Source of the DNA: a bacterium
GTDB taxonomy: Bacteria > BMS3Abin14
Length of the DNA: 46,745 nucleotides
Direction: 5' to 3'
Assembly (NCBI GenBank): GCA_041559575.1
Contig: JBFFDD010000001.1
Coordinates: 1 to 46,745, forward strand
Shown: positions 1 through 46,745 of the stretch, one piece after another
Layout of the letters: each line of letters opens with the position of its first letter
How positions within the stretch are numbered: the stretch's first letter is position 1
Position numbers and translations under genes: made by a program
The notes under the pieces: model-generated
What the model saw: the letters and a program-made list of their open reading frames with translations, nothing else
Database searches by the model: none
What the model was told of the DNA's origin: nothing

Positions 1-1
1 C

Positions 2-1360
2 AACCTCGGATTTGGAGACCTGTCTGTCTATAACGGTGGTACTCGTGGTGGAATACGGACACCAAATATCGATAAGCTTGCAAACGAGGGAATGAGGTTT
101 ACACAGTTCCTTGTGGAGCCAGGGTGCACTCCTTCACGTGCAGGCTTAATGACCGGGCAGTATTCGATCCGTAACGGCATGTCGCTGGTGATCGTCCCCG
201 GTATGGGGGGAGGCCTGGATGAGGGCGACTTTACGCTGGGCAAGTTATTCAATGCGGCAGGCTATAACACCGCCTACGCAGGTAAATGGCATCTGGGGCC
301 GGCGGCTAAGAGCCAGCCGCAAAACCAGGGTTTTGACAAGTGGTTGATCGGCTTTAGAGGGACAACGGATCAGGTCGTTTATGCTGAGCACATGAAGGTG
401 TCTGGAGTCCCTGAAAAAATGCAGGAGGGATTGATCCCCAAGCTCCTGGTGGCCAATGGACCGGGAGATGCCAAAGTAATCGGCGATTATGATTTTGAAT
501 ATCGCAAGGAGAAGATAGAAGCAGCTATCACCGAAAAATCGGTTGCCTACATAAAGAAAGCTGCGAAGGATGAGAAACCGTTCTTTTTGATGATTGGATT
601 TACCCGTCCTCACTTTCCCAATGACGTGGGGCAGGATTTTTACGGCAGATCCGGGGCAGGCAAATATGGCGACAGCATACTTGAGCTGGACTATCGAACG
701 GGTGAAGTTCTTCAAGCGATCAGTGATGCAGGCGTTGAAAACAATACCATTGTTGTCTGGATCTCTGACAATGGGGCGACGGTAACGGGAACTGCCATTG
801 ATGAAATTCACCAGGGAGATAATGGTCCGTTCAGAGGTGAGCTTGGTGATGCTTTTGAAGGTTCTATCCGTACTGCCGGGATGATCAAGTGGCCGGGAAA
901 GATCAGACCGTCGGTATCTAACGAAATGATCTCCATTCACGATTTTTTGCCGACGTTTGCACATATTCTCGATGTAGCATTGCCATCAAACAAATACTTT
1001 GACGGCGTTGATCAGACTGATTTCCTGCTTGGAAAACAGGACAGATCCAATCGTAACAGCCTGATCACCTTTATTGGCGCACGCATTGCTGCGGTGCGTT
1101 GGAACCAGTTTCGGATATACCCGATGAAAATCAACCCGACCGGCAACAACCCCAAGGTTGGTGGTTACCTGGGCATAACTGCCGAAACTGCAGGTTTTCC
1201 CCAGATATACAATATTGAGGCCGATCCAAAGGAGAGGGTGGATATCGGTCCAACCGGAGGCGGGTGGATCATGGGACCGTACATGCAAACAGTCACGGAG
1301 TATCTGGGTACGTTAAAAGATCATCCGAATCCGCCTGTACCGAACGTGACAAAATTTTAA
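2..1360 (+). CDS. Arylsulfatase family protein (Cys-type). The 5' end lies outside the window.
   Basis: The frame is open from nt 2: NLGFGDLSVYNGG..TPNIDKLANEGMRFTQF. It carries the formylglycine motif C-T-P-S-R (EPGCTPSRAGLMTGQY), then GKWHLG and WISDNG. Confidence 0.9.
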   Translation, partial: NLGFGDLSVYNGGTRGGIRTPNIDKLANEGMRFTQFLVEPGCTPSRAGLMTGQYSIRNGMSLVIVPGMGGGLDEGDFTLGKLFNAAGYNTAYAGKWHLGPAAKSQPQNQGFDKWLIGFRGTTDQVVYAEHMKVSGVPEKMQEGLIPKLLVANGPGDAKVIGDYDFEYRKEKIEAAITEKSVAYIKKAAKDEKPFFLMIGFTRPHFPNDVGQDFYGRSGAGKYGDSILELDYRTGEVLQAISDAGVENNTIVVWISDNGATVTGTAIDEIHQGDNGPFRGELGDAFEGSIRTAGMIKWPGKIRPSVSNEMISIHDFLPTFAHILDVALPSNKYFDGVDQTDFLLGKQDRSNRNSLITFIGARIAAVRWNQFRIYPMKINPTGNNPKVGGYLGITAETAGFPQIYNIEADPKERVDIGPTGGGWIMGPYMQTVTEYLGTLKDHPNPPVPNVTKF

Positions 1361-1532
1361 CCTTACTTGTTTCAGGGAGTAACTGGAATCCCGTTCACGC
1401 ACACTATTACGTGATAGGGATCTTAAAACCCGGGCGCGGGCGCCCTTCGACAAGCTCAGGACAGGCGGAAGTGGGCACGGGCGCGGGAAAATCAAAACCC
1501 TCCGACACCCGACAGCCAAAAGTGATATCATT

Positions 1533-1560
1533 GCCACTAGCCACTAACCACTAGCCACCC
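1533..1560. repeat. Tandem heptanucleotide array (GCCACTA family, 4 units)
   Basis: gccacta gccacta accacta gccaccc. Confidence 0.85.
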
Positions 1561-1620
1561 GTCGATCCCGCCTACGGCGGGACTCAGGGCAAGCTTTTCA
1601 CTAGCTATTTGGAGTTACCC

Positions 1621-2037
1621 ATGCACCGCTACCCCTTAATCCTTTTACTAATCCTCTCCCTCCTCCCCGTTTTCGCCTGTGGCGGGGAGCCGCCTGCGCC
1701 GTCATCGGCGGTCACCAAGGTGCTTCAACTCAAGGCGAAGATTGCGGAGGTTGTGATCGATGAGGAGCGCCAGGCGCAGGTGCTGAAAATTGCCGATAAA
1801 ATGGAAAAACAGGTCAAAAAGCTCGAAAGTCTGACAGGTTCGTCCAGGAACAAGATCTTTAAAACCTACAGAAAGAAGGACGCAGCGCCGGGGGATTTTG
1901 AAAAAATCCTCAACAAGCACAGCGAAAAGAGAATGAAGGCCGTCAATGAACTGGTCACTCTTCGTGTGGAAATGAAACAGCTGGTTTCGGAAGAGGAGTG
2001 GACAAGCCTTTCAGAAGACATGGAGTTTGTCAGGTAG
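1621..2037 (+). CDS. Small helical lipoprotein (hypothetical)
   Basis: ATG at 1621 is preceded by GGAG at 1611-1614. Signal peptide with lipobox LLPVFA-C. The remainder is charged and helical, with no recognisable family. Confidence 0.6.
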   Translation: MHRYPLILLLILSLLPVFACGGEPPAPSSAVTKVLQLKAKIAEVVIDEERQAQVLKIADKMEKQVKKLESLTGSSRNKIFKTYRKKDAAPGDFEKILNKHSEKRMKAVNELVTLRVEMKQLVSEEEWTSLSEDMEFVR

Positions 2038-2100
2038 TCCAACCCAGGCAACTGGAATGTAAAGCTTGGATCAAGTAATTAATTATTAGGGAGAATCGAG

Positions 2101-2499
2101 ATGCTCATAGCACTATATCTTGCCATTTTCGGAGGTGGCGCCGGCCCGGCCTTCACCGTGGATATGTTCCTGGCCGAAACGAAGACGGCAGTCATCCAGA
2201 TCGTCGAGGATACAGAGCGGGAGCAAAGGGTCGTCAACGTCATCGAGGATCTCGAGCGGTCCGTCACGGACTACAGGCAGCAGCGTGTAAAGGTGTCAAA
2301 AACCCTCATGACGGTGGACGCCAACTATAGCTCCGGTTCCGATGATTACATGAGCGCCCTGAAAGAGCTGGAAAAGGAGTGGCTCGATTTCGAGTTCGAG
2401 GTGGCGAAATCCCACATCGAGGTGACGAAACTTCTGACCGACAATGAGTGGGATCAGCTGTTCGATCGTTTGAAGGAGTATAGGAAGGGGAAGAATTAG
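2101..2499 (+). CDS. Small helical envelope protein (hypothetical), architecture similar to 1621..2037
   Basis: GGGAGA ribosome-binding site upstream. N-terminal hydrophobic segment, then a charged helical body. The tail motif LTDNEWDQL resembles VSEEEWTSL in the upstream gene. Confidence 0.55.
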   Translation: MLIALYLAIFGGGAGPAFTVDMFLAETKTAVIQIVEDTEREQRVVNVIEDLERSVTDYRQQRVKVSKTLMTVDANYSSGSDDYMSALKELEKEWLDFEFEVAKSHIEVTKLLTDNEWDQLFDRLKEYRKGKN

Positions 2500-2580
2500 T
2501 GGCTAGAAACTAGTGGCTTGTGGCAAGCAAGATCACAGTCTTGACTTTTCTAACCACTAGTCACAAGTCACTAGCCACTT
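2497..2580. repeat. Two complementary heptad arms (TAGTGGC units, then GCCACTA units)
   Basis: Left arm: tagtggc tagaaac tagtggc ttgtggc (2497-2524). Right arm: accacta gtcacaa gtcacta gccactt (2553-2580). Confidence 0.85.
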
Positions 2581-2599
2581 AATTAAATAAAGGTACCCC

Positions 2600-3370
2600 A
2601 TGAAAAGCATACCGTTTCACATCATCATTGTACTAATCCTTACCATCCTGATCGCTCCGCCCTCCCTTGCCCTGGCCGATACCATCACCCTTGACGACGG
2701 GCAGACTCTCAAGGGGACCTTTCAGGGCATCTCTGAGGGCAGGGTCCGGTTCGAGGCCTTCGGAAATGCCATGGAGTTCGACGCCGGCGATGTCCAGTCC
2801 CTGAGCCTTGACAAGGCGGCACCGGTCCCGACGACCCCTCAGCCGGCTCAGGCGCCTGCTCAGCCGCCGGCCCCGGCAAGAGCCCAGGCCATGGCCGGGA
2901 CCGTGCCGGCCGGGACCGTCCTGCTGGTCAAGACCAACACCGAACTGATCACCGGCAGGGTCAGCAAGGGGGATCCTTTTATCACCACCCTGGAGACGGC
3001 GGTGACGGTCAACGGCCAGGTTCTTCTGCCCAAGGGGACAAGGGTGTTCGGCCGGGTTTCCGACGCTGTGAAGGGAGGAAGGCTGGCCCGCATCGCCAGG
3101 CTGGTAATCGAACTGAACGATATCGAGGGCAAGAGCGGCAGGATCCCCATCCGGACGGACCAGCAGGGTTTCGAGGGCGAGAGGCAGGGGACCCTCCGCA
3201 AGGTGGCCATCGGGGCCGCCATCGGTTCCATCGATGACGGTTCCGAGGGCGCGGAGGATGGTGCCGCCTACGGCGGCGTGGCAGCGGCCATGACCCCCGG
3301 CAACCAGATCAGGATCCCGCCGGGCATGCTCCTCGAGTTCAGGCTGCAGAGTCCGGTGGAGGTGAGGTAA
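2600..3370 (+). CDS. Exported protein with a Pro/Ala-rich linker (hypothetical)
   Basis: Signal peptide ending LALA-D, a PTTPQPAQAPAQPPAPA linker, and a Gly/Ala-rich C-terminus. The 258-aa antisense ORF is a GC-rich shadow. Confidence 0.7.
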   Translation: MKSIPFHIIIVLILTILIAPPSLALADTITLDDGQTLKGTFQGISEGRVRFEAFGNAMEFDAGDVQSLSLDKAAPVPTTPQPAQAPAQPPAPARAQAMAGTVPAGTVLLVKTNTELITGRVSKGDPFITTLETAVTVNGQVLLPKGTRVFGRVSDAVKGGRLARIARLVIELNDIEGKSGRIPIRTDQQGFEGERQGTLRKVAIGAAIGSIDDGSEGAEDGAAYGGVAAAMTPGNQIRIPPGMLLEFRLQSPVEVR

Positions 3371-3380
3371 AGAAGTTACG

Positions 3381-3492
3381 AGTGGCAAGTGGTTAGTGGT
3401 TAGTGACAAAAAAATTCTATTACCGCGATCTTACCAGCAACAAGTCACTAGAAACTAGACACTTAATTTTAAGCTAGCCACCAACCACTAAC
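3381..3492. repeat. Two complementary heptad arms of the same family
   Basis: Left arm: agtggc aagtggt tagtggt tagtgac (3381-3407). Right arms: gtcacta gaaacta gacactt (3444-3464) and gccacca accacta (3477-3490). Confidence 0.85.
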
Positions 3493-3506
3493 AAATGGAG
3501 GCTTCC

Positions 3507-4250
3507 ATGAAAACAAGGTGCCGCAGCATCAAGAGGCTGACAGTTGTTTTTCTCTCGCTCCTAATAGTAGCGTTGATCTATTCACCACCCGCTTCTCAAG
3601 CGGCCGAGGAGGTCGAGTATCTGTTCATCCCCTACCTGTGGACCGCCGGTCTGGACGGCGATTTAGGTATCGGCACCACCGCCGTTCCGGTGGACCTCAG
3701 CTTCAGCGACCTGGCCGAGTTCGTCGATATCGGGGGGGCGGCTGTCTTCGAGGCCAGGGCCGACCGGTGGTCCTACATGGTCGACGCGTTCTTCATCAGG
3801 CTGGCCGAGATCCGGGAGAAGGGACCACTCACCGTCGACGTCGAGGTGGAGACGACCATCCTGGAAGTGGCGGTTGCCTACCGGTACGGCGAACCGGGAT
3901 CCTTCGAGGTCCTCGGAGGGGCGCGGTACATGGATCTGTCCACCGATTTCGACCTAACCTCCGGACCTGATCTGGACAGCAAGGATGACTGGGTGGACCC
4001 GTTCCTGGGCGGCCGGATCAGGATCCCCCTCGGTGTGGACTGGAACCTCCAGCTTCGGGGCGACATCGGCGGCTTCGGGATCGGTTCCGATCTCACCTGG
4101 AACGCTCTTGCCGCACTGGGGTGGGACGTGTCGAATACGGTCTCACTGGCCGCGGCCTACCGGGTCCTGGACACGGATTTCGACGACGACGGGTTCCTCT
4201 ACGACATCGCCATGAGCGGATTCGGATTGGGTTTCGTGTTTCGCTTTTAA
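3507..4250 (+). CDS. Outer membrane beta-barrel protein (hypothetical)
   Basis: GGAGG lies 5 nt before the ATG at 3507. Signal peptide ..ASQA-AEE, alternating beta-strand pattern, and a C-terminal GLGFVFRF ending in Phe, typical of BAM substrates. Confidence 0.7.
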   Translation: MKTRCRSIKRLTVVFLSLLIVALIYSPPASQAAEEVEYLFIPYLWTAGLDGDLGIGTTAVPVDLSFSDLAEFVDIGGAAVFEARADRWSYMVDAFFIRLAEIREKGPLTVDVEVETTILEVAVAYRYGEPGSFEVLGGARYMDLSTDFDLTSGPDLDSKDDWVDPFLGGRIRIPLGVDWNLQLRGDIGGFGIGSDLTWNALAALGWDVSNTVSLAAAYRVLDTDFDDDGFLYDIAMSGFGLGFVFRF

Positions 4251-4265
4251 ATACCTAAACGCTCT

Positions 4266-4334
4266 GGGGTCGAGCCCTGCCTTCTGACATTCGGAGATTT
4301 GATATCAAGACGTCAGAAGGCAGGGCTTGACCCC
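4266..4334. repeat. Inverted pair of a 23-nt REP-like element (copies 1 and 2)
   Basis: ggggtcgagccctgccttctgac (4266-4288) and gtcagaaggcagggcttgacccc (4312-4334). There is 1 mismatch when paired, with a 23-nt loop. Confidence 0.9.
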
Positions 4335-4380
4335 AATCATTCCCATATGTATTTCCCCCTGTCTGTGATAAGATAAACCC

Positions 4381-4581
4381 ATGAAAAATAAGAATTTAAC
4401 GGCTGCAAAGACACGTTTGGAGGATCAGGGAAAGGAGTTCGATCTCCTAGGTACTACACAGGGGGAAAGGATGGGGATGGTGTGGCAGTTGACCGTCAAT
4501 GCCTGGGCATTCAAGGGCGAATCCATTGATCAGCGAAGATTACAGAGACATATTGAGCATATTCATCGACGGGAACGTTGA
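4381..4581 (+). CDS. Small protein upstream of, and overlapping, the nucleotidyltransferase gene (possible antitoxin-like partner)
   Basis: 66-aa ORF ending ..RLQRHIEHIHRRER. It overlaps the next ORF in another frame. There is no direct family evidence. Confidence 0.4.
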   Translation: MKNKNLTAAKTRLEDQGKEFDLLGTTQGERMGMVWQLTVNAWAFKGESIDQRRLQRHIEHIHRRER

Positions 4582-4969
4582 GTTTCTTGTCGTGGGAGCA
4601 TACGCTCTGGCCGCTCACGGTATCCCAAGGGCAACGGGGGATATCGACCTGTGGATAAATCGATCATCCCGGAATGTTAAAAATGTCTGGAAAGCGTTGG
4701 AAAAGTTCGGTGCGCCTCTAGCTAAACTGGATGTTTCTGATCTGGAGAAACCAGGGATTGTCTATCAGATCGGTGTTGCTCCCAACCGTATCGATATCCT
4801 AACATTCATTGACGGGGTGGAATTCTCTGACGCTTGGCCTATGAGGCTGGAAGTGAATATTGAAGGCCTTATAGTACCGGTAATAGGAAAGAAGCACCTG
4901 ATAGAAAACAAGAAAACCGTTGCCAGACCCCAGGATCTTGTCGATATCGAAGTGCTGGAGTCATTGTAA
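4499..4969 (+). CDS. Nucleotidyltransferase-fold protein (AbiEii/DUF6036-like)
   Basis: VEFLVVGAYALAAHGIPRATGDIDLWI matches the G-x-D-x-D nucleotidyltransferase pattern. The tail ..RPQDLVDIEVL is also typical. The start is uncertain, with in-frame TTG alternatives downstream. Confidence 0.7.
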   Translation: MPGHSRANPLISEDYRDILSIFIDGNVEFLVVGAYALAAHGIPRATGDIDLWINRSSRNVKNVWKALEKFGAPLAKLDVSDLEKPGIVYQIGVAPNRIDILTFIDGVEFSDAWPMRLEVNIEGLIVPVIGKKHLIENKKTVARPQDLVDIEVLESL

Positions 4970-5022
4970 GTGCACTGGGATCAGGTCCTGATTTTTACCA
5001 TTTTGACGACAAATCTAAGGAT

Positions 5023-5045
5023 GTCAGAAGGCAGGACCTGACCCC
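5023..5045 (+). repeat. REP-like element, copy 3
   Basis: gtcagaaggcaggacctgacccc. The downstream flank cccca[a/g]tc[a/c]ttccca is shared with copy 2. Confidence 0.9.
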
Positions 5046-5078
5046 AGTCCTTCCCAAAAACAGCAAAAGGCATAGCCA

Positions 5079-5798
5079 TTGAACCACCTCGTATCCTTTC
5101 TTGTTGTACTCATTCTCGCATTATCCCACTTGGTTGTCAGTCGGCTAAGATTCCTAGAGGGCCCCAGGGGATATATCTGGCAGTCGATGGCTGGCGGCGC
5201 CGCCGTGAGCTACGTTTTCGTGTACATACTGCCCAGCCTGGCCAGAAAGCAGATCGTCCTGGAAAAGACAGCCTATTTCGAATTCTTTGCCCGGTACCGG
5301 GCCTACCTGCTGTGCATGGGAGGCTTCCTGGTCTATTACGGCATCAGGAGATTGACGACCCTCCCGGGTATCGGCCCGAAGACGCGCAACTGGTCGCTGC
5401 TGGCGGGTTTTTCCACTTACAGCATGCTTCTGGGATACCTTCTGGGCGAGATGGAGGATCCCGGCTTCGGTTTCCTGAGCCTTGTCGCCGTCGGCATGTC
5501 CCTCCATTTCATCGGTACCGATCACGAGTTCAGGGGCCACGACCGATCGTTCTACGACCGGACCATGCGCTGGTCCCTGGCCGGCTCCATTTTGCTGGGC
5601 TGGGGCCTGGGATCAGCGCATCTGTTGGGACATGCACCGGTGGCCGCCTGGATGGCCTTCCTGTCCGGGGCCATAATCATCAACACCCTGTGGGAGGAGG
5701 TACCGGACGAGCGCAGCGGAAGGTTCTGGCCCTTTCTCGTCGGCGCCGCTGGGTTTACCTTTCTGGTATTGCTGGTTTACAGTCTGGTCGGAATGTAA
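5079..5798 (+). CDS. Polytopic integral membrane protein (hypothetical)
   Basis: TTG start. About 7 hydrophobic segments. Contains His/Asp/Glu motifs (HFIGTDHEFRGHD, WEEVPDE). Family not recognised. Confidence 0.65.
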   Translation: MNHLVSFLVVLILALSHLVVSRLRFLEGPRGYIWQSMAGGAAVSYVFVYILPSLARKQIVLEKTAYFEFFARYRAYLLCMGGFLVYYGIRRLTTLPGIGPKTRNWSLLAGFSTYSMLLGYLLGEMEDPGFGFLSLVAVGMSLHFIGTDHEFRGHDRSFYDRTMRWSLAGSILLGWGLGSAHLLGHAPVAAWMAFLSGAIIINTLWEEVPDERSGRFWPFLVGAAGFTFLVLLVYSLVGM

Positions 5799-5850
5799 TT
5801 GTCCGGGGTCGGATCACGTTTTCCGACTGGACCGGCTTTACAGGGGTGAA

Positions 5851-5873
5851 TGTCAGAAGGCAGGGCCTGACCC
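5851..5873 (+). repeat. REP-like element, copy 4
   Basis: gtcagaaggcagggcctgacccc. Confidence 0.9.
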
Positions 5874-5986
5874 CGGAATCACCGGAATCTATACCAACTC
5901 ACTATGCAACAGCCTCCCCGGTACGGTATATTTATGGCAATGAAACATCAACCTTAATGCGGAGCAAGGGAACGGGGGATGAGCCG

Positions 5987-6727
5987 ATGAGGATCTCAGG
6001 CAGGCTGAGCTGTATCGCCGCTTTGTTCTTACTGTTTTTCATGTTTTTTACCGGAACCGGGAATGCGGTCATCCGTCTGCAGGACGATGACAGCACCAGG
6101 ATCCACCGCCTTCACGTGCTCATGAACCACGGGCTCATGATGTTTCTGGACGGGATCAACCTGCTCATGGTCGCAGACATGAAGATGGCCCCCAGCTTCG
6201 ACGAGATGGCCGCCGACTACGCCAAGAGGAACATGGCCAAGGGCAGGAGGGACATCGAGCAGGCCCTGGCCAGCGATCACATGGAGATCCTGGTGGAACA
6301 GGGTTTCGGAGACCACCCCCTGATGACCACCGCCAGGGATCTCGGCAAGACGATGCTGGAGCTGATCTATCTCCTCGAGGATATGGAGATGGATGAGTTA
6401 GCCAGCGAGAGCATGGACCTGCACCACATGCACATCCTGCTTAACAAGGGGCTCAAGGACGTGGCCAACGGATCCAACATGATCATGGCCACCCTGCTCA
6501 GCTCCATCCCCCAGGTGGACCAGTACCTGGCGAAACACGGCCGGAACATGATCAAGGACGGGCGGGCCCTGATCGTGAGCATAACCCGAAGCGAAGCCTA
6601 CAGGACCCTTCAGAAAAGGACGGAGTCCGCCCGGAGGAACAGGATCAGACAGCAGACCCAGCAGTGCGTCGATCTCTCCCTGCAGATCGTCGACATCCTG
6701 GCCAGGATGAAGCTGGTGGGGGAGTAA
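5987..6727 (+). CDS. Secreted His/Met-rich helical protein with an internal duplication (hypothetical)
   Basis: ATG at 5987 follows GGGGGA and starts a signal peptide (LSCIAALFLLFFMFFTGTGNA). The ORF part upstream of it (5312-5986) overlaps the previous gene in another frame. Two related segments are present: HRLHVLMNHGLMMFLDGINLLMVA and HHMHILLNKGLKDVANGSNMIMAT. Confidence 0.65.
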   Translation: MRISGRLSCIAALFLLFFMFFTGTGNAVIRLQDDDSTRIHRLHVLMNHGLMMFLDGINLLMVADMKMAPSFDEMAADYAKRNMAKGRRDIEQALASDHMEILVEQGFGDHPLMTTARDLGKTMLELIYLLEDMEMDELASESMDLHHMHILLNKGLKDVANGSNMIMATLLSSIPQVDQYLAKHGRNMIKDGRALIVSITRSEAYRTLQKRTESARRNRIRQQTQQCVDLSLQIVDILARMKLVGE

Positions 6728-6735
6728 AAAACGAA

Positions 6736-7029
6736 ACGAAGGAGTAAGACGAAGACGAAGTTAAATTAAAAAAGAAGGTACGGATCGTTCTTTCTGGTTA
6801 TATATAAATTCTATTTATTATTTTAAAGTAAATAATTAAAGATATATATTAATAAATTACATTAAGTATTATTTTTTCCATATCAAAATCAGGGCCGTCG
6901 TTTGCCTGCTGACCACCCATACTTAGCAATCATGGTAATGGATGGTTCTTGAATCCCCTCAGCGTTCAGGTTTCAGAATTTTCAACGGTCTTACCGGTGA
7001 GACACTTTGTCTTCGTCTTGCTCCTCCGT
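6736..7029. repeat. 25-bp inverted repeat pair flanking a strongly AT-rich core
   Basis: acgaaggagtaagacgaagacgaag (6736-6760) matches the reverse complement of 7005-7029 at 22 of 25 positions. The core at about 6761-6895 is almost pure A/T. Confidence 0.85.
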
Positions 7030-7053
7030 CTGCCGATCCTTACTTTTGTCCAT

Positions 7054-7953
7054 TCAGCCGATCGTGATCCGGTTCCTGCCATCCTGCTTGCTGCGGTACA
7101 TGAGCTCGTCGGCCCGCTTGACGACGTCGGCCATCGCTTCGCTCCGGTGGGCGAGGGTGGCCCCGATGGAGATGGTGAATCGGATCTTTTTCTTTCCCAC
7201 CTTGACGTAGGACTGTTCAACGAGGGACCGGAACCTCTCGGCGACAACGGTCAGGATGTCCCTGCTGACGTTGGACACCGCGGCTACGAACTCCTCACCG
7301 CCCCAGCGGCAAAGCAGGTCCTGGGGTCGTATGGCGCCCTTGAGGGTCGTGGCTGTGCTTCTCAGGACACTGTCCCCGACGTCGTGCCCGTAACTGTCGT
7401 TGATCTCCTTGAACAGGTCCAGATCCATGAACAGAACACCGACACTGGACGCGTACCGTTCCATGTCCTCCAGTTTCGTCTTCAGTCCCATCTCCATGTA
7501 GCGCCTGTTGCCGAGCTTGGTCAGGTCATCGAGGAGTGCCAGTTCCTGCAGTTCCTCGATCTTCATCTCCGATTGGACCTTGGCGGAGTTGTCGCTGAAG
7601 ATCTCCACGGCGCCCACGATCTCGCCTTGTCCGTCCCTGATGGGGGAGACCCTGACCAGGACCGGAACCCGGTGGCCCTCCTTGTGGTGGAGGAAAACGT
7701 CCGACTCCTTCATCTTGCCGGTCATCAGGGTATCCTCGAGGGGACACCCGGATTGACAGAGCTGATTACCCCGGTCGTCCATGTGGGCCAGGAAATTGTC
7801 CCAGCAGCTCTTGCCGATAACCTCGTCCCTGGAGTAACCGGTTAGTATCTCGGCCCCCCTGTTCCAGTAGGAGATCTTCCTGTCCCGATCCACGAAGTAG
7901 ACCCCGTCGTAGAGGTTGTCGAGGAGGTCCCGGTAGAACTTTTCGTCTCTCAT
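7054..7953 (-). CDS. PAS domain-containing diguanylate cyclase (GGDEF)
   Basis: The N-terminal part is PAS-like (LYDGVYFVDRDRKISYWNRGAEILTGYSRDEVIGKSC). The GGDEF domain has an intact GGEEF (RWGGEEFV). Confidence 0.9.
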   Translation of the reverse strand: MRDEKFYRDLLDNLYDGVYFVDRDRKISYWNRGAEILTGYSRDEVIGKSCWDNFLAHMDDRGNQLCQSGCPLEDTLMTGKMKESDVFLHHKEGHRVPVLVRVSPIRDGQGEIVGAVEIFSDNSAKVQSEMKIEELQELALLDDLTKLGNRRYMEMGLKTKLEDMERYASSVGVLFMDLDLFKEINDSYGHDVGDSVLRSTATTLKGAIRPQDLLCRWGGEEFVAAVSNVSRDILTVVAERFRSLVEQSYVKVGKKKIRFTISIGATLAHRSEAMADVVKRADELMYRSKQDGRNRITIG

Positions 7954-8095
7954 ATTGCCAACCGTGATTCGTGATTTGTGGTTAGTGATCCGTTTCAGTT
8001 TGCAACCGGCTAAATTTTAAGGTCCTCCGCCCCATAACATGGAGAAGAGGTTTATTCTCTTAATAAAAATCTTTCTATAATTATTCTATATTGCT

Positions 8096-8623
8096 ATGAA
8101 CAACTTCAAGAGCATTTTTCGCTCCGAGGGATCAGCTTTTCAGGGTAAAAGGGAGGTAAGATCAACGGTGAAACGCCGGGGAAAAGCCATATTGTGTTAC
8201 CGAAGCGAGTTCAACTGCGCCCAGGCGGTCCTGTCGGTTTTCGCGGAAGAATTCGGTGTCGACACAGAGACGGCCATGAGGATCGCCTGCGGCATGGGTG
8301 CCGGAATGGGACGCATGGCCGGCACGTGCGGTGCGGTGACCGGTGCGTTCATGGTCCTCGGTCTCAGGTACGGGATGACGGATCCCTCACGGCAGGAGGA
8401 CAAGGAGAGGACCTATGAGCTCGTCCGGCAGTTCAACCAGCGTTTCCTGGCCAGGAACGGATCGGCCCTGTGCAGGGATCTTCTGGGATGTGACGTCAGT
8501 ACACCGGAGGGTTTCGAGCAGGCAAAAAGCGGGAACCTCATGGAGGAGGTCTGCGAGCGGGTGGTGGGGGACGCGGTGGAGATAGTGGAAGAAATGCTGA
8601 AGGATCCCGATGAGGAACGCTAG
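8096..8623 (+). CDS. C_GCAxxG_C_C family protein
   Basis: Family signature FNCAQAVL ... ACGMGAGMGRMAGTCGAVTGA ... ALCRDLLGC. Confidence 0.85.
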   Translation: MNNFKSIFRSEGSAFQGKREVRSTVKRRGKAILCYRSEFNCAQAVLSVFAEEFGVDTETAMRIACGMGAGMGRMAGTCGAVTGAFMVLGLRYGMTDPSRQEDKERTYELVRQFNQRFLARNGSALCRDLLGCDVSTPEGFEQAKSGNLMEEVCERVVGDAVEIVEEMLKDPDEER

Positions 8624-8650
8624 AACCTATGGGTCCTTCAGCATTTCTGG

Positions 8651-8723
8651 GAACTGAGAACCGGGGACTGACAGTGAACTATCAGGTTCTTCAATCTCAG
8701 TTCTCTCGACTCAGTTCTGACTT
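8651..8723. repeat. Complementary heptad arms (GAACTGA / TCAGTTC)
   Basis: Left arm: gaactga gaaccgg ggactga cagtgaa. Right arm: tcaggtt..tcagttc tctcgac tcagttc. Confidence 0.8.
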
Positions 8724-9000
8724 ACCAATTCAGCAGCTCGAGGCACACTTGCAGAGCCCCCTGCTTTCCTTTTTAACTTTGACCAGTTTCATTCCCATTC
8801 ACCCCCTTTCAGCAAATTAATAGAGAAATTATAGCAGTTGTAAAGACCCTCTGTGAAGGGGCTTGGGAAAAAAATACTGGATATATAAAAAATCCAGCAT
8901 TCAATTAAAAAAAGTGACTTGCGGTTCTGTGGTAATTGTTTTGAGAAGATTTTGTAGCCTTGTTCCTGGGACCTGACCTCTGGACACAAGACACTTGAGA

Positions 9001-9771
9001 CTAGAAACTGATTTTAAACCCCCACTTCACCTCTGTGCCCTCGTCATCCGGGGAGTTAAAGACCCTCTCAGTGAATACCACCCGGCCGTTATCGTCGATG
9101 ATCAGAACCGTCGAAGCCCTCGTACCGTAGGTGGGGCTGGTAATAAAGATCGAAGACAGGACCCTCTCCAAGTCAACGCCCACGCCTGTTTCGGGAAGAA
9201 GATTGTCGGGCGGCCTCCGGGCGTCGGAGAGCAATCTCAGGAGAGATTCGGCCGAAGGGTTTCGTTCACTGTTCAGAACCTCCAAAAAAAGGTCCTTGCC
9301 CCTGGTCACCTTGGGCCATGGTGTATCGAGGAGGTGGTTGCTCAAGCCGTAGATGCCCGGTTGGAGTTTTACAGGCATTCCCTCCCGGTTGGAGTAGTAA
9401 AGGAGATTCTCTGTGTTGCCGGCCAGAAGATTAAAACCGTTATATCGGTCCCGGTTGAGATGCACTTCCTGAATGTACTGCTCCGGATCGACCTTTTCCC
9501 GCAGGTACTCAGCGACCATGAGTCCCCTTGACAGGAGGTGTTCCCGGGTTGATGAAGGGTCACGGAAATTGGTGATGCAGGCGAACCGCCCCTCCCTGGT
9601 GACCCCCAGCCAGGTCCCCCCCCATCGAACGTCCCTCCCCGCCAGGATCGCCGGCTCTTCTTTCCAGTATCCGGCCTGCTCGGTATCCCTTTCGTAGTAT
9701 TCGTCCCGGTTCGAGGCCAGGACAAGACGGAAGCCGGGATGGGACCTGTATGCGAAGAGGACGGTGCACAT
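9001..9771 (-). CDS. NRDE family protein (TANGO2/DUF833-like)
   Basis: N-terminus MCTVLFAYRSHPGFRLVLASNRDEYYER contains the eponymous NRDE motif after Cys2. Confidence 0.9.
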   Translation of the reverse strand: MCTVLFAYRSHPGFRLVLASNRDEYYERDTEQAGYWKEEPAILAGRDVRWGGTWLGVTREGRFACITNFRDPSSTREHLLSRGLMVAEYLREKVDPEQYIQEVHLNRDRYNGFNLLAGNTENLLYYSNREGMPVKLQPGIYGLSNHLLDTPWPKVTRGKDLFLEVLNSERNPSAESLLRLLSDARRPPDNLLPETGVGVDLERVLSSIFITSPTYGTRASTVLIIDDNGRVVFTERVFNSPDDEGTEVKWGFKISF

Positions 9772-9935
9772 GACATTCCCATTCTATCAGAGGACGGGCC
9801 TGCCCGGCGTGGTATTTCCCATGACACATGAAGGAAAAAACATTATTATGGTCGCCGGATCGCAAAGAAGGCGGGGTTGGGCGATGATAGCATGTTCCAG
9901 GGGACCGCAGGGGGGTCTGCCAACGGGAGGTGCAT

Positions 9936-10814
9936 ATGTCCAGGGTGTCCAGGGATGCCGTCCTTCGTGATCTGCCCATCAACGGCCAACAGGCATTCTC
10001 TACCCATGCCGGAAAATTCAGGGAAAGGATCAAAAAACAGCAGCTCAATATCCTCAGGCCGTTCGTACCCGTATTGAAGCATGTCCTCGAGCCGAACGAG
10101 GAGATCCTTCTGGCGTCCCGGGCCATTTCCCCTATCAGGATTGTCGAGGAGCTTACCACCGGTTGGCTCATCTTCCTTATCAGGCGCTGCGTCCTGGTGG
10201 TGACCAACAGGAGGGTCCTCCACTTTCCGACGACACCGGGTTTCTCTCCCCGTGATTCCCTTTCCCAGATCTCGTTCAACGACATCGAGAGTTTCAAGGC
10301 CGGCCGCAAGATCAAGCTGAAGTACAAGAGTGGAGAGGGTGAAAAATTCCACAGGGTCCTGAACGGAAAGAAGTTTGGGAGAACCCTGTCGGCTCTGACT
10401 AAAGGAAGTTCGGCCTCCACCCAGTTCCGAAGCCGGTACGCTGTCTGTCCCAAATGCACATCGGCTCTGGTGGAGGACCGTTACACCTGTTCTAAATGCC
10501 GGCTGGAGTTCAAGAACCCGCGGACAGCGAGGCTCTTCTCTCTCATCTTTCCCGGAGGAGGCTATTTCTACACCCGTCATCCCTTTCTCGGCATTGCCGA
10601 TGCCCTGGTGGAGCTCCCGCTCCTCGTGTTTACCCTCCTCTTTCTGATCGGGGCCGCAACGGGACACCCTCAGTTCGAGGGCCAGTGGATGACGGGAGGT
10701 ATCCTGGGAGGGGTCCTCCTGATCGAAAAGCTGGTGACCATCTACCACGCTGACCGGTTCGTCAGGGAATATATCCCGGTGGAGAGGGTCTTCCGGAAGA
10801 TCTCGGGGACATAG
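9936..10814 (+). CDS. Membrane protein with a bacterial PH-like domain and a zinc ribbon (hypothetical)
   Basis: GGGAGG lies 5 nt before the ATG at 9936. CPKC..(12)..CSKC forms a zinc ribbon, followed by two hydrophobic segments. The N-terminal part resembles a bPH domain, a weak call. Confidence 0.6.
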   Translation: MSRVSRDAVLRDLPINGQQAFSTHAGKFRERIKKQQLNILRPFVPVLKHVLEPNEEILLASRAISPIRIVEELTTGWLIFLIRRCVLVVTNRRVLHFPTTPGFSPRDSLSQISFNDIESFKAGRKIKLKYKSGEGEKFHRVLNGKKFGRTLSALTKGSSASTQFRSRYAVCPKCTSALVEDRYTCSKCRLEFKNPRTARLFSLIFPGGGYFYTRHPFLGIADALVELPLLVFTLLFLIGAATGHPQFEGQWMTGGILGGVLLIEKLVTIYHADRFVREYIPVERVFRKISGT

Positions 10815-10933
10815 ACGGGGCGAGGTTGCGACTTTGCGACCGAGCGTAAAGAGGTGCATTTCTATCCGCCGATTCGGATTGTCGCTGAATCGCACGGTCG
10901 AGGATTTCTGTCCACTCAGGCTCCTTGCCGAAC

Positions 10934-10959
10934 AAAAAAGGGGGGAGATTAACTCCCCC
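10934..10959 (-). terminator. Rho-independent terminator downstream of the VWA gene
   Basis: On the minus strand: 7-bp stem GGGGGAG / CTCCCCC, 5-nt loop, followed by TTTTTT. It lies about 30 nt after the stop at 10989. Confidence 0.65.
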
Positions 10960-10988
10960 TGAGGTTTGGTTCTGTTCCGCAAAGGAGC

Positions 10989-12350
10989 CTACTGCTGATG
11001 CAGTTCCTGGTACGATCGGTACTTGACGCCCTTCTGAACCTCCTCCAGTTCCCGGTCGTCCATCTCGTCCATCCCCGTGATCTGATCCTGGTACTCCCGG
11101 TTTCGCCCCAGCTCCATCTCGGTAGCCGGAGTGGCAGGGGCGCTCATGAGGGCTTTGGCCGCCTTTTTAAGGATGCTGAGAGCCCCTTCCCGATCACCGG
11201 AGTCCACCCGTTCAGCCGCCTCCCTGGACATTATGTTTGATTCAATGAGGCTCTTCCGTTCGACCACATCCGCGTCGAAACCCTGATCGTGTCTGGCGGC
11301 ATCCCGGATCACGTCGAGGACGACAGGTGCGGTGTTATCGGTCCTGATTCTGCCTGAGGCGGGATCACGGTAGCGCAGAGAGACGTCGGCAACCTGCTTT
11401 TCGCCCGGCTCTTCAGCAGTCACCTGGAGTTTGGCCATGAGGGTGCGGCGTTCACCCGATGAAAGGTCTCCGAGACGGATCACCACCGAGTCCCCCTCAC
11501 GGCGATAGCTGTGCCCGAGGACGGAATCAAGGCGGCAGTCGGCAAGAAGCCGAATGATAATCTCCACCTCGGTGGCCACCGTCCTGGAGGCCATGGTGAA
11601 TTCCCTGTTGAGGGCGGCTACAATATCGCCCGGGTTGGAGATGTAATAATATGATCCCCCTCCGCCCCGCGCGACCTTGGCCATGAGGTCCTCATCAAAC
11701 TGGTATCCGACACCGAAGGTGGACACGGAGATCCCGCCTTCGTACATGCCGCCGGCACGTCTGGCCAGTTCGCTGCGATCGACAATACCCACGTTGGCCA
11801 GACCATCCGAAAGCAGCAGGACCCGGTTGATGTATCCTTTCCTGCGGGCCCTCTTCGCCTGACGGTAACCCTCCTCGAGCCCCCCGGACAGGTAAGTGCG
11901 GCCCCCTGGATAGATGCCGTCGATGAGGCGGTGAAAGTACTGGCGGTCGCCCACACGCCTCGCCCTGGTGACGACCCGGACGGACTGGTCATAGGTGATG
12001 ATGGAAAGGAAATCGCCGTTATCCATGCGCTCGACGAGCCGGTGAGCGGCCATTCTGACATAGTCGATCTTGCCCTCGTTGCCCATGGAGCCGCTCTTGT
12101 CGATGACCAGGGACAGGTTCAGGGGCGGGCGGTCCGTAATCGGCTCGTCATCGGGCGCGATGATCCTTATCTGGAGGTGTCCCTTACCGGGACCCGGAAA
12201 GAGGATGGTTCTGTTCTCCGGCCGAACGTCCAGATCCAGGGCCGATCCACGGGCTGGCGGTACGGTAAGCGCAAGCCCCAGGACCAACAGCAGGGCGAAG
12301 GCCGGGTAAAGGGGGATCGTGGATATTTTTCTGGTTCCTGTGGTTTTCAT
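10989..12350 (-). CDS. von Willebrand factor A domain protein (YfbK-like)
   Basis: AGGAGG lies 6 nt before the ATG at 12350. Signal/TM segment. MIDAS motif DKSGSMG (LSLVIDKSGSMGNEGKI). Long C-terminal extension. Confidence 0.85.
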   Translation of the reverse strand: MKTTGTRKISTIPLYPAFALLLVLGLALTVPPARGSALDLDVRPENRTILFPGPGKGHLQIRIIAPDDEPITDRPPLNLSLVIDKSGSMGNEGKIDYVRMAAHRLVERMDNGDFLSIITYDQSVRVVTRARRVGDRQYFHRLIDGIYPGGRTYLSGGLEEGYRQAKRARRKGYINRVLLLSDGLANVGIVDRSELARRAGGMYEGGISVSTFGVGYQFDEDLMAKVARGGGGSYYYISNPGDIVAALNREFTMASRTVATEVEIIIRLLADCRLDSVLGHSYRREGDSVVIRLGDLSSGERRTLMAKLQVTAEEPGEKQVADVSLRYRDPASGRIRTDNTAPVVLDVIRDAARHDQGFDADVVERKSLIESNIMSREAAERVDSGDREGALSILKKAAKALMSAPATPATEMELGRNREYQDQITGMDEMDDRELEEVQKGVKYRSYQELHQQ

Positions 12351-12437
12351 GAAGTACCTCCTGACGTTCAATGAGGTTGTTAGTTTCGCCATTTGCCGGG
12401 TATACACGCCGGGGAGGAGGTTTATTCCAAAAAGAAA

Positions 12438-12603
12438 GTGGAAAGCGAAAAGTGGAAAGTGGAAAGAACAACGGAGATTAGAATAGAGGAATCATCGCGA
12501 GTCGCCTCAATGTAAGGGTTAAGATACAGCAAACTCGAGGGGAAAATAGGATTTGCCGGACCAGGACGCTTTTCCTTTTCACATTCCGCTATCCATTTTC
12601 CAC
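12438..12603. repeat. Complementary heptad arms (GTGGAAA / TTTCCAC) about 105 nt apart
   Basis: Left arm: gtggaaa gcgaaaa gtggaaa gtggaaa (12438-12465). Right arm: tttcct tttcaca ttccgct atccatt ttccac (12571-12603). Confidence 0.8.
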
Positions 12604-12652
12604 TTGACAAGGGTTGTCCTGGAATAAATCGGAACAACCTGTGGTATATAGA

Positions 12653-13243
12653 ATGACAGGAGGACCTTTGACCGGACAAAGTGACGAGATATTGGCCGCC
12701 GGAGCGGCGGCCGGCGACCTTGAGGCCTTCGAGGAACTGGTCAACCGGCACAGGATGTCCGTTTACCGATTGGCACGTTCCATTACGGGCAATCACGACG
12801 ACGCGGATGACGCGGCCCAGGAGGCCTTCTTTCGCCTCTATCGTTCGCTGTCCTCCTACGATCCCCAGCGGCCCTTCACTCCCTACCTGAGGCGCATTGC
12901 CTATAACACCAGCCTCAACGTCCTCAGGGCAGGCAGGGCCAGGGGGAGGGGAGTCACCGTGAGCGAGATGCCCGACGCTGCGGACCTGTCCCCCAATCCC
13001 TACGAGGCTGCGGAGACAAAGGCTATGGGGAAGCATTTTCAGGTGGCCCTGGAACAACTATCCGCCGAGTTAAGGGGCACTTTTCTTCTCAGGGCCTCCG
13101 AGGGCATGTCCTACAGTGAAATCGCTCAGGCGACAGGGGTCAGGATTGGCACGGTGATGTCCCGGCTGTCCAGGGCGCGGGAGAGGATCCTCAAGACCGT
13201 TCAGGCCGCCGGGATGATCTCCCAGAGAGGTGATGGACAATGA
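12653..13243 (+). CDS. ECF-type RNA polymerase sigma-70 factor
   Basis: Region 2 (GDLEAFEELVNRHRMSVYRLARSITGNHDDADDAAQEAFFRLY) and region 4 HTH (MSYSEIAQATGVRIGTVMSRLSRARE). The start is uncertain, either TTG 12614 or ATG 12653. Confidence 0.85.
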   Translation: MTGGPLTGQSDEILAAGAAAGDLEAFEELVNRHRMSVYRLARSITGNHDDADDAAQEAFFRLYRSLSSYDPQRPFTPYLRRIAYNTSLNVLRAGRARGRGVTVSEMPDAADLSPNPYEAAETKAMGKHFQVALEQLSAELRGTFLLRASEGMSYSEIAQATGVRIGTVMSRLSRARERILKTVQAAGMISQRGDGQ

Positions 13244-14667
13244 ATTGCGGTAAAGCCAGGAAATGGATGATGGCTTTCCACGATGGTGAGCTTTCGGTTT
13301 CCAGGTCCGCCAGGGTCAGGGACCATCTGTCAGCCTGCAGCCAATGTACTGCGATTCTTGAGGAACTGGAAATGGTGGACGGGACCGTCCAGGTGACCGA
13401 ACCGGCGCCTGAGTACTGGGACTCTTTCACGGGGAGGGTGATGAATCGGATCAGGGCTGACCAAAGAACCGCTGAAGAGGGTGCAAGGGAAAAGATCCTT
13501 CATCAGTGGCGCCCCCTGTGGAGGTTGGCACCGGCGATCTCCATAGTATTCGTGGCCGTCGTTGCTGTGGGGGTATTCTTCGAGATGAAAAGACCGGTTG
13601 AACTGCCCACGGAGATGGCTCCCATGACGAAAACCGTGGGCAAGACGGTCAGAAGAGAGGCCCCCGCCGTCGGGGAGGAAGTATATGAGAATTCAGCCAC
13701 AGCGGACGACGCAGTCGATGACAGGGACGGATACCTGGAGGCCGTTAAGGGGAAAGAAGATGGCAGGAGAGATGATTCCGCTGCCATCCAGGAACCGAAA
13801 GCGATTGAAGGGGGGTTCGACATTCCGGCGGCCCGGGAGCAGGTCGCACCGCCTCCATCAGAGTTGCCGAGGAGGACCGGGGAGGTCGCAGTCCGTCCGG
13901 AAGGAGGAGAGCACAGGACGGCTCGGTTTGCCACCGAGAAGATGACAGCAGGGGCCCAGAAGGATCTCCAGGAATCACCCGAACGGGAGTCCACCGGGCC
14001 GGCGGCTCTGAAAGCACCGGAAGCAGGAGTTCGTTCCTATTTTCAGCCTGAGGCCGGCCGGGAAACTTCGTATCCTCCGGCGGAGATGCCCCCTTCGGGC
14101 CCTGGCACTGAATTTGAAGGATTCCAGTCCCGTTTCAGTACCCCGTCATTCTCACAGGTGGCCATGCTGGAGGGAAATGTCCTCACATCGCGCGATCTTT
14201 CCGACGGGGTCAGGGCCTATCTCAGTGACCGGTTTCAGGGAAGAAAGTACACTGTTCTTTATAATGAGGACCTCAACCGGGACGGGATCGTAGAGGTCGT
14301 CGCGGTGATTCCCGCCGATGGCGGCCGGGCGGTGGACGCGATCTCCGATCCGGAGGATCAGCAGGCATTCTCAGGGATGGTGGCCTTCGGTGAAGGTGTG
14401 GTCGTCCAGGAGATCTCGGGAAGGGTCGTGGAACAGGTTATCGTCAGGAACGACCGGGCGGAGGATGGAGCGGGTCTTGCCGTCACCGCAGCGGACCTCG
14501 CCGGCTGGACCATCCGACCCATGGGCGGTCCCGACGGGAGAGGCCTGACCTTAAACAGCATCAAGGTGTCGGGGGATGTTTCCGCGGACCAGGCAGTCCG
14601 GTGGGACGACGTGAAGGCGACCTATATGCTGATGAAGGAGCCGATGCCAGCAATTAAGGGGCAGTGA
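13240..14667 (+). CDS. Anti-sigma factor (zf-HC2 type) with one TM segment and a long extracytoplasmic domain
   Basis: ATGA overlap with the sigma gene. The HLSACSQC motif lies in the first 40 aa. One TM segment (APAISIVFVAVVAVGVFF). The following region is low-complexity and acidic. Confidence 0.75.
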   Translation: MNCGKARKWMMAFHDGELSVSRSARVRDHLSACSQCTAILEELEMVDGTVQVTEPAPEYWDSFTGRVMNRIRADQRTAEEGAREKILHQWRPLWRLAPAISIVFVAVVAVGVFFEMKRPVELPTEMAPMTKTVGKTVRREAPAVGEEVYENSATADDAVDDRDGYLEAVKGKEDGRRDDSAAIQEPKAIEGGFDIPAAREQVAPPPSELPRRTGEVAVRPEGGEHRTARFATEKMTAGAQKDLQESPERESTGPAALKAPEAGVRSYFQPEAGRETSYPPAEMPPSGPGTEFEGFQSRFSTPSFSQVAMLEGNVLTSRDLSDGVRAYLSDRFQGRKYTVLYNEDLNRDGIVEVVAVIPADGGRAVDAISDPEDQQAFSGMVAFGEGVVVQEISGRVVEQVIVRNDRAEDGAGLAVTAADLAGWTIRPMGGPDGRGLTLNSIKVSGDVSADQAVRWDDVKATYMLMKEPMPAIKGQ

Positions 14668-14785
14668 CAGGAAAGGGGGTATTCAGGAGTCGGCGGCCAG
14701 TAATTAGAATAAAGTCAGTATCTGGGATCTGGACCCAGGACCTGGTACCTGCTTAATTCCTCTGTGTCCTCTGTGGTTGACTGTT

Positions 14786-15604
14786 TTATTCTTTCTCACC
14801 TTTCTCCGGCATCTCATTGATCAGTTTCAGAAGGTCTTCCGCTTTCCGGTAGCCAGGCGCCAGCCGGCCGTCGGGAAGGACGACGATAGGAGTGGAGCTG
14901 ATCCCCAGTTGACGGGCGAGGGCCATAGTCCGATCCACAGCGTCGGTGTCGCAGGTCGGGTCCGGTACCGGCTGGTCGGCGAAACTCGACTCGAGCAGTT
15001 CCAGGGAGTCCTCACAGACGATGCTCTTGGAGATCCTGTAGGCGTCAGGGTGAAGTTTCACCAGCGGCAGGAGCTTGATGTAGAAGACCAGGTCCGGATC
15101 CATCACCACCGCCCTCTTCAATTCCGGATGAAGCTTCGCGCAGTAGGGGCACTGGGGATCGGTGAACACGAATGCTTTCTTTCGGCCCTTGGGGTTACCC
15201 AGAACAAGGGCGTCCTGAATGGGAATGGTTGTGAGGTCCACCCGACGGAGGTTCATCAGTTTTTTCCTGGTGATGTTCTCCCGGTCGGCGATGTGGATGA
15301 CGTTACCGGAGATGACGTAGTTCTCCGAGAAGTCGATGTACAGGATGTGTTTATTCCCCTTGCTGGTGACCTCCACCGAGTACAGACCGGGTACCTGGGA
15401 GAAATCAACGTTATCGACGCTGTCCAATCCCGGCAGGTCCTTGAGGAGTTCAACCGCGGTCTCCTTCTCCATTCCGTGGCAGTCCCGGCACTGGCCCTCC
15501 CCACAGCCCTCGGCTCCGAAGGGGACAGCACGGTCGGGAAGCGCAAGGATCCCCGAAATGGAAAGGGTGATTATCAATATGGAAAAAACGATTATCTTCC
15601 GCAC
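14786..15604 (-). CDS. DsbC/DsbG-family thiol:disulfide interchange protein
   Basis: Signal peptide, a DsbC-like N-terminal domain, and a thioredoxin fold with FTDPQCPYCAKLH. An extra C-x4-C-x2-C-H cluster lies near the N-terminus. Confidence 0.85.
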   Translation of the reverse strand: MRKIIVFSILIITLSISGILALPDRAVPFGAEGCGEGQCRDCHGMEKETAVELLKDLPGLDSVDNVDFSQVPGLYSVEVTSKGNKHILYIDFSENYVISGNVIHIADRENITRKKLMNLRRVDLTTIPIQDALVLGNPKGRKKAFVFTDPQCPYCAKLHPELKRAVVMDPDLVFYIKLLPLVKLHPDAYRISKSIVCEDSLELLESSFADQPVPDPTCDTDAVDRTMALARQLGISSTPIVVLPDGRLAPGYRKAEDLLKLINEMPEKGEKE

Positions 15605-15870
15605 TGTAAATCCTTTTTAAACGCTCCTGAGATATTTTGCTCTAAATTGATATTTGGCGGGAAGCTCTAAGGTTTCTCGCCCGCTCGTCACGCCCGGGGC
15701 GTGATTCCCTTAACACGCCAGGACGCTGACAAATTCCCAATGAAATATTAGTTTATCGTGGTTTTCCTTGCGAGCTCTGCCTTTCCCGAGCTTGTCGAGG
15801 GTCGTCTTTGCGATAGCGAACTATTTTGTGCGCGATTTGGTGATGATCTCCAATTTACCATTTCCAATCT

Positions 15871-16716
15871 CTATTTTCCTTTCTTTAACTCCTCGTCTAT
15901 CATCCGTGAGAAACCTTCCAGGCTTCGATCGGATAAACGTCTGCCGTTGACGAAGATGGTCGGCGTTCCACGGACACCGCTCTGCTGTCCCTGCCTCATG
16001 TCACGGTTGATCAGATCGTTGATCTCCCGGCTATTTCTGTCGGCCTCGAAACGCTTCATGTCCAGGTTTAGGTCACCTGCGATCTGTTCGATGAGCTGTT
16101 CGTTGATCTTATTGTAGTTCTCAAAAAGCCGGTCATGGAACTCCCAGTATTTCCCCTGCTTGCCGGCAGCCATGGCGGCAGCGGCGGCAGGCCTGGCGAA
16201 CTTGTGGCTTCTTATGGGGAAATGGAGCTCAACGATCCTTATGTCTTTGGGGTATTTCTCGAGCACCTGCTCGAGTAGAGGCACCAGCCTCGCGCAGTAT
16301 GGTCACTGAAAGTCACTGAAGTAGGCGATCTCAACGGGGGCGTTTTTAGGGCCCTTGGACGGGGATCCCGATGTATCAAAGGTGTGAATCAGATCCAGGG
16401 CGACGATGAGGACATCCCTGCCGCTGCCTCCGGAAAGGATCAGCCTGGTCCCCACCTCGGAGAACTCCACCCTTTCGTAATCCCCGCCGGTTTCAATAGT
16501 CTGAACCTGTTGTCCGTTCCAGCTCAGGACCCTGATGACTCCACCGGTGGTGAGGACAAAGGTCCACTTGCCGTCCTGGGACACGGCTGTATCCAGGGCT
16601 TTGGAGCCAACATCGATCTTCTGGGTCGCTCTGAGCTCGAAAGCGGCGAAGGCAGGGGCGTTCAGGAAGGACGCGGCGACCAGGAAGAGGATCAACCGGG
16701 AAATGGGTTTTGCCAT
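15871..16716 (-). CDS. DsbA-family thiol:disulfide oxidoreductase, predicted selenoprotein (in-frame UGA at 16303-16305, active site U-P-Y-C)
   Basis: Two same-frame ORFs are joined by one TGA: ..VEIAYFSDFQ-TGA-PYCARLVPLLEQ.. The downstream half is a canonical DsbA fold (QGKYWEFHDRLF, GVRGTPTIFVNGR). AGGAGG lies 6 nt before the ATG at 16716. Signal peptide ..APAFA. Confidence 0.8.
16258..16291 (-). promoter_or_regulatory. Candidate SECIS hairpins downstream of the UGA
   Basis: On the mRNA, GAGGC-UGGU-GCCUC starts 11 nt after the UGA. It is followed by CUCGAG-CAGGUG-CUCGAG. These were identified by eye only. Confidence 0.45.
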
Positions 16717-17093
16717 GGTAAGCCTCCTTGATCTCCCCGGGTACATAAATTACCCGATATTGGGATAGGATACAATCTCTAAAATTTGTCTGTGGAGAAC
16801 GGCAGGGGATTGAAATTACTGTGGGATCAAGGGGGAATCAGGACCTATAGGTTCCCGGGCTGGAGATTTCGGCATGGGTGACGGGATCCTCGACCTGTGA
16901 CGAAACTGGATGGGTAACACTGGGGGTAATTTCATCGGCTCCTTCCCGAAAACGGTTTGATAAATGAACCGATAAAAGATCACCCCCCCTCGGGGCCCCC
17001 GGCTCCCCATGACCGGTGTGGGGTTGTTCAGCCGAAACAGGGATATAACATCCCGGCAATATGCCAGGGAAGCGGGGGAGGACTATTCAGTCC

Positions 17094-17846
17094 TCAACTC
17101 CCCACCTGCCTTACTGCACGGTCTCCCGAATATCCTCCAAATATCTGTCGATACGGTCCCGAAGGTGCAGGCCTGAACTCAGAAGCCGGACGCCTGATCC
17201 GACCGGGCCGCCCCTGCCCGGAGAGCCGTTCCAGACAACGGCACCGGATCGGATAGTCCTGAAGGTATCCTCTCCGGGCAGGGTGAAGCGGATCTCGATG
17301 ACCTTGCCTGGTATGGGATGTTCCGGGAGTTCCATAAAGGCCCCTTCGGCGGAGAGGAAGCGGATGTGTGTTGATCTCCTGGCCGTAGAGAATAACCCTG
17401 CACGGAAGATCGACGGAGGTTCTCCTCCAGCGCCGGATGGAGATGCCCAGGCGCTGCCCCACCATGGAGAGGAGGCTGGCCCTCCTGATCGGTTTGTGTA
17501 TCAGACCATCGCATCCCGCCGAGATGCAATCGGAGTTTTTATGGTCCGAGGCACCGGAGCTGACAATGATGACCGGAATCGATCGAGTTCGGAAATCCTC
17601 CTTGAGCAGCCGGCAGACGTTTTCCCCGTTCACGTCCGGCATGTGAAGATCGAGGAGAATGAGGTCAGGAGAAACCGATCGGGCTTTTTCGAGGGCTTCC
17701 GTTCCCGTCCTCGCCCCGTGGATCTCGAATCTGGACTGCCCCAGGCGGGCGATCTGCAGTTGAATAAAAAGCCCCATATCATAGACGATCAGCAACCTTT
17801 TTCTATCCCCCCTCAGGTGAAGGTTGCCCACTATGCCACGGGGCAT
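17094..17846 (-). CDS. Response regulator receiver domain plus PilZ domain, with an apparent frameshift near 17364-17372
   Basis: Receiver domain (LLIVYD..DLILLDLHMPDVNG..IPVIIVS..KP). PilZ starts in this frame with RRWRRTSVDLPCRV. It continues in another frame (ORF 17111..17335): HIRFLSAEGAFMELPEHPIPGKVIEIRFTLPG.. Confidence 0.7.
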   Translation of the reverse strand: MPRGIVGNLHLRGDRKRLLIVYDMGLFIQLQIARLGQSRFEIHGARTGTEALEKARSVSPDLILLDLHMPDVNGENVCRLLKEDFRTRSIPVIIVSSGASDHKNSDCISAGCDGLIHKPIRRASLLSMVGQRLGISIRRWRRTSVDLPCRVILYGQEINTHPLPLRRRGLYGTPGTSHTRQGHRDPLHPARRGYLQDYPIRCRCLERLSGQGRPGRIRRPASEFRPAPSGPYRQIFGGYSGDRAVRQVGS

Positions 17847-17969
17847 TATTTGAGGTAAACTTTACCGGGCAATATGGCTGAATAATGGACCTGTCAGGGA
17901 GGGCTGGATACGTTGACAAAGATAGATTCATCCTGTATTTATCCTCTTTCGACCCGTAAGGGGGTTCCC

Positions 17970-18485
17970 ATGCTGATCAGGCTCGACGAAATACCCCCGG
18001 AGGGGCTGGATTTGGAGGTTCGGCTGGAACCGGAGGCTTCGGTTTCCCGGTCTTTTCGCTCAAAGGGGCCGTTCACCGGTTCCTTCAGGATCAGGAAGAT
18101 CGCCCCCGAGATCCTGGTCAAGGGGAGTGTGGAAGGCGAACTGATCCTTGAATGCAGCCGGTGCCTTAACGAATTCCAGTTTGGCATTCACGAGGATATC
18201 GATCTGGAACTCCGCCCCACGTCCCTGATCGAGGGCAGTGACGAGCTGGAGCTGGCCGATGGTGACCTGGACGTGGAGTTCTTCCAGGGCGATGCCCTGG
18301 ACCTGAACCACATCTTGGTGGAGCAGATCAGTCTCGCTTTGCCCATGAAGCCCCTGTGCTCAGAGGATTGCGACGGTCTCTGTTCCATTTGCGGACAGGA
18401 GCGCAAATTAGCGTCCTGTTCGTGCGATGAGCAGCGCGTTGATCTTAGATGGGAGGCCCTCAGGTCTCTCAAGGACAAGATTTAG
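17970..18485 (+). CDS. yceD: YceD/DUF177 family protein
   Basis: AAGGGGG lies before the ATG at 17970. Contains CSRCL...CSEDCDGLCSICGQ. It sits immediately upstream of rpmF, as is typical. Confidence 0.85.
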   Translation: MLIRLDEIPPEGLDLEVRLEPEASVSRSFRSKGPFTGSFRIRKIAPEILVKGSVEGELILECSRCLNEFQFGIHEDIDLELRPTSLIEGSDELELADGDLDVEFFQGDALDLNHILVEQISLALPMKPLCSEDCDGLCSICGQERKLASCSCDEQRVDLRWEALRSLKDKI

Positions 18486-18548
18486 CCTTTTGAGGGCGCA
18501 ACGGTGTTTTGCCGGGGAACCGGAAGCACCTTGAAGAAGGAGTGAACC

Positions 18549-18731
18549 ATGGCCGTACCGAAACAGAAAACCGCTAAATCCAGGACCCGGAGACGAAGAG
18601 CTCACGATGCCCTGAACACGCCGATGAACAGCACCTGCGAAAAGTGCGGAGAGGTCAAGATGCCTCACCGGGTGTGTTCCCATTGCGGCTATTACAGGGG
18701 CCGCAAGGTCATCGAAGTCGAAGAGGTTTAG
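18549..18731 (+). CDS. rpmF: 50S ribosomal protein L32
   Basis: MAVPKQKTAKSRTRRRRAH with a C-x2-C...C-x2-C zinc ribbon. Confidence 0.95.
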   Translation: MAVPKQKTAKSRTRRRRAHDALNTPMNSTCEKCGEVKMPHRVCSHCGYYRGRKVIEVEEV

Positions 18732-18760
18732 AAGAGGGGCCCTAGGGGTCAGCTGACGCC

Positions 18761-19876
18761 GTGAAAATCGCTGTTGATGCCATGGGAGGGGATTTCGCTC
18801 CCCAAGCAATTGTCGAAGGGGCTGTCCAGTCCGCCCTGGATTTCGAATGCAGGGTGATCCTTGTCGGCGACCGTGAGCTGATCGAGCCGCAGTTGAACCG
18901 GCTGTCCCCGCCCGATGGATTCGTACAGATTAAACACGCCTCAGAAGTGGTGAGGATGGACGAGGCCCCGCGAAGGGCACTGGCCAAAAAAAGGGACTCC
19001 TCCATTATCCGCACCTTCGAACTGGTCAAATCCGGTGAAGCGAACGCTGCTGTCTCAGCGGGCAATTCTGGCGCCGCGATGCTCGCCGGTATGTACGTCC
19101 TGGAACTGCTTCCCAATGTGGACAGGCCGTGCATCGGATCGGTTCTCCCCACCGGCAAGGGAAGGCAGACGGTCATGGCCGATGCCGGCGCCAATGTGGA
19201 CTGCAAACCCCACAACCTCATCCAGTTTGCCTATATGGCCAACGCTTTGGCCAGGTATTCCCTGGAGATCAGCAATCCGAAGGTTGGTCTGCTGAGTATC
19301 GGCGAGGAAGCGGGCAAGGGCAACGAGTCCGTCCGGACGACCTTCAATCTGTTGAAAAAGAGCGACCTGAACTTTGTCGGCAACATCGAAGGTGGAGATA
19401 TCTTTACCGGGAACGTCGATGTTATCGTGTGCGACGGTTTCGTGGGAAATGTGGCCCTGAAAACCGGTGAGGGTGTCGTTCAGATCCTGGCAAGGGCCCT
19501 CAAGGATGAGATCAAATCTTCAGCCCTCGCTCGTTTTGGATATATCTTCATGCGCCCGGCCCTCAAAAAATTCAAGCGTCGCTTCGACTACGACGAGTTT
19601 GGGGGAGCGCTTTTGCTTGGTATCGACGGTATCGGTCTCATCGCCCATGGGCATTCGAATCCCAAAGCCATTAAAAATGCCATCAAAATGGCGGACGATT
19701 TCGCTCGCAGCAGGATCGACAGGAGAATTAAAGAGGAGGTCGAATCCAGTGCCGATCTTAAGCCGAGTGTCGGCGACAAGGTCCATCAGGTCCTCGAAAC
19801 GCTCAAGGACAAGCGGATTGAAATGGACCTGAAAGGCGCGGGTGAACGGACGAGCAGGGTGACTTCCGAGGAGTGA
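18761..19876 (+). CDS. plsX: Phosphate acyltransferase PlsX
   Basis: MKIAVDAMGGDFAP.., VCDGFVGNVALKT. Sits in the rpmF-plsX-fabH context. GTG start. Confidence 0.95.
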   Translation: MKIAVDAMGGDFAPQAIVEGAVQSALDFECRVILVGDRELIEPQLNRLSPPDGFVQIKHASEVVRMDEAPRRALAKKRDSSIIRTFELVKSGEANAAVSAGNSGAAMLAGMYVLELLPNVDRPCIGSVLPTGKGRQTVMADAGANVDCKPHNLIQFAYMANALARYSLEISNPKVGLLSIGEEAGKGNESVRTTFNLLKKSDLNFVGNIEGGDIFTGNVDVIVCDGFVGNVALKTGEGVVQILARALKDEIKSSALARFGYIFMRPALKKFKRRFDYDEFGGALLLGIDGIGLIAHGHSNPKAIKNAIKMADDFARSRIDRRIKEEVESSADLKPSVGDKVHQVLETLKDKRIEMDLKGAGERTSRVTSEE

Positions 19877-19878
19877 CC

Positions 19879-20859
19879 ATGAGGACCCTTATTGCCGGGA
19901 CAGGTTCCTATCTGCCTGACCGGAGGCTCACAAACGCCGATCTGGTCAAGATGGTGGACACGAGTGAGGATTGGATCATCTCCCGGACCGGGATAAGGGA
20001 GCGGAGGATAGCGGCCCCTGAACAGGCCACCTCGGACCTGGCCATCGAGGCGGGGAAAAACGCCCTGGAGATGGCCGGCGTGGAGGCCGGGGAACTCGAC
20101 CTGATCATCGTGGCTACCTTGACCCCGGATTATCTGTTCCCCTCCACAGCCGGCCTCGTCCAGCGGGCACTGGGAGCCCACAAAGCGGCAGCTTTTGACC
20201 TGGAAGCGGCCTGCACCGGCTTCATCTACGCACTGTCCATCGGAGACCTGTTCGTCAGCTCAGGAAAATACAGCAAGGTCCTTGTTATTGGGGCGGAGGT
20301 CCTGTCGAGGTTTATCGACTGGGAAGACCGGAACACGTGCGTCCTGTTCGGCGATGGAGCGGGGGCGGCAGTTCTATTGCCCTCTGAAGATCCTGACAGG
20401 GGCATCGTTTCGACCCATCTTCACAACGACGGTCGAATGGCCGAACTCCTGTACGCGCCTGCCGGAGGATCCCGAAGACCGGCCGACGAGGAGGCCATTT
20501 CCCAGAAGCTCTACACCGTAAAAATGCAGGGCAACGAGGTTTTCAAGATAGCAGTCACCAAGCTCAGCGAGGTAGTCGATGAGGTCCTCAGCGCCAACGA
20601 TATGAAAGAGGAGGAGGTCGATCTGCTCGTTCCACATCAGGCCAACCTGAGGATCATTAAGGCAACCGCAAGAAAGCTCCGGCTCCCCATGGACAAGGTG
20701 ATCGTTACGGTTGACCGCCACGGAAACACCTCGGCAGCGTCCGTTCCCCTGGCTCTGGATGAGGCTGTCCGCACGAACCGGGTCAAGAGGGGTGATACAG
20801 TGCTCCTGGAGGCATTCGGCGGCGGGTTAACCTGGGGGGGAGCCCTCGTGCGGTGGTAA
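19879..20859 (+). CDS. fabH: 3-oxoacyl-ACP synthase III
   Basis: GTGSYLPDR.., active-site AACTGFIYAL, HQANLRI, GGGLTWG. GAGGAG lies 5 nt before the ATG. GTG 19873 is an alternative start. Confidence 0.93.
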   Translation: MRTLIAGTGSYLPDRRLTNADLVKMVDTSEDWIISRTGIRERRIAAPEQATSDLAIEAGKNALEMAGVEAGELDLIIVATLTPDYLFPSTAGLVQRALGAHKAAAFDLEAACTGFIYALSIGDLFVSSGKYSKVLVIGAEVLSRFIDWEDRNTCVLFGDGAGAAVLLPSEDPDRGIVSTHLHNDGRMAELLYAPAGGSRRPADEEAISQKLYTVKMQGNEVFKIAVTKLSEVVDEVLSANDMKEEEVDLLVPHQANLRIIKATARKLRLPMDKVIVTVDRHGNTSAASVPLALDEAVRTNRVKRGDTVLLEAFGGGLTWGGALVRW

Positions 20860-20864
20860 GCAAG

Positions 20865-20988
20865 ACTTCAAGATCATTAATTCAAAATTCAAGATTAAAA
20901 ATTCAAAATAAGCCTTTCGCAGGATTGAGAATTGTTTGCACCCCTGTTTGAACCTTTAACAGTTGACCTTTAACCTTGAATTCAAAAA
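20865..20988. repeat. Complementary heptad arms (ATTCAAA / TTTGAAC)
   Basis: Left arm: attcaaa attcaag attaaaa attcaaa. Right arm: tttgaac ctttaac agttgac ctttaac cttgaat. Confidence 0.8.
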
Positions 20989-21021
20989 GTTTCAGTGAGC
21001 AATGAGACGCCGGAGGGAATA

Positions 21022-22182
21022 ATGGATTATTTTTTGACCGATGAACAGCAGGAAATTCGGGACCTTGCTCGACAGATCGCCGAGGAGAGGATCGTTCCGG
21101 TCCGGGAGGAACTGGACGAGAAAGAGGAGTTCCCCACCGAGGTCATGAAGGCCTGCGCGCAGTCGGATCTGTTCACCATTCCCGTTCCGGAGGAGTACGG
21201 AGGTCTCGGGGGTGGTGTGATGGAGATGTGCCTGGCTGTTGAGGAACTCTCCAAGGCATGCCTGGGTGTTTCTGTGACCTACGCCGCGACTTTCCTGGGG
21301 GCCTATCCCATCATGCTCTTCGGCAGCGATGATCAGAAAGCCAGATACCTGCCGGACATCGCCTCCGGTGAGAAGTTGGGCGCCTTTGGTCTCACGGAGG
21401 CCAATGCGGGGAGTGACGCCGGGGGGATCCGGACGACAGCTGTCAAGGAGGGGGATTCCTACGTCCTCAACGGGACAAAGCAGTGGATCACCAACGCCGG
21501 AGAAGCGGACATCTACACCGTCATCGCCCTGACTGACAAATCCAAAGGCCCCCGCGGCGCCTCGGCCTTCATCGTCGAGAAGGATACACCGGGTTTTTCC
21601 TTCGGTAAGAAGGAGAACAAAATGGGCATCCGGGCCTCCGCCACTCGAGAGCTGATCTTCGAGAACTGTCGAATCCCGGCGGAAAATCTGATCAGCAGGG
21701 AGGGGATGGGTTTCATGGTGGCCATGAAGACCCTTGACATGTCCCGACCCGGGATAGCATCCCAGGGTGTTGGTGTGGCGCAGGGTGCCCTGGACGTTTC
21801 GGTAAACTACGCGCGGGAACGGCACCAGTTCGGACAGCCCATTATCGGGTTCCAGGCGATCCAGCACATGCTGGCGGACATGGCTACCAAAATTGAAGCG
21901 GCGCGTGCCCTGACCTACTCTGTGGCCAGGTTCATCGACAGCGGGGCGAAGGATATCTCCAAGGTCTCGGCTATGACCAAGCTTTACGGAGGAGATATCG
22001 CCGTCCAGGTCACGACTGACGCCGTTCAGGTCCTGGGAGGGTATGGCTACATGAGGGAATACCCGGTGGAGAAGATGATGCGGGACGCCAAGATCCTCCA
22101 GATCTACGAGGGGACTAATCAAATCCAGCGAAACGTCATCGGCGCGGCGCTGATCAAGGAATATGCCCAGAAGAAAAGCTGA
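21022..22182 (+). CDS. Acyl-CoA dehydrogenase (butyryl-CoA dehydrogenase-like)
   Basis: GLTEANAGSDAGG, KQWITN, and the catalytic-base motif QIYEGTNQIQR. GGAGGG lies before the ATG at 21022. Confidence 0.92.
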   Translation: MDYFLTDEQQEIRDLARQIAEERIVPVREELDEKEEFPTEVMKACAQSDLFTIPVPEEYGGLGGGVMEMCLAVEELSKACLGVSVTYAATFLGAYPIMLFGSDDQKARYLPDIASGEKLGAFGLTEANAGSDAGGIRTTAVKEGDSYVLNGTKQWITNAGEADIYTVIALTDKSKGPRGASAFIVEKDTPGFSFGKKENKMGIRASATRELIFENCRIPAENLISREGMGFMVAMKTLDMSRPGIASQGVGVAQGALDVSVNYARERHQFGQPIIGFQAIQHMLADMATKIEAARALTYSVARFIDSGAKDISKVSAMTKLYGGDIAVQVTTDAVQVLGGYGYMREYPVEKMMRDAKILQIYEGTNQIQRNVIGAALIKEYAQKKS

Positions 22183-22277
22183 AGTGTAAAAGAGTGACGG
22201 TGAGCCGGTGTGTCGGGGTCTTTCTCCGTTACACCGTTTCTCCGGCACTCCGACACTGATAATCAATGAGGATTGTG

Positions 22278-23063
22278 ATGAATATCGTCGTCTGTATCAA
22301 GCAGGTCCCCGACACCACCAAGGTCAAGATCGACCCTGAGACCAACACGCTCGTGCGGGAAGGGGTGGAGAGCATCATCAACCCCTTCGATCTTTATGCC
22401 ATCGAGGAAGGTGTCCGACTCAGGGAAGCCCAGGGAGGCACCGTCAAGGTCATCACTATGGGGCCTCCACAGGCTGAGTCCGCCCTGCGGGAGGCGATCT
22501 CTCTGGGGGCCGATGAGTCAATCCTGGTCAGCGACCGGGCCTTTGCGGGATCCGACACATGGGCCACCGCCTACACTCTGGCGGCTGCTATTCGCACCAT
22601 AGGTCCGGTGGACCTGATCATATGCGGCAAACAGGCCATTGACGGTGATACAGCCCAGGTCGGTCCGTCCCTCGCTGACCAGCTGGAGATCCCCTTCGTA
22701 GCCTTTGTCCGGAGGGTAAGAGAGGTTGGTGAGGACGCTATGGTTGTGGAGCGGATGTTCGAAGAGGGGTACGAGGTTGTTCGGCTGCCCCTCCCCGGCC
22801 TCATGACGGTGGTCAAGGAGATCAACGAGCCTCGTCTCCCGTCCCTGAAGGGAAAGATGAGGGCCAAGAAGGCAGAGATCCTGAGAATTGAACGGTCAGC
22901 CATAGAGGTCGAGGACGTCCACCTGGGTCTCGACGGATCTCCCACCCGGGTGGTTAAGATCTTCTCTCCGGAGCTGAAGAAGGCGGGTGAGAAGTGGCAG
23001 GAGGATCCGGATGTGATGGCCGAAAAGCTGGTGGCCAATCTCAGGGCGCAGAAGATCATATAA
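22278..23063 (+). CDS. etfB: Electron transfer flavoprotein beta subunit (bifurcating-type signature)
   Basis: MNIVVCIKQVPDT.. and CGKQAIDGDTAQVGP. ATG 22266 is an alternative start. Confidence 0.9.
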   Translation: MNIVVCIKQVPDTTKVKIDPETNTLVREGVESIINPFDLYAIEEGVRLREAQGGTVKVITMGPPQAESALREAISLGADESILVSDRAFAGSDTWATAYTLAAAIRTIGPVDLIICGKQAIDGDTAQVGPSLADQLEIPFVAFVRRVREVGEDAMVVERMFEEGYEVVRLPLPGLMTVVKEINEPRLPSLKGKMRAKKAEILRIERSAIEVEDVHLGLDGSPTRVVKIFSPELKKAGEKWQEDPDVMAEKLVANLRAQKII

Positions 23064-23287
23064 AGCAGCTCCAAGTTCCACGTTTCATGTTCCAAGTAAA
23101 AAATCTATAAACTTAAGCTCTAAATATCGAATTATGACCATATTTTATTTTCTTTCTTTAAGGTGCAGGAGAATGGGTGAGATACAAGGCCGTCACGCCG
23201 TGGGCGTGATCGAGGATTTCCGACGACTGAGAACGCAGTAGATTGCCCATTATCGTGCACCGCATTCAACTATAAACGAGGATATAT

Positions 23288-24493
23288 ATGGCAGTAGTAG
23301 TCATCAAGGATATGTGCAACGGATGCGAGGCATGTCTCGATTCCTGTCCCTACGAGGCCATCGAGATGGTCGACGGGCTCGCCTATATCAATGAGGCGTG
23401 CACCATGTGTATGGCCTGCCTGGAAGCATGTCCCCTGGAGGCCATCATCAGTGAGGAGACGGAAACGGTTCTGCCCGACCTGGACAAGGACGCCTACTCC
23501 GGGGTGTGGGTCTTTGCTGAGCAGCGGCAGGGGAATGTTTCCACAGTGGTGATGGAGCTCCTCGGCGCAGGGCGGAAGTTGGCCGACGACCTCGGAGAGA
23601 GGCTGACGGCCATCCTCCTCGGACACGATATGGAGTCGGCGGCACGGGACCTTGTCCACCACGGTGCCGACGAGGTCGTTTATGTTGACGACCCTCTTCT
23701 GGCCAACTTCAATGACGGCCCTTACGCTTCGGTCCTGTCCGACCTGATCAGGGAGAGAAAGCCGTCCATCGTCCTGGCCGGCGCAACCTTCATGGGGAGA
23801 TCCTTCATTCCCATGGTCGCATCGAAGGTGGACACGGGGTTAACAGCCGACTGCACATCCCTGGCCATTGATCCGGAAACGCGTGACCTTCTCCAGACTC
23901 GCCCCGCCTTTGGCGGCAACATCATGGCCACCATTATCTGCCCCCGTCACCGGCCTCAAATGGCCACTGTCAGGCACAAGGTTCTCTCCCCCGCAGTGGA
24001 GGACATCCATCACAAAGGTGAGGTCCACATTATCCAGGGTTTCGACGGCACCCGGCTGGATCAGCGGACGGAGGTCCTCGAGGTGGTCGAAGAGGTCATG
24101 GACACCGTTAACCTCGCAGAGGCCGACATCATCGTGTCCGGAGGGCGGGGAGTGGGGAGCCCGGATGGTTTCAAACTCATCGAGGAACTGGCCCTCGAAC
24201 TGGGAGGAGCGGTGGGCGCTTCACGGTCGGTGGTGGACTCGGGGTGGATACCCTATTCGCACCAGGTTGGTCAGACGGGCAAGACGGTCCAGCCCAAAAT
24301 CTACATCGCCTGCGGGATCTCGGGGGCTGTCCAGCACCTTGCCGGAATGCAGGCTTCAGATGTTATCATCGCCATCAACAAGGACGGCGACGCACCCATT
24401 TTCGACGTGGCCAATTACGGTCTGGTGGGAGACCTGTTCGAGATCATTCCGCAGATCATTCAATCAGTAAGGAGCAAGAGGGCCGTGTCATGA
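23288..24493 (+). CDS. etfA: Electron transfer flavoprotein alpha subunit with an N-terminal 2x[4Fe-4S] ferredoxin domain
   Basis: [12 protein letters not shown] and [12 protein letters not shown], followed by the EtfA body ([19 protein letters not shown]). Confidence 0.9.
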
Positions 24494-25434
24494 AGCTTGC
24501 GCTTGTCTTTCCGGGGCAGGGTTCCCAGTTCGTCGGCATGGGAAAAGATCTGGCCCAATGGTCCCCGGTGGCCAGGGAGACCTTCCAGGAGGCTGACGAT
24601 ACCCTGAGCTTCGCCCTCACTCGACTTATCTTCGAGGGGCCGGAGGCAGATCTCACACTCACACAGAATACTCAGCCCGCCATTCTCGCTGTCAGTGTGG
24701 CGGCTTTCCGGGTTATGGGCTCCCAACTGCCCGTCGAACCCGCTTTTGTTGCCGGTCACAGTCTTGGGGAGTACTCTGCCCTGGTTGCAGCGCAGAGCCT
24801 CTCTTTCAAGGATGCCATAATGGCGGTCAGGGAGAGGGGAAAGGCGATGCAGGAGGCGGTTCCGGCAGGCAAGGGATCCATGGCCGCTCTCATGGGGATG
24901 GAAAGGGATGAGATCATCGCCCTGTGTGAGGAGGCAGCTGGTGATGGTGGAGTGGTCTCGCCGGCCAATTTCAACTCACCCGGTCAGATCGTCATCGCCG
25001 GGACGAAGGAGAATGTCCTCAGGGCAGTGGAGATTTTCAAGGAGAGGGGGGGGAAGCGGGCGGTTGAACTCCCGGTAAGCGCTCCCTTCCACTGCAGCCT
25101 CATGGAGCCAGCCGCCAAACGCGTGGAGGAGGTCCTCGCAGATATCCTCATTGACAGTCCAAAGACGGTTCTGATAAACAACGCTGAAGCGAAACCTCTG
25201 TCCGCAGCTGAAGATATCAGGCCCTCTCTGATCCGTCAGGTAACGTCACCCGTTCTCTGGGAGGACTCCATCCGGATCATCGCTGACGCCGGGGTGGGAG
25301 GGTTCCTGGAAATCGGTCCCGGCAAGGTGCTTTCCGGCCTTGTCAAGAGAATTCATCGGGAGGCCGAAGTGCAGACCTTCGGCAGACCGGAGGAACTGGA
25401 CGCGGTGGCTGTCATGATGGACAAAGGGGATTAG
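24490..25434 (+). CDS. fabD: Malonyl-CoA:ACP transacylase
   Basis: [18 protein letters not shown].., GHSLGEYSAL. ATGA overlap with etfA. The ORF-track extension to 24244 lies inside etfA. Confidence 0.93.
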   Translation: MKLALVFPGQGSQFVGMGKDLAQWSPVARETFQEADDTLSFALTRLIFEGPEADLTLTQNTQPAILAVSVAAFRVMGSQLPVEPAFVAGHSLGEYSALVAAQSLSFKDAIMAVRERGKAMQEAVPAGKGSMAALMGMERDEIIALCEEAAGDGGVVSPANFNSPGQIVIAGTKENVLRAVEIFKERGGKRAVELPVSAPFHCSLMEPAAKRVEEVLADILIDSPKTVLINNAEAKPLSAAEDIRPSLIRQVTSPVLWEDSIRIIADAGVGGFLEIGPGKVLSGLVKRIHREAEVQTFGRPEELDAVAVMMDKGD

Positions 25435-25492
25435 AGAGATGTCCCTGTCGCCGATCGGACCCATCGAACTTTGAATCGACCAGGGGGTATAG

Positions 25493-26230
25493 ATGGTTGA
25501 GAAGAGCGTCGCCATAGTCACGGGGGGAGGGCAGGGCATCGGGAAGGCTGTTCTCCTGGATCTGGCCGGATCCGGAATCGATGTCGTTGCCGCGGATGTC
25601 AACGAAAATGCAGCTGCCGAAACCGCCAGGGAGGCGGAATCCCGGGGTGTGAAGGCCCTGGGGCTGGGAGTTGATGTGTCCAGCGCCGAGGACGTTAACG
25701 GGATGATCGACTCCACTCTCGAGGCCTTCGGCAGGATCGATTATCTGGTCAACAACGCTGGAATCACCAGGGACAGCCTGCTCATGAGGATGGATGACGA
25801 CGCCTGGAGGACCGTCATCGACATCAATCTCACCGGGACCTATCTCTGTTCCAAGGCGGTCGTTAAGACTTTGATGAAACAGCGCCATGGCAGGATCGTC
25901 AACATCTCCTCTGTGGTCGGTGCCATGGGCAACGCCGGCCAGACCAACTATGCCGCATCCAAGGCGGGAGTGATCGGTTTTACCAAATCCCTGGCCAGGG
26001 AATTAGCTCCTCGGAATATCACAGTCAACGCCATAGCCCCGGGATTTATCAAGACCGCCATGACGGACGCCCTTCCTGAAAAGGCCCGTGATGAACTGGT
26101 GGCCCTTATCCCGTCTCAGCGTCTCGGCGAGCCAGAGGACGTCGCGGCAGCCGTCCGGTTCCTGTTGTCGGATGGAGCTTCCTACGTCACCGGCCAGGTG
26201 ATCCACGTCAACGGCGGGATGTATATGTAA
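25493..26230 (+). CDS. fabG: 3-oxoacyl-ACP reductase
   Basis: VTGGGQGIGKA, NNAGIT, YAASKAG, VNAIAPGFI. Confidence 0.93.
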   Translation: MVEKSVAIVTGGGQGIGKAVLLDLAGSGIDVVAADVNENAAAETAREAESRGVKALGLGVDVSSAEDVNGMIDSTLEAFGRIDYLVNNAGITRDSLLMRMDDDAWRTVIDINLTGTYLCSKAVVKTLMKQRHGRIVNISSVVGAMGNAGQTNYAASKAGVIGFTKSLARELAPRNITVNAIAPGFIKTAMTDALPEKARDELVALIPSQRLGEPEDVAAAVRFLLSDGASYVTGQVIHVNGGMYM

Positions 26231-26235
26231 AAACA

Positions 26236-26298
26236 GTACCAGGTACCAAGTACCAAGTGCTGAGGATTAAGTGCTGTGAGATAAGTTCTGAGAACTAA
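26236..26298. repeat. Nine-unit degenerate heptanucleotide array
   Basis: gtaccag gtaccaa gtaccaa gtgctga ggattaa gtgctgt gagataa gttctga gaactaa. Confidence 0.85.
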
Positions 26299-26411
26299 AA
26301 ACTTAGAATTCAGAGCGACTTTGTGTAATATGTAATACTGATTAAAAGCGCGGATTTATTTATCCGAAAACCAGACACTAGAAACCAGACACTGCCTTTA
26401 AGGAGGGACCA

Positions 26412-26645
26412 ATGGACGTAGCCAGCAAAATAAACGAGATCATCGCCGAACAGCTCAACCAGGACGCCGACGGCATCGACGCCAATGCCCATTTTGTCAA
26501 CGATCTGGGGGCCGACTCCCTGGACGTGGTGGAACTCGTCATGGCCTTCGAGGAGGCCTTTGACCTCGAGATTCCCGACGAGGACGCGGAGAAGATCCAG
26601 ACTGTCCAGGACGCCATAAACTATATTCAGGGAAAACAGGGGTAG
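26412..26645 (+). CDS. acpP: Acyl carrier protein
   Basis: [18 protein letters not shown] contains the phosphopantetheine Ser motif. AAGGAGG ribosome-binding site. Confidence 0.95.
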
Positions 26646-26653
26646 GCAGCGAC

Positions 26654-27895
26654 GTGAAACGAAGAGTCGTTGTCACCGGTCTTGGGGGGATATCACCCCT
26701 CGGTCTGGATGTCAGTGAGACGTGGCAGGGACTTCTGGCCGGCAGGTCAGGTGTCGGGCCGATCACAAAATTCGACCCTTCGGACCATGCCTCGAAGATC
26801 GCCGCTGAGGTCAAGGGTTTCGATGCGGAAAAGCGAATCGACCGCAAAGAGCTCAAAAAGATGGATCTTTTTATCTCCTACGCCATCTTCGCATCCTTCG
26901 AGGCCCTGGAACAGTCCGGACTGGTTATCGATGACCAGAACGCGGAACGGGTCGCTGTGGTGGTTGGCACCGGTATGGGCGGTCTGCCATATATCGAGCA
27001 GTACGCGGAGACCCTCTTCACCAAGGGTCCGAGAAGGGTGTCCCCTTTCTTTATCCCCATGGTGATCGCCAATCTGGCCTCGGGTCACGTATCCATCCTC
27101 ACGGGAGCCAAAGGTCCGAACAGCTGCGTGGTGACCGCGTGCGCCACCGGGACGCACTGCATCGGCGAAGCCCTTCGGATGATCCAGTACGGAGATGCGG
27201 ATGCCGCCATCGCCGGTGGAACCGAATCGACCATCACAGCCCTTGGCTTCGCAGGTTTCAACGCCATGCGCGCTCTTTCCACCCGGAACGATGAACCTGA
27301 GAGGGCCAGCCGCCCCTTCGACAAGGGCAGGGACGGATTTGTCATGGGTGAGGGAGCCGGGGTCCTTATCCTGGAGGAGATGGAGTCCGCCATGGCCCGC
27401 GGCGCAAATATCCTGGCGGAGGTAGCCGGGTTCGGAATGTCCGGGGACGCCTATCACATCACAGCCCCTCCCGAGGGAGGGACGGGAGCGGCCCAGTGCA
27501 TGAGGAGCACCCTGAAGGACGCCGGTCTCGCCCCCGATGACGTCAGCTACATCAACGCCCACGGCACCAGCACGCAGTTCAACGATCTGTTTGAGACTCA
27601 GGCCATTAAAACAGTCTTCGGGGACCACGCCTACAAACTGGCCGTGAGCTCCACGAAATCAATGATCGGCCATCTGCTCGGGGCTGCCGGCGGGGTGGAG
27701 GCCGTTATTTCGGTCAAATCGGTGATGGAGGACCGCGTCCCACCGACGGTAAATTACGAGGACCCGGACCCGGACTGCGATCTGGATTACGTTCCCAACG
27801 AAGCCAGGGAAACGTCGGTAGAGGTGGCCCTGTCCAATTCCTTTGGATTCGGAGGGACCAATGCCTGCCTCGCTTTCCGGAAATTTCGCCCCTGA
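26654..27895 (+). CDS. fabF: 3-oxoacyl-ACP synthase II
   Basis: RRVVVTGLG.., active-site [34 protein letters not shown] start. Confidence 0.95.
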
Positions 27896-27926
27896 TCAAA
27901 CTTGATCCACACTCTGAGGCAAACTA

Positions 27927-28640
27927 TTGAATCAGATTCAGGCACTGCTCCTTGACCTCGATGGCACATTGATTGACATCGAGGTCTCTTTTTTTCTGAG
28001 CACGATGGTAAAATCCATGCAGGACCACTTCCGCTCTCACATGGATCCGGAGACCTTTCGGGCAGGGTTGTACGGGGCCATCGATGCCATCCTGGAATCG
28101 CCGCGGAAGGACGGGGAAACAAACAGAGACAGTTATTATGGCATTTTTGAAGGGATAACCGGTCTTGACAGATCCCTGGCCGAAGAACGGTTTCGATCCT
28201 ACTATCTCGATGTTTTTCCACGTCACGCCCGGCACGCTGCGCCGGCCCCATCTGCGAAACGGTTTGTACTGGAAGCCCGGAAAAAGGGACTCAAGCTCGC
28301 CCTGGCCACTAATCCCATCTTTCCAGTGGAGTCCGTGGAGGAGCGGCTTCGCTGGGGCAGGTTGACCCCTGGCCTGTTTGACAAAATGTCGGTCCTTGAC
28401 CACATGAGGTCATGCAAACCCCAGCGGGAATATTTTCTGGAGATGGCAGATGCCCTCGGTGTGGAACCGGAAAGGTGCCTCATGGTGGGCAACGATGTGG
28501 AGCAGGATCTGCCGGCCGCCGCGGTGGGAATGAAGACCTTCCTCGTCGAGCGGAACCTTATCCACCGGGGGACGGGCAAGGTTGATCCGGACATGAGGGG
28601 GGAACTGGACGATCTGGCGAAAATTCTGGGGTTGTGGTGA
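27927..28640 (+). CDS. HAD-superfamily hydrolase
   Basis: The DxD motif LLLDLDGTLID lies at residues 8-18, so the TTG start is required. MVGNDVEQD is motif IV. Confidence 0.8.
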   Translation: MNQIQALLLDLDGTLIDIEVSFFLSTMVKSMQDHFRSHMDPETFRAGLYGAIDAILESPRKDGETNRDSYYGIFEGITGLDRSLAEERFRSYYLDVFPRHARHAAPAPSAKRFVLEARKKGLKLALATNPIFPVESVEERLRWGRLTPGLFDKMSVLDHMRSCKPQREYFLEMADALGVEPERCLMVGNDVEQDLPAAAVGMKTFLVERNLIHRGTGKVDPDMRGELDDLAKILGLW

Positions 28641-28649
28641 AACAGAATC

Positions 28650-28717
28650 AGTACATAGTACATTGTACACAGTACAATAGCTTCAGGCTTTGTACCTTGT
28701 ACCTTGTACTTTGTACT
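28650..28717. repeat. Long imperfect hairpin built from heptads (AGTACAN / NTGTACT)
   Basis: Arms 28650-28677 and 28690-28717 are complementary at 23 of 28 positions. The mismatches fall at the variable heptad positions. The loop is 12 nt. Confidence 0.9.
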
Positions 28718-28742
28718 TAAGTCCCGAATATCAGGAACCGTT

Positions 28743-29597
28743 ATGCGCGACGTCAGTCCGGCAAAAGACAACCACACCATCCACATCCTTCTTTTCGTGG
28801 CAACGCTCCTGACGACCACCGTCGCCGGTGCCATGCAGAGGGGATATAACATCCTCAAGGAGCCCGCGGCCCTGGTCCACGGGCTTCCTTTCTCCCTGAC
28901 CCTCATGGCCATCCTGTTGGTCCACGAGATGGGCCACTATCTTACCTCCCACAGGCATCGTGTGCCGGCTACCCTGCCTTTTTTTATCCCAGCCCCATCG
29001 ATTATCGGGACTTTCGGCGCTGTGATACGGATGAAGGGCGTCATATGGGACAGGAGGACCCTTTTGGACATCGGGGCAGCAGGACCCCTGGCAGGGTTCC
29101 TCATTGCTCTGCCGGCCCTTTTCATCGGCTTCATGTTCTCCGAGGTCCTGCCCGATGCCGGCGGTGGGACTCCAGGCCTTGCCCTTGGGGACAGTCTGAT
29201 CGTCCTTTTTGTCGGAAAGCTGGTCATCGGCGACCTGCCCGCTGAGGCGACAGTGATCCTCCATCCGGTGGGCTTCGCCGGTTGGATCGGACTTTTCGTC
29301 ACCTCCCTCAACCTCCTGCCTGTCGGGCAACTGGATGGAGGCCACATCGCCAAGGCCCTGTTCCCGGACCGGTTCGACCTCGTGGCTCGAATTGTTCACC
29401 TCGTCCTCATCGGTATGGGCATTCTTTTCTGGGAAGGGTGGCTCATCTGGGGCCTTTTGCTCGTTTTCCTGGGAATCCGGCACCCCCCTGTCCTCATGCC
29501 CCACATCGAACTCGATTCAAGGAGAAGGAAGATCGGGTTTTTGTCGCTGTTGGTATTTGTGCTCACCTTTGTACCCACGCCTTTTAAGGTTCTTTAG
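28743..29597 (+). CDS. Site-2 protease (peptidase M50) family membrane protein
   Basis: HEMGH (LLVHEMGHYL), a downstream NLLPVGQLDGGH motif, and multiple TM segments. The start is uncertain: the ORF opens at TTG 28704. Confidence 0.8.
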   Translation: MRDVSPAKDNHTIHILLFVATLLTTTVAGAMQRGYNILKEPAALVHGLPFSLTLMAILLVHEMGHYLTSHRHRVPATLPFFIPAPSIIGTFGAVIRMKGVIWDRRTLLDIGAAGPLAGFLIALPALFIGFMFSEVLPDAGGGTPGLALGDSLIVLFVGKLVIGDLPAEATVILHPVGFAGWIGLFVTSLNLLPVGQLDGGHIAKALFPDRFDLVARIVHLVLIGMGILFWEGWLIWGLLLVFLGIRHPPVLMPHIELDSRRRKIGFLSLLVFVLTFVPTPFKVL

Positions 29598-29652
29598 AAC
29601 CGGTGAACCTGAGCTGAGAACCGGGAAAAGGGAACCGGAAACGGGGACTTCA
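29597..29652. repeat. Eight-unit degenerate heptanucleotide array
   Basis: gaaccgg tgaacct gagctga gaaccgg gaaaagg gaaccgg aaacggg gacttca. Confidence 0.85.
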
Positions 29653-29902
29653 GACCCTTACCCAAGAATTTTTATTTGAAATATATAAATATATTTCGGT
29701 AAGTTATGGCTAAACACTCATAATTTACATTACCTATTGTCCGTCATAAAACAGCGACAGCAGGTCTGTAGTATCCATTATCACCTCCCCGCCCCTTTAA
29801 CCGGACCTCGAAGGGCACCTTCTCTTGACCTTAAGGGTGTTGTGCGATAACGTTTCACCGGTCAGGGTTCTTTTCTATTCCGGGTCAAGGGAGGGTATTG
29901 CC

Positions 29903-30907
29903 ATGTCCAGAACCGCGTTGATTTCGGGGATTTGTATCCTTCTCGCTTTTTCTGTTGGATGCGTATCAAAGAAAGACTATCTGCTCAAGAAGGACGAAGC
30001 GGACCGGTGCGCGACCAATCTGGAGCAGTGTCTGGACGAGAGCGCCACCCTCAAGAATGAGCTTTCCACCACCCAGAAGGACCTGACTGTCAGTCAGAGC
30101 AGGGGGGAGGAACTCAGCGGGCAACTTGACGGACTCCTGTCGAGGCTGGAGACCCAGCAGGCGGTCAACGATGAGCTCAAGGATCAGAATGACCGCCTGG
30201 GGGAACTCCTGAAGAGCAAGGAGGTCTCCCAATCGAGGATCATTCAGGAGACAATGGAGATCAACAAGAGGCTCCAGGGAACCAACGCCGAATTGAGAGA
30301 GGAAATCGTCCGTAAAGAGAGTCAGAACAACGTTTTAACCGCTGACCTTAAGACTGCACAGGCGGAGCTTAAGGAGGTTCGAACCCGCAAGGAGGAGGAA
30401 CTCCAGAAGCTCAAATCCACCTACGATGAACTGGTCCAGGGCCTCAAGAGCGAGATCGAGGCAGGGGAGATCCAGATCAGGAGGATGAAAGACAGGCTGT
30501 CGGTGAACCTCGTGGAGAAGATCCTGTTCGATTCCGGACGGGCAGACCTGAAACCCTCAGGTATTGAGGTTCTGACCAAGGTGGGGGGGGAATTGGCCAA
30601 GATCGAGGGCAAACGGGTTCAGATCGAGGGTCATACGGACAACGTACCCATTGGGGGTAAGCTCAAGGAGACGTTTGCCACAAACTGGGAGCTTTCCGCC
30701 AGCCGTGCACTGGCGGTCGTCCACTTCCTTCAGGAAAAGGTCGGTATCGACCCGGCGAATCTCTCCGCAGCCGGTTACGGGGAGTATCAGCCGGCGGCTT
30801 CCAATGAGACCATGGAAGGCAAATCCGCCAACCGGAGGATCGAGATCGTTCTCCTCGCTCCCTATGAACAGATCTCGGAAGCCCAGGAGACCACCGTAAC
30901 CGAATAG
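29903..30907 (+). CDS. OmpA/MotB-domain lipoprotein with a long coiled coil
   Basis: GGGAGGG lies before the ATG at 29903. Lipobox LLAFSVG-C. Heptad-rich coiled coil. OmpA_C motif GHTDNVPIG..NWELSASRA..NRRIEI. Confidence 0.85.
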   Translation: MSRTALISGICILLAFSVGCVSKKDYLLKKDEADRCATNLEQCLDESATLKNELSTTQKDLTVSQSRGEELSGQLDGLLSRLETQQAVNDELKDQNDRLGELLKSKEVSQSRIIQETMEINKRLQGTNAELREEIVRKESQNNVLTADLKTAQAELKEVRTRKEEELQKLKSTYDELVQGLKSEIEAGEIQIRRMKDRLSVNLVEKILFDSGRADLKPSGIEVLTKVGGELAKIEGKRVQIEGHTDNVPIGGKLKETFATNWELSASRALAVVHFLQEKVGIDPANLSAAGYGEYQPAASNETMEGKSANRRIEIVLLAPYEQISEAQETTVTE

Positions 30908-30926
30908 ACAGGGAGATGTTAATAAA

Positions 30927-31052
30927 GTTTCCAGTTTCCAGTTTACGGTTTGCGGTTTGAAGTTGTTATTATTTATCCGAATGTTATCGGATACTATCTG
31001 AATTTTGGCCAGTTGCGGTTGAACTGGAAACTGAACACCGGAAACTGTAAAC
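30927..31052. repeat. Complementary heptad arms (GTTTCCA / TGGAAAC)
   Basis: Left arm: gtttcca gtttcca gtttacg gtttgcg gtttgaa. Right arm: tggaaac tgaacac cggaaac tgtaaac (31025-31052). Confidence 0.85.
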
Positions 31053-31086
31053 TACGTCTTTCAGAGACCATGCCAGGAGGTGAAAA

Positions 31087-31263
31087 TTGGCCGTTCACAG
31101 CAACTTCATGGTTAAAGTCATTGACGCTTCCATGCCGGACGTCAGAAAGGCCTTGCAGGGCGCTGGAATCGAAGTGAGGAGCATCCTCCTTGTAAACAAG
31201 GAGACGATAGAGGAACCGGAAGGATCCTCGGAGGAGGCGGGGGAGCAGGAAACCGGCGATTAA
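31087..31263 (+). CDS. Possible small protein (58 aa, below the ORF-track cutoff)
   Basis: AGGAGG at 31075-31080 lies 6 nt before the TTG at 31087. The frame reads (M)AVHSNFMVKVIDASMPDVRKALQGAGIEVRSILLVNKETIEEPEGSSEEAGEQETGD and stops at TAA 31261-31263. No family was recognised. Confidence 0.3.
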   Translation: MAVHSNFMVKVIDASMPDVRKALQGAGIEVRSILLVNKETIEEPEGSSEEAGEQETGD

Positions 31264-31311
31264 GAGGTAAGAGAGCGGAACGGGGGGGCGGCAACCCCAG
31301 GGGAGGGTGAA

Positions 31312-31968
31312 ATGAGGATCAAGTACATCGGGCACGCATGTTTTTTCATTGAGTCGGCGGATGGCACCAGGATCGTCACCGATCCATACGAACCGGGATG
31401 TTACGACGGGGCCGTAAAGTACGAACCTGTCTCGGTTGAAGCGGATCTCGTCCTGGTATCCCACGACCACGCGGATCACAACTGGTCGTCCGGGGTGGGT
31501 GGGAACCCGGATGTTATCAGTGAGGCCGGGGACAGGACCGTCAGGGAAGTGATGCTACGGGGAGTCCCGACCTTCCACGACACCACTCAGGGGTCCGAAC
31601 GTGGTGACAATATCATCTTTCGTTTCGTGGTCGACGGTCTTTCCCTCTGCCACCTGGGCGATCTGGGACACACCCTGGAGGCAGACGTGGCTGATCAGCT
31701 CAAACCGGTGGACATCCTCTTTCTTCCCGTAGGAGGAGTCTTCGCCATCGGAAGCGATGAGTCAGATTCCATTATCAGCGCCCTGTCCCCGAAGCTGGTG
31801 ATCCCCATGCACTTCAAGACGGAAGGGGTTGATTTCCCCATCGCCCCTGTGGACGACTTTCTGGCCGGCCGGGATGCCGTGTCCAGGCCCGGAGGATCCG
31901 AGGCGGTCCTGACGGCTGAGGATCTCCCCAGCGGGACATTGGTCCTCGATCCGGCAGCTCTGCCATAA
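31312..31968 (+). CDS. MBL-fold metallo-hydrolase
   Basis: MRIKYIGHACFFIE..TDPY..VSHDHADH. Confidence 0.85.
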   Translation: MRIKYIGHACFFIESADGTRIVTDPYEPGCYDGAVKYEPVSVEADLVLVSHDHADHNWSSGVGGNPDVISEAGDRTVREVMLRGVPTFHDTTQGSERGDNIIFRFVVDGLSLCHLGDLGHTLEADVADQLKPVDILFLPVGGVFAIGSDESDSIISALSPKLVIPMHFKTEGVDFPIAPVDDFLAGRDAVSRPGGSEAVLTAEDLPSGTLVLDPAALP

Positions 31969-31978
31969 TCCGGAAATT

Positions 31979-32088
31979 TTACCACAGAGATCACAGGGGA
32001 GGGTCAGTACTGAGGACTGGGAACTAATAAGAATGTTAAGAACCTCAAACCTTAAACCTGTTCCTCTCTACGTGTCCTCTGTGGTTAA
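31979..32088. repeat. Spacer-spanning imperfect inverted repeat
   Basis: ttaccacagagatcacagg (left end) and cgtgtcctctgtggttaa (right end). The accacagag / ctctgtggt pairing is perfect. Confidence 0.7.
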
Positions 32089-32093
32089 ATCTC

Positions 32094-32588
32094 ATGCCGC
32101 CGAATGGAACAAAGACCCCGCCCCGTTTTCTGGCCGATGCCATGCTCGGTCGCTTGGCCCGAAGGCTTCGCATGCTCGGTCTTGATGTCCTTTACGATCC
32201 AGATGCCGACGATTCCCTGGTCCGCTACACTTCAAAACTGGAATCCAGATTCGTACTGACAAAGGATAGACGATTGTCGAGCTCTCTCCGTTCCATGGCA
32301 TATCTGATCGATGGAGATAATGTGGGGGAGGAGTTCACATCGGTGGTCCCCCTTCTCAGGAGCCTGGACTGTCTCTACGTTCCTTTGAGCCGCTGCCTGG
32401 AGTGCAACACCGAACTGACCGAAATGGCCCGAGCCGAGGCTGAAGACAGAGTACCCCGTTACGTTTACGCCTCCTGCGAGGCTTTTCGACGGTGTTCGAA
32501 GTGCCGGAGGATCTACTGGGCCGGGACCCACGCGGACAGCATGCTGGAGGGAATCAAACAGATGCTCGAGGAGATCGAAGGCCCGTGA
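32094..32588 (+). CDS. Mut7-C RNase domain (DUF82) protein
   Basis: FLADAMLGRLARRLRMLGLDV.. with a C-terminal CLECN...CSKC zinc ribbon. Confidence 0.85.
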   Translation: MPPNGTKTPPRFLADAMLGRLARRLRMLGLDVLYDPDADDSLVRYTSKLESRFVLTKDRRLSSSLRSMAYLIDGDNVGEEFTSVVPLLRSLDCLYVPLSRCLECNTELTEMARAEAEDRVPRYVYASCEAFRRCSKCRRIYWAGTHADSMLEGIKQMLEEIEGP

Positions 32589-32797
32589 GTCAACTCGGAA
32601 AGATGCTAATCACAGTGGGGATCATCACGGCGGCAGTGGGCGTCGTCCTCCTTCTCGTCCCCAGGGTCCCGTGGCTGGGCAAACTCCCGGGGGACATCGT
32701 CATCCGCAAGAGGAACACAGTGTTCTACTTCCCCATAGCCACAAGTATCGTGATCAGTATCATTCTTACGGTTCTGTTTAATCTGTTCAGGAAATGA
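32585..32797 (+). CDS. DUF2905 family small membrane protein
   Basis: GTGA overlap with the previous gene. (M)SQLGKMLITVGIITAAVGVVLLL..LPGDIVIRK..FYFP. Confidence 0.75.
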   Translation: MSQLGKMLITVGIITAAVGVVLLLVPRVPWLGKLPGDIVIRKRNTVFYFPIATSIVISIILTVLFNLFRK

Positions 32798-32802
32798 TAA
32801 TT

Positions 32803-32916
32803 GGAGTAGCAAGTAATCGGTTGTCAGAGGTCAGTATTCAGCAGGCTAGATGCGAAATTGTCACGGGAGAGAGATTAATTCCCGCTGAATTCTGAATCCT
32901 GAATACTGGATACTCC
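32803..32916. repeat. Spacer-spanning imperfect inverted repeat with heptads (CTGAATN)
   Basis: Left arm: ggagtagcaagtaatcgg..ggtcagtattcagc. Right arm: gctgaat tctgaat cctgaat actggat actcc. Confidence 0.8.
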
Positions 32917-33023
32917 TTCGCCGTTATAATCCCTTGACGAATCCGCAGGGGTCTATTACGTTGTTGAACTTGCCTTTAAGTGTCGGAAAACCTTTATTTA
33001 AAAGGAAGGATTGACCCGCATCC

Positions 33024-34514
33024 ATGAGCCAGGAAAGCGAAAGCAGGCTTCATCAGATCCGCAGGGAAAAGGTCGAGCAGATCAGGGACCTGGGGATCAA
33101 TCCCTATCCAAACCATTTCGAGAGGAAGCACCGGGCGGCGGACGTCCACCGGGAAATGGAGGACCGGACTCCGGAAGAGGTTGAGGCTTCCGGGGCGCAA
33201 TATGTTCTTGCCGGAAGGGTTATGGCCGTCAGGAATTTTGGGAAGGCCTCTTTCATCCACATGGAGGATTCCTCAGCCAGGATCCAGGTTTTTCTAAAGA
33301 AGGACACCCTGGGCGAGGAGGGTTACAACCACTTTAAACTGTGGGACGTGGGGGATATCGTCGGTGTGACCGGGACACCCTTTGTGACCAGGACGGGTGA
33401 ACTGACCATCATGGCCGCCAGTGCCATACTGCTGTCCAAGTCCGTCCGCCCCCTCCCTGAAAAGTGGCACGGTCTGAAGGATGTTGAGATCCGGTATCGC
33501 CAGAGGTATGTCGATCTGATTGCCAACAGTGAAGTCAGGGAGACCTTCCGTGCCCGCACCCGCCTGATCACCAATATGAGAAACTACCTCGACAGCCAGG
33601 GTTTTCTGGAGGTCGAGACTCCCATGATGCAGCCCATACCTGGGGGGGCAACTGCGAAACCCTTCGTCACCCATCACAACACTTTGGATATGGATCTGTT
33701 TCTCCGGGTCGCTCCGGAACTGTACCTGAAGAAACTGGTCGTGGGCGGATTTGAGAGGGTTTACGAGATCAACCGAAACTTCCGGAATGAGGGGATCTCC
33801 ACCATGCATAATCCAGAGTTCACCATGCTGGAATTTTACATGGCCTATAGCGAGTACAGGGGAATGATGGATTTCACCGAAGATTTCCTGCGGGAGGTCG
33901 TCAGAAAAACGATCGGCTCTGAAAGGCTGACGTACCAGGGGATAGATGTGGATTTCGCCAAACCATTTTCCAGGATCTCCTTCTTCGAGGCCCTCGGGGA
34001 ACTGGATGGTTTTGAGGACGAAACCCTTAAGAGCCCGGCGAAGGCCCTCGAATACGCCAAGGCCAGGGACATTCCGGCGACTGAAAAGGATCCACTGGGT
34101 AAAGTCCACGTGAAGATCTTCGAACACCTGGTGGAGTCCGAATTACGGGATCCGACCTTCGTCTACGACTATCCGATCGATGTATCCCCCCTTTCCCGGC
34201 GCAGCGACGAATCGCCGGAGGTTGCGGAGAGGTTCGAGCTCTTCATAGCCGGCATGGAGATCGCCAACGGCTTCTCCGAGCTGAACGATCCCCGAGATCA
34301 GGAGGATCGCTTCCGGCAGCAGGTCAGTGAGAGGGAATCCGGTGACGAGGAGGCCCACAGGATGGATCATGATTACATCAACGCCCTCGAATACGCCCTT
34401 CCTCCCACAGCGGGGGAGGGTATTGGAATAGACCGTCTGGCGATGCTGATCACGGACTCCCCGTCCATCAGGGATGTGATCCTTTTTCCCCATCAACGAA
34501 ACGTTCAGCCGTAG
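33024..34514 (+). CDS. lysS: Lysine--tRNA ligase (class II)
   Basis: OB-fold N-terminal domain. Class II motifs ..[10 protein letters not shown].., [23 protein letters not shown]. Confidence 0.97.
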
Positions 34515-34523
34515 GGTAGGCCG

Positions 34524-35738
34524 TTGAGACTCTCCTTCGAATGGATGGTGGCCCTCCGTCACCTGCGGTCGCGCAGGCGGCACGCTTTTGTGTCCCTCAT
34601 TACCGTCATCTCCATCCTCGGGGTGGCTCTGGGAGTGGCGGCCCTGATCACCGTTATCTCTGTTATGACCGGGTTTTCGAGCTATATGCAGGATAGGATC
34701 CTGGGGACGACCTCCCATATCGTCATCCAGGGAAGCGATGGAATAGATGGGGTGGAGGAGGTTCTCGCTGCCGTTTCCGGGCATGAGGGTGTCGTTGCCG
34801 CGGCTCCCTACGTCATGGGACAGTCCCTCATAAAGGTGAACGGGGATGTCAACGGTGTTGTGGTCCGAGGTGTCGACCCCGTCAGGGAAGGGGGAGTGAC
34901 GGACCTTGCCAGCAACATGGTGGAAGGATCCCTCACGGACCTGGATCGGGATGGCATCATTGTCGGCATCGAGATGATGAGGCTGCATGGGGTCCGGCCG
35001 GGTGATACCGTAACGCTGGTTTCCCCTTCGGAGATATCTTCTCCCTTCGGAATGGTTCCCCTTATGGAGAGATTTGTGGTCAGGGGGATCTTCGACACCG
35101 GGATGTACGAGTACGACACCGGGCTGGTTCTGGTGACCATGGACGCCGGACGCTCCTTCTTCGATATGGGGGACAGGGTCACAGGGATCGCGGTTAAAGT
35201 GGAGAACATCTACCGCACCGGCGAGATCGCTCGGTCCCTTCAGGAGGCCCTGGGTTTCTCCTTCTGGGTCAGGGACTGGAAGGATATGAACAAGAACCTC
35301 TTTTCCGCCCTGAAACTGGAAAAGATCACCATGTTCGTCATCCTGGTCCTCATCATCGTGGTGGCCGCCTTCAATATCATCGGCACCCTTATCTTAGTGG
35401 TCATGGAGAAGGGCCGCGAGATAGCCATTCTCAAGGCCATGGGCGCCACCAGGGAGGCCATCGGCCGGATCTTCATGCTGGAGGGTCTGATCATAGGACT
35501 CGGGGGCACCCTGCTCGGCCTGGTCCTCGGACTAATCCTGTCCTGGGCTCTGGCCAGATATAATTTTGTCGAGCTTCCCAGCAGCGTCTATTACGTCACC
35601 ACGATTCCGGTAAAGATCAAACTGCTGGATATCATGTCCATCTGCCTGGCGGCGGTGGCCGTCAGTTTCGCAGCGACTATTTATCCGGCCCGGAGGGCCT
35701 CAGCCTTAAACCCGGTGGAGATCCTCCGATATGAATAA
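34524..35738 (+). CDS. lolC: Lipoprotein-releasing ABC transporter permease (LolC/LolE family)
   Basis: FEWMVALRHLRSRRR.., FtsX-type C-terminal TM bundle. It is followed by lolD. TTG start. Confidence 0.9.
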   Translation: MRLSFEWMVALRHLRSRRRHAFVSLITVISILGVALGVAALITVISVMTGFSSYMQDRILGTTSHIVIQGSDGIDGVEEVLAAVSGHEGVVAAAPYVMGQSLIKVNGDVNGVVVRGVDPVREGGVTDLASNMVEGSLTDLDRDGIIVGIEMMRLHGVRPGDTVTLVSPSEISSPFGMVPLMERFVVRGIFDTGMYEYDTGLVLVTMDAGRSFFDMGDRVTGIAVKVENIYRTGEIARSLQEALGFSFWVRDWKDMNKNLFSALKLEKITMFVILVLIIVVAAFNIIGTLILVVMEKGREIAILKAMGATREAIGRIFMLEGLIIGLGGTLLGLVLGLILSWALARYNFVELPSSVYYVTTIPVKIKLLDIMSICLAAVAVSFAATIYPARRASALNPVEILRYE

Positions 35739-36426
35739 CGGAACTTCGGATTCAGTCCTGGTGACCGAGGGACTTCACAAACGGTTTACGAAGGGCGGTC
35801 GGGTTATCAATGTCCTCTCGGGGGCTGAGATCGAGCTCCGCCCCACGGAGATCGTTGGGATCCTGGGAGCGTCAGGGGCTGGAAAGAGTACGTTTCTTCA
35901 CATCGTGGGCGGGTTGGATGAACCGACCACGGGAAGGGTCCTGCACGGCGGAAGGGACATCTTTGATCTCTCGGAGACGGATCTGGCCACCTTCCGGAAT
36001 ACAAGAATCGGGTTCGTTTTCCAGATGCACTATCTGTTGGCCGAGTTTACCTGTCTGGAGAACGTCATGATGCCCGGGATCATCGCCGGTCAGGAGCGGG
36101 AAAGCCTGGTTAAAAGGTCCCAGGACCTGCTGGGCAGGGTGGGGCTGGGGGAGCGGATGGATCACCGTCCGGGAGAACTTTCAGGCGGGGAACAACAGAG
36201 AGCGGCGGTGGCCAGGGCCCTGGTGAACAATCCAGCCCTCGTCCTGGCTGATGAGCCCACCGGCAACCTGGACGCCGGAACCGCAGGTTCGGTCCAGGAC
36301 CTGTTCCTCGAGCTCAACCGTGATCTGGGAACCACCTTCCTCATCGTTACCCACAATCGGGACATGGCCGCTAAATTTCACCGCCGCTTTGAACTGAAAA
36401 ACGGTGTTCTTAATCCGGAGGCCTGA
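35731..36426 (+). CDS. lolD: Lipoprotein-releasing ABC transporter ATP-binding protein
   Basis: Walker A GASGAGKST, signature LSGGEQQR, Walker B LVLADEPTGNLD. Confidence 0.9.
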   Translation: MNNGTSDSVLVTEGLHKRFTKGGRVINVLSGAEIELRPTEIVGILGASGAGKSTFLHIVGGLDEPTTGRVLHGGRDIFDLSETDLATFRNTRIGFVFQMHYLLAEFTCLENVMMPGIIAGQERESLVKRSQDLLGRVGLGERMDHRPGELSGGEQQRAAVARALVNNPALVLADEPTGNLDAGTAGSVQDLFLELNRDLGTTFLIVTHNRDMAAKFHRRFELKNGVLNPEA

Positions 36427-36432
36427 CGAAAA

Positions 36433-38694
36433 GTGGCACCAGCAAGACACCTTTTATCTCTTGTTTCATTGGCGGGCTTTCTTCTATTGGTGACGCTCGT
36501 CGTTCCGGGCTGGAGCGCGTCCACCGTTGCTGCTATTGAGGTGGAGGGGAATGTCAGGGTCGACAGGAGCAGTATTGAAAATGTTCTGGCCTGGCGGGTG
36601 GGTGACCCCTGGAACCCGGCTCTGATAACCAGAAGCGTTAAAGATGTGTTTGCCTTGAACACCTTCAGCCGGGTCAGCATTGAAGAAGAGGTCACCGACA
36701 AGGGAATCGTGGTTCACGTATCGGTCAAAGAACTTCCCATGATCCTGGGTGTTTCCATCTCCGGAAATAAGGCCCTTGACGAATCGACCCTGAAGAGGGC
36801 CCAGGGCTTCAGGAGCTTTGGTTTCTTCGATCCCGTCAACCTGAAAAAGGAGAAGGAAGCCATAACCAGCGCATACCGGGCAGAGGGATATTACGATACC
36901 AAAGTTGACGCCCGGGTCGAAGAGGAGGAGCGGGGGGTCAGGATCGTTTTTGCCGTCCGGGAGTCCGATAAAACGCACATCACCGAGTTGGATATCAGGG
37001 GCAACCGCGCCCTGGGAGACATGGAGATCAAGAAGGTGATGCAGGTGAAGGAGGTCGGACCACTCCGCTGGTTATCCGGGTCGGGTGTCCTGAACCAGGA
37101 TCTCATGAAAGATGACCTGAAACGGATACAGCTTCTATACATGGAGAGGGGTTATCTGGACGCTGCGATCAGTGACCCCGAGGTCCTGGTCCATCCGGAG
37201 GGCGAGGGGCTCTACGTGGCCGTGACAGTGGACGAGGGGATTCAATACAGAATTGGAGATATCCGGTTCGGTGGTGACTGGGACGGTTTTCCCGATTTCA
37301 TCAGAGAGGACGTGCGGCAGAGGACCGGTGACGTTTTTAAACGGGGTGCCCTCATGAATGATATCAGGATGCTCGAGAACTCCCATCGGGATCAGGGGTA
37401 TGCCTGGGCCGAGATCGATCCCAGGATGTTGAAGAGTCCGGAAGAAGAGAAGGCGAATTTCACCCTCCTGCTCAACAGAGGCCCCCTGGTGCGGATACGC
37501 CGGGTCGAGATTTCAGGAAATGTCAAGACGAGGGACTACGTAATCCGCAGGGAGATACGCATCCTGGAGGGGGACCTTTTCAGCCAGAAGAAGGTGGACG
37601 ATTCCCGCCGATTTGTCCGTTCCCTGGGTTTCTTTGATAAGGTCTCCATTGACGTGCGCAGGATAGAGGATGATCTGGCGGATCTCATTGTTTCTGTGGA
37701 GGAAGGGAGCAGCGGTACCCTGACCGCCGGTGCCGCCTATTCGTCCATCGATGGATTAGTCGGCACGTTTTCCCTGGCCCAGAGCAATATGTTCGGCCGA
37801 GGTCAGCGGGTTAAGATTGACACGGAATTTGGCGGCGAGAAAAGCAGTTACAATCTCAGCTTTACCGAGCCGAGGGTTCTGTCGGGCAATTACTCCCTGA
37901 GGCTGGATGCTTTCGATACCAGCAGGGAATATTCCAATTACGACGAGGACAGCGTCGGCGGCGGCTTGAGGGTCGGATACAGATTCTCCGATTTCTCGAG
38001 CCTGTCCCTGAGCTACCGTTACGCGGACTACAATATCTTCAACATCGAGGACACCGCATCCAATCTGATCAAGAGCCAGGAGGGGGAAAACACCACATCG
38101 TCTGTAACCCTGAGCTATCGATACGACTCCAGGGACTATCCACTGGACCCCCGGGAGGGATACCTGATAAGGATGTCCTCGGAAGTCGCCGGTGGGTCTC
38201 TGGGCGGAACCAATGACTTTATCCGCAACATCGTCGAGATTGGCTATTTTTATCCCCTGTACAAGGACCTTATAGGATCGGCCCACCTGGAGATAGGGTC
38301 GGTGAACGCTTACAATGGGAAGAACGTTCCGGTTTCTGAAAGGTTCTTTATGGGAGGGCTTTATTCCCTGAGGGGGTTCGAATACAGGGAAGTCGGGCCC
38401 GTCGACGAGGACGGAGAGCCGCTTGGTGGGGAGCGCTCTTTCCTGGTCAACCTTGAGGCTGCGTTTCCCCTCGTACGGCAGGCCAGGATCAAAGGGGTTG
38501 TCTTCGCCGATTTCGGAAACGTATGGGACGGGGATGAACAGATCGATCCCGGGGATCTGCGCTACGGAGCGGGATTCGGTTTCAGGTGGTATTCGCCGAT
38601 GGGGTTGTTGAGGCTGGAATGGGGTTTCAACCTGGATCCCGAACCGGGTGAGGAGCAGCCGGGATGGGAGTTTTCCATCGGGGCGTTGTTTTAA
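36433..38694 (+). CDS. bamA: Outer membrane protein assembly factor BamA
   Basis: Signal peptide, POTRA repeats (IEVEGN, ISISGN, LDIRGN, VEISGN), and a beta-barrel ending ..FSIGALF. GTG start. Confidence 0.93.
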   Translation: MAPARHLLSLVSLAGFLLLVTLVVPGWSASTVAAIEVEGNVRVDRSSIENVLAWRVGDPWNPALITRSVKDVFALNTFSRVSIEEEVTDKGIVVHVSVKELPMILGVSISGNKALDESTLKRAQGFRSFGFFDPVNLKKEKEAITSAYRAEGYYDTKVDARVEEEERGVRIVFAVRESDKTHITELDIRGNRALGDMEIKKVMQVKEVGPLRWLSGSGVLNQDLMKDDLKRIQLLYMERGYLDAAISDPEVLVHPEGEGLYVAVTVDEGIQYRIGDIRFGGDWDGFPDFIREDVRQRTGDVFKRGALMNDIRMLENSHRDQGYAWAEIDPRMLKSPEEEKANFTLLLNRGPLVRIRRVEISGNVKTRDYVIRREIRILEGDLFSQKKVDDSRRFVRSLGFFDKVSIDVRRIEDDLADLIVSVEEGSSGTLTAGAAYSSIDGLVGTFSLAQSNMFGRGQRVKIDTEFGGEKSSYNLSFTEPRVLSGNYSLRLDAFDTSREYSNYDEDSVGGGLRVGYRFSDFSSLSLSYRYADYNIFNIEDTASNLIKSQEGENTTSSVTLSYRYDSRDYPLDPREGYLIRMSSEVAGGSLGGTNDFIRNIVEIGYFYPLYKDLIGSAHLEIGSVNAYNGKNVPVSERFFMGGLYSLRGFEYREVGPVDEDGEPLGGERSFLVNLEAAFPLVRQARIKGVVFADFGNVWDGDEQIDPGDLRYGAGFGFRWYSPMGLLRLEWGFNLDPEPGEEQPGWEFSIGALF

Positions 38695-38702
38695 ATCCGC
38701 CA

Positions 38703-38768
38703 GAGTTTACAGTTTTCAGTTTGCAGTTTACAGTTCTTAAGCACTGGACCCTGGACACTAGACACTGA
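38703..38768. repeat. Two adjacent heptad arrays (CAGTTTN x5, then CACTGGA-like x4)
   Basis: First array: gagttta cagtttt cagtttg cagttta cagttct. Second array: cactgga ccctgga cactaga cactga. Confidence 0.85.
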
Positions 38769-38791
38769 TTTTCTGTCAGGAGGATATCGGG

Positions 38792-39334
38792 ATGATGAAA
38801 AGATTGCTATATTTCACTACTGCCCTGCTGGTTGCTCTCAGCATGGCCAGGCCGGAAAGTGTTGCAGCGGCGTCCATCGTGAAGATCGGCATCCTTGACC
38901 TTCAGAGCGCTCTGAACGCCACTTCTGAAGGGATGGCGGCCAAGGAGACCCTGAGGCGGAAACACCTCGCCAAGCAGGAGGAGATCGACGCCAAGCAGGC
39001 GGAGCTGGTTTCCATGGAGGAGAAGCTCAAAAGCCCCGTCCTCAGTGAGGACGCCCAGGCGGAACTGAAGCAGAAATTCCGGGAGATGCAAGGGGAACTC
39101 ATCGAGTTCGTGGGCAGGGCCAAGGAAGCGGAGGAGAAGGAGAATCAGGCCCTGTCGGGAAGGATCCTGGAAGGGCTGGTGGATATCGCCCGGGAGATCG
39201 GCCAGAAAGAGGGGTACACGGTCATTTTCGAGAAGAGCAGCAGTGGGGTTATCTTCGCCGAGGACACCCTCAGCCTGACCGAGAGGGTGGTCAAGATCTA
39301 CAATGAGCAGAATCAAGGGGGGAGTGGTAATTGA
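38792..39334 (+). CDS. skp: OmpH/Skp periplasmic chaperone
   Basis: AGGAGG ribosome-binding site, signal peptide and a helical Lys/Glu-rich body. Sits in the bamA-skp-lpxD context. Confidence 0.85.
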   Translation: MMKRLLYFTTALLVALSMARPESVAAASIVKIGILDLQSALNATSEGMAAKETLRRKHLAKQEEIDAKQAELVSMEEKLKSPVLSEDAQAELKQKFREMQGELIEFVGRAKEAEEKENQALSGRILEGLVDIAREIGQKEGYTVIFEKSSSGVIFAEDTLSLTERVVKIYNEQNQGGSGN

Positions 39335-40371
39335 GAAGATTCTCCCTGAAAGAACTGGCAGGACGGATCGACGCCGAATTGGTCGGGGACGGTTCGCTGG
39401 TCATCTCGGCGGTTCGTCCTCTTCAGGAGGCCGGTCCTGAGGATCTGACCTTTGTCGCCAATCCAAAATACACTGACCTGCTTGGTTCCAGCGAGGCCGG
39501 AGCCGTCATCGTCTCGAAAGGCACGGTATCGGAAGGCAAAAACCTTCTCCTCGTCGAGGATCCCTATCTGGCCTTTGCCAGGGCCATGGAGGTCTTCCAC
39601 GGCTGTGAGTATAAGGGCGCCGGAATCAGCCCTCAGGCTTATGTTCACGATGAGGCCAGAGTCGGGGCAGATCCATCGATTCAACCCTTCGCGGTTGTCA
39701 GCGAAGGGGCGGTTATCGGCGACCGGGTCACCCTCATGTCGGGTGTTCACGTAGGACCGGGTGCCCGGGTGGGTGACGATTCGACCATCCATCCCCATGT
39801 CGTTCTGGAGAGGGAAGTCGTTATAGGGCGCCGTGCCATTATCCACGCCGGCACAGTTATCGGCAGTGACGGTTACGGATTTGCCAGAGACGGCCATGAA
39901 CATAAAAAAATCCACCACGCGGGCACGGTGATCATCGGCGACGATGTGGAGATCGGAGCGAACTGCACCGTGGATCGGGCGGTCATGGGGGAGACCGTCA
40001 TCGGCGACGGATGCAAACTGGACAACCTCGTCATGATCGCGCACAACGTGAAGATCGGCAAAAACTGCCTTATCGTTGCCCAGGTGGGTATCTCCGGAAG
40101 CACGACCCTGGGGGACAGTGTCACCTTGGCCGGTCATGTGGGCATAGCTGGCCATCTGAAGTTAGGCGACAGGGCTGTGGCCCTGGCCAAATCCCTGGTT
40201 ACCAAAGACGTGCCGGCGTGTACTGTGGTCGCGGGGATCCCGGCCGCTGAAGCCAGTCACTGGAGACGGTCGACGGTATTGGTTAAAAACCTCGATTCCA
40301 TGAGATCAAGGATCACCGAGCTGGAAAAGGCTGTAAAGAGGCTGTCCGAGGGGGAAAAAGAGGAGATCTGA
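39331..40371 (+). CDS. lpxD: UDP-3-O-acylglucosamine N-acyltransferase
   Basis: FSLKELAGRIDAELVGDG.., left-handed beta-helix hexapeptide repeats, C-terminal helix. TTGA overlap with skp. Confidence 0.93.
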   Translation: MRRFSLKELAGRIDAELVGDGSLVISAVRPLQEAGPEDLTFVANPKYTDLLGSSEAGAVIVSKGTVSEGKNLLLVEDPYLAFARAMEVFHGCEYKGAGISPQAYVHDEARVGADPSIQPFAVVSEGAVIGDRVTLMSGVHVGPGARVGDDSTIHPHVVLEREVVIGRRAIIHAGTVIGSDGYGFARDGHEHKKIHHAGTVIIGDDVEIGANCTVDRAVMGETVIGDGCKLDNLVMIAHNVKIGKNCLIVAQVGISGSTTLGDSVTLAGHVGIAGHLKLGDRAVALAKSLVTKDVPACTVVAGIPAAEASHWRRSTVLVKNLDSMRSRITELEKAVKRLSEGEKEEI

Positions 40372-40373
40372 GT

Positions 40374-40850
40374 ATGGATATCAGTGGAATCATGAAAATC
40401 CTGCCCCACAGGTACCCCTTCCTCCTGGTGGATCGAATTGAGGAGGTTGTTCCGAACCAGAGGGCCGTAGGGATAAAAAACGTTACCATCAACGAGAATT
40501 TCTTTCTCGGTCACTTCCCCGGCCATCCGGTCATGCCCGGGGTACTGATCATCGAATTTATGGCCCAGGTGGCCGGGATCCTCTCCTTTGTTTCCGAATC
40601 GGAATCCACGGATCTCGACCTGGAAGGCAGGATCATCTACTTCATGTCCATCGACAAGGTCAAATTCCGAAAACCGGTGGTTCCAGGGGATCAGTTAAGG
40701 GGTGAGGTCAGGATCCTCAAATCGCGCCGCAAAATCGCCAGTTACGCCGGAAAGGCATATGTGGGGGATGATCTGGTCTGCGAGGCAGAGATGAAAGCCA
40801 TGCTCATCGACGCCGACCAGGCCGATGTTCCAACTGGAGAAAGCGACTGA
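40374..40850 (+). CDS. fabZ: 3-hydroxyacyl-ACP dehydratase FabZ
   Basis: ILPHRYPFLLVDRI..FFLGHFPGHPVMPGVL. Confidence 0.95.
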   Translation: MDISGIMKILPHRYPFLLVDRIEEVVPNQRAVGIKNVTINENFFLGHFPGHPVMPGVLIIEFMAQVAGILSFVSESESTDLDLEGRIIYFMSIDKVKFRKPVVPGDQLRGEVRILKSRRKIASYAGKAYVGDDLVCEAEMKAMLIDADQADVPTGESD

Positions 40851-40852
40851 TC

Positions 40853-41644
40853 ATGGGATCCGAGCGGGGCACAAATATCGATCCTCGGGCGGTGGTCCAC
40901 CAGGGGGCTCAGATCGATCAGGGTGCTCGAGTCGGTCCTTTCTCAGTGATAGGGCCTCATGTGAAGATCGGTTCCGGGACGGTGGTGGACTCCCACGTGT
41001 TCATCGACGGCAGGACAACCATTGGCAGGGAAAACCGGATCTTTCCCTTCGCGTCGGTTGGGGCCCAGCCCCAGGATCTCAAATACAATGGTGAGGAGAG
41101 TGAAGTTGTCATTGGCGACCGTAATCAGATCCGGGAATGCGCCACCATCCACCGGGGAACGGAAGGTGGAGGAATGATCACTCGGGTGGGGAATGGCAAC
41201 CTGTTCATGGCCTATACCCATGTGGCCCATGACTGTGTCATCGGAAACGATGTCGTGATGGCCAACGCCGCCACCCTTGGAGGTCACGTGACCATCAGCG
41301 ACGGAGCTATCATCGGGGGGTTGGCCGGGATCCATCAATTCTGCCGTATCGGATCTCTGGCAATGATCGCCGGCGGCGCGGTTGTGGTTATGGATGTTCC
41401 GCCCTTTACCCAGGCGCAGGGTGACCGGGCCAGGTTGTTTGGCCTGAATCTCATCGGACTTAAAAGGAAAGGAATCTCCCCGAAGAGCATCGACGCATTG
41501 AAATTAACCTACAAGATCATTTTCCGGCTGGACCTCAAGCTGGAGGATGCCCTGGTGAAGGTTGAACAGGAAGTTGTCGCCTGTCAGGAAGTCCGGGAAA
41601 TGATCGATTTCATACAGACCTCGGAAAGGGGCATCACCCGGTGA
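40853..41644 (+). CDS. lpxA: Acyl-ACP--UDP-N-acetylglucosamine O-acyltransferase
   Basis: Hexapeptide repeats, PQDLKYNGE, THVAHDCVIGN, RLFGLNLIGLKR, C-terminal SERGITR. Confidence 0.93.
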   Translation: MGSERGTNIDPRAVVHQGAQIDQGARVGPFSVIGPHVKIGSGTVVDSHVFIDGRTTIGRENRIFPFASVGAQPQDLKYNGEESEVVIGDRNQIRECATIHRGTEGGGMITRVGNGNLFMAYTHVAHDCVIGNDVVMANAATLGGHVTISDGAIIGGLAGIHQFCRIGSLAMIAGGAVVVMDVPPFTQAQGDRARLFGLNLIGLKRKGISPKSIDALKLTYKIIFRLDLKLEDALVKVEQEVVACQEVREMIDFIQTSERGITR

Positions 41645-42507
41645 CCGTCCCTTCAGAGAAGATCGGCCTCCTGGCCGGCCTCAGCGACCTGCCCCTCGAG
41701 GTCGTCCGAGCGGTGGAGAGGGCAGGGACACCCCTCTTCGTGGCTGCGTTCAAGGGCGCCGCCGACCCGGCCATTGAGGTGACGGGGCGGGATGTCAAGT
41801 GGTTCAGTATAGGACGCCTGCAGGCCCTTCTCGACGGACTCAGGGCGTCCGGTGCCAGGGATCTCGTCCTGGCAGGAAAGCTCCCCCATGAAGTCCTCTT
41901 CTCCAGCGGTGATTTCGATGACCGACTGGTAGACTTTCTCAATTCCCTCCCCGACAGGCGGGGATCCTCCATCCTGGGAGGTTTCGTCGATCTGCTGATC
42001 TCGGAAGGGTTCCGTGTAAGGCAGCTCATCGAAACGGTTCCCGAGTTGGTACCCGAAGCGGGGCACCTGGCAGGACCACTTCCCACGGAGGCCCAGATGG
42101 AGGATGCCAGATTCGGTTGGCGGATCGCCAAGACCATAGCAGGTTTGGACATTGGACAGACCGTGGTCGTGAAGGACCTCGCGGTGGTCTCCGTGGAGGG
42201 CATGGAGGGCACCGATGAAACGGTCACCAGGGCGGGATCCATAACCGGAGGTCAGAACATCGTGGTTAAGGTCTCCAGCCCGAACCATGATTTCCGTTTC
42301 GACGTCCCAACCGTTGGGCCCGGCACGGTTTCGTCCCTGTCAGCTTCCGGGGGAGGTGTACTGGCCGTGGAGGCTGGGCGATGCTTTCTCATGGGAGGGG
42401 ATAACCTGTTCAGGGAGTGTGCGGAAAAGGCTGTCTCACTGGTTGCCCTGGACGAAACCGATATCAGCCAGGGGCAGCGTCCAGTTGGTGATGATACCCG
42501 AGCATAA
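41641..42507 (+). CDS. lpxI: UDP-2,3-diacylglucosamine diphosphatase LpxI (DUF1009)
   Basis: IGLLAGLSDLPLEV.., DIGQTVVVKD..VSVEGMEGTDETV. GTGA overlap with lpxA. Confidence 0.85.
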   Translation: MTVPSEKIGLLAGLSDLPLEVVRAVERAGTPLFVAAFKGAADPAIEVTGRDVKWFSIGRLQALLDGLRASGARDLVLAGKLPHEVLFSSGDFDDRLVDFLNSLPDRRGSSILGGFVDLLISEGFRVRQLIETVPELVPEAGHLAGPLPTEAQMEDARFGWRIAKTIAGLDIGQTVVVKDLAVVSVEGMEGTDETVTRAGSITGGQNIVVKVSSPNHDFRFDVPTVGPGTVSSLSASGGGVLAVEAGRCFLMGGDNLFRECAEKAVSLVALDETDISQGQRPVGDDTRA

Positions 42508-43282
42508 AACAGTCATCCACCCCGATGCGGTGGTCCATCCAGGCGCTGAGCTGGATGAAGGGGTGTCCATCGGAACCTGCAGTGTGATCGGCCCCCAGGT
42601 GAGGATCGGTTCAGGAAGCCGTATTGGCCCCAATGTCGTCATCACCGGGAAGACCACTCTTGGCCGGGGTAACAGCGTTCTGCCCTTTGCCGCGCTGGGA
42701 GGCGATCCTCAGGACCTGAAGTACAGGGATGAGGATACAGAAGTTATCATCGGCGACGATAATGTCTTCGGGGAGTGCACGACTGTCCACCGGGGGACGG
42801 TGACCGGGAGGGGCGTCACCACCATCGGCAGCCGGAACATCTTTATGCCCTGTTCCCATGTGGCCCACGACAGCATCGTCGGGAATGGGACGAAGTATGA
42901 GAGCGGGGCAAATCCCGGCGGTCATGTGGATGTGGGGGATGGCGCCCACATGGGCAGTTTCTGTGCCGTGCACCCTTTCTGTCGCATCGGGGAGTGGGCG
43001 TCGGTGGACCGGGGATGCATCGTCGTCAAGGATGTTCCGCCGTTCAGTGTTGTCAGGGGGGACCGGGCCCAACTTGTCGGACTTAATGAACACGGTTTGA
43101 AAAATGCCGGTTTTGAGGAGGAGGTTATCTCCCGTCTGCAGGACGCCTTTGATAAACTCTTCCGGTCAGGTCTCCGGTTTGACGAGGCGTTGGGGAGGAT
43201 CGAGGCCGGCGGCGATCCTATCCCTGAAATCGAGCGTTTGATGGATTTTCTCGGATCCTCGAAGAGGGGGTTCACAAGGTAA
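42491..43282 (+). CDS. Second LpxA-family acyltransferase paralog
   Basis: Collinear with lpxA: PQDLKYRDE, SHVAHDSIVGN, QLVGLNEHGLKN, C-terminal SKRGFTR. One helix turn is irregular (NGTKYESGANPGG). The ORF-track extension to 42287 lies inside lpxI. Confidence 0.8.
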   Translation: MIPEHKTVIHPDAVVHPGAELDEGVSIGTCSVIGPQVRIGSGSRIGPNVVITGKTTLGRGNSVLPFAALGGDPQDLKYRDEDTEVIIGDDNVFGECTTVHRGTVTGRGVTTIGSRNIFMPCSHVAHDSIVGNGTKYESGANPGGHVDVGDGAHMGSFCAVHPFCRIGEWASVDRGCIVVKDVPPFSVVRGDRAQLVGLNEHGLKNAGFEEEVISRLQDAFDKLFRSGLRFDEALGRIEAGGDPIPEIERLMDFLGSSKRGFTR

Positions 43283-43313
43283 GAGAATTTTGAGTTACAG
43301 TTTAAAAAGAAAA

Positions 43314-43410
43314 TTAGAGCATTAGAAATTGGAGCATTAGCAATTAATTCAAGATTACCCATCCCACATAGCAGACTCTAATCTCCAATCTCTATTCTCC
43401 ATTTTCTATT
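43314..43410. repeat. Complementary heptad arms (ATTAGAG/ATTGGAG and CTCTAAT/CTCCAAT)
   Basis: Left arm: attagagc attagaa attggagc attagca. Right arm: ctctaat ctccaat ctctatt ctccatt ttctatt. The right arm overlaps the lpxB stop codon. Confidence 0.85.
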
Positions 43411-44560
43411 TTTTACTCATCTCCGACGCGATGCGTGCCACCCGCTCCGAGCACCCGGGTTGGCCCATCTTGTCCCTTACCCCGGCCAGGCCCTGCTTGA
43501 TGCGCTGTCGGTACTGATCATCCTCCAGAATGCGAAGGACCTCGCCGGCGATGTTTTCCGGCGTGGCTGCATCCTGTATGAACTCCCGGACCACCCCCTC
43601 GCCGGCAACGATGTTGGCCAGGCCGATGTGGGACAGCCTCACCAACCGGCGGGCGATGGCGTGACTGACCGGGGACATCCGGTAGAGAATGACCATGGGT
43701 GTCCCCATCAGGGCAGTCTGAAGTGTGGCTGTGCCGGCGGCGGTGATCACCGAATCGCAGGCGTTGGCCACATCGTAAATCCGCTGTGCGGTTAAAGTGA
43801 TGTGCAGGCCCGACCGCTTCACCTCCTCCTTCACTGTCTCCTCGGGGAGGAAGGGAGCAAGGGGCAGGAGGAATTTCGCCGAGGGGATCTTTGCGGCGAT
43901 GATGGAAGCAGCCTTAAGGATCGTGTCCAGGTGGTATTTGATCTCATGTTGTCGGCTCCCAGGGAACAGCCCCACGATGGGACCATCCGTTTCAAGGTTC
44001 AAATGGTCAAGGAGAGCCTCTCGTCCCATCCTGAGGAAGGCCTCATCCATCAAAGGGTTCCCCACGTAATCGACCTGAATGTCAAGTCCCCTGTAGAGTT
44101 CCGGCTCGAAGGGGAAGATGACCGCCAGGTGATCGATGGACGAGGCGATTCTTTTTACCCTGCCCCGCCGCCAGGCCCACACCTGAGGACTGACGAAGAA
44201 CAGGACCGGGATCCCTGCTTTTTTTGCATGTCTGGCCAGACGGAGGTTAAAATCAGGATAATCAATGAGAACCAGGACATCAGGAGGGTCGGCGCCGTAA
44301 AGGATGCGTTTCAGTTTTCTGAAAACGCGGAGAATGGAAGGGAAATGACCGAGGACCTCAGTGAACCCCGAGGCCATGAGTTCCTCATAGGGAACGACAA
44401 TCTCACAGCCGGCATTCTCCATGAGGGGGCCGCCCACACCGAAGAAAAAGAGGCCGGTGTCAACCTCTGATGCGGCGGTCACCAGATTGGAGCCGTGATG
44501 GTCACCGGATGCTTCCCCTGCGACGATGAGGGCACGGCGTTTTGGTTGAGCATTTCCCAT
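43406..44560 (-). CDS. lpxB: Lipid-A-disaccharide synthase
   Basis: ALIVAGEASGDHHG.., VDYPDFNL, and a GTATLQTALMGTPMVILYR-type motif. Confidence 0.93.
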   Translation of the reverse strand: MGNAQPKRRALIVAGEASGDHHGSNLVTAASEVDTGLFFFGVGGPLMENAGCEIVVPYEELMASGFTEVLGHFPSILRVFRKLKRILYGADPPDVLVLIDYPDFNLRLARHAKKAGIPVLFFVSPQVWAWRRGRVKRIASSIDHLAVIFPFEPELYRGLDIQVDYVGNPLMDEAFLRMGREALLDHLNLETDGPIVGLFPGSRQHEIKYHLDTILKAASIIAAKIPSAKFLLPLAPFLPEETVKEEVKRSGLHITLTAQRIYDVANACDSVITAAGTATLQTALMGTPMVILYRMSPVSHAIARRLVRLSHIGLANIVAGEGVVREFIQDAATPENIAGEVLRILEDDQYRQRIKQGLAGVRDKMGQPGCSERVARIASEMSKK

Positions 44561-44571
44561 CGATGATCCTG

Positions 44572-45666
44572 TTACAGCGCCCCTGTCAGGGTGGCGCAGA
44601 CCTCATCGATCTGGGCCTCCGAAAGCTCTGGAAAAATGGGCAGCGAGAGGACCTTTGCAGCTGTCTCCTCGGAGACCGGAAGGGTGAGTTCCCTCCATTC
44701 CTCCCTGTAAACCTCCTGCCGATGCAGGGGGATGGGGTAGTAGACAGCACTGGCAATGCCAGATTGCCCCAGGGCACGATGGAGGACGTCGCGCGAATCG
44801 CTCATGATGGTGTACTGATGGTAAACATGGGTTCCCTTTCCGTCCTCGAAGGGGGGCGTCAGTTCGGTGCCGGAGAGGGCTTCGGTATATCTGCTGGCGT
44901 TGGAATAACGGAGACGGTTATAGGTGTCGATATGTTTCAGTTTGGCACGGAGGATCACGGCCTGGACCTCATCCAGCCGGCTGTTGTAACCGATGATCGA
45001 ATGGTGATACTGAACCCGGCTGCCGTGGTTCCGGAGGACCCGGACCTCCTCGGCAACAGCGTCATCATCCGTGACCACCATGCCCCCATCGCCGTAACAG
45101 CCGAGGTTTTTGCTCGGGAAAAAGGAGAAACAGCCTGCGTCGCCCAAGGCCCCTGTTTTCGTCTGTCCGTAATCGGCCCCGAAGGATTGGGCGCAATCCT
45201 CGATGACCCTGAGGGAATGTTTTCGGGCCAGATCGGTGATGGACTCCATGTCAGCCGGCTGTCCGAACAGGTGCACAGGGATTATGGCTCTTGTCCGATC
45301 GGTTATGGCTTCTTCGATGAGGTCGGGATCGACATTGAACGTCCTCGGGTCGATATCCACGAAGACGGGTTTGGCCCCTATGTATGAGATGGCCTCCGCC
45401 GTGGCGATAAATGTGAAGGGAGACGTGATCACCTCATCACCGGGGCGGATCCCGCAGGCCCGGAGAGCCAGGTGAAGCGCGTCCGTTCCTGAAGCGACAC
45501 CGACAGCGTTCCGGACGCCGCAGTAGGCGGCCACCTCCTCTTCGAGGGATTGGACGTTCGGGCCGAGGATGAACCGGGTCGAGTCCAGGACCTGACGGAT
45601 GCCCTCCTCGATCTCGTCCTTTAACCCCTGATACTGAATCTTCAGATCCACCATGGGGATTTTCAT
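44572..45666 (-). CDS. DegT/DnrJ/EryC1/StrS-family PLP aminotransferase (GnnB-like)
   Basis: IPMVDLKIQYQ.., GTDALHLAL, PSKNLGCYGDGG (PLP Lys). It lies 11 nt upstream of lpxB. Confidence 0.9.
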   Translation of the reverse strand: MKIPMVDLKIQYQGLKDEIEEGIRQVLDSTRFILGPNVQSLEEEVAAYCGVRNAVGVASGTDALHLALRACGIRPGDEVITSPFTFIATAEAISYIGAKPVFVDIDPRTFNVDPDLIEEAITDRTRAIIPVHLFGQPADMESITDLARKHSLRVIEDCAQSFGADYGQTKTGALGDAGCFSFFPSKNLGCYGDGGMVVTDDDAVAEEVRVLRNHGSRVQYHHSIIGYNSRLDEVQAVILRAKLKHIDTYNRLRYSNASRYTEALSGTELTPPFEDGKGTHVYHQYTIMSDSRDVLHRALGQSGIASAVYYPIPLHRQEVYREEWRELTLPVSEETAAKVLSLPIFPELSEAQIDEVCATLTGAL

Positions 45667-45892
45667 AGGGTTCTCCCCTTTACGGGTTTCCAGTTCAAGG
45701 TTTTCAGTTTACAGTTGAAAATCGATGGCGCTTTGAGCGGGAATTGATGATTCTGGAAGAGAACCGTTCCGTGCGCCATGTTTATGTCCTGTGGTCCAGG
45801 CTCCAGGATTAAATTCAAAAATATTATCTGGTTAGGCCTCCTGAGTGCTCCTTATCCTCTCACCGACACCCCGATACGCCGCTTCTCCGATA

Positions 45893-46745
45893 CTAAATGT
45901 CTCCTGGTGCTTTTCCGGTGAGATTCGCTGTGATCACGTGGGCCAGCTCCAGCGCCCTTTTACCGTCCTCTCCGGTGACCATAGGGGGTGTTCCGGACCT
46001 CACGCAATCGACAAAGGACCGTATCTCCGAGAAAAGTGCGTCCCCGCTCTCAAATGTCTTTTCCTCCATGGAAATGTTAGGAAGGCCGGGAACAGCGGCA
46101 CCCCCGCCGCCCTGCTGAAAAATGGAGATCTTGCGTGTCTGGTAGTCGATGGTGATGTAGGAGTCGGGCTGAAATATCCTGATCTTCCTCAGGGTCTCAC
46201 GGCTGACCCGGCTGGCGGTGACGTTGGCGACACAGCCGTTCTCAAAACGCAGCCGGGCGTTAGCGATGTCGACCTCGTCGGAGAGCACCGGAACCCCCAC
46301 CGAATCCACTGAGGATATCACAGACGGAACGATGCTCAGGATGATATCGATATCGTGGATCATCAGGTCCAGGACAACGTTGACGTCGGTCCCTCTCGGC
46401 CGGAAGGGCGCCAGTCGGTGGGATTCTACGAACATGGGGTTTTGGAGCACCCCCTCCAACGCCAACACGGCCTCGTTAAAGCGCTCAAGGTGGCCGACCT
46501 GAAAGACAAGGCTGCGCCGCCGGGCCTCCTTGATGAGGGACTCCGCCTCGGCAACCGTTTCGGTGACCGGTTTCTCCACCAGGATATGAACGCCTGACTC
46601 CAGACAGGACCTGGCCACATCATAGTGAAGGGTCGTCGGCACGGCAATGGAGACGAGGTCAACCTGAGGCAGGAGAGACCGTTAGTCGGAAAAGGGGGAC
46701 GTGCCCAGTTCACCGGCCACCTCCTCCGCCCTCCTCAGGTCGCTG
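45893..46745 (-). CDS. Gfo/Idh/MocA-family oxidoreductase (GnnA-like). The 5' end is outside the window and the frame is interrupted by an in-frame TAA at 46682-46684.
   Basis: Homology runs through the stop: ..AEEVAGELGTSPFSD-TAA-RSLLPQVDLVSIAVPTTLHYDVARSCLESGVHILVEKPV.. The ORF track starts only at 46642. Confidence 0.75.

Follow-up and report, generated by a model that had tools for sequence, protein, structure and literature searches.

The intergenic spacers of the window, by which we mean the whole stretch of 46,745 nucleotides analysed here, are largely occupied by tandem arrays of 7-nt units: such arrays lie in about 20 of the 29 spacers that measure 40 nt or more (~69%) and make up ~19% of the intergenic bases. 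We read them as slippage-driven intergenic heptanucleotide microsatellites of the STRR type, whose role, if any, is generic or structural, and we hold this reading with about even confidence.

Period-7 arrays in the spacers

TRF detected about 20 period-7 arrays, at 1533, 2550, 3388, 7963, 12434, 20879, 26235, 28650 and 28688, among others, and further at 30926, 31022, 32885, 38704, 38742 and 43376 (Table 1). Autocorrelation in the spacers has maxima at lags 7, 14 and 21 (0.332, 0.296 and 0.296, respectively); in the genes it shows period 3 only. When at least 12 matches out of 14 were required at lag p (strict scan), we observed 13 period-7 arrays in 6.8 kb of spacer versus 0.03 ± 0.17 in dinucleotide shuffles, none in 40 kb of coding sequence, and no array at all for periods 4-6 and 8-13; the period-7 signal is therefore clearly above that of shuffled spacers. 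A loose scan gave 39 arrays, of which 35 are intergenic; the other four, in genes, equal the background level of periods 5, 8 and 10. That period 7 alone is enriched, and in spacers alone, is evidence for slippage.

The original prediction, in which nearly every spacer was an AT-rich block of such repeats, holds for most spacers, not for nearly all of them. The arrays are indeed AT-rich (41.7% GC versus 47.0% in the remaining spacer DNA and 57.5% in genes), and all ten units given as examples were found in the sequence as stated. The proposed 4-9 tandem units are correct as to the 7-nt unit but not as to the upper limit, since the arrays hold 3-6.7 units (21-47 nt). The one or two variable positions per unit are without statistical support, as mismatches within arrays do not concentrate at particular unit positions (p = 0.92). 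Three of the presumed spacers contain overlooked genes, namely rpmF, acpP and a DUF2905 gene.

Table 1. Heptanucleotide arrays and arms of the window (strand entry "." for all)
Position	Unit and copies	Context
1529..1563	array (A/G)CCACTA x5	upstream of hyp142; first CCACTAG-family member
2497..2524	arm 1, TAGTGGC-type x3-4	first unit holds hyp132 TAG stop
2549..2581	arm 2, CCACTAG-type x4.7	ends 18 nt before hyp256 ATG; pairs with 2497..2524
3378..3410	array AGTGG(C/T)(A/T) x4.7	7 nt past hyp256 stop; complements 3474-3496
3439..3467	array (C/A)ACTAGA x4	
3474..3496	array CCA(A/C)C(T/C)A x3.3	adjoins GGAGG SD of hyp251, on upstream side
7959..7989	array CGTGATT x4.4	divergent spacer; adjoins PAS-GGDEF gene start
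8647..8668	array CTGGGAA x3	23 nt past C_GCAxxG gene stop
8982..9010	array GGACACT-type x4	overlaps TANGO2 gene stop codon (minus strand)
12432..12473	arm GTGGAAA x6	divergent spacer; adjoins VWA gene start
12585..12605	complementary arm TTTCCAC x3	8 nt before ECF sigma start; partner 12432..12473
14720..14753	array (A/C)(T/C)CTGGA x4.9	upstream of hyp297
15851..15873	array CAATTTC x3.3	overlaps DsbA stop codon (minus strand)
20876..20911	array AATTCAA x5	16 nt past fabH stop
20956..20980	array TTAACCT x3.6	partly complements 20876-20911
23066..23097	array AAGTTCC x4.6	2 nt past etfB stop; without partner arm
26233..26393	four consecutive unrelated arrays CAAGTAC, CTGAGAA, TGTAATA, AAACCAG	occupy whole fabG-acpP spacer
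28646..28678	arm AGTACAN x4.7	5 nt past HAD stop
28685..28721	arm C(C/T)TTGTA x5	segmented hairpin with 28646-28678
29614..29645	array CCGGGAA-type x4.6	16 nt past M50 stop
30921..30966	arm (A/G)GTTT(C/A/G)(C/G) x6.6	13 nt past OmpA stop
31022..31053	complementary arm AACTGGA x4.6	upstream of SD of 58-aa ORF; partner 30921..30966
32004..32062	two short arrays TGAGTAC, TAAAACC	MBL-Mut7C spacer
32823..32843	array GTCAGA(G/A) x3	positional homologue: GACAGAG x4 in L084
32882..32916	array CTGAATN x5	immediately 5' of conserved lysS promoter-like block (32931-32964)
38700..38739	array CAGTTT(A/T/G) x5.7	5 nt past bamA stop
38741..38768	array (C/A)ACTGGA x4	8 nt before skp SD; not complementary to neighbouring 38700-38739
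43311..43346	arm ATTAGAG(C)-type	convergent spacer; TRF period 8/15
43372..43418	arm CTC(T/C)AAT x6.7	reaches into lpxB stop codon (minus strand); partner 43311-43346
45698..45725	array CAGTTTA-type x4	

The arrays lie close to gene ends (KS p = 0.006). As had been noticed, they often begin at or overlap stop codons: 12 start at most 16 nt from one, and those at 2497, 9001, 15871 and 43406 contain it. Their settings are otherwise mixed: arrays follow stop codons, precede SD sites or sit 5' of a conserved promoter, and both convergent and divergent spacers contain them. Many end 8-25 nt ahead of an SD or start. We also confirmed that the 47 kb hold a single convincing intrinsic terminator, at 10941-10959 on the minus strand. 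A separate family of GC-rich, REP-like palindromes is present at 4265-4335 and 4974-5048.

Turnover of the arrays in relatives

The host belongs to an uncultured clade, labelled only "bacterium" at NCBI, in which BamA identity is 48-98%; against Desulfobacterota, Nitrospirae and others it does not exceed 37%. The host is not cyanobacterial, as already suspected. Orthologous spacers carry arrays with other units in relatives down to ~55-60% protein identity, and at 58-72% BamA identity the same spacers are occupied by different units. In a spacer that can be aligned between the window and the relative L084, the arrays occupy homologous positions, and all copies within them have changed together; CTGAATN x5 at 32882..32916 corresponds to CTGACCT x4, a concerted change of unit. 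Such whole-array changes, together with the phase-locked arm mismatches described below, point to slippage-driven concerted evolution.

The fabG-acpP spacer, 181 nt with four arrays in the window, has 45 nt and no array in L086, and the spacers of the L092 cluster are 29-39 nt long and array-free. The arrays thus add length and do not substitute for signals; these sequences show them to be dispensable in relatives. Their distribution is patchy: they are present in the host clade, HGW-Deltaproteobacteria-15 (L003), Syntrophorhabdus, Geobacter and Desulfuromonadales MAGs, and 62 of the 80 panel loci are without them.

Comparison of orthologous spacers, proposed originally as a way to see unit turnover by slippage, did reveal turnover, but between strains at 0.1-1% divergence none of ~11 arrays changed in copy number, so they are not hypermutable on such a timescale. 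We counted one substitution in the spacers, where the rate at four-fold degenerate sites would give 4.9 (Poisson p = 0.045, Fisher p = 0.12), a weak hint of constraint. Both the invariant copy number and the missing substitutions speak against slippage.

According to the reading we favour, replication slippage in 7-nt steps, a step that the replication or repair machinery of this lineage would favour, would create the arrays and continually re-homogenise them, each array evolving in concert. They would be restricted to non-coding DNA because 7-nt indels wreck reading frames, and expansion would stop only at constrained sequence such as stop codons, promoters and SD sites, so that most free spacer DNA would be filled. 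Inverted arm pairs would arise by inverted duplication or template switching at spacer hairpins, the arms then being homogenised separately, and units may spread between adjacent spacers. Any role would be generic and structural rather than sequence-specific, a minority of arrays forming segmented hairpins at 3' ends or between cistrons, and flanking genes would not need the arrays for expression. A similar picture is published for other phyla: heptamers are the dominant class of long SSRs and are attributed to polymerase slippage, inverted pairs occur, and related species have the same spacers occupied while the sequence varies (PMC4679880, PMC4692102).

Complementary arms and a possible role as RNA

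Arm complementarity is not explained by slippage alone. A complementary second array had been proposed for most spacers; real pairs exist, but a second arm clearly exceeding shuffles was found in only ~5-8 of the ~20 array-bearing spacers. The GTGGAAA/TTTCCAC arms (12432..12473 and 12585..12605) reach an inverted-repeat z of 6.1. The best pairs do fold, as RNA or equally well as DNA, into the long hairpins with periodic mismatches that were predicted, with periodic internal loops: 2495-2585 (-37.1 kcal/mol, z -6.4), 28643-28722 (-31 kcal/mol, z -5.5), 43308-43415 (z -4.0) and 30918-31058 (z -3.3). Whole spacers fold at z < -2 in only 7 of 29 cases, and no stable fold was obtained for the array spacers bamA-skp (z -0.3) and fabH-acd (z -0.8). 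Phase-locking of the mismatches between arms (two phases account for 37 of 44, versus 27.3 ± 1.9 expected, p < 2e-4) and a complementarity that is 0.82 in the best register and still 0.67 after a slide of ±7 nt (background 0.24) indicate that each arm is homogenised internally.

The leading alternative, in our opinion unlikely, is that the arrays work as RNA, the arm pairs forming long segmented hairpins in 3' UTRs or between cistrons that act as non-canonical terminators, exonuclease barriers or RNase III-type processing sites in place of the scarce intrinsic terminators. The stability of the best pairs against shuffles, the start of arm 1 at 2-16 nt past stop codons, the single classical terminator and the slight substitution deficit are all consistent with it, as is a sense-strand MFE below the antisense one in 44 of 65 spacers (p = 0.008), a difference that G+T skew alone can nevertheless produce. 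Against this, the non-Watson-Crick arm positions on the sense strand comprise 5 GU, 14 AC and 25 transversions, hence no G·U preference, and the mismatches show phase-locking, not compensation. No U-tract lies beyond the arms, the second arm mostly adjoins the SD of the next gene, and several arrays directly past stop codons do not fold. The scarcity of partner arms and of folded spacers, the equally good folding as DNA, and the short array-free orthologous spacers of some relatives (fabG-acpP in L086; L092) also argue against this alternative. The original suggestion that heptad hairpins substitute for terminators or RNA-stability elements is thus unsupported as a general role, since G·U bias and U-tracts are absent and many arrays are unpaired.

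Unit families shared between spacers

Unit families were expected to recur at distant loci, and this is the case: 38 pairs of units from different spacers differ by at most one mismatch, versus 11.7 ± 3.3 expected (~3x chance), and cores with ACT/AGT are enriched (z = 4.1). The heptad units are non-random. In one cluster of non-paralogous genes a single family fills all spacers, CCACTAG in three adjacent spacers of the window and CCCCTAG/CCCCTAA in the orthologous cluster of L091 (55% identical). Recurrent units, shared cores and one family per cluster count against the slippage view; independent slippage does not predict the last, which calls for conversion, for transfer of units from spacer to spacer, or for a binding factor in common.

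Such a factor is central to another explanation, which we regard as improbable: the arrays would be protein-binding platforms on which a candidate nucleoid-associated or regulatory DNA-binding protein, or a multimeric ssRNA-binding one, reads a short core every 7 nt, inverted pairs permitting looping or bridging and cluster-specific units serving as regulon "barcodes". It would account for the common cores and for the single family kept by one cluster in two relatives 45% apart in protein sequence, with the unit changed in concert. The many arrays ending 8-25 nt before an SD or start recall TAACTGA repeats, proposed as translational-regulator sites (PMC4679880), and paired tandem repeats of G. 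metallireducens are annotated as putative global-regulator or IHF/HU sites (PMC2700814). However, dozens of units in 47 kb would demand many factors or very loose specificity, unit sequence is fully replaced between relatives in most spacers, the arrays lack a conserved core set apart from variable positions, a 7-bp period does not hold sites on a single face of B-DNA, and no candidate protein was identified.

Marginally less probable still, arm pairs could be non-autonomous mobile palindromic elements (MITE/REPIN-like) with heptad-built arms, inserted at or beside stop codons and hopping locally before their arms grew or shrank by slippage. L091 holds five copies in 8 kb of [TAGGGNN]n-TAGCTAA-[NNCCCTA]n, whose palindromic centre is conserved; three copies start with an identical AAC-TAG, which provides unrelated genes with their stop codon. 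The CCACTAG family between non-paralogous genes and the short "empty" spacers of L092 and L086 agree with insertion, and CTAG is the target site of IS630-family elements. The TAGCTA-centred architecture recurs in metagenomes, where at least 7 of 80 sampled contigs, originating from different samples, have it, but the 15-base search pattern gives many chance matches, and heptad arms flank it on both sides in only 10 of 99. Moreover, most window spacers have an individual unit without common centre or termini, arm lengths are highly variable, copies cannot be aligned as whole elements, and neither target-site duplications nor a transposase were seen.

That the arrays are assembly or sequencing artefacts is virtually inconceivable: three independent assemblies, namely L001 and L002 (99.9%) and L083 (99.0%), agree with the window over 9.7, 5.8 and 2.3 kb without a gap, the arrays (21-47 nt) are far below read length, 14 contigs, drawn from NCBI, JGI and Logan, carry an array-flanked protein (P0121), and a spacer-only distribution makes biological sense, although long arrays at some MAG contig ends (L081 begins with one of 216 nt, and L013 and L084 have arrays at their ends) mean that very long ones may be collapsed or lost.

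Comparison with known repeats

REP/BIME/REPIN sequences are extragenic, lie at gene 3' ends or between cistrons, form long hairpins as inverted doublets, and are lineage-specific in sequence at conserved positions. REPs are units of 20-40 nt in hundreds of near-identical copies, mobilised by RAYT transposases and without internal periodicity. The window arrays share with them the extragenic, 3'-end or intercistronic location, the inverted pairs and the lineage-specific units, but differ by being internally periodic.

Intergenic heptamer repeats, inverted pairs included, are already known from cyanobacteria (STRR), Xanthomonas, Geobacter metallireducens and Beggiatoaceae. Like the STRRs of heterocystous cyanobacteria (Calothrix, Anabaena/Nostoc), the window arrays have 7-nt tandem units, few copies per array, a mostly intergenic location and several families per genome, so that the analogy drawn originally stands for a non-cyanobacterial genome. 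Some window units are one mismatch from classical STRRs (ACACAGT versus CAACAGT; AACTGGG versus ACTGGGG). In contrast to STRRs, the host is an uncultured non-cyanobacterial clade, unit diversity per kb is far higher and complementary arm pairs are frequent; with the same strict scan, our 47 kb yielded 13 arrays and the initial 50 kb of plasmid alpha of Nostoc PCC 7120 yielded 3.

The GGGAATC and GGGGA(C/T)T heptameric SSRs of Xanthomonas and Nostoc are ~90% intergenic, on average 28 nt behind the upstream ORF, usually of ~4 units, ~40% in convergent, stem-loop-capable inverted pairs, and not linked to gene function (Rehm et al. 2015, PMC4692102). Ours are likewise intergenic, near the upstream ORF and partly in inverted pairs, and the TAGGG-type elements of L091 resemble the Nostoc family; but instead of one dominant G-rich, G-quadruplex-capable family the window has dozens of AT-rich units without G4 potential, at a density at least 10x higher than 186 arrays per 5 Mb (PMC4692102).

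In G. metallireducens, 3-5 tandem units of 7-9 nt (MTYCTGA, TCTCCGTS, GTTGCTYN) form intergenic opposite-strand pairs of variable spacing that are missing from the sister species, with putative IHF/HU binding (Aklujkar et al. 2009, PMC2700814). The Deltaproteobacteria-like host and the CTGA-type cores (compare CTGAATN, CTGAGAA) are similar, but those few families have 16-49 near-identical copies, found by BLAST, whereas our spacers are largely individual. TAACTGA direct repeats of marine Beggiatoaceae, some Cyanobacteria and Bacteroidetes (MacGregor 2015, PMC4679880) are also intergenic heptamers (2-6 copies), often a few nt before start codons, beside housekeeping genes and phylogenetically patchy; unlike the window arrays, they consist of a single unit, nearly always direct (169 direct sets, one inverted) and only start-proximal (PMC4679880). 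The arrays of the window are thus an unusually dense and varied case of an already described type of repeat.

Heptanucleotide arrays lie in the intergenic spacers

The original prediction described tandem 7-nt units in nearly every intergenic spacer of the window. With Tandem Repeats Finder we recovered about 20 period-7 arrays, at the coordinates first named, and they are also plain on direct reading of the sequence. A gene map was built from ORFs and Pfam matches and refined for three small genes, rpmF, acpP and the DUF2905 gene, which lie within what had first been read as spacers. The base autocorrelation of the spacers peaks at lag 7 (0.332), 14 and 21, and the genes show the codon period only. 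With a strict scan that required 12 or more of 14 positions to match at lag p, we observed 13 period-7 arrays in 6.8 kb of spacer versus 0.03 ± 0.17 in dinucleotide shuffles, none in 40 kb of coding sequence, and no spacer array in the window at the other periods between 4 and 13 (4-6 and 8-13). The predicted signal is thus a property of spacers only. A looser scan gave 39 arrays, 35 of them intergenic though only 12-13% of the window is intergenic; the four genic matches are at the noise level of periods 5, 8 and 10.

The arrays, of 3-6.7 units (median 4.1), are distributed along the entire contig and also occur on other contigs from relatives. Of the 29 spacers 40 nt or longer, about 20 contain arrays, and these make up about 19% of intergenic bases, so that "nearly every spacer" has to be narrowed to about two thirds. 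At 41.7% GC they are poorer in GC than the remaining spacer sequence (47.0%) and the genes (57.5%), and no G3 tract is found in the AT-rich units of the window. As predicted, arrays adjoin or contain stop codons: among 19 stop-proximal arrays, 12 begin within 16 nt of the stop (KS test for edge preference, p=0.006), and the stop codons of hyp132 (our handle for one window gene), TANGO2, DsbA and lpxB lie inside arrays. In practice, arrays can be mis-called as ORF ends. The recurrence of unit families at distant loci was likewise confirmed, with 38 between-locus unit pairs differing by at most one mismatch for 11.7 ± 3.3 expected.

Coordinates of features in the window and in other contigs (L081 and L013 are MAG contigs, L084-L089 contigs of clade relatives, L091 a contig with an orthologous hyp256 cluster)
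Feature	Contig	Position	Remark
Heptad arm pairs	window	2497-2581; 3378/3474; 12432/12585; 28646/28721; 30921/31053; 43311/43418	main
Heptad arm pairs	window	20876/20980; 32823/32916	weak
Small genes	window	18549-18731; 26412-26645; 32585-32797	rpmF; acpP; DUF2905
Heptad palindrome	L091	2648-2898; 4568-4648; 5429-5554; 6095-6246; 10199-10264	five copies
TTGATGAC..TCGCAAAAAGTCATCAA	L084	6870-6897	
TTGATGAC..TCGCAAAAAGTCATCAA	L086	12245-12357	
TTGATGAC..TCGCAAAAAGTCATCAA	L087	5153-5980	
TTGATGAC..TCGCAAAAAGTCATCAA	L089	795-975	
GC-rich palindromes	window	4265-4335; 4974-5048; 5852-5864	third copy partial
GACGAA array and complement	window	6736-6762; 7004-7029	240 nt apart
AT-rich block	window	about 6780-6880	
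GGAGTAAGACGAAGACGAAGTT	window	6741-6762	
GGAGTAAGACGAAGACGAAGTT	L084	46-67	lysS-upstream, non-orthologous
Non-heptad hairpin	window	22192-22250	acyl-CoA dehydrogenase-etfB spacer
lysS upstream block	window	32931-32964	
lysS upstream block	L084	271-304	
lysS upstream block	L085	1388	
Intrinsic terminator	window	10941-10959	minus strand
hyp378, longest ORF call	window	9846-10982	
hyp471	window	5312-6727	471-aa ORF
58-aa ORF	window	31087-31263	unannotated
55-65 aa gene	L086	4776-4973	
55-65 aa gene	L088	4345-4512	
55-65 aa gene	L089	3380-3547	
Acyl-CoA dehydrogenase-EtfB-EtfA module	window	20995-24493	
LpxA-like acyltransferase	window	42504-43282	after lpxI
Contig-end arrays	L081	1-216	
Contig-end arrays	L013	7118-7198	
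Contig-end arrays	L084	1-250; 6650-6865	

Gene content, host clade and distribution

The window carries housekeeping genes, among others yceD-rpmF-plsX-fabH, acyl-CoA dehydrogenase-etfB-etfA, fabD-fabG-acpP-fabF and lysS-lolC-lolD-bamA-skp-lpxD-fabZ-lpxA-lpxI-lpxB. Several side observations were made on these genes. The acyl-CoA dehydrogenase-EtfB-EtfA module interrupts the fatty-acid synthesis cluster between fabH and fabD, and the N-terminus of its EtfA is a 2x[4Fe-4S] ferredoxin domain. Next to lpxI there is a second acyltransferase of the LpxA type (Hexapep and Acetyltransf_11), and lpxB is inverted relative to L085-L089, where it directly follows lpxI on the same strand. A small ORF with a strong AGGAGG SD lies between OmpA and an MBL-fold gene, and genes of similar size occupy the same position in three relatives. 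The N-terminal half of hyp471 is Arg/Gly/Pro-rich, of low complexity and contains a partial REP-like motif; the 5' part of this gene call may be spurious or overextended.

BamA finds matches at 98, 71 and 70%, then 48-60% identity; after a gap, Desulfobacterota, Nitrospirae, Omnitrophica and similar groups follow at no more than 37%. BamA thus marks off a distinct uncultured clade, whose members are labelled only "bacterium" at NCBI, and the view that the gene content is not cyanobacterial stands. A search for an exact record of BamA, read from its GTG start, gave no match; the recorded product differs in sequence, the nearest recorded homologue being 98% identical. A first metagenome scan with BamA peptide patterns returned no matches.

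As a background panel, we applied the same strict scan to 80 loci around lysS (1.24 Mb) from diverse bacteria, obtained from LysRS relatives of at most 57% identity among the matches listed (GTDB genomes). No period-7 array was found in 62 of these loci, and the mean density was 0.32 per 10 kb versus 2.8 in the window. Array-bearing loci belong mostly to deltaproteobacteria-like MAGs outside the clade, such as HGW-Deltaproteobacteria-15 (4.7 arrays per 10 kb), Syntrophorhabdus, Geobacter, Desulfuromonadales and Desulfobacteraceae, and many of them contain complementary arm pairs. Within the clade, arrays occur in all of L084-L088 and are few in L089; in Nostoc PCC 7120, three strict arrays lie in the initial 50 kb of plasmid alpha. 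From this distribution, the trait is patchy and polyphyletic, with the window at its dense end.

Concerted change of arrays and spacer occupancy in relatives

Gene order is excellently conserved between the window and its relatives. At 58-72% BamA identity, orthologous spacers also contain arrays and arm pairs, with other units, although at about 70% spacer occupancy shared occupancy is by itself no proof of homology. Thus the M50-OmpA spacer has CCGGGAA in the window and TGAAAGT/CTTTCAA arms in L086; the OmpA-downstream spacer has CAGTTTC/AACTGGA versus AGTTGAA/CAACTTT in L086; and the bamA-downstream spacer has two arrays versus five different ones in L084. Unit turnover, for which a comparison of orthologous spacers had been proposed, is present, a further example being the HAD-M50 spacer (AGTACAN/CTTTGTA in the window, CGTCCAA/TTGGAC in L088).

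The spacer upstream of lysS is still alignable between the window and L084 (LysRS 79% identical). Its arrays are positional homologues, GTCAGAG versus GACAGAG and CTGAATN versus CTGACCT, and since all copies of an array have changed together, we conclude that they undergo concerted evolution. Downstream of these arrays, a block about 95% conserved (CCCTTGACGAATCCG..GGGGTCTATTACGTTGT) is otherwise surrounded by unalignable sequence; it probably represents the lysS promoter, whose -35 element would be TTGACG.

The fabG-acpP spacer is 181 nt long with four arrays in the window and 45 nt without any array in L086. Similarly, in the orthologous hyp256 cluster of L092 the spacers measure 29-39 nt and contain no arrays. 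Arrays add DNA rather than replacing signals. Between three strains at 99.0-99.9% identity (0.1-1% divergence), about 11 arrays show no indels. Phase-variable contingency SSRs were considered and rejected, since copy number does not change between strains and the flanking genes are housekeeping genes.

Complementary arms and the proposed slippage model

A complementary second array had been described for most of the array spacers; it exists in only about 5-8 of the approximately 20 array-bearing ones. Inverted repeats with z>3 versus shuffles are found in 13 of 29 spacers, about 5-8 being heptad arm pairs and the remainder unrelated, non-heptad palindromes. For the six main pairs the inverted-repeat z is 3.3-7.1 and the fold z -3.3 to -6.4. 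In the proposed comparison of folds with shuffles, the best pairs fold strongly (-37.1 kcal/mol, z -6.4, for 2495-2585; -31.0 kcal/mol, z -5.5, for 28643-28722, with 5-6 bp helices broken every 7 nt), but whole-spacer folding reaches z < -2 in only 7 of 29 spacers, and the bamA-skp double array (z -0.3), among others, does not fold. The best pairs fold equally well with DNA parameters.

Arm-to-arm mismatches are locked in phase, 37 of 44 falling in the two commonest phases versus 27.3 ± 1.9 expected (p<2e-4). A shift of one arm by ±7 nt lowers complementarity only from 0.82 in the best register to 0.67, against a background of 0.24. These two properties indicate that each arm is homogenised internally and independently; complementarity sits at the level of the unit consensus.

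We favour, with about even confidence, the reading that these are STRR-type heptanucleotide microsatellites made and homogenised by 7-nt slippage, with arm pairs produced via inverted duplication or template switching. Slippage would generate the arrays and keep re-homogenising their units; arrays would be limited to unconstrained spacer DNA and would persist for long at the same spacers, where inverted duplication or template switching could give rise to the second arm. Any role would be generic and structural at most.

Tests of an RNA-level function

That the arrays act as functional RNA hairpins is an unlikely proposal, in spite of the strong folds of the best pairs. In the window and six relatives, heptad arm pairs from co-directional spacers have 5 G·U, 14 A·C and 25 transversions at their non-Watson-Crick positions (all inverted repeats pooled: 21 G·U, 30 A·C). 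A sense-strand RNA hairpin under selection finds no support here, as G·U does not exceed A·C and the mismatches are phase-locked and not compensated; this speaks against the earlier suggestion of RNA-level elements. No Rfam match was obtained anywhere in the window at the gathering threshold. Sense and antisense MFE of spacers do differ (p=0.008); as G+T skew would by itself suffice to cause this asymmetry, we judged it uninformative. Spacer substitutions amount to 1 in 239 sites versus 4.9 expected from four-fold degenerate sites, an underpowered comparison (Fisher p=0.12) that is only suggestive of purifying selection.

The original prediction had also proposed that heptad hairpins substitute for terminators. 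No intrinsic terminator was detected where the arrays lie, nor any U-tract. The second arm as a rule stops 8-25 nt short of an SD or a start codon and, at lysS, immediately before the probable promoter. The proposal is not supported. Its observation that the window has a single good intrinsic terminator proved correct. This terminator follows the stop codon of the VWA gene by 30 nt and also falls inside the 5' end of the longest hyp378 ORF call; the true hyp378 start is therefore probably further downstream.

Shared units and palindromic elements

Non-random units and shared-unit clusters are not explained by simple slippage. In the hyp142-hyp132-hyp256-hyp251 cluster of window genes, one unit family occupies three neighbouring spacers, with CCACTAG upstream of genes and CTAGTGG downstream. 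Segmental duplication was rejected as the source of this shared unit, the flanking genes not being paralogues. To account for the shared units, one needs spread or conversion from one neighbouring spacer to another, or else a mobile element or a binding factor common to them.

Protein-binding platforms would supply such a factor, and we regard them as distinctly unlikely. The conserved core within arrays expected for a sequence-specific binder is not significant relative to variable positions. Separately, a search for one unit consensus common to all found none, enriched cores being ACT, CACT and CCAC in the window, AACT and TCAA in relatives, and CTGA and GAAC in other MAGs.

Mobile palindromic elements, which would spread units between spacers, appear quite improbable. 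A candidate case is L091, whose orthologous cluster (55% identity) has a single family, CCCCTAG/CCCCTAA, in every spacer, and five copies of the palindrome [TAGGGNN]n-TAGCTAA-[NNCCCTA]n. Three of the five copies start with AAC-TAG, the TAG being the stop codon of unrelated genes. Of 80 metagenome contigs sampled, no fewer than 7, drawn from different samples, contain TAGCTA-centred heptad palindromes; similar elements occur in L103, L115, L117, L128, L165, L169 and L170. In L091 the left end AACTAG is shared; the near-identical full-length copies typical of REP/REPIN/MITE were not observed among the window's arrays, whose units vary from spacer to spacer. The Pfam/ORF gene map of this one contig contains no transposase. 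As a side observation, the TAGGG-type units of L091 resemble telomere repeats.

Other repeats were observed beside the arrays. A palindrome, TTGATGAC..TCGCAAAAAGTCATCAA, is conserved in spacers of several clade members and has no match in the window (at most one mismatch). Nor does the window contain the clade-wide palindrome TCGCAAAAAGTC. A GC-rich palindromic family without heptads (CTGGGGTCGAGCCCTGCCTTCTGAC … GTCAGAAGGCAGGGCTTGACCCCA) adjoins the 3' side of hyp251 and hyp156 (inverted-repeat z 14.6, spacer MFE z -7.1) and resembles REP or MITE. An extremely AT-rich block between two convergent genes is bordered by a hexamer-like GACGAA array on one side and by the complement of that array on the other; the 22-mer GGAGTAAGACGAAGACGAAGTT is identical in the window and in L084, and this looks like a dispersed element of the clade. 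The non-heptad hairpin GAGTGACGGTGAGCCGGTGT … ACACCGTTTCTCCGGCACTC has a spacer MFE z of -3.4.

A broader proposal, improbable to our mind, is that the arrays form a cis-element system independent of fixed sequence and functional in several uncultured lineages that lack canonical terminators. If so, arrays at stops or before SDs would be read by an RNA/DNA-binding factor with a 7-nt register or act as multi-register "slippery" hairpins, setting transcript 3' ends, processing polycistronic mRNAs or insulating neighbouring cistrons, and the cluster-specific unit families would be co-evolving regulon barcodes.

Finally, an assembly or sequencing artefact can practically be dismissed, since contigs of three other assemblies give gap-free matches to the window over 5.8 kb (99.9% identity), 2.3 kb (99.9%) and 9.7 kb (99.0%), and a protein flanked by arrays has records on 14 contigs of three sources. 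Long heptad arrays were also noticed at contig ends, L081 starting with 31 copies of CGTAGCT/CGTAACT; this suggests that short-read assemblies are broken by such arrays and that long arrays are under-represented in MAGs.

Comparison with known repeats

Intergenic heptamers were noted in cyanobacteria 35 years ago and have since been described from Xanthomonas, Burkholderia, Geobacter and Beggiatoaceae, with no accepted mechanism or function. The canonical cyanobacterial STRR units are CCCCAGT, TTGGTCA and CAACAGT. The window departs from STRRs in the strict sense: no array has these units, two being one mismatch away, and the host is non-cyanobacterial by gene content and homologues. Nor do its arrays answer to the definitions of terminator or contingency locus or, apparently, to that of REP.

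According to Mrazek et al. 2007, as cited in PMC4679880 and PMC4692102, heptamers are the most abundant class of long simple sequence repeats in many prokaryotes and are attributed to polymerase slippage. Xanthomonas has 186 GGGAATC arrays, about 90% of them intergenic, with a mean distance of 28 nt from the end of the preceding ORF; convergent inverted pairs account for about 40%, and sister species have them in the same gene gaps with variable sequence (PMC4692102). In Geobacter metallireducens, paired opposite-strand tandem repeats, including five MTYCTGA copies, were annotated as putative global-regulator sites (PMC2700814), and in marine Beggiatoaceae TAACTGA arrays stand immediately upstream of start codons (PMC4679880). 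The window shares opposite-strand stem-loop pairs with Xanthomonas, but only in about 5-8 of 20 array-bearing spacers, and it lacks G-rich GGGNATC units with G-quadruplex potential, whereas its relative L091 has TAGGG-type units.

The relatives reveal how arrays evolve, through kept spacer occupancy, concerted change, independent arm homogenisation, possible unit spread and occasional stop-codon capture, and make the clade a good system in which slippage by-product, RNA structure, protein platform and mobile element become testable. With at least three tandem 7-nt copies, over-representation and non-coding bias, the window arrays belong to the broad STRR/heptanucleotide SSR class. This is a known kind of repeat; what is new here is an extreme case, with arrays of many different units in about two thirds of the usable spacers and about one fifth of the intergenic DNA.

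Follow-up and report, generated by a model that had tools for sequence, protein, structure and literature searches.

Within the 46,745 nucleotides of bacterial DNA analysed here (GCA_041559575.1, contig JBFFDD010000001.1; hereafter the window), the in-frame UGA codon at 16305..16303 on the minus strand very probably encodes selenocysteine (Sec) at the first redox Cys position of a predicted exported DsbA-type oxidoreductase. The first-pass annotation had predicted a selenoprotein at this locus, and the prediction is borne out by TGA-bearing orthologs, which are common, and by SECIS-like hairpins that occur in the TGA forms only. Since UxxC DsbA-like and DsbG-like selenoproteins have been described since 2005, Deltaproteobacteria included (PMC1088965, PMC1794560, PMC1976440, PMC13188914), the window gene appears as a well-supported addition to an already known kind of bacterial selenoprotein. 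The literature likewise documents the Sec/Cys exchange in DsbA-like proteins to which the annotation had appealed, and current understanding is not overturned by the gene.

The reading frame and the predicted protein

As had been noted before, ORFs 16303..16746 and 15871..16284 on the minus strand lie in a common frame, of which the TGA is the sole interruption; when read through, the junction is ..VEIAYFSDFQ-[TGA]-PYCARLVPLLEQ.. The features of the gene are outlined in Table 1. ATG 16716..16714 is the likely start codon, because AAGGAGG lies 6 nt upstream of it, and it agrees with the end coordinate of 16716 given in the first-pass annotation. ATG 16746 is disfavoured since it has no Shine-Dalgarno sequence and the homologs begin at the MAKP position.

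Table 1 Features of the predicted selenoprotein gene and its neighbour (window coordinates)
Feature	Position	Strand	Remarks
Complete predicted selenoprotein gene	16716..15871	minus	281 codons and TAG stop; Sec at codon 138
Shine-Dalgarno sequence AAGGAGG	16729..16723	minus	6 nt 5' of ATG 16716; read from sequence
Predicted Sec-type signal peptide MAKPISRLILFLVAASFLNAPAFA	16716..16645	minus	AxA cleavage motif, no lipobox Cys; predicted from sequence
N-terminal all-beta domain, residues ~30-114	16629..16375	minus	Resembles two YVTN/WD40-type beta-propeller blades
DsbA-like thioredoxin-fold domain with helical insertion	16368..15892	minus	Pfam Thioredoxin_4/DSBA, residues 117-275
UGA, predicted Sec codon U138	16305..16303	minus	First residue of U-P-Y-C; pairs with the invariant Cys of Cys homologs
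TGC, resolving Cys141 of UxxC	16296..16294	minus	Column invariant in alignments
Hairpin 1, GAGGC-UGGU-GCCUC	16291..16278	minus	nt 15-28 from U of UGA; 11 nt after UGA
Hairpin 2, CUCGAGC-AGGU-GCUCGAG	16275..16258	minus	nt 31-48 from U of UGA; 7 bp
G-T-P-T loop, presumed cis-Pro252 loop	15969..15958	minus	P252 invariant, T251 nearly so in 100 sequences
DsbC-like gene (DsbC_N and Thioredoxin_2, CPYC)	14786..15604	minus	Downstream; not conserved beside homologs

The read-through protein has 854 homologs with E < 1e-10. Among the 120 matches listed most are about 280 residues long and cover 90-100% of the protein, both halves included, and the Pfam matches to Thioredoxin_4 (6e-25) and DSBA (1e-22) extend across the TGA. 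The earlier proposal that the two halves constitute one protein is thereby upheld, the homologs being full-length single polypeptides and not pairs of separate genes. Judged by homology, the two short ORFs are one gene for a putatively exported DsbA-type oxidoreductase.

Alternatively, the UGA could be a true stop releasing the N-terminal beta-domain as a 137-residue product, possibly together with a C-terminal fragment initiated at GTG 16284. Both ORFs are indeed open, and selenium limitation would yield exactly this truncated product of 137 residues. However, the GTG 16284 fragment would have neither the CxxC motif nor the first thioredoxin-fold strand nor a Shine-Dalgarno sequence, the homologs argue for a single polypeptide, and the conserved hairpins right after the TGA, found in TGA forms only, would be left without a role. 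We consider a functional stop very unlikely.

The read-through protein would begin with the predicted signal peptide, which has its equivalent in the hydrophobic N-termini of the homologs and in a low-confidence N-terminal helix of the AF2 model of homolog P0001. For the following all-beta domain, a search of the PDB with the family profile matched the propeller 1l0q (E = 2.8e-15, profile positions 30-114) as well as WD40 proteins, and the model of P0001, which is 55% identical to the window protein, shows seven or eight strands in this domain with pLDDT > 90. The C-terminal domain passes the Pfam cut-offs for both PF13462 Thioredoxin_4 (88.8 bits, cut-off 23.2) and PF01323 DSBA (81.3 bits, cut-off 25.6). 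Fold search was performed with the model of P0001 (pLDDT 92.4) as the closest Cys homolog and retrieved 3gyk, BdbD 3eu3, ScsC, TsdA and alpha-DsbA2 with target-normalised TM values up to 0.80. In this model, which represents the homolog and not the window protein itself, helices H173-244 are inserted between beta3 and beta4, and U138-P-Y-C141 would be located at the start of the helix matching H138-153. The cis conformation of P252 is presumed from what is known of the thioredoxin-fold family. The downstream half keeps every invariant family residue. A canonical DsbA active site and a DsbA fold had been suggested for this locus; the DsbA fold across the TGA is corroborated by Pfam and by the fold search, whereas the nearest structural class, as judged from the homolog model, is BdbD/ScsC/TsdA (Thioredoxin_4) and not E. 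coli DsbA proper.

Recurrence of TGA at the catalytic codon

Nearly all homologs carry the motif [STDN][DE]FQ-C-PYC, and the UGA falls on its invariant C138 column. When aligned with over 100 full-length homologs, the TGA coincides with the first Cys of their redox motif FSDFQ-C-PYC, so the placement of the TGA exactly at the nucleophilic Cys, as claimed in the first-pass annotation, is supported by the Cys of [ST]DFQ-C-PYC with which it aligns. The closest known protein, P0001, has Cys at position 138.

TGA was found at the matching codon in at least 17 species-representative genomes and in five metagenome contigs. The scan of species representatives listed 80 loci, and none of the matches listed exceeded 48% identity. 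Among the matches listed, 15 of the 27 full-length orthologs from species representatives of Desulfobacterota carry TGA, including the isolate Desulfopila sp. IMCC35006, compared with 12 Cys orthologs; outside Desulfobacterota, TGA was found in one Myxococcota and one Terriglobia genome among the matches listed. In a rough NJ tree the Sec forms are scattered among the Cys forms.

These data would also be compatible with a recoding of the UGA that is driven by the hairpins and inserts partly or mainly Cys, for example under selenium scarcity via the same machinery; such a mechanism fits all comparative data, since Cys works in half of the orthologs. Against it stands the maintenance of a costly UGA and SECIS in at least 17 species, although a single base change gives TGC or TGT, which suggests that Sec itself is selected for. 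Insertion of partly or mainly Cys is rated as very unlikely.

A further possibility is that the TGA arose by nonsense mutation or through an error in sequencing or assembly, and that the locus is a DsbA-like pseudogene, in line with the Cys of the closest homolog and with the gene callers, which break the locus into two ORFs. However, the organism is covered by two other independent assemblies, NCBI GCA_041548505.1 and Logan SRR22412864, which contain the same locus (99.65-99.85% identity) and both read TGA and neither TGC nor TGT at 16303-16305, and all eight of the eight nucleotide differences between the assemblies 3' of the TGA are synonymous. Together with the TGA at the exact codon in the other genomes and contigs, the invariant residues kept in the downstream half and the restriction of the RNA hairpins to Sec forms, this makes a pseudogene or an error extremely unlikely. 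The downstream ORF of 137 residues is recorded on seven contigs.

A reassigned code with TGA read as Trp or Gly has a negligible probability: position 138 is recorded as W in six homologs (P0010, P0028, P0038, P0055, P0080 and P0100), but TGA is an ordinary stop in the window, where it ends 15 of the 44 long ORFs, no second plausible in-frame TGA was found in the window coding frames, a Trp at the nucleophilic position of an otherwise invariantly Cys CxxC is not credible, and the stored W is a gene-caller artefact, since the loci checked (P0010, P0028 and P0038, three of the six W homologs, with TGA in five of five contigs) do not give the stored protein under table 11.

The hairpins downstream of the UGA

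Two adjoining mRNA hairpins follow the UGA. They had been proposed at 16278-16291 and 16258-16275 and are both present there, the first starting 11 nt after the UGA like the minimal fdhF element. The RNA of hairpin 2 also encodes the peptide L-E-Q-V-L-E. Folded alone, the window sequence is inconspicuous (z = -1.34; 19 of 200 shuffles fold equally well), and it is the comparison of homologs, not the single-sequence fold, that places the hairpins far beyond chance.

Both hairpins were found in all 19 Sec forms, which are of the Desulfobacterota type, and in none of the 12 Cys orthologs. The mean folding energy of hairpin 1 is -8.8 kcal/mol in Sec forms versus -2.4 kcal/mol in Cys forms (p = 1e-5), and that of hairpin 2 is -10.3 kcal/mol in Sec forms versus -1.5 kcal/mol in Cys orthologs (Mann-Whitney U = 0, p ~2e-6), for sequences that are not phylogenetically independent. 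Over the 19 Sec forms hairpin 2 is 95.5% paired, four of its seven pairs show compensatory changes, and its covariation score was reached by none of 500 shuffles. The arms of hairpin 1 vary (GCGGC/GCCGC, CAGGC/GCCUG, CGGGC/GUCCG, GAAGC/GCUUC and GUGGC/GCCAC); per-sequence analysis indicated that it covaries while its register moves, the 5' arm being shifted by about 4 nt between subgroups. A single common register for hairpin 1 was rejected, as it fits just 58% of cells.

The bSECIS rules require a loop of 3-9 nt, a stem of 4-16 bp, a G in the first two loop positions, a distance of 16-37 nt from the UGA and an MFE <= -7.5 kcal/mol (PMC13188914). In the window, hairpin 2 (7 bp, loop AGGU, spacing 34 nt, -10.7 kcal/mol) and hairpin 1 (5 bp, loop UGGU, spacing 16 nt, -7.7 kcal/mol) both comply. 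Across the family hairpin 2 follows the rules in 18 of 19 Sec forms versus none of 12 Cys forms, and hairpin 1 passes in the window only and not in the rest of the family. The view that the placement of the hairpins fits a bacterial SECIS therefore holds family-wide for hairpin 2 but for hairpin 1 only in the window, and hairpin 2 is the best SECIS candidate common to the whole family. In comparison with the E. coli fdhF SECIS and the bSECIS model (PMC13188914, Fig. 2A), the window elements likewise are coding-region hairpins just after the UGA with a small apical loop in which a G precedes G/U; the Desulfobacterota forms differ in having two short adjoining hairpins instead of one long one. 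In the Sec forms from Terriglobia and Myxococcota one hairpin is present, with the loop sequence GGUC(C) at nt 22-26. Rfam returned nothing at gathering thresholds for the whole window, and a permissive search of 16150..16400 gave no SECIS family and a chance sRNA match only (E = 4).

The fetched loci were also scanned for a TGA that joins two open frames and is combined with a hairpin obeying the bSECIS rules. The resulting 416 candidates were overwhelmingly noise from GC-rich frames, and a candidate from locus L011 resembling a GVGU motif was dropped after its translation gave an implausible peptide.

Known relatives, genomic context and proposed function

The DsbA-like selenoprotein described as form 1 is defined by PF01323 with UxxC (Zhang, Fomenko & Gladyshev 2005, Zhang et al. 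2006/2007; PMC1088965, PMC1794560, PMC1976440; review PMC13188914), and its Sargasso family was assigned to COG2761. The window protein, which matches PF01323 (1e-22) and has UxxC, resembles form 1 as far as domain and motif descriptions allow: both belong to the thioredoxin-fold DsbA family with Sec first in UxxC and a SECIS hairpin close 3', both occur in Deltaproteobacteria, and Cys homologs are widespread. In contrast to form 1, the window protein scores best with PF13462 and with BdbD/ScsC-type structures, and it adds a signal peptide and an N-domain of about 85 residues resembling two beta-propeller blades.

The best NCBIfam match is NF041057, the 'Rcas_1661 family thioredoxin-like (seleno)lipoprotein' (DsbG-like selenoprotein), with 1.6e-21 over the DsbA domain. 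It shares UxxC and the predicted export; however, because the match scores 77 bits where the curated cut-off is 190, aligns with the C-terminal domain only and contrasts with a window signal peptide without lipobox Cys, the window protein is placed outside this family. Models for E. coli-type DsbA (NF008198, 22.3 bits, cut-off 279) and DsbG (NF008657, 23.2 bits, cut-off 124) were rejected, and none of the NCBIfam selenoprotein models captures the window family.

Among known structures, BdbD 3eu3, ScsC 4xvw/5idr/6nen, TsdA 7unn, Wolbachia alpha-DsbA2 6eez and 3gyk have the same DsbA fold, including a helical insertion; the model of P0001 gave target-normalised TM values of 0.65-0.80 at 22-27% identity with this group, and profile search against the PDB gave E values down to 2.7e-28. 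ScsC and alpha-DsbA2 add an N-terminal oligomerisation module to the DsbA domain. The group differs from the window protein in using Cys and in having helical stalks at the N-terminus in place of beta-propeller blades, and the functions known within the group (copper resistance, isomerase and oxidase activity) are not established for the window family.

The neighbouring DsbC-like gene uses CPYC, as reported in the first-pass annotation. It is not found beside homologs, and the same is true of the ECF sigma/anti-sigma pair, the response regulator and the YceD, L32, PlsX and FabH genes of the window, so no operon inference is possible. Neither the window nor 29 related loci contained a tRNA-Sec, and selA, selB and selD were likewise not found in the window and the related flanks; Pfam analysis of ten further window ORFs yielded sulfatase, acyl-CoA dehydrogenase, ETF, LysS, FtsX/MacB, LpxB, DegT, OmpA and response regulator matches. 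Experimental selenium incorporation in the window subfamily was not found in the literature searched.

According to the mechanism that we propose, the UGA would be read by Sec-tRNA(Sec) brought by SelB, which would be recruited by the mRNA structure directly 3' of the UGA with hairpin 2 as the candidate SECIS. Hairpin 1, as the second helix specific for Sec forms, may aid by spacing or presentation or may bind SelB itself. The protein would be exported via the Sec translocon with a cleavable signal peptide, and in the periplasm the selenolate of the BdbD/ScsC-type DsbA domain would make the nucleophilic attack and so pass through selenenylsulfide intermediates with either C141 or the substrate. 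The N-domain resembling two propeller blades probably serves oligomerisation or partner binding. We infer that Sec is inserted and that the protein is exported and oligomerises, and the same holds for the direction in which it catalyses (reductase/isomerase versus oxidase).

That the Desulfobacterota subfamily is a distinct, undescribed selenoprotein family with a bipartite SECIS, an oligomeric propeller and ancestral Sec is, taken together, rather unlikely. Such a family may be made up of the signal peptide, the two-blade beta-propeller fragment and the BdbD/ScsC-type UxxC DsbA domain. Its SECIS may require both adjoining hairpins, with the RNA of hairpin 2 fixing the peptide L-E-Q-V-L-E; its function may be that of an oligomeric propeller and a periplasmic selenium-dependent disulfide reductase or isomerase; and Sec may be ancestral and repeatedly lost to Cys. 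From the rough tree, no fewer than 13 Sec/Cys changes would follow, and in the scattered lineages with Sec the hairpins look homologous to one another.

Public annotation of the window gene and its many orthologs is wrong: part of them appear as two ORFs, each about 137 residues long, the downstream one being called 'protein-disulfide isomerase', and the rest have a Trp in the translation where the catalytic residue should be. With a model specific for the family, a widespread predicted exported selenoprotein of Desulfobacterota would be recovered. The 15 Sec and 12 Cys orthologs form a clean natural series for the selection of selenium in the thiol-disulfide chemistry of the anaerobe envelope, and the family illustrates how mRNA structure can constrain protein sequence.

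Gene structure, Sec/Cys pairing and spread of the TGA forms

As outlined in the table, the two minus-strand ORFs share one frame and, as the first-pass annotation had proposed, are parted solely by a TGA, the read-through junction being ..VEIAYFSDFQ-[UGA]-PYCARLVPLLEQ.. as described there. The gene probably begins at ATG 16716, 6 nt behind a Shine-Dalgarno sequence, which gives 281 codons with UGA as codon 138. With Cys placed at 138, the proposed DsbA-family domain runs across the UGA (Pfam Thioredoxin_4, 6.1e-25; DSBA, 1e-22).

Coordinates of the DsbA-like gene, its elements and neighbouring features
Feature	Position	Strand	Remark
Predicted DsbA-like selenoprotein gene	16716..15871	-	open frame interrupted by one TGA, 16305..16303
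Upstream ORF	16303..16746	-	
Downstream ORF	15871..16284	-	
Shine-Dalgarno AAGGAGG	16729..16723	-	read from sequence
Beta-propeller-like N-terminal domain	16375-16629	-	residues 30-114, profile match to 1l0q
Hairpin 1, GAGGC-UGGU-GCCUC	16291..16278	-	starts 11 nt past UGA
Hairpin 2, CUCGAGC-AGGU-GCUCGAG	16275..16258	-	
Cluster of 8 differences	15925-15949	-	gene positions 768-792, codons 256-264
ECF-type sigma factor and anti-sigma protein	12614-14667	+	
ORF with receiver match	17094-17846	-	250 aa
Housekeeping genes	17913-46642		
ETF alpha subunit	23288-24493		

A search of 5.8 billion proteins returned 854 matches at E < 1e-10, and the best 120 of these were inspected. Most are ~280 aa long, with 90-100% coverage of the read-through product; therefore, the two halves normally form one polypeptide and are not separate genes. 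Nearly all of the best 120 carry [STDN][DE]FQ-C-PYC, and the UGA falls on the column of the invariant first Cys in both a 22-sequence and a 100-sequence alignment, which bears out the suggested Sec/Cys pairing. At the redox position, six of these 120 database sequences show 'W' (P0010, P0028, P0038, P0055, P0080, P0100; FQWPYC and similar). For three of them the DNA was read on five contigs, all five with TGA, and the stored W is a gene-calling artefact of a TGA=Trp code. The family is also misrecorded publicly at L087:975-1820 (the GCA_041548505.1 locus) and among database proteins such as P0127-P0130; some records break it into two ~137-aa ORFs, the downstream piece (124-137 aa) being named 'protein-disulfide isomerase'.

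A reassigned code is excluded, since TGA terminates 15 of the 44 long ORFs of the window and no further plausible in-frame TGA occurs in its other coding frames. A sequencing error or a pseudogene is likewise rejected: two independent assemblies of the locus, NCBI GCA_041548505.1 and Logan SRR22412864 (99.65% and 99.85% identical to the window), both carry the TGA and no TGC/TGT, and the 8 nt by which the gene differs from the former strain are all 3' of the TGA and all synonymous. These differences are packed into 25 nt within a locus otherwise ~99.65% identical to L087, and the cluster resembles a short tract exchanged by recombination or gene conversion. The exact sequence of the downstream 137-aa ORF is recorded on seven contigs. 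The prediction of a selenoprotein gene is correct and well supported.

TGA forms recur among related genomes. A scan of GTDB representatives, one for each species, with the alignment of the family gave at least 80 loci, and the redox codon was read in each. Among the matches listed, 27 loci were full-length, all from Desulfobacterota or 'delta proteobacterium', 15 with TGA (L006, L008, L011, L013, L014, L016, L019, L020, L022, L024, L025, L029, L030, L032, L036) and 12 with TGC/TGT; L022 belongs to an isolate, Desulfopila sp. IMCC35006. Remoter TGA forms among these matches were L042 (Myxococcota MAG) and L057 (Terriglobia MAG). The active sites of TGA loci vary (UPYC, UAYC, UKYC, ULYC, UPHC, URYC, UPFC), and the database homolog P0055 has UVYC. 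In a rough NJ tree, which is unsupported and whose sampling is biased against Sec forms, Sec and Cys forms are interspersed, with at least 13 changes by parsimony. The nearest relative of the window protein, P0001 (55% identity), is a Cys form; the best species-representative match among those listed has 48% identity.

UxxC selenoproteins of the 'DsbA-like' and 'DsbG-like' kinds have been on record since a 2005 description from the Sargasso Sea (PMC1088965). Subsequent lists name them in Anaeromyxobacter dehalogenans, Desulfovibrio desulfuricans and Desulfotomaculum reducens (PMC1794560) as well as in the Olavius delta-1 symbiont (PMC1976440), and a 2026 review includes them (PMC13188914). In the literature searched, no paper treating selenocysteine, DsbA, the periplasm and Desulfobacter* together was found. 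The gene belongs to an already described type of selenoprotein, possibly to an undescribed subfamily, and its main worth lies in annotation and in the comparative study of Sec/Cys exchange.

RNA hairpins downstream of the UGA

Both hairpins lie where the first-pass annotation put them. By itself the 81-nt fold of the window is unremarkable (z = -1.34; equalled by 19 of 200 shuffles), and one sequence alone could not establish a SECIS. Folding placed two adjacent hairpins directly 3' of the UGA in all 19 Desulfobacterota-type Sec sequences, and these were compared with 12 Cys orthologs of the same clade (Mann-Whitney; nt counted from the U of UGA). Sec forms were more stable than Cys forms in the hairpin-1 zone (-8.8 vs -2.4 kcal/mol, p = 1e-5), the hairpin-2 zone (-10.3 vs -1.5 kcal/mol, U = 0, p = 2e-6) and over nt 4-54 (-19.0 vs -9.0 kcal/mol, U = 0, p = 2e-6).

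Among the Sec forms the sequence of hairpin 2 hardly varies and its pairing reaches 95.5%, with compensatory changes in four of its seven pairs: G-C to C-G in loci L002 and L008, C-G to U-A in L013, G-C to A-U in L025, and, in two sequences, C-G to U-A at pair 31-48, the outermost one. Its pairing percentage and covariation score were matched by none of 500 shuffles, and pairing dropped to 31-50% when the 3' partners were slid along. Hairpin 2 encodes L-E-Q-V-L-E, while the Cys orthologs are looser there (LDQM, VDEV, LDDI and similar); therefore, the protein sequence of Sec forms seems to be constrained by the RNA. Hairpin 1, too, is a helix specific to Sec forms; it may assist or may itself bind SelB. 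Its 3' arm is fixed at nt 24-28, and its sequence varies with the 5' arm changing to match (GAGGC/GCCUC, GCGGC/GCCGC, CAGGC/GCCUG, CGGGC/GUCCG, GAAGC/GCUUC, GUGGC/GCCAC); in one subgroup the 5' arm lies ~4 nt farther upstream.

[quoted passage not shown] The bacterial SECIS suggested earlier agrees with these rules: in the window both hairpins pass, hairpin 1 in this sequence alone. Of the 19 Sec forms, 18 have a hairpin 2 that passes, against 0 of the 12 Cys forms; hairpin 2 is therefore the family-wide SECIS candidate. No Rfam family matched the hairpins. The UPFC form L057:10067-10140 (Terriglobia) and the UPYC form L042:10739-10810 (Myxococcota) lack the two-hairpin arrangement and show a single hairpin, placed like hairpin 1, whose loop sequence is GGUC(C) at nt 22-26 after UGA, reminiscent of E. 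coli fdhF. Consequently, the same protein position acquired, or kept, different SECIS architectures.

Domain architecture and proposed decoding

The N-terminus (MAKPISRLILFLVAASFLNAPAFA/A) has the appearance of a cleavable Sec-type signal peptide and lacks a lipobox. AlphaFold2 modelling of P0001, the closest Cys homolog, from a 99-sequence alignment (pLDDT 92.4) yielded an all-beta N-domain with seven or eight strands (residues ~40-121) and, C-terminal to it, a thioredoxin fold that carries a helical insertion. Over its positions 30-114, the family profile matches the YVTN beta-propeller of PDB 1l0q (E = 2.8e-15) and also WD40 proteins, so that the N-domain resembles about two propeller blades. 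Such a piece attached to a DsbA domain is unusual. Two blades alone suggest a propeller assembled by oligomerisation; speculatively, the N-domain might oligomerise like the N-terminal modules of ScsC, DsbC and alpha-DsbA2. The best structural matches of the C-domain are 3gyk, BdbD (3eu3), ScsC, TsdA, alpha-DsbA2 and P. aeruginosa DsbA2 (target-normalised TM 0.65-0.80). The best NCBIfam match is NF041057, 'Rcas_1661 family thioredoxin-like (seleno)lipoprotein', yet its 77 bits fall short of the cut-off of 190; the models for E. coli DsbA and DsbG give ~22-23 bits, and the window protein reaches the cut-off of no curated NCBIfam selenoprotein model. It is therefore a member of the broad DsbA/Thioredoxin_4 superfamily, outside all curated equivalog families.

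Following established bacterial Sec decoding, SelB carrying GTP and Sec-tRNA(Sec) would bind the downstream hairpin and deliver Sec at UGA138, and the selenoprotein would be exported after synthesis. The U138 selenolate would attack substrate disulfides, with C141 resolving; whether catalysis runs in the reductase/isomerase or the oxidase direction is speculative. Neither tRNA-Sec nor selA, selB or selD was found within the window or in the flanks of related loci.

Genomic neighbourhood

No synteny was found between the neighbour genes of the window and the homolog loci, and the adjacent DsbC-like CPYC gene thus cannot be called a conserved partner. In Desulfobulbales-type loci, Sec and Cys forms alike, a tRNA-Leu(TAG) lies upstream on the opposite strand (L020, L022, L024, L025, L030, L032, L017, L018, L021, L026-L028) at ~0.4-0.9 kb, usually within 1 kb (L026, ~2.5 kb); this context, conserved among those loci, is absent from the window.

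The ECF-type sigma factor (Sigma70_r2/r4) and a 475-aa zf-HC2 anti-sigma protein are convergent, tail-to-tail, with the DsbC-like and DsbA-like genes, an arrangement not conserved near homologs; the pair could place both oxidoreductases under envelope-stress control. In the 250-aa ORF the response-regulator receiver match is confined to residues 19-129, and the last 120 residues are Arg/Gly/Pro-rich without domain match; a 265-aa opposite-strand ORF overlaps this C-terminal part, and the end of the 250-aa gene is tentative. The housekeeping genes encode a YceD-like protein, rpmF, plsX, fabH, acyl-CoA dehydrogenase, an OmpA-family protein, LysS, an FtsX/MacB-type permease, LpxB and a DegT aminotransferase. 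The ETF alpha subunit carries an N-terminal 2x[4Fe-4S] ferredoxin domain, and this fusion, like the taxonomy of the homologs, is in keeping with an anaerobic Desulfobacterota genome.

Follow-up and report, generated by a model that had tools for sequence, protein, structure and literature searches.

A Bcd/Etf-type module of the bifurcating group inside a type II fatty-acid-synthesis operon: a possible electron-bifurcating enoyl-ACP reductase

Why should genes for an acyl-CoA dehydrogenase (ACAD) and for both Etf subunits lie in the middle of a bacterial fatty-acid-synthesis operon? On the + strand of the window, the whole 46.7-kb stretch of DNA analysed here, the genes follow one another in the order yceD-rpmF-plsX-fabH-[ACAD-etfB-etfA]-fabD-fabG-acpP-fabF (Table 1), yceD being the customary first gene of rpmF-plsX-fab clusters. 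The original prediction that three genes split the fab block between fabH and fabD was confirmed, and the flanking FabH and FabD both scored above their NCBIfam cut-offs. An assembly artefact was rejected, as the closed 2.78-Mb genome CP070719.1 (L003) and further assemblies made independently have the same order.

Table 1. Features of the ACAD-etfB-etfA locus and of the associated fatty-acid-synthesis genes, in window coordinates.
Feature	Position	Strand	Evidence
yceD (DUF177)	17913..18485	+	PF02620, 101 bits
rpmF (ribosomal protein L32)	18549..18731	+	ORF translation; 90-93% identity to annotated L32 in L003, L009
plsX	18761..19876	+	PF02504, 364 bits; 4-nt overlap with fabH
fabH (KAS III)	19873..20859	+	NCBIfam NF006829, 464 bits (cut-off 249)
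fabH-ACAD spacer, AT-rich	20860..21021	+	sequence reading
ACAD-family flavoprotein, 386 aa	21022..22182	+	PF02771, PF02770, PF00441
etfB (small Etf subunit)	22266..23063	+	PF01012
candidate structured RNA element in etfB-etfA spacer	23162..23261	+	nucleotide conservation, RNAalifold
etfA (large Etf subunit) with N-terminal 2x[4Fe-4S] domain	23288..24493	+	PF00037 (Fer4), PF01012, PF00766
fabD	24490..25434	+	TIGR00128, 360 bits (cut-off 261)
fabG	25493..26230	+	PF13561, PF00106
acpP, 77 aa, DSLD motif	26412..26645	+	ORF; 91-95% identity to PP-binding gene in L003, L009
fabF	26654..27895	+	PF00109, PF02801
fabZ (in lpxD-fabZ-lpxA)	40374..40850	+	PF07977, 122 bits

Successive genes are separated by -4 nt (plsX/fabH), 162 nt (fabH/ACAD), 83 nt (ACAD/etfB), 224 nt (etfB/etfA) and -4 nt (etfA/fabD). 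At the last of these junctions the etfA stop TGA (24491-24493) overlaps the fabD start ATG (24490-24492), and the ATGA overlap noted earlier was thus verified at 24490-24493. No + strand terminator-like site was found between fabH and fabD, and the GC (0.58-0.60) and GC3 (0.74-0.75) of ACAD, etfB and etfA are like those of their neighbours. The median gaps across loci were 14 nt from ACAD to fabD (27 loci), 89 nt from fabH to ACAD and 102 nt from plsX to ACAD. Given the shared strand, the short gaps or overlaps, the lack of an internal terminator and a linkage kept across lineages, the module is best explained as a long-established part of the type II fatty-acid-synthesis (FAS II) operon, transcribed together with its other genes. 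In the fabH-ACAD spacer, whose conservation in L003 and L009 is only partial, TTCAARAT occurs four times and ACCTTTAAC twice; judging from these letters, the spacer is a possible internal promoter or operator. The candidate RNA element between etfB and etfA shows nucleotide-level conservation with L009 only, folds into 27 pairs by RNAalifold (3 compensatory, 0 broken; fold z-score -2.5) and has no match in Rfam.

Bifurcating EtfB proteins bind a second FAD and NADH where canonical ones have AMP, a difference that can be recognised in the sequence. EtfB of the window matched each of the five bifurcating Etfs of known structure (5OL2, 4KPU, 6FAH, 7KOE, 7QH2) with 230-243 bits (243 for 5OL2_B and 238 for CarD), whereas canonical ETF-beta (human, Paracoccus, Methylophilus) gave no more than 102 bits, in agreement with the bifurcating type that had been proposed for it. 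Its residues 120-134 (22623-22667) correspond to CGKQAIDGDTAQVGP, and the GKQAIDGDTAQVG motif that it carries is also present in 37 of the 39 EtfBs from loci of the ACAD clade defined below. The true start of EtfB is possibly the ATG at 22278 (MNIVVC...). EtfA combines Fer4 matches with an Etf domain (PF01012, 163 bits) and a C-terminal FAD-binding domain (PF00766, 130 bits), its core scoring 303 bits against 5OL2_A. The ferredoxin domain covers approximately residues 1-60 and contains two CxxCxxCxxxC motifs with eight Cys (23315-23350 and 23399-23434). A full-length match to CarE (6FAH_A, 446 bits, residues 1-394), in which all eight Cys are aligned, bore out the claim of an extra N-terminal 2x[4Fe-4S] domain as in CarE/LctC. 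Among the EtfAs of clade loci, 12 of 31 show the strict CxxCxxCxxxCP pattern twice, and in the N-termini of the other 19 the second Cys motif mostly lacks just the final Pro. The check proposed on the grouping of the Etf therefore places it with the bifurcating Etfs; by sequence it is of this type, with an EtfB predicted to bind the bifurcating beta-FAD and NADH.

The ACAD gene starts with an ATG preceded by GGAGGG, and its product has three ACAD Pfam domains and the expected catalytic motif QIYEGTNQIQR at residues 360-370 (22099-22131), the catalytic Glu lying in YEGT at residue 363. Among solved structures it comes closest to Bcd in the bifurcating complex of C. difficile (5OL2_C, 430 bits), as compared to 339 bits for CarC and 224 bits for each of 4IRN and 6CXT. 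The protein passes no curated equivalog model, all 23 NCBIfam matches being below cut-off; the models tried include AcrC, cyclohexanecarboxyl-CoA DH and glutaryl-CoA DH, and the top one was AcrC (acryloyl-CoA reductase, 471.5 bits; cut-off 640). ACAD families acting on carrier proteins also remained below cut-off (MbtN 90 bits against 700, RedW 273 against 650, PigA 259 against 500). In its sequence this is a conventional acyl-CoA dehydrogenase, retaining the LDxxR motif, which in MCAD touches the CoA adenine, and its clade-specific residues are mostly ancestral and MCAD-like (W155, K351, G65). A sequence comparison of the pocket region (helix E, residues 80-93) and of the LDxxR motif gave no clear sign for or against a C4 acyl-CoA substrate. 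The ACAD shows no charge or pI shift pointing to an ACP-docking surface, and fusions of an ACAD with ACP or with a FAS domain were looked for and not found. In the function proposed below, the ACAD would be the enoyl-thioester reductase subunit.

The ACAD of the window belongs to a clade delimited at at least about 65% identity, a UPGMA cluster of 97 sequences. Fab linkage was defined as the presence of FAS II genes within 4 kb, for which 81 of the 97 clade loci were informative and 16 uninformative. Sixty-eight of these 81 loci proved to be fab-linked and 13 unlinked (e.g. in Dissulfurispira thermophila), as against 1 of 39 in the other Etf-linked ACAD clusters. When loci were found via EtfA, fab linkage was observed in 9 of 12 whose ACAD shared at least 65% identity with that of the window and in 1 of 55 below 55% identity. 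The gene orders were diverse (H-ACAD-eB-eA-D; X-ACAD-D; X-H-ACAD-D; X-ACAD-G; X-ACAD-eBA-G; F-(rnc)-ACAD-eBA; G-ACAD-P; ACAD-eBA-D alone), and one sublineage retains plsX-ACAD-fabD without an adjacent Etf. It is to be noted that the component most consistently linked to fab genes is the ACAD and not the Etf, a point overlooked in the original prediction. Linkage was detected in Nitrospirota, Desulfobacterota, Fermentibacterota and unclassified MAGs. Examples are L126 (Nitrospirota), Desulfarculales such as the isolate Dethiosulfatarculus sandiegensis (L050), L073 (Syntrophobacterales), L058, L062 and L076 (Fermentibacterota) and L008 (Schekmanbacteria, EtfA-fabD). At the same loci, identities were 68-76% for the ACAD as compared to 41-53% for PlsX, 39-59% for FabD and 50-67% for FabF. 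Chance insertion was rejected on the basis of the 68/81 versus 1/39 linkage, the several gene orders and the several phyla; as to synteny, relatives have kept the module, and most of all its ACAD, within fab operons or next to them. Apart from fab genes, those that keep turning up nearby are rnc, rpiB, glyA, nrdR and rib genes, and no thiolase, hbd, crt, other beta-oxidation gene or acyl-CoA synthetase recurs beside the module. This leaves FabZ and the FAS II cycle as the one evident supplier of an enoyl thioester.

We found no FabI- or FabK-like gene in the cluster or in the 46.7-kb window (tblastn E<10; Pfam scans of other long ORFs): an E. coli FabI query matched only FabG, and a FabK query matched nothing. 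The earlier statement that the cluster has no enoyl-ACP reductase (ENR) holds to this extent, that is for FabI/FabK-like genes over the window, but it carries little weight, since in Gram-negative bacteria fabI is usually found away from the fab operon. Elsewhere in the clade, locus L059 has a plain FabK-like gene beside the module, and the operon of L141 includes an NMO-family gene whose C-terminal 4-Cys region is closer to FabX than to FabK.

The reading that best accommodates these sequences, and to which we give about an even chance, is that the module is an electron-bifurcating enoyl-ACP reductase. The three genes would encode a Bcd/EtfAB-type flavin-based electron-bifurcating enoyl-thioester reductase, in which the ACAD would hold the substrate-reducing FAD, EtfB the NADH-oxidising, bifurcating FAD, and EtfA an electron-transferring FAD together with the fused 2x[4Fe-4S] domain as the low-potential exit to ferredoxin. 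With FabZ as the dehydratase supplying enoyl-ACP, the complex would carry out the enoyl-reduction step of elongation, 2 NADH + Fd(ox) + trans-2-enoyl-ACP -> 2 NAD+ + Fd(red) + acyl-ACP, in place of, or beside, a FabI/K/L/V reductase. One reduced ferredoxin would be gained per elongation round, and a drop of approximately 300 mV would not be wasted. From established redox potentials the reverse reaction was calculated at approximately +40 kJ/mol, and by this calculation a bifurcating Etf that has a ferredoxin domain is thermodynamically sensible in the reductive direction only. What the sequences show is the gene content, the domain make-up, the likeness to bifurcating Etfs, the place in the operon and the link to fab genes across the clade; that the substrate is ACP-bound, over what range of chain lengths, that the complex works reductively and really bifurcates, and that it serves as the ENR, we infer. 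Since synteny is kept and the Etf groups with bifurcating ones, the suggestion that the module provides enoyl reduction for FAS II is strengthened, whereas no adaptation to ACP is seen in the ACAD sequence; the role itself stays putative. Against it also stand the 13 unlinked clade loci, the sublineage with no Etf nearby, the FabK-like gene in L059 and the NMO-family gene in L141.

Were the module an ordinary short-chain ACAD/Etf (Bcd-EtfAB) acting on CoA thioesters in fermentation or beta-oxidation, its place among fab genes would reflect co-regulation with lipid turnover, or a chance event in the past, after which the whole block spread vertically or horizontally. Such an enzyme would agree with the top similarity to the C. 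difficile Bcd complex and the A. fermentans enzyme, with the acryloyl-CoA reductase subunits as best NCBIfam match (though below cut-off), with intact CoA-type motifs where an ACP signature was not found, with the part of the clade sitting away from fab genes and with the FabK-like genes alongside the module in L059 and L141. It is nevertheless unlikely, as a clade-specific linkage maintained through rearrangements and across phyla is not expected from hitch-hiking, and the ACAD remains in the operon where the Etf is gone, at a very short median distance from fabD, with no thiolase, hbd, crt or acyl-CoA synthetase recurrent nearby.

Two other roles would keep the module within lipid synthesis. 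By analogy with FabX, it could act as an acyl-ACP dehydrogenase/isomerase for anaerobic unsaturated-fatty-acid synthesis, converting medium-chain acyl-ACP to trans-2-enoyl-ACP and then to the cis-3 isomer, with electrons passed to the Etf. Alpha,beta-dehydrogenation is native ACAD chemistry, with 2,3-enoyl isomerisation documented as a side activity, which counts for this scheme. So do operons without an adjacent Etf, which suit an enzyme with little net electron flow, the existence of ACAD-fold enzymes acting on carrier-protein thioesters (the MbtN and RedW/PigA models match weakly) and the precedent of FabX itself as a 'backtracking' flavoenzyme in FAS II (PMC8626469). We nonetheless hold it to be quite improbable: an NADH-linked bifurcating Etf with a ferredoxin domain fits enoyl reduction and would be strongly endergonic if run backward, the L141 operon already holds a FabX-like NMO protein with the 4-Cys C-terminal region, and no dedicated FabB-like condensing enzyme occurs with the module. 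That the module directly follows fabH, both in the window and in its nearest relatives, and that the ACAD appears short-chain and CoA-specific, could instead suggest that a Bcd-Etf makes butyryl-CoA (or another short acyl-CoA) as primer for condensation with malonyl-ACP by FabH, the first reduction cycle then taking place on CoA with its energy conserved. This supply of primer seems very improbable indeed, given the many operons in which fabH is not adjacent to the ACAD (plsX-ACAD-fabD), the lack of linkage to genes for crotonyl-CoA (thl, hbd, crt) and the absence of an evident product advantage from a butyryl primer.

As an electron-bifurcating enoyl-ACP reductase, the module would resemble several known systems in part. 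With the C. difficile complex (5OL2) it shares the three-gene ACAD, EtfB and EtfA composition, the catalytic Glu and the EtfB motif DGDTAQVG. It differs in lying in a FAS II operon and not in a crt-bcd-etfBA-hbd butyrate operon, in its ACAD, which falls in a clade of its own (no more than about 55% identical to clostridial Bcd) and has the MCAD-like residues W155 and TNQIQR, in the extra ferredoxin domain of EtfA and in the proposed enoyl-ACP substrate. The N-terminal 2x[4Fe-4S] domain of EtfA is shared with the caffeyl-CoA reductase CarCDE of Acetobacterium woodii (6FAH) and the lactate dehydrogenase-Etf LctBCD (7QH2), but the ACAD is nearer to Bcd than to CarC, and the context is fatty-acid synthesis instead of caffeate respiration or lactate oxidation. 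The proposed reaction is that of FabI/FabL (SDR), FabK (FMN, NMO fold) and FabV, and the module occupies the operon slot of fabK in Clostridium, where the order is fabH acpP fabK fabD (PMC2700279). Unlike these enzymes it would comprise three subunits with three FADs and two Fe-S clusters and would be coupled to ferredoxin reduction, not to NAD(P)H alone; as its ACAD and Etf folds are not those of FabI/FabL, FabK or FabV, it would, if an ENR, represent a new structural class. FabX of Helicobacter pylori (7E1Q), a flavin/[4Fe-4S] acyl-ACP dehydrogenase-isomerase (PMC8626469), is a flavoprotein with Fe-S-mediated electron transfer that works at the enoyl/acyl-ACP step of FAS II, as is proposed here for the module, but it has the NMO fold, is oxidative and serves unsaturated-fatty-acid synthesis, as opposed to an ACAD fold with an NADH-linked bifurcating Etf. 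MbtN, the prolyl-PCP dehydrogenases RedW/PigA, AnaB (4IRN) and TcsD (6CXT) demonstrate that the ACAD fold can take phosphopantetheine-tethered substrates, although they are distant relatives from secondary metabolism without a bifurcating Etf.

No earlier description of such a module in fab operons was found in a full-text literature search, and we know of no previous case of flavin-based electron bifurcation inside a core anabolic pathway. That an undescribed ENR class, an ACAD-fold flavoprotein driven by a bifurcating ferredoxin-domain Etf, is widespread in many strict anaerobes, among them Nitrospirota, Desulfobacterota and Fermentibacterota, has in our view slightly less than an even chance. 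Enoyl reduction is the structurally most varied step of bacterial fatty-acid synthesis and a major drug target (triclosan, isoniazid, FabI/FabK inhibitors), and an ENR class built from Bcd/Etf would alter predictions of susceptibility and pathway completeness for large groups of anaerobes. For each C2 unit, fatty-acid synthesis would then give back low-potential electrons as one reduced ferredoxin, and this in organisms living near the thermodynamic limit, and many MAG 'butyryl-CoA dehydrogenase' genes would be lipid-synthesis genes. Members of the clade, 484 of them in one 90%-identity cluster alone, are currently annotated as butyryl-CoA, 'AidB-like' or cyclohexene-carbonyl-CoA dehydrogenases and, in metagenome reconstructions, are probably taken as signs of butyrate, beta-oxidation or aromatic metabolism. 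Should the ENR reading fail, the link between this ACAD and FAS II, which runs through the clade and several phyla, would still call for an explanation.

The fab operon of the window is, as the original prediction had it, interrupted between fabH and fabD by an acyl-CoA dehydrogenase-family (ACAD) gene, etfB and etfA; the protein motifs quoted there were found in place, and the etfA stop and fabD start overlap by ATGA. The cluster had also been said to lack an enoyl-ACP reductase (ENR), and FabI and FabK queries indeed detected no FabI- or FabK-like gene in the whole window. No terminator-like site was found on the + strand between fabH and fabD, and the GC and GC3 contents of the three genes are those of the neighbouring genes. 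An assembly artefact is excluded because the order is identical in CP070719.1, a closed genome of 2.78 Mb (locus L003), and in other assemblies. An antisense ORF of 424 aa, longer than the ACAD gene and spanning all of it, was rejected on Pfam evidence; it is an unsupported artefact of high GC3 that naive longest-ORF pickers would take. The type II fatty-acid synthesis gene fabZ lies 12 kb downstream of the fab operon within lpxD-fabZ-lpxA. Further along the window (40853-41644, 42287-43282 (+), 43406-46642 (-)), two genes for LpxA-like acyltransferases are present, and lpxB has a DegT-family aminotransferase gene and a Gfo/Idh/MocA oxidoreductase gene as neighbours, a set recalling the GnnA/GnnB arrangement for 2,3-diamino-sugar lipid A.

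Positions of the features discussed, in the window and in comparison loci (L handles)
Feature	Sequence	Positions	Strand	Basis
yceD	window	17913-18485	+	Pfam
rpmF	window	18549-18731	+	ORF
plsX	window	18761-19876	+	Pfam
fabH	window	19873-20859	+	NCBIfam, 464 bits (cut-off 249)
fabH-ACAD spacer	window	20860-21021		
antisense ORF (rejected)	window	20992-22266	-	
ACAD-family gene	window	21022-22182	+	three ACAD domains
etfB	window	22266-23063	+	Pfam and Etf structure matches
etfB-etfA spacer	window	23064-23287		
conserved spacer element	window	about 23162-23261	+	
conserved spacer element	L009	about 9860-9985		
etfA	window	23288-24493	+	Pfam and CarE match
fabD	window	24490-25434	+	NCBIfam, 360 bits (cut-off 261)
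fabG	window	25493-26230	+	Pfam
acpP	window	26412-26645	+	ORF
fabF	window	26654-27895	+	Pfam
mdh to hydrogenase genes	L168	10001-18223		
solitary ACAD locus	L167	10001-11809		
solitary ACAD locus	L001	8001-9158		
NMO-family gene	L141	15183-16169	+	
NMO/FabK-like gene	L059	8137-9147	-	

The ACAD protein carries the catalytic Glu in YEGT, and its nearest solved structure is Bcd of the C. difficile bifurcating Bcd-EtfAB (5OL2_C, 430 bits), followed by actinobacterial ACADs (411 bits), A. fermentans Bcd (406 bits) and CarC (339 bits). It scores below every NCBIfam equivalog cut-off (top, AcrC, 471 bits vs 640). The claim that EtfB is of the bifurcating type was borne out by scores of 230-243 bits to five solved bifurcating Etfs (5OL2, 4KPU, 6FAH, 7KOE, 7QH2) vs at most 102 to canonical ETFs, and so was the CarE/LctC-like ferredoxin domain claimed for EtfA, residues 1-394 of which align with CarE (6FAH_A, 446 bits), including an N-terminal domain with two CxxCxxCxxxC motifs. 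Judged from these sequences, the module is a bifurcating-type Etf with a CarE/LctC ferredoxin extension and a Bcd-like ACAD partner. As to parts it is the same kind of complex as Bcd-EtfAB and CarCDE. It falls outside the folds of FabI/L, FabK and FabV, and the ACAD scores below the cut-offs of known acyl-carrier-protein ACADs.

The window's eleven proteins were mapped by tblastn onto two sets of 80 loci each, one from species-representative genomes retrieved with EtfA and one from metagenomes retrieved with ACAD. UPGMA clustering grouped 97 sequences with the window ACAD, at about 65% identity to it or more; 68 of them have fab genes no more than 4 kb away, 13 are unlinked with enough flank and 16 are uninformative. 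Among all other ACAD clusters, which are mostly Firmicutes Bcds beside ferredoxin-domain Etfs, only 1/39 shows fab linkage. Fab linkage characterises a single ACAD clade. Chance insertion or recent transfer was rejected in view of this clade-wide linkage, the neighbour-like composition and the same order in independent assemblies. The gaps between module and fab genes are operon-like, with medians of 14 nt for ACAD-fabD (27 loci), 89 nt for fabH-ACAD and 102 nt for plsX-ACAD. Within the same loci, ACAD identity (68-76%) exceeds that of PlsX (41-53%), FabD (39-59%) and FabF (50-67%).

This linkage outlasts many rearrangements. Besides the window type, plsX-fabH-ACAD-etfB-etfA-fabD, we observed plsX-ACAD-fabG, plsX-ACAD-etfBA-fabG, fabF-(rnc)-ACAD-etfBA, plsX-fabG-ACAD-acpP-fabF...etfBA and, apart from other fab genes, mdh-ndk-ACAD-etfBA-fabD. 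A coherent sublineage has plsX-ACAD-fabD-fabG-acpP-fabF with no Etf nearby (metagenome loci L111, L122-L125, L128, L133, L140, L142, L145, L157, L159, L161, L163 and L164), and plsX-fabH-ACAD-fabD is related to it. The sources include a Nitrospirota MAG with the window's exact order (L126), Desulfarculus and the isolate Dethiosulfatarculus sandiegensis (L022, L050), Syntrophobacterales (L073), Fermentibacterota (L058, L062, L076), a Schekmanbacteria MAG with etfA-fabD (L008) and 'Deltaproteobacteria' MAGs (L150, in a 90% cluster of 484 members). What accompanies the fab genes throughout is ACAD and not Etf. Where Etfs occur in clade loci they are of the same predicted type, GKQAxDGDTAQxG being present in 37/39 EtfBs and paired Cys motifs in the EtfAs. 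In L168 the module is still tied to fabD while the remaining fab operon is elsewhere; there, mdh-ndk-ACAD-etfB-etfA(Fd)-fabD is directly followed by four soluble NiFe hydrogenase genes (Fer4_22, FAD/NAD-binding, small subunit, large subunit).

Taken broadly, it is probable that the ACAD clade serves fatty-acid or lipid synthesis. We further propose, on the operon content, the Etf type and the energetics, that the module is the ENR, a reading to which we give an even chance: ACAD would reduce trans-2-enoyl-ACP with electrons from EtfBA, and the EtfA ferredoxin domain would hand the low-potential electron to ferredoxin. Apart from the module, no enoyl reductase is encoded in the fab operons, and the Etf that comes with ACAD belongs to the type that oxidises NADH and reduces ferredoxin. 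The potentials are about -10 mV for enoyl/acyl thioester, -320 mV for NAD and -420 mV for ferredoxin. Calculated from these established values, the reaction of 2 NADH, oxidised ferredoxin and enoyl-thioester releases about 40 kJ/mol, and its reverse is not feasible, which favours a reductive role. With the energetics favouring reduction, we regard it as quite unlikely that the module is an acyl-ACP dehydrogenase/isomerase of the FabX kind serving unsaturated-fatty-acid synthesis.

The sequence of ACAD itself is a weak point of the proposal that the module is an ENR, as it resembles that of a conventional acyl-CoA enzyme. Of the 24 clade-specific positions most show ancestral, MCAD-like states (including W155, K351, G65 and TNQIQR), LDxxR is kept, and the pI and net charge of the clade are close to those of clostridial Bcds (6.8 vs 6.4). 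A further weak point is that no fusion of ACAD to an ACP or FAS domain was found among the best 150 representatives in a search of 1.84 billion, the long matches being tandem ACADs, ACAD-ETFalpha-rubredoxin or ACAD-glyoxalase. Among distant homologues, P0155, P0160, P0133 and P0168 join ACAD and an ETF-alpha FAD domain in one polypeptide, P0155 with a C-terminal rubredoxin, and P0208 joins ACAD to a glyoxalase-fold domain. The acyl-CoA-enzyme character of the window's ACAD would suit a CoA-level Bcd kept in the fab operon for regulatory reasons. The unexplained ORFs of fab-linked loci, once clustered, comprised the usual downstream genes only (rnc, rpiB, glyA, dCMP-deaminase-like, nrdR and rib genes), with no thiolase, 3-hydroxyacyl-CoA dehydrogenase, crotonase or acyl-CoA synthetase among them, so that FabZ acting on ACP intermediates is the sole evident enoyl-thioester source for ACAD; a CoA-level role is accordingly unlikely. 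Supply of butyryl-CoA primer for FabH would agree with the Bcd-like sequence and the position next to fabH; in the Etf-less sublineage the usual fabH slot is occupied by ACAD, and we consider this role very improbable. That sublineage also weakens the case for an ENR, since the flanks retrieved, of up to 10 kb, contain no Etf and the electron donor must be encoded elsewhere. So do the clade members without fab linkage, such as the solitary ACADs of Thermodesulfovibrionales and Dissulfurispira (L167, L001), which follow pmbA/tldD and share 76% identity with the window ACAD. In L167, a CDP-alcohol phosphatidyltransferase (phospholipid head-group) gene comes after the ACAD.

FabI was found in none of the 168 fetched loci or the window, which at 10-20 kb per genome have almost no power to show ENR absence, and only two FabK-like genes were detected in them. 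In L141, whose operon also has ACAD-etfBA, acpP and fabF are separated by an NMO-family gene, whose protein has a FabK-like TIM-barrel (179 bits to T. maritima FabK) and an insert with four Cys, RCVACLKHCKKDFC. The C-terminal part of this protein scores 50.7 bits to the [4Fe-4S] subdomain of H. pylori FabX vs 29 bits to FabK, with 3/4 Cys in register with FabX. The protein may not be a reductase but a FabX-type enzyme of unsaturated-fatty-acid synthesis, or may represent a FabK/FabX intermediate form. In L059 a plain NMO/FabK-like gene lies in convergent orientation to the etfA of an ACAD-etfBA module from the clade, with an MTHFR-like gene adjacent and no further fab gene nearby. The module can thus co-occur with NMO-family FAS enzymes, and these two loci do not decide its role.

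Two of the spacers around the module genes have features of their own. The AT-rich fabH-ACAD spacer (162 nt), directly upstream of the ACAD ribosome-binding site, contains TTCAARAT four times and ACCTTTAAC twice; its conservation in L003 and L009 is only loose, and it is a possible internal promoter or operator. The etfB-etfA spacer (224 nt) holds a single-copy element conserved at nucleotide level with L009 and absent from the closer relative L003. The two copies differ in reading frame, which rules out a conserved small ORF. Its predicted fold (27 pairs with a long-range stem, z-score -2.5) includes three compensatory double changes and no broken pairs, and no Rfam match was obtained for the spacer or the window, so the element is a candidate for a structured RNA within the operon.

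The full-text literature searched, whose coverage leaves out many subscription papers, gave no account of fab operons containing ACAD or Etf genes, so that an earlier description is possible. The module would be a familiar type of complex put to use in a pathway new to it, an ENR by its context and proposed substrate.
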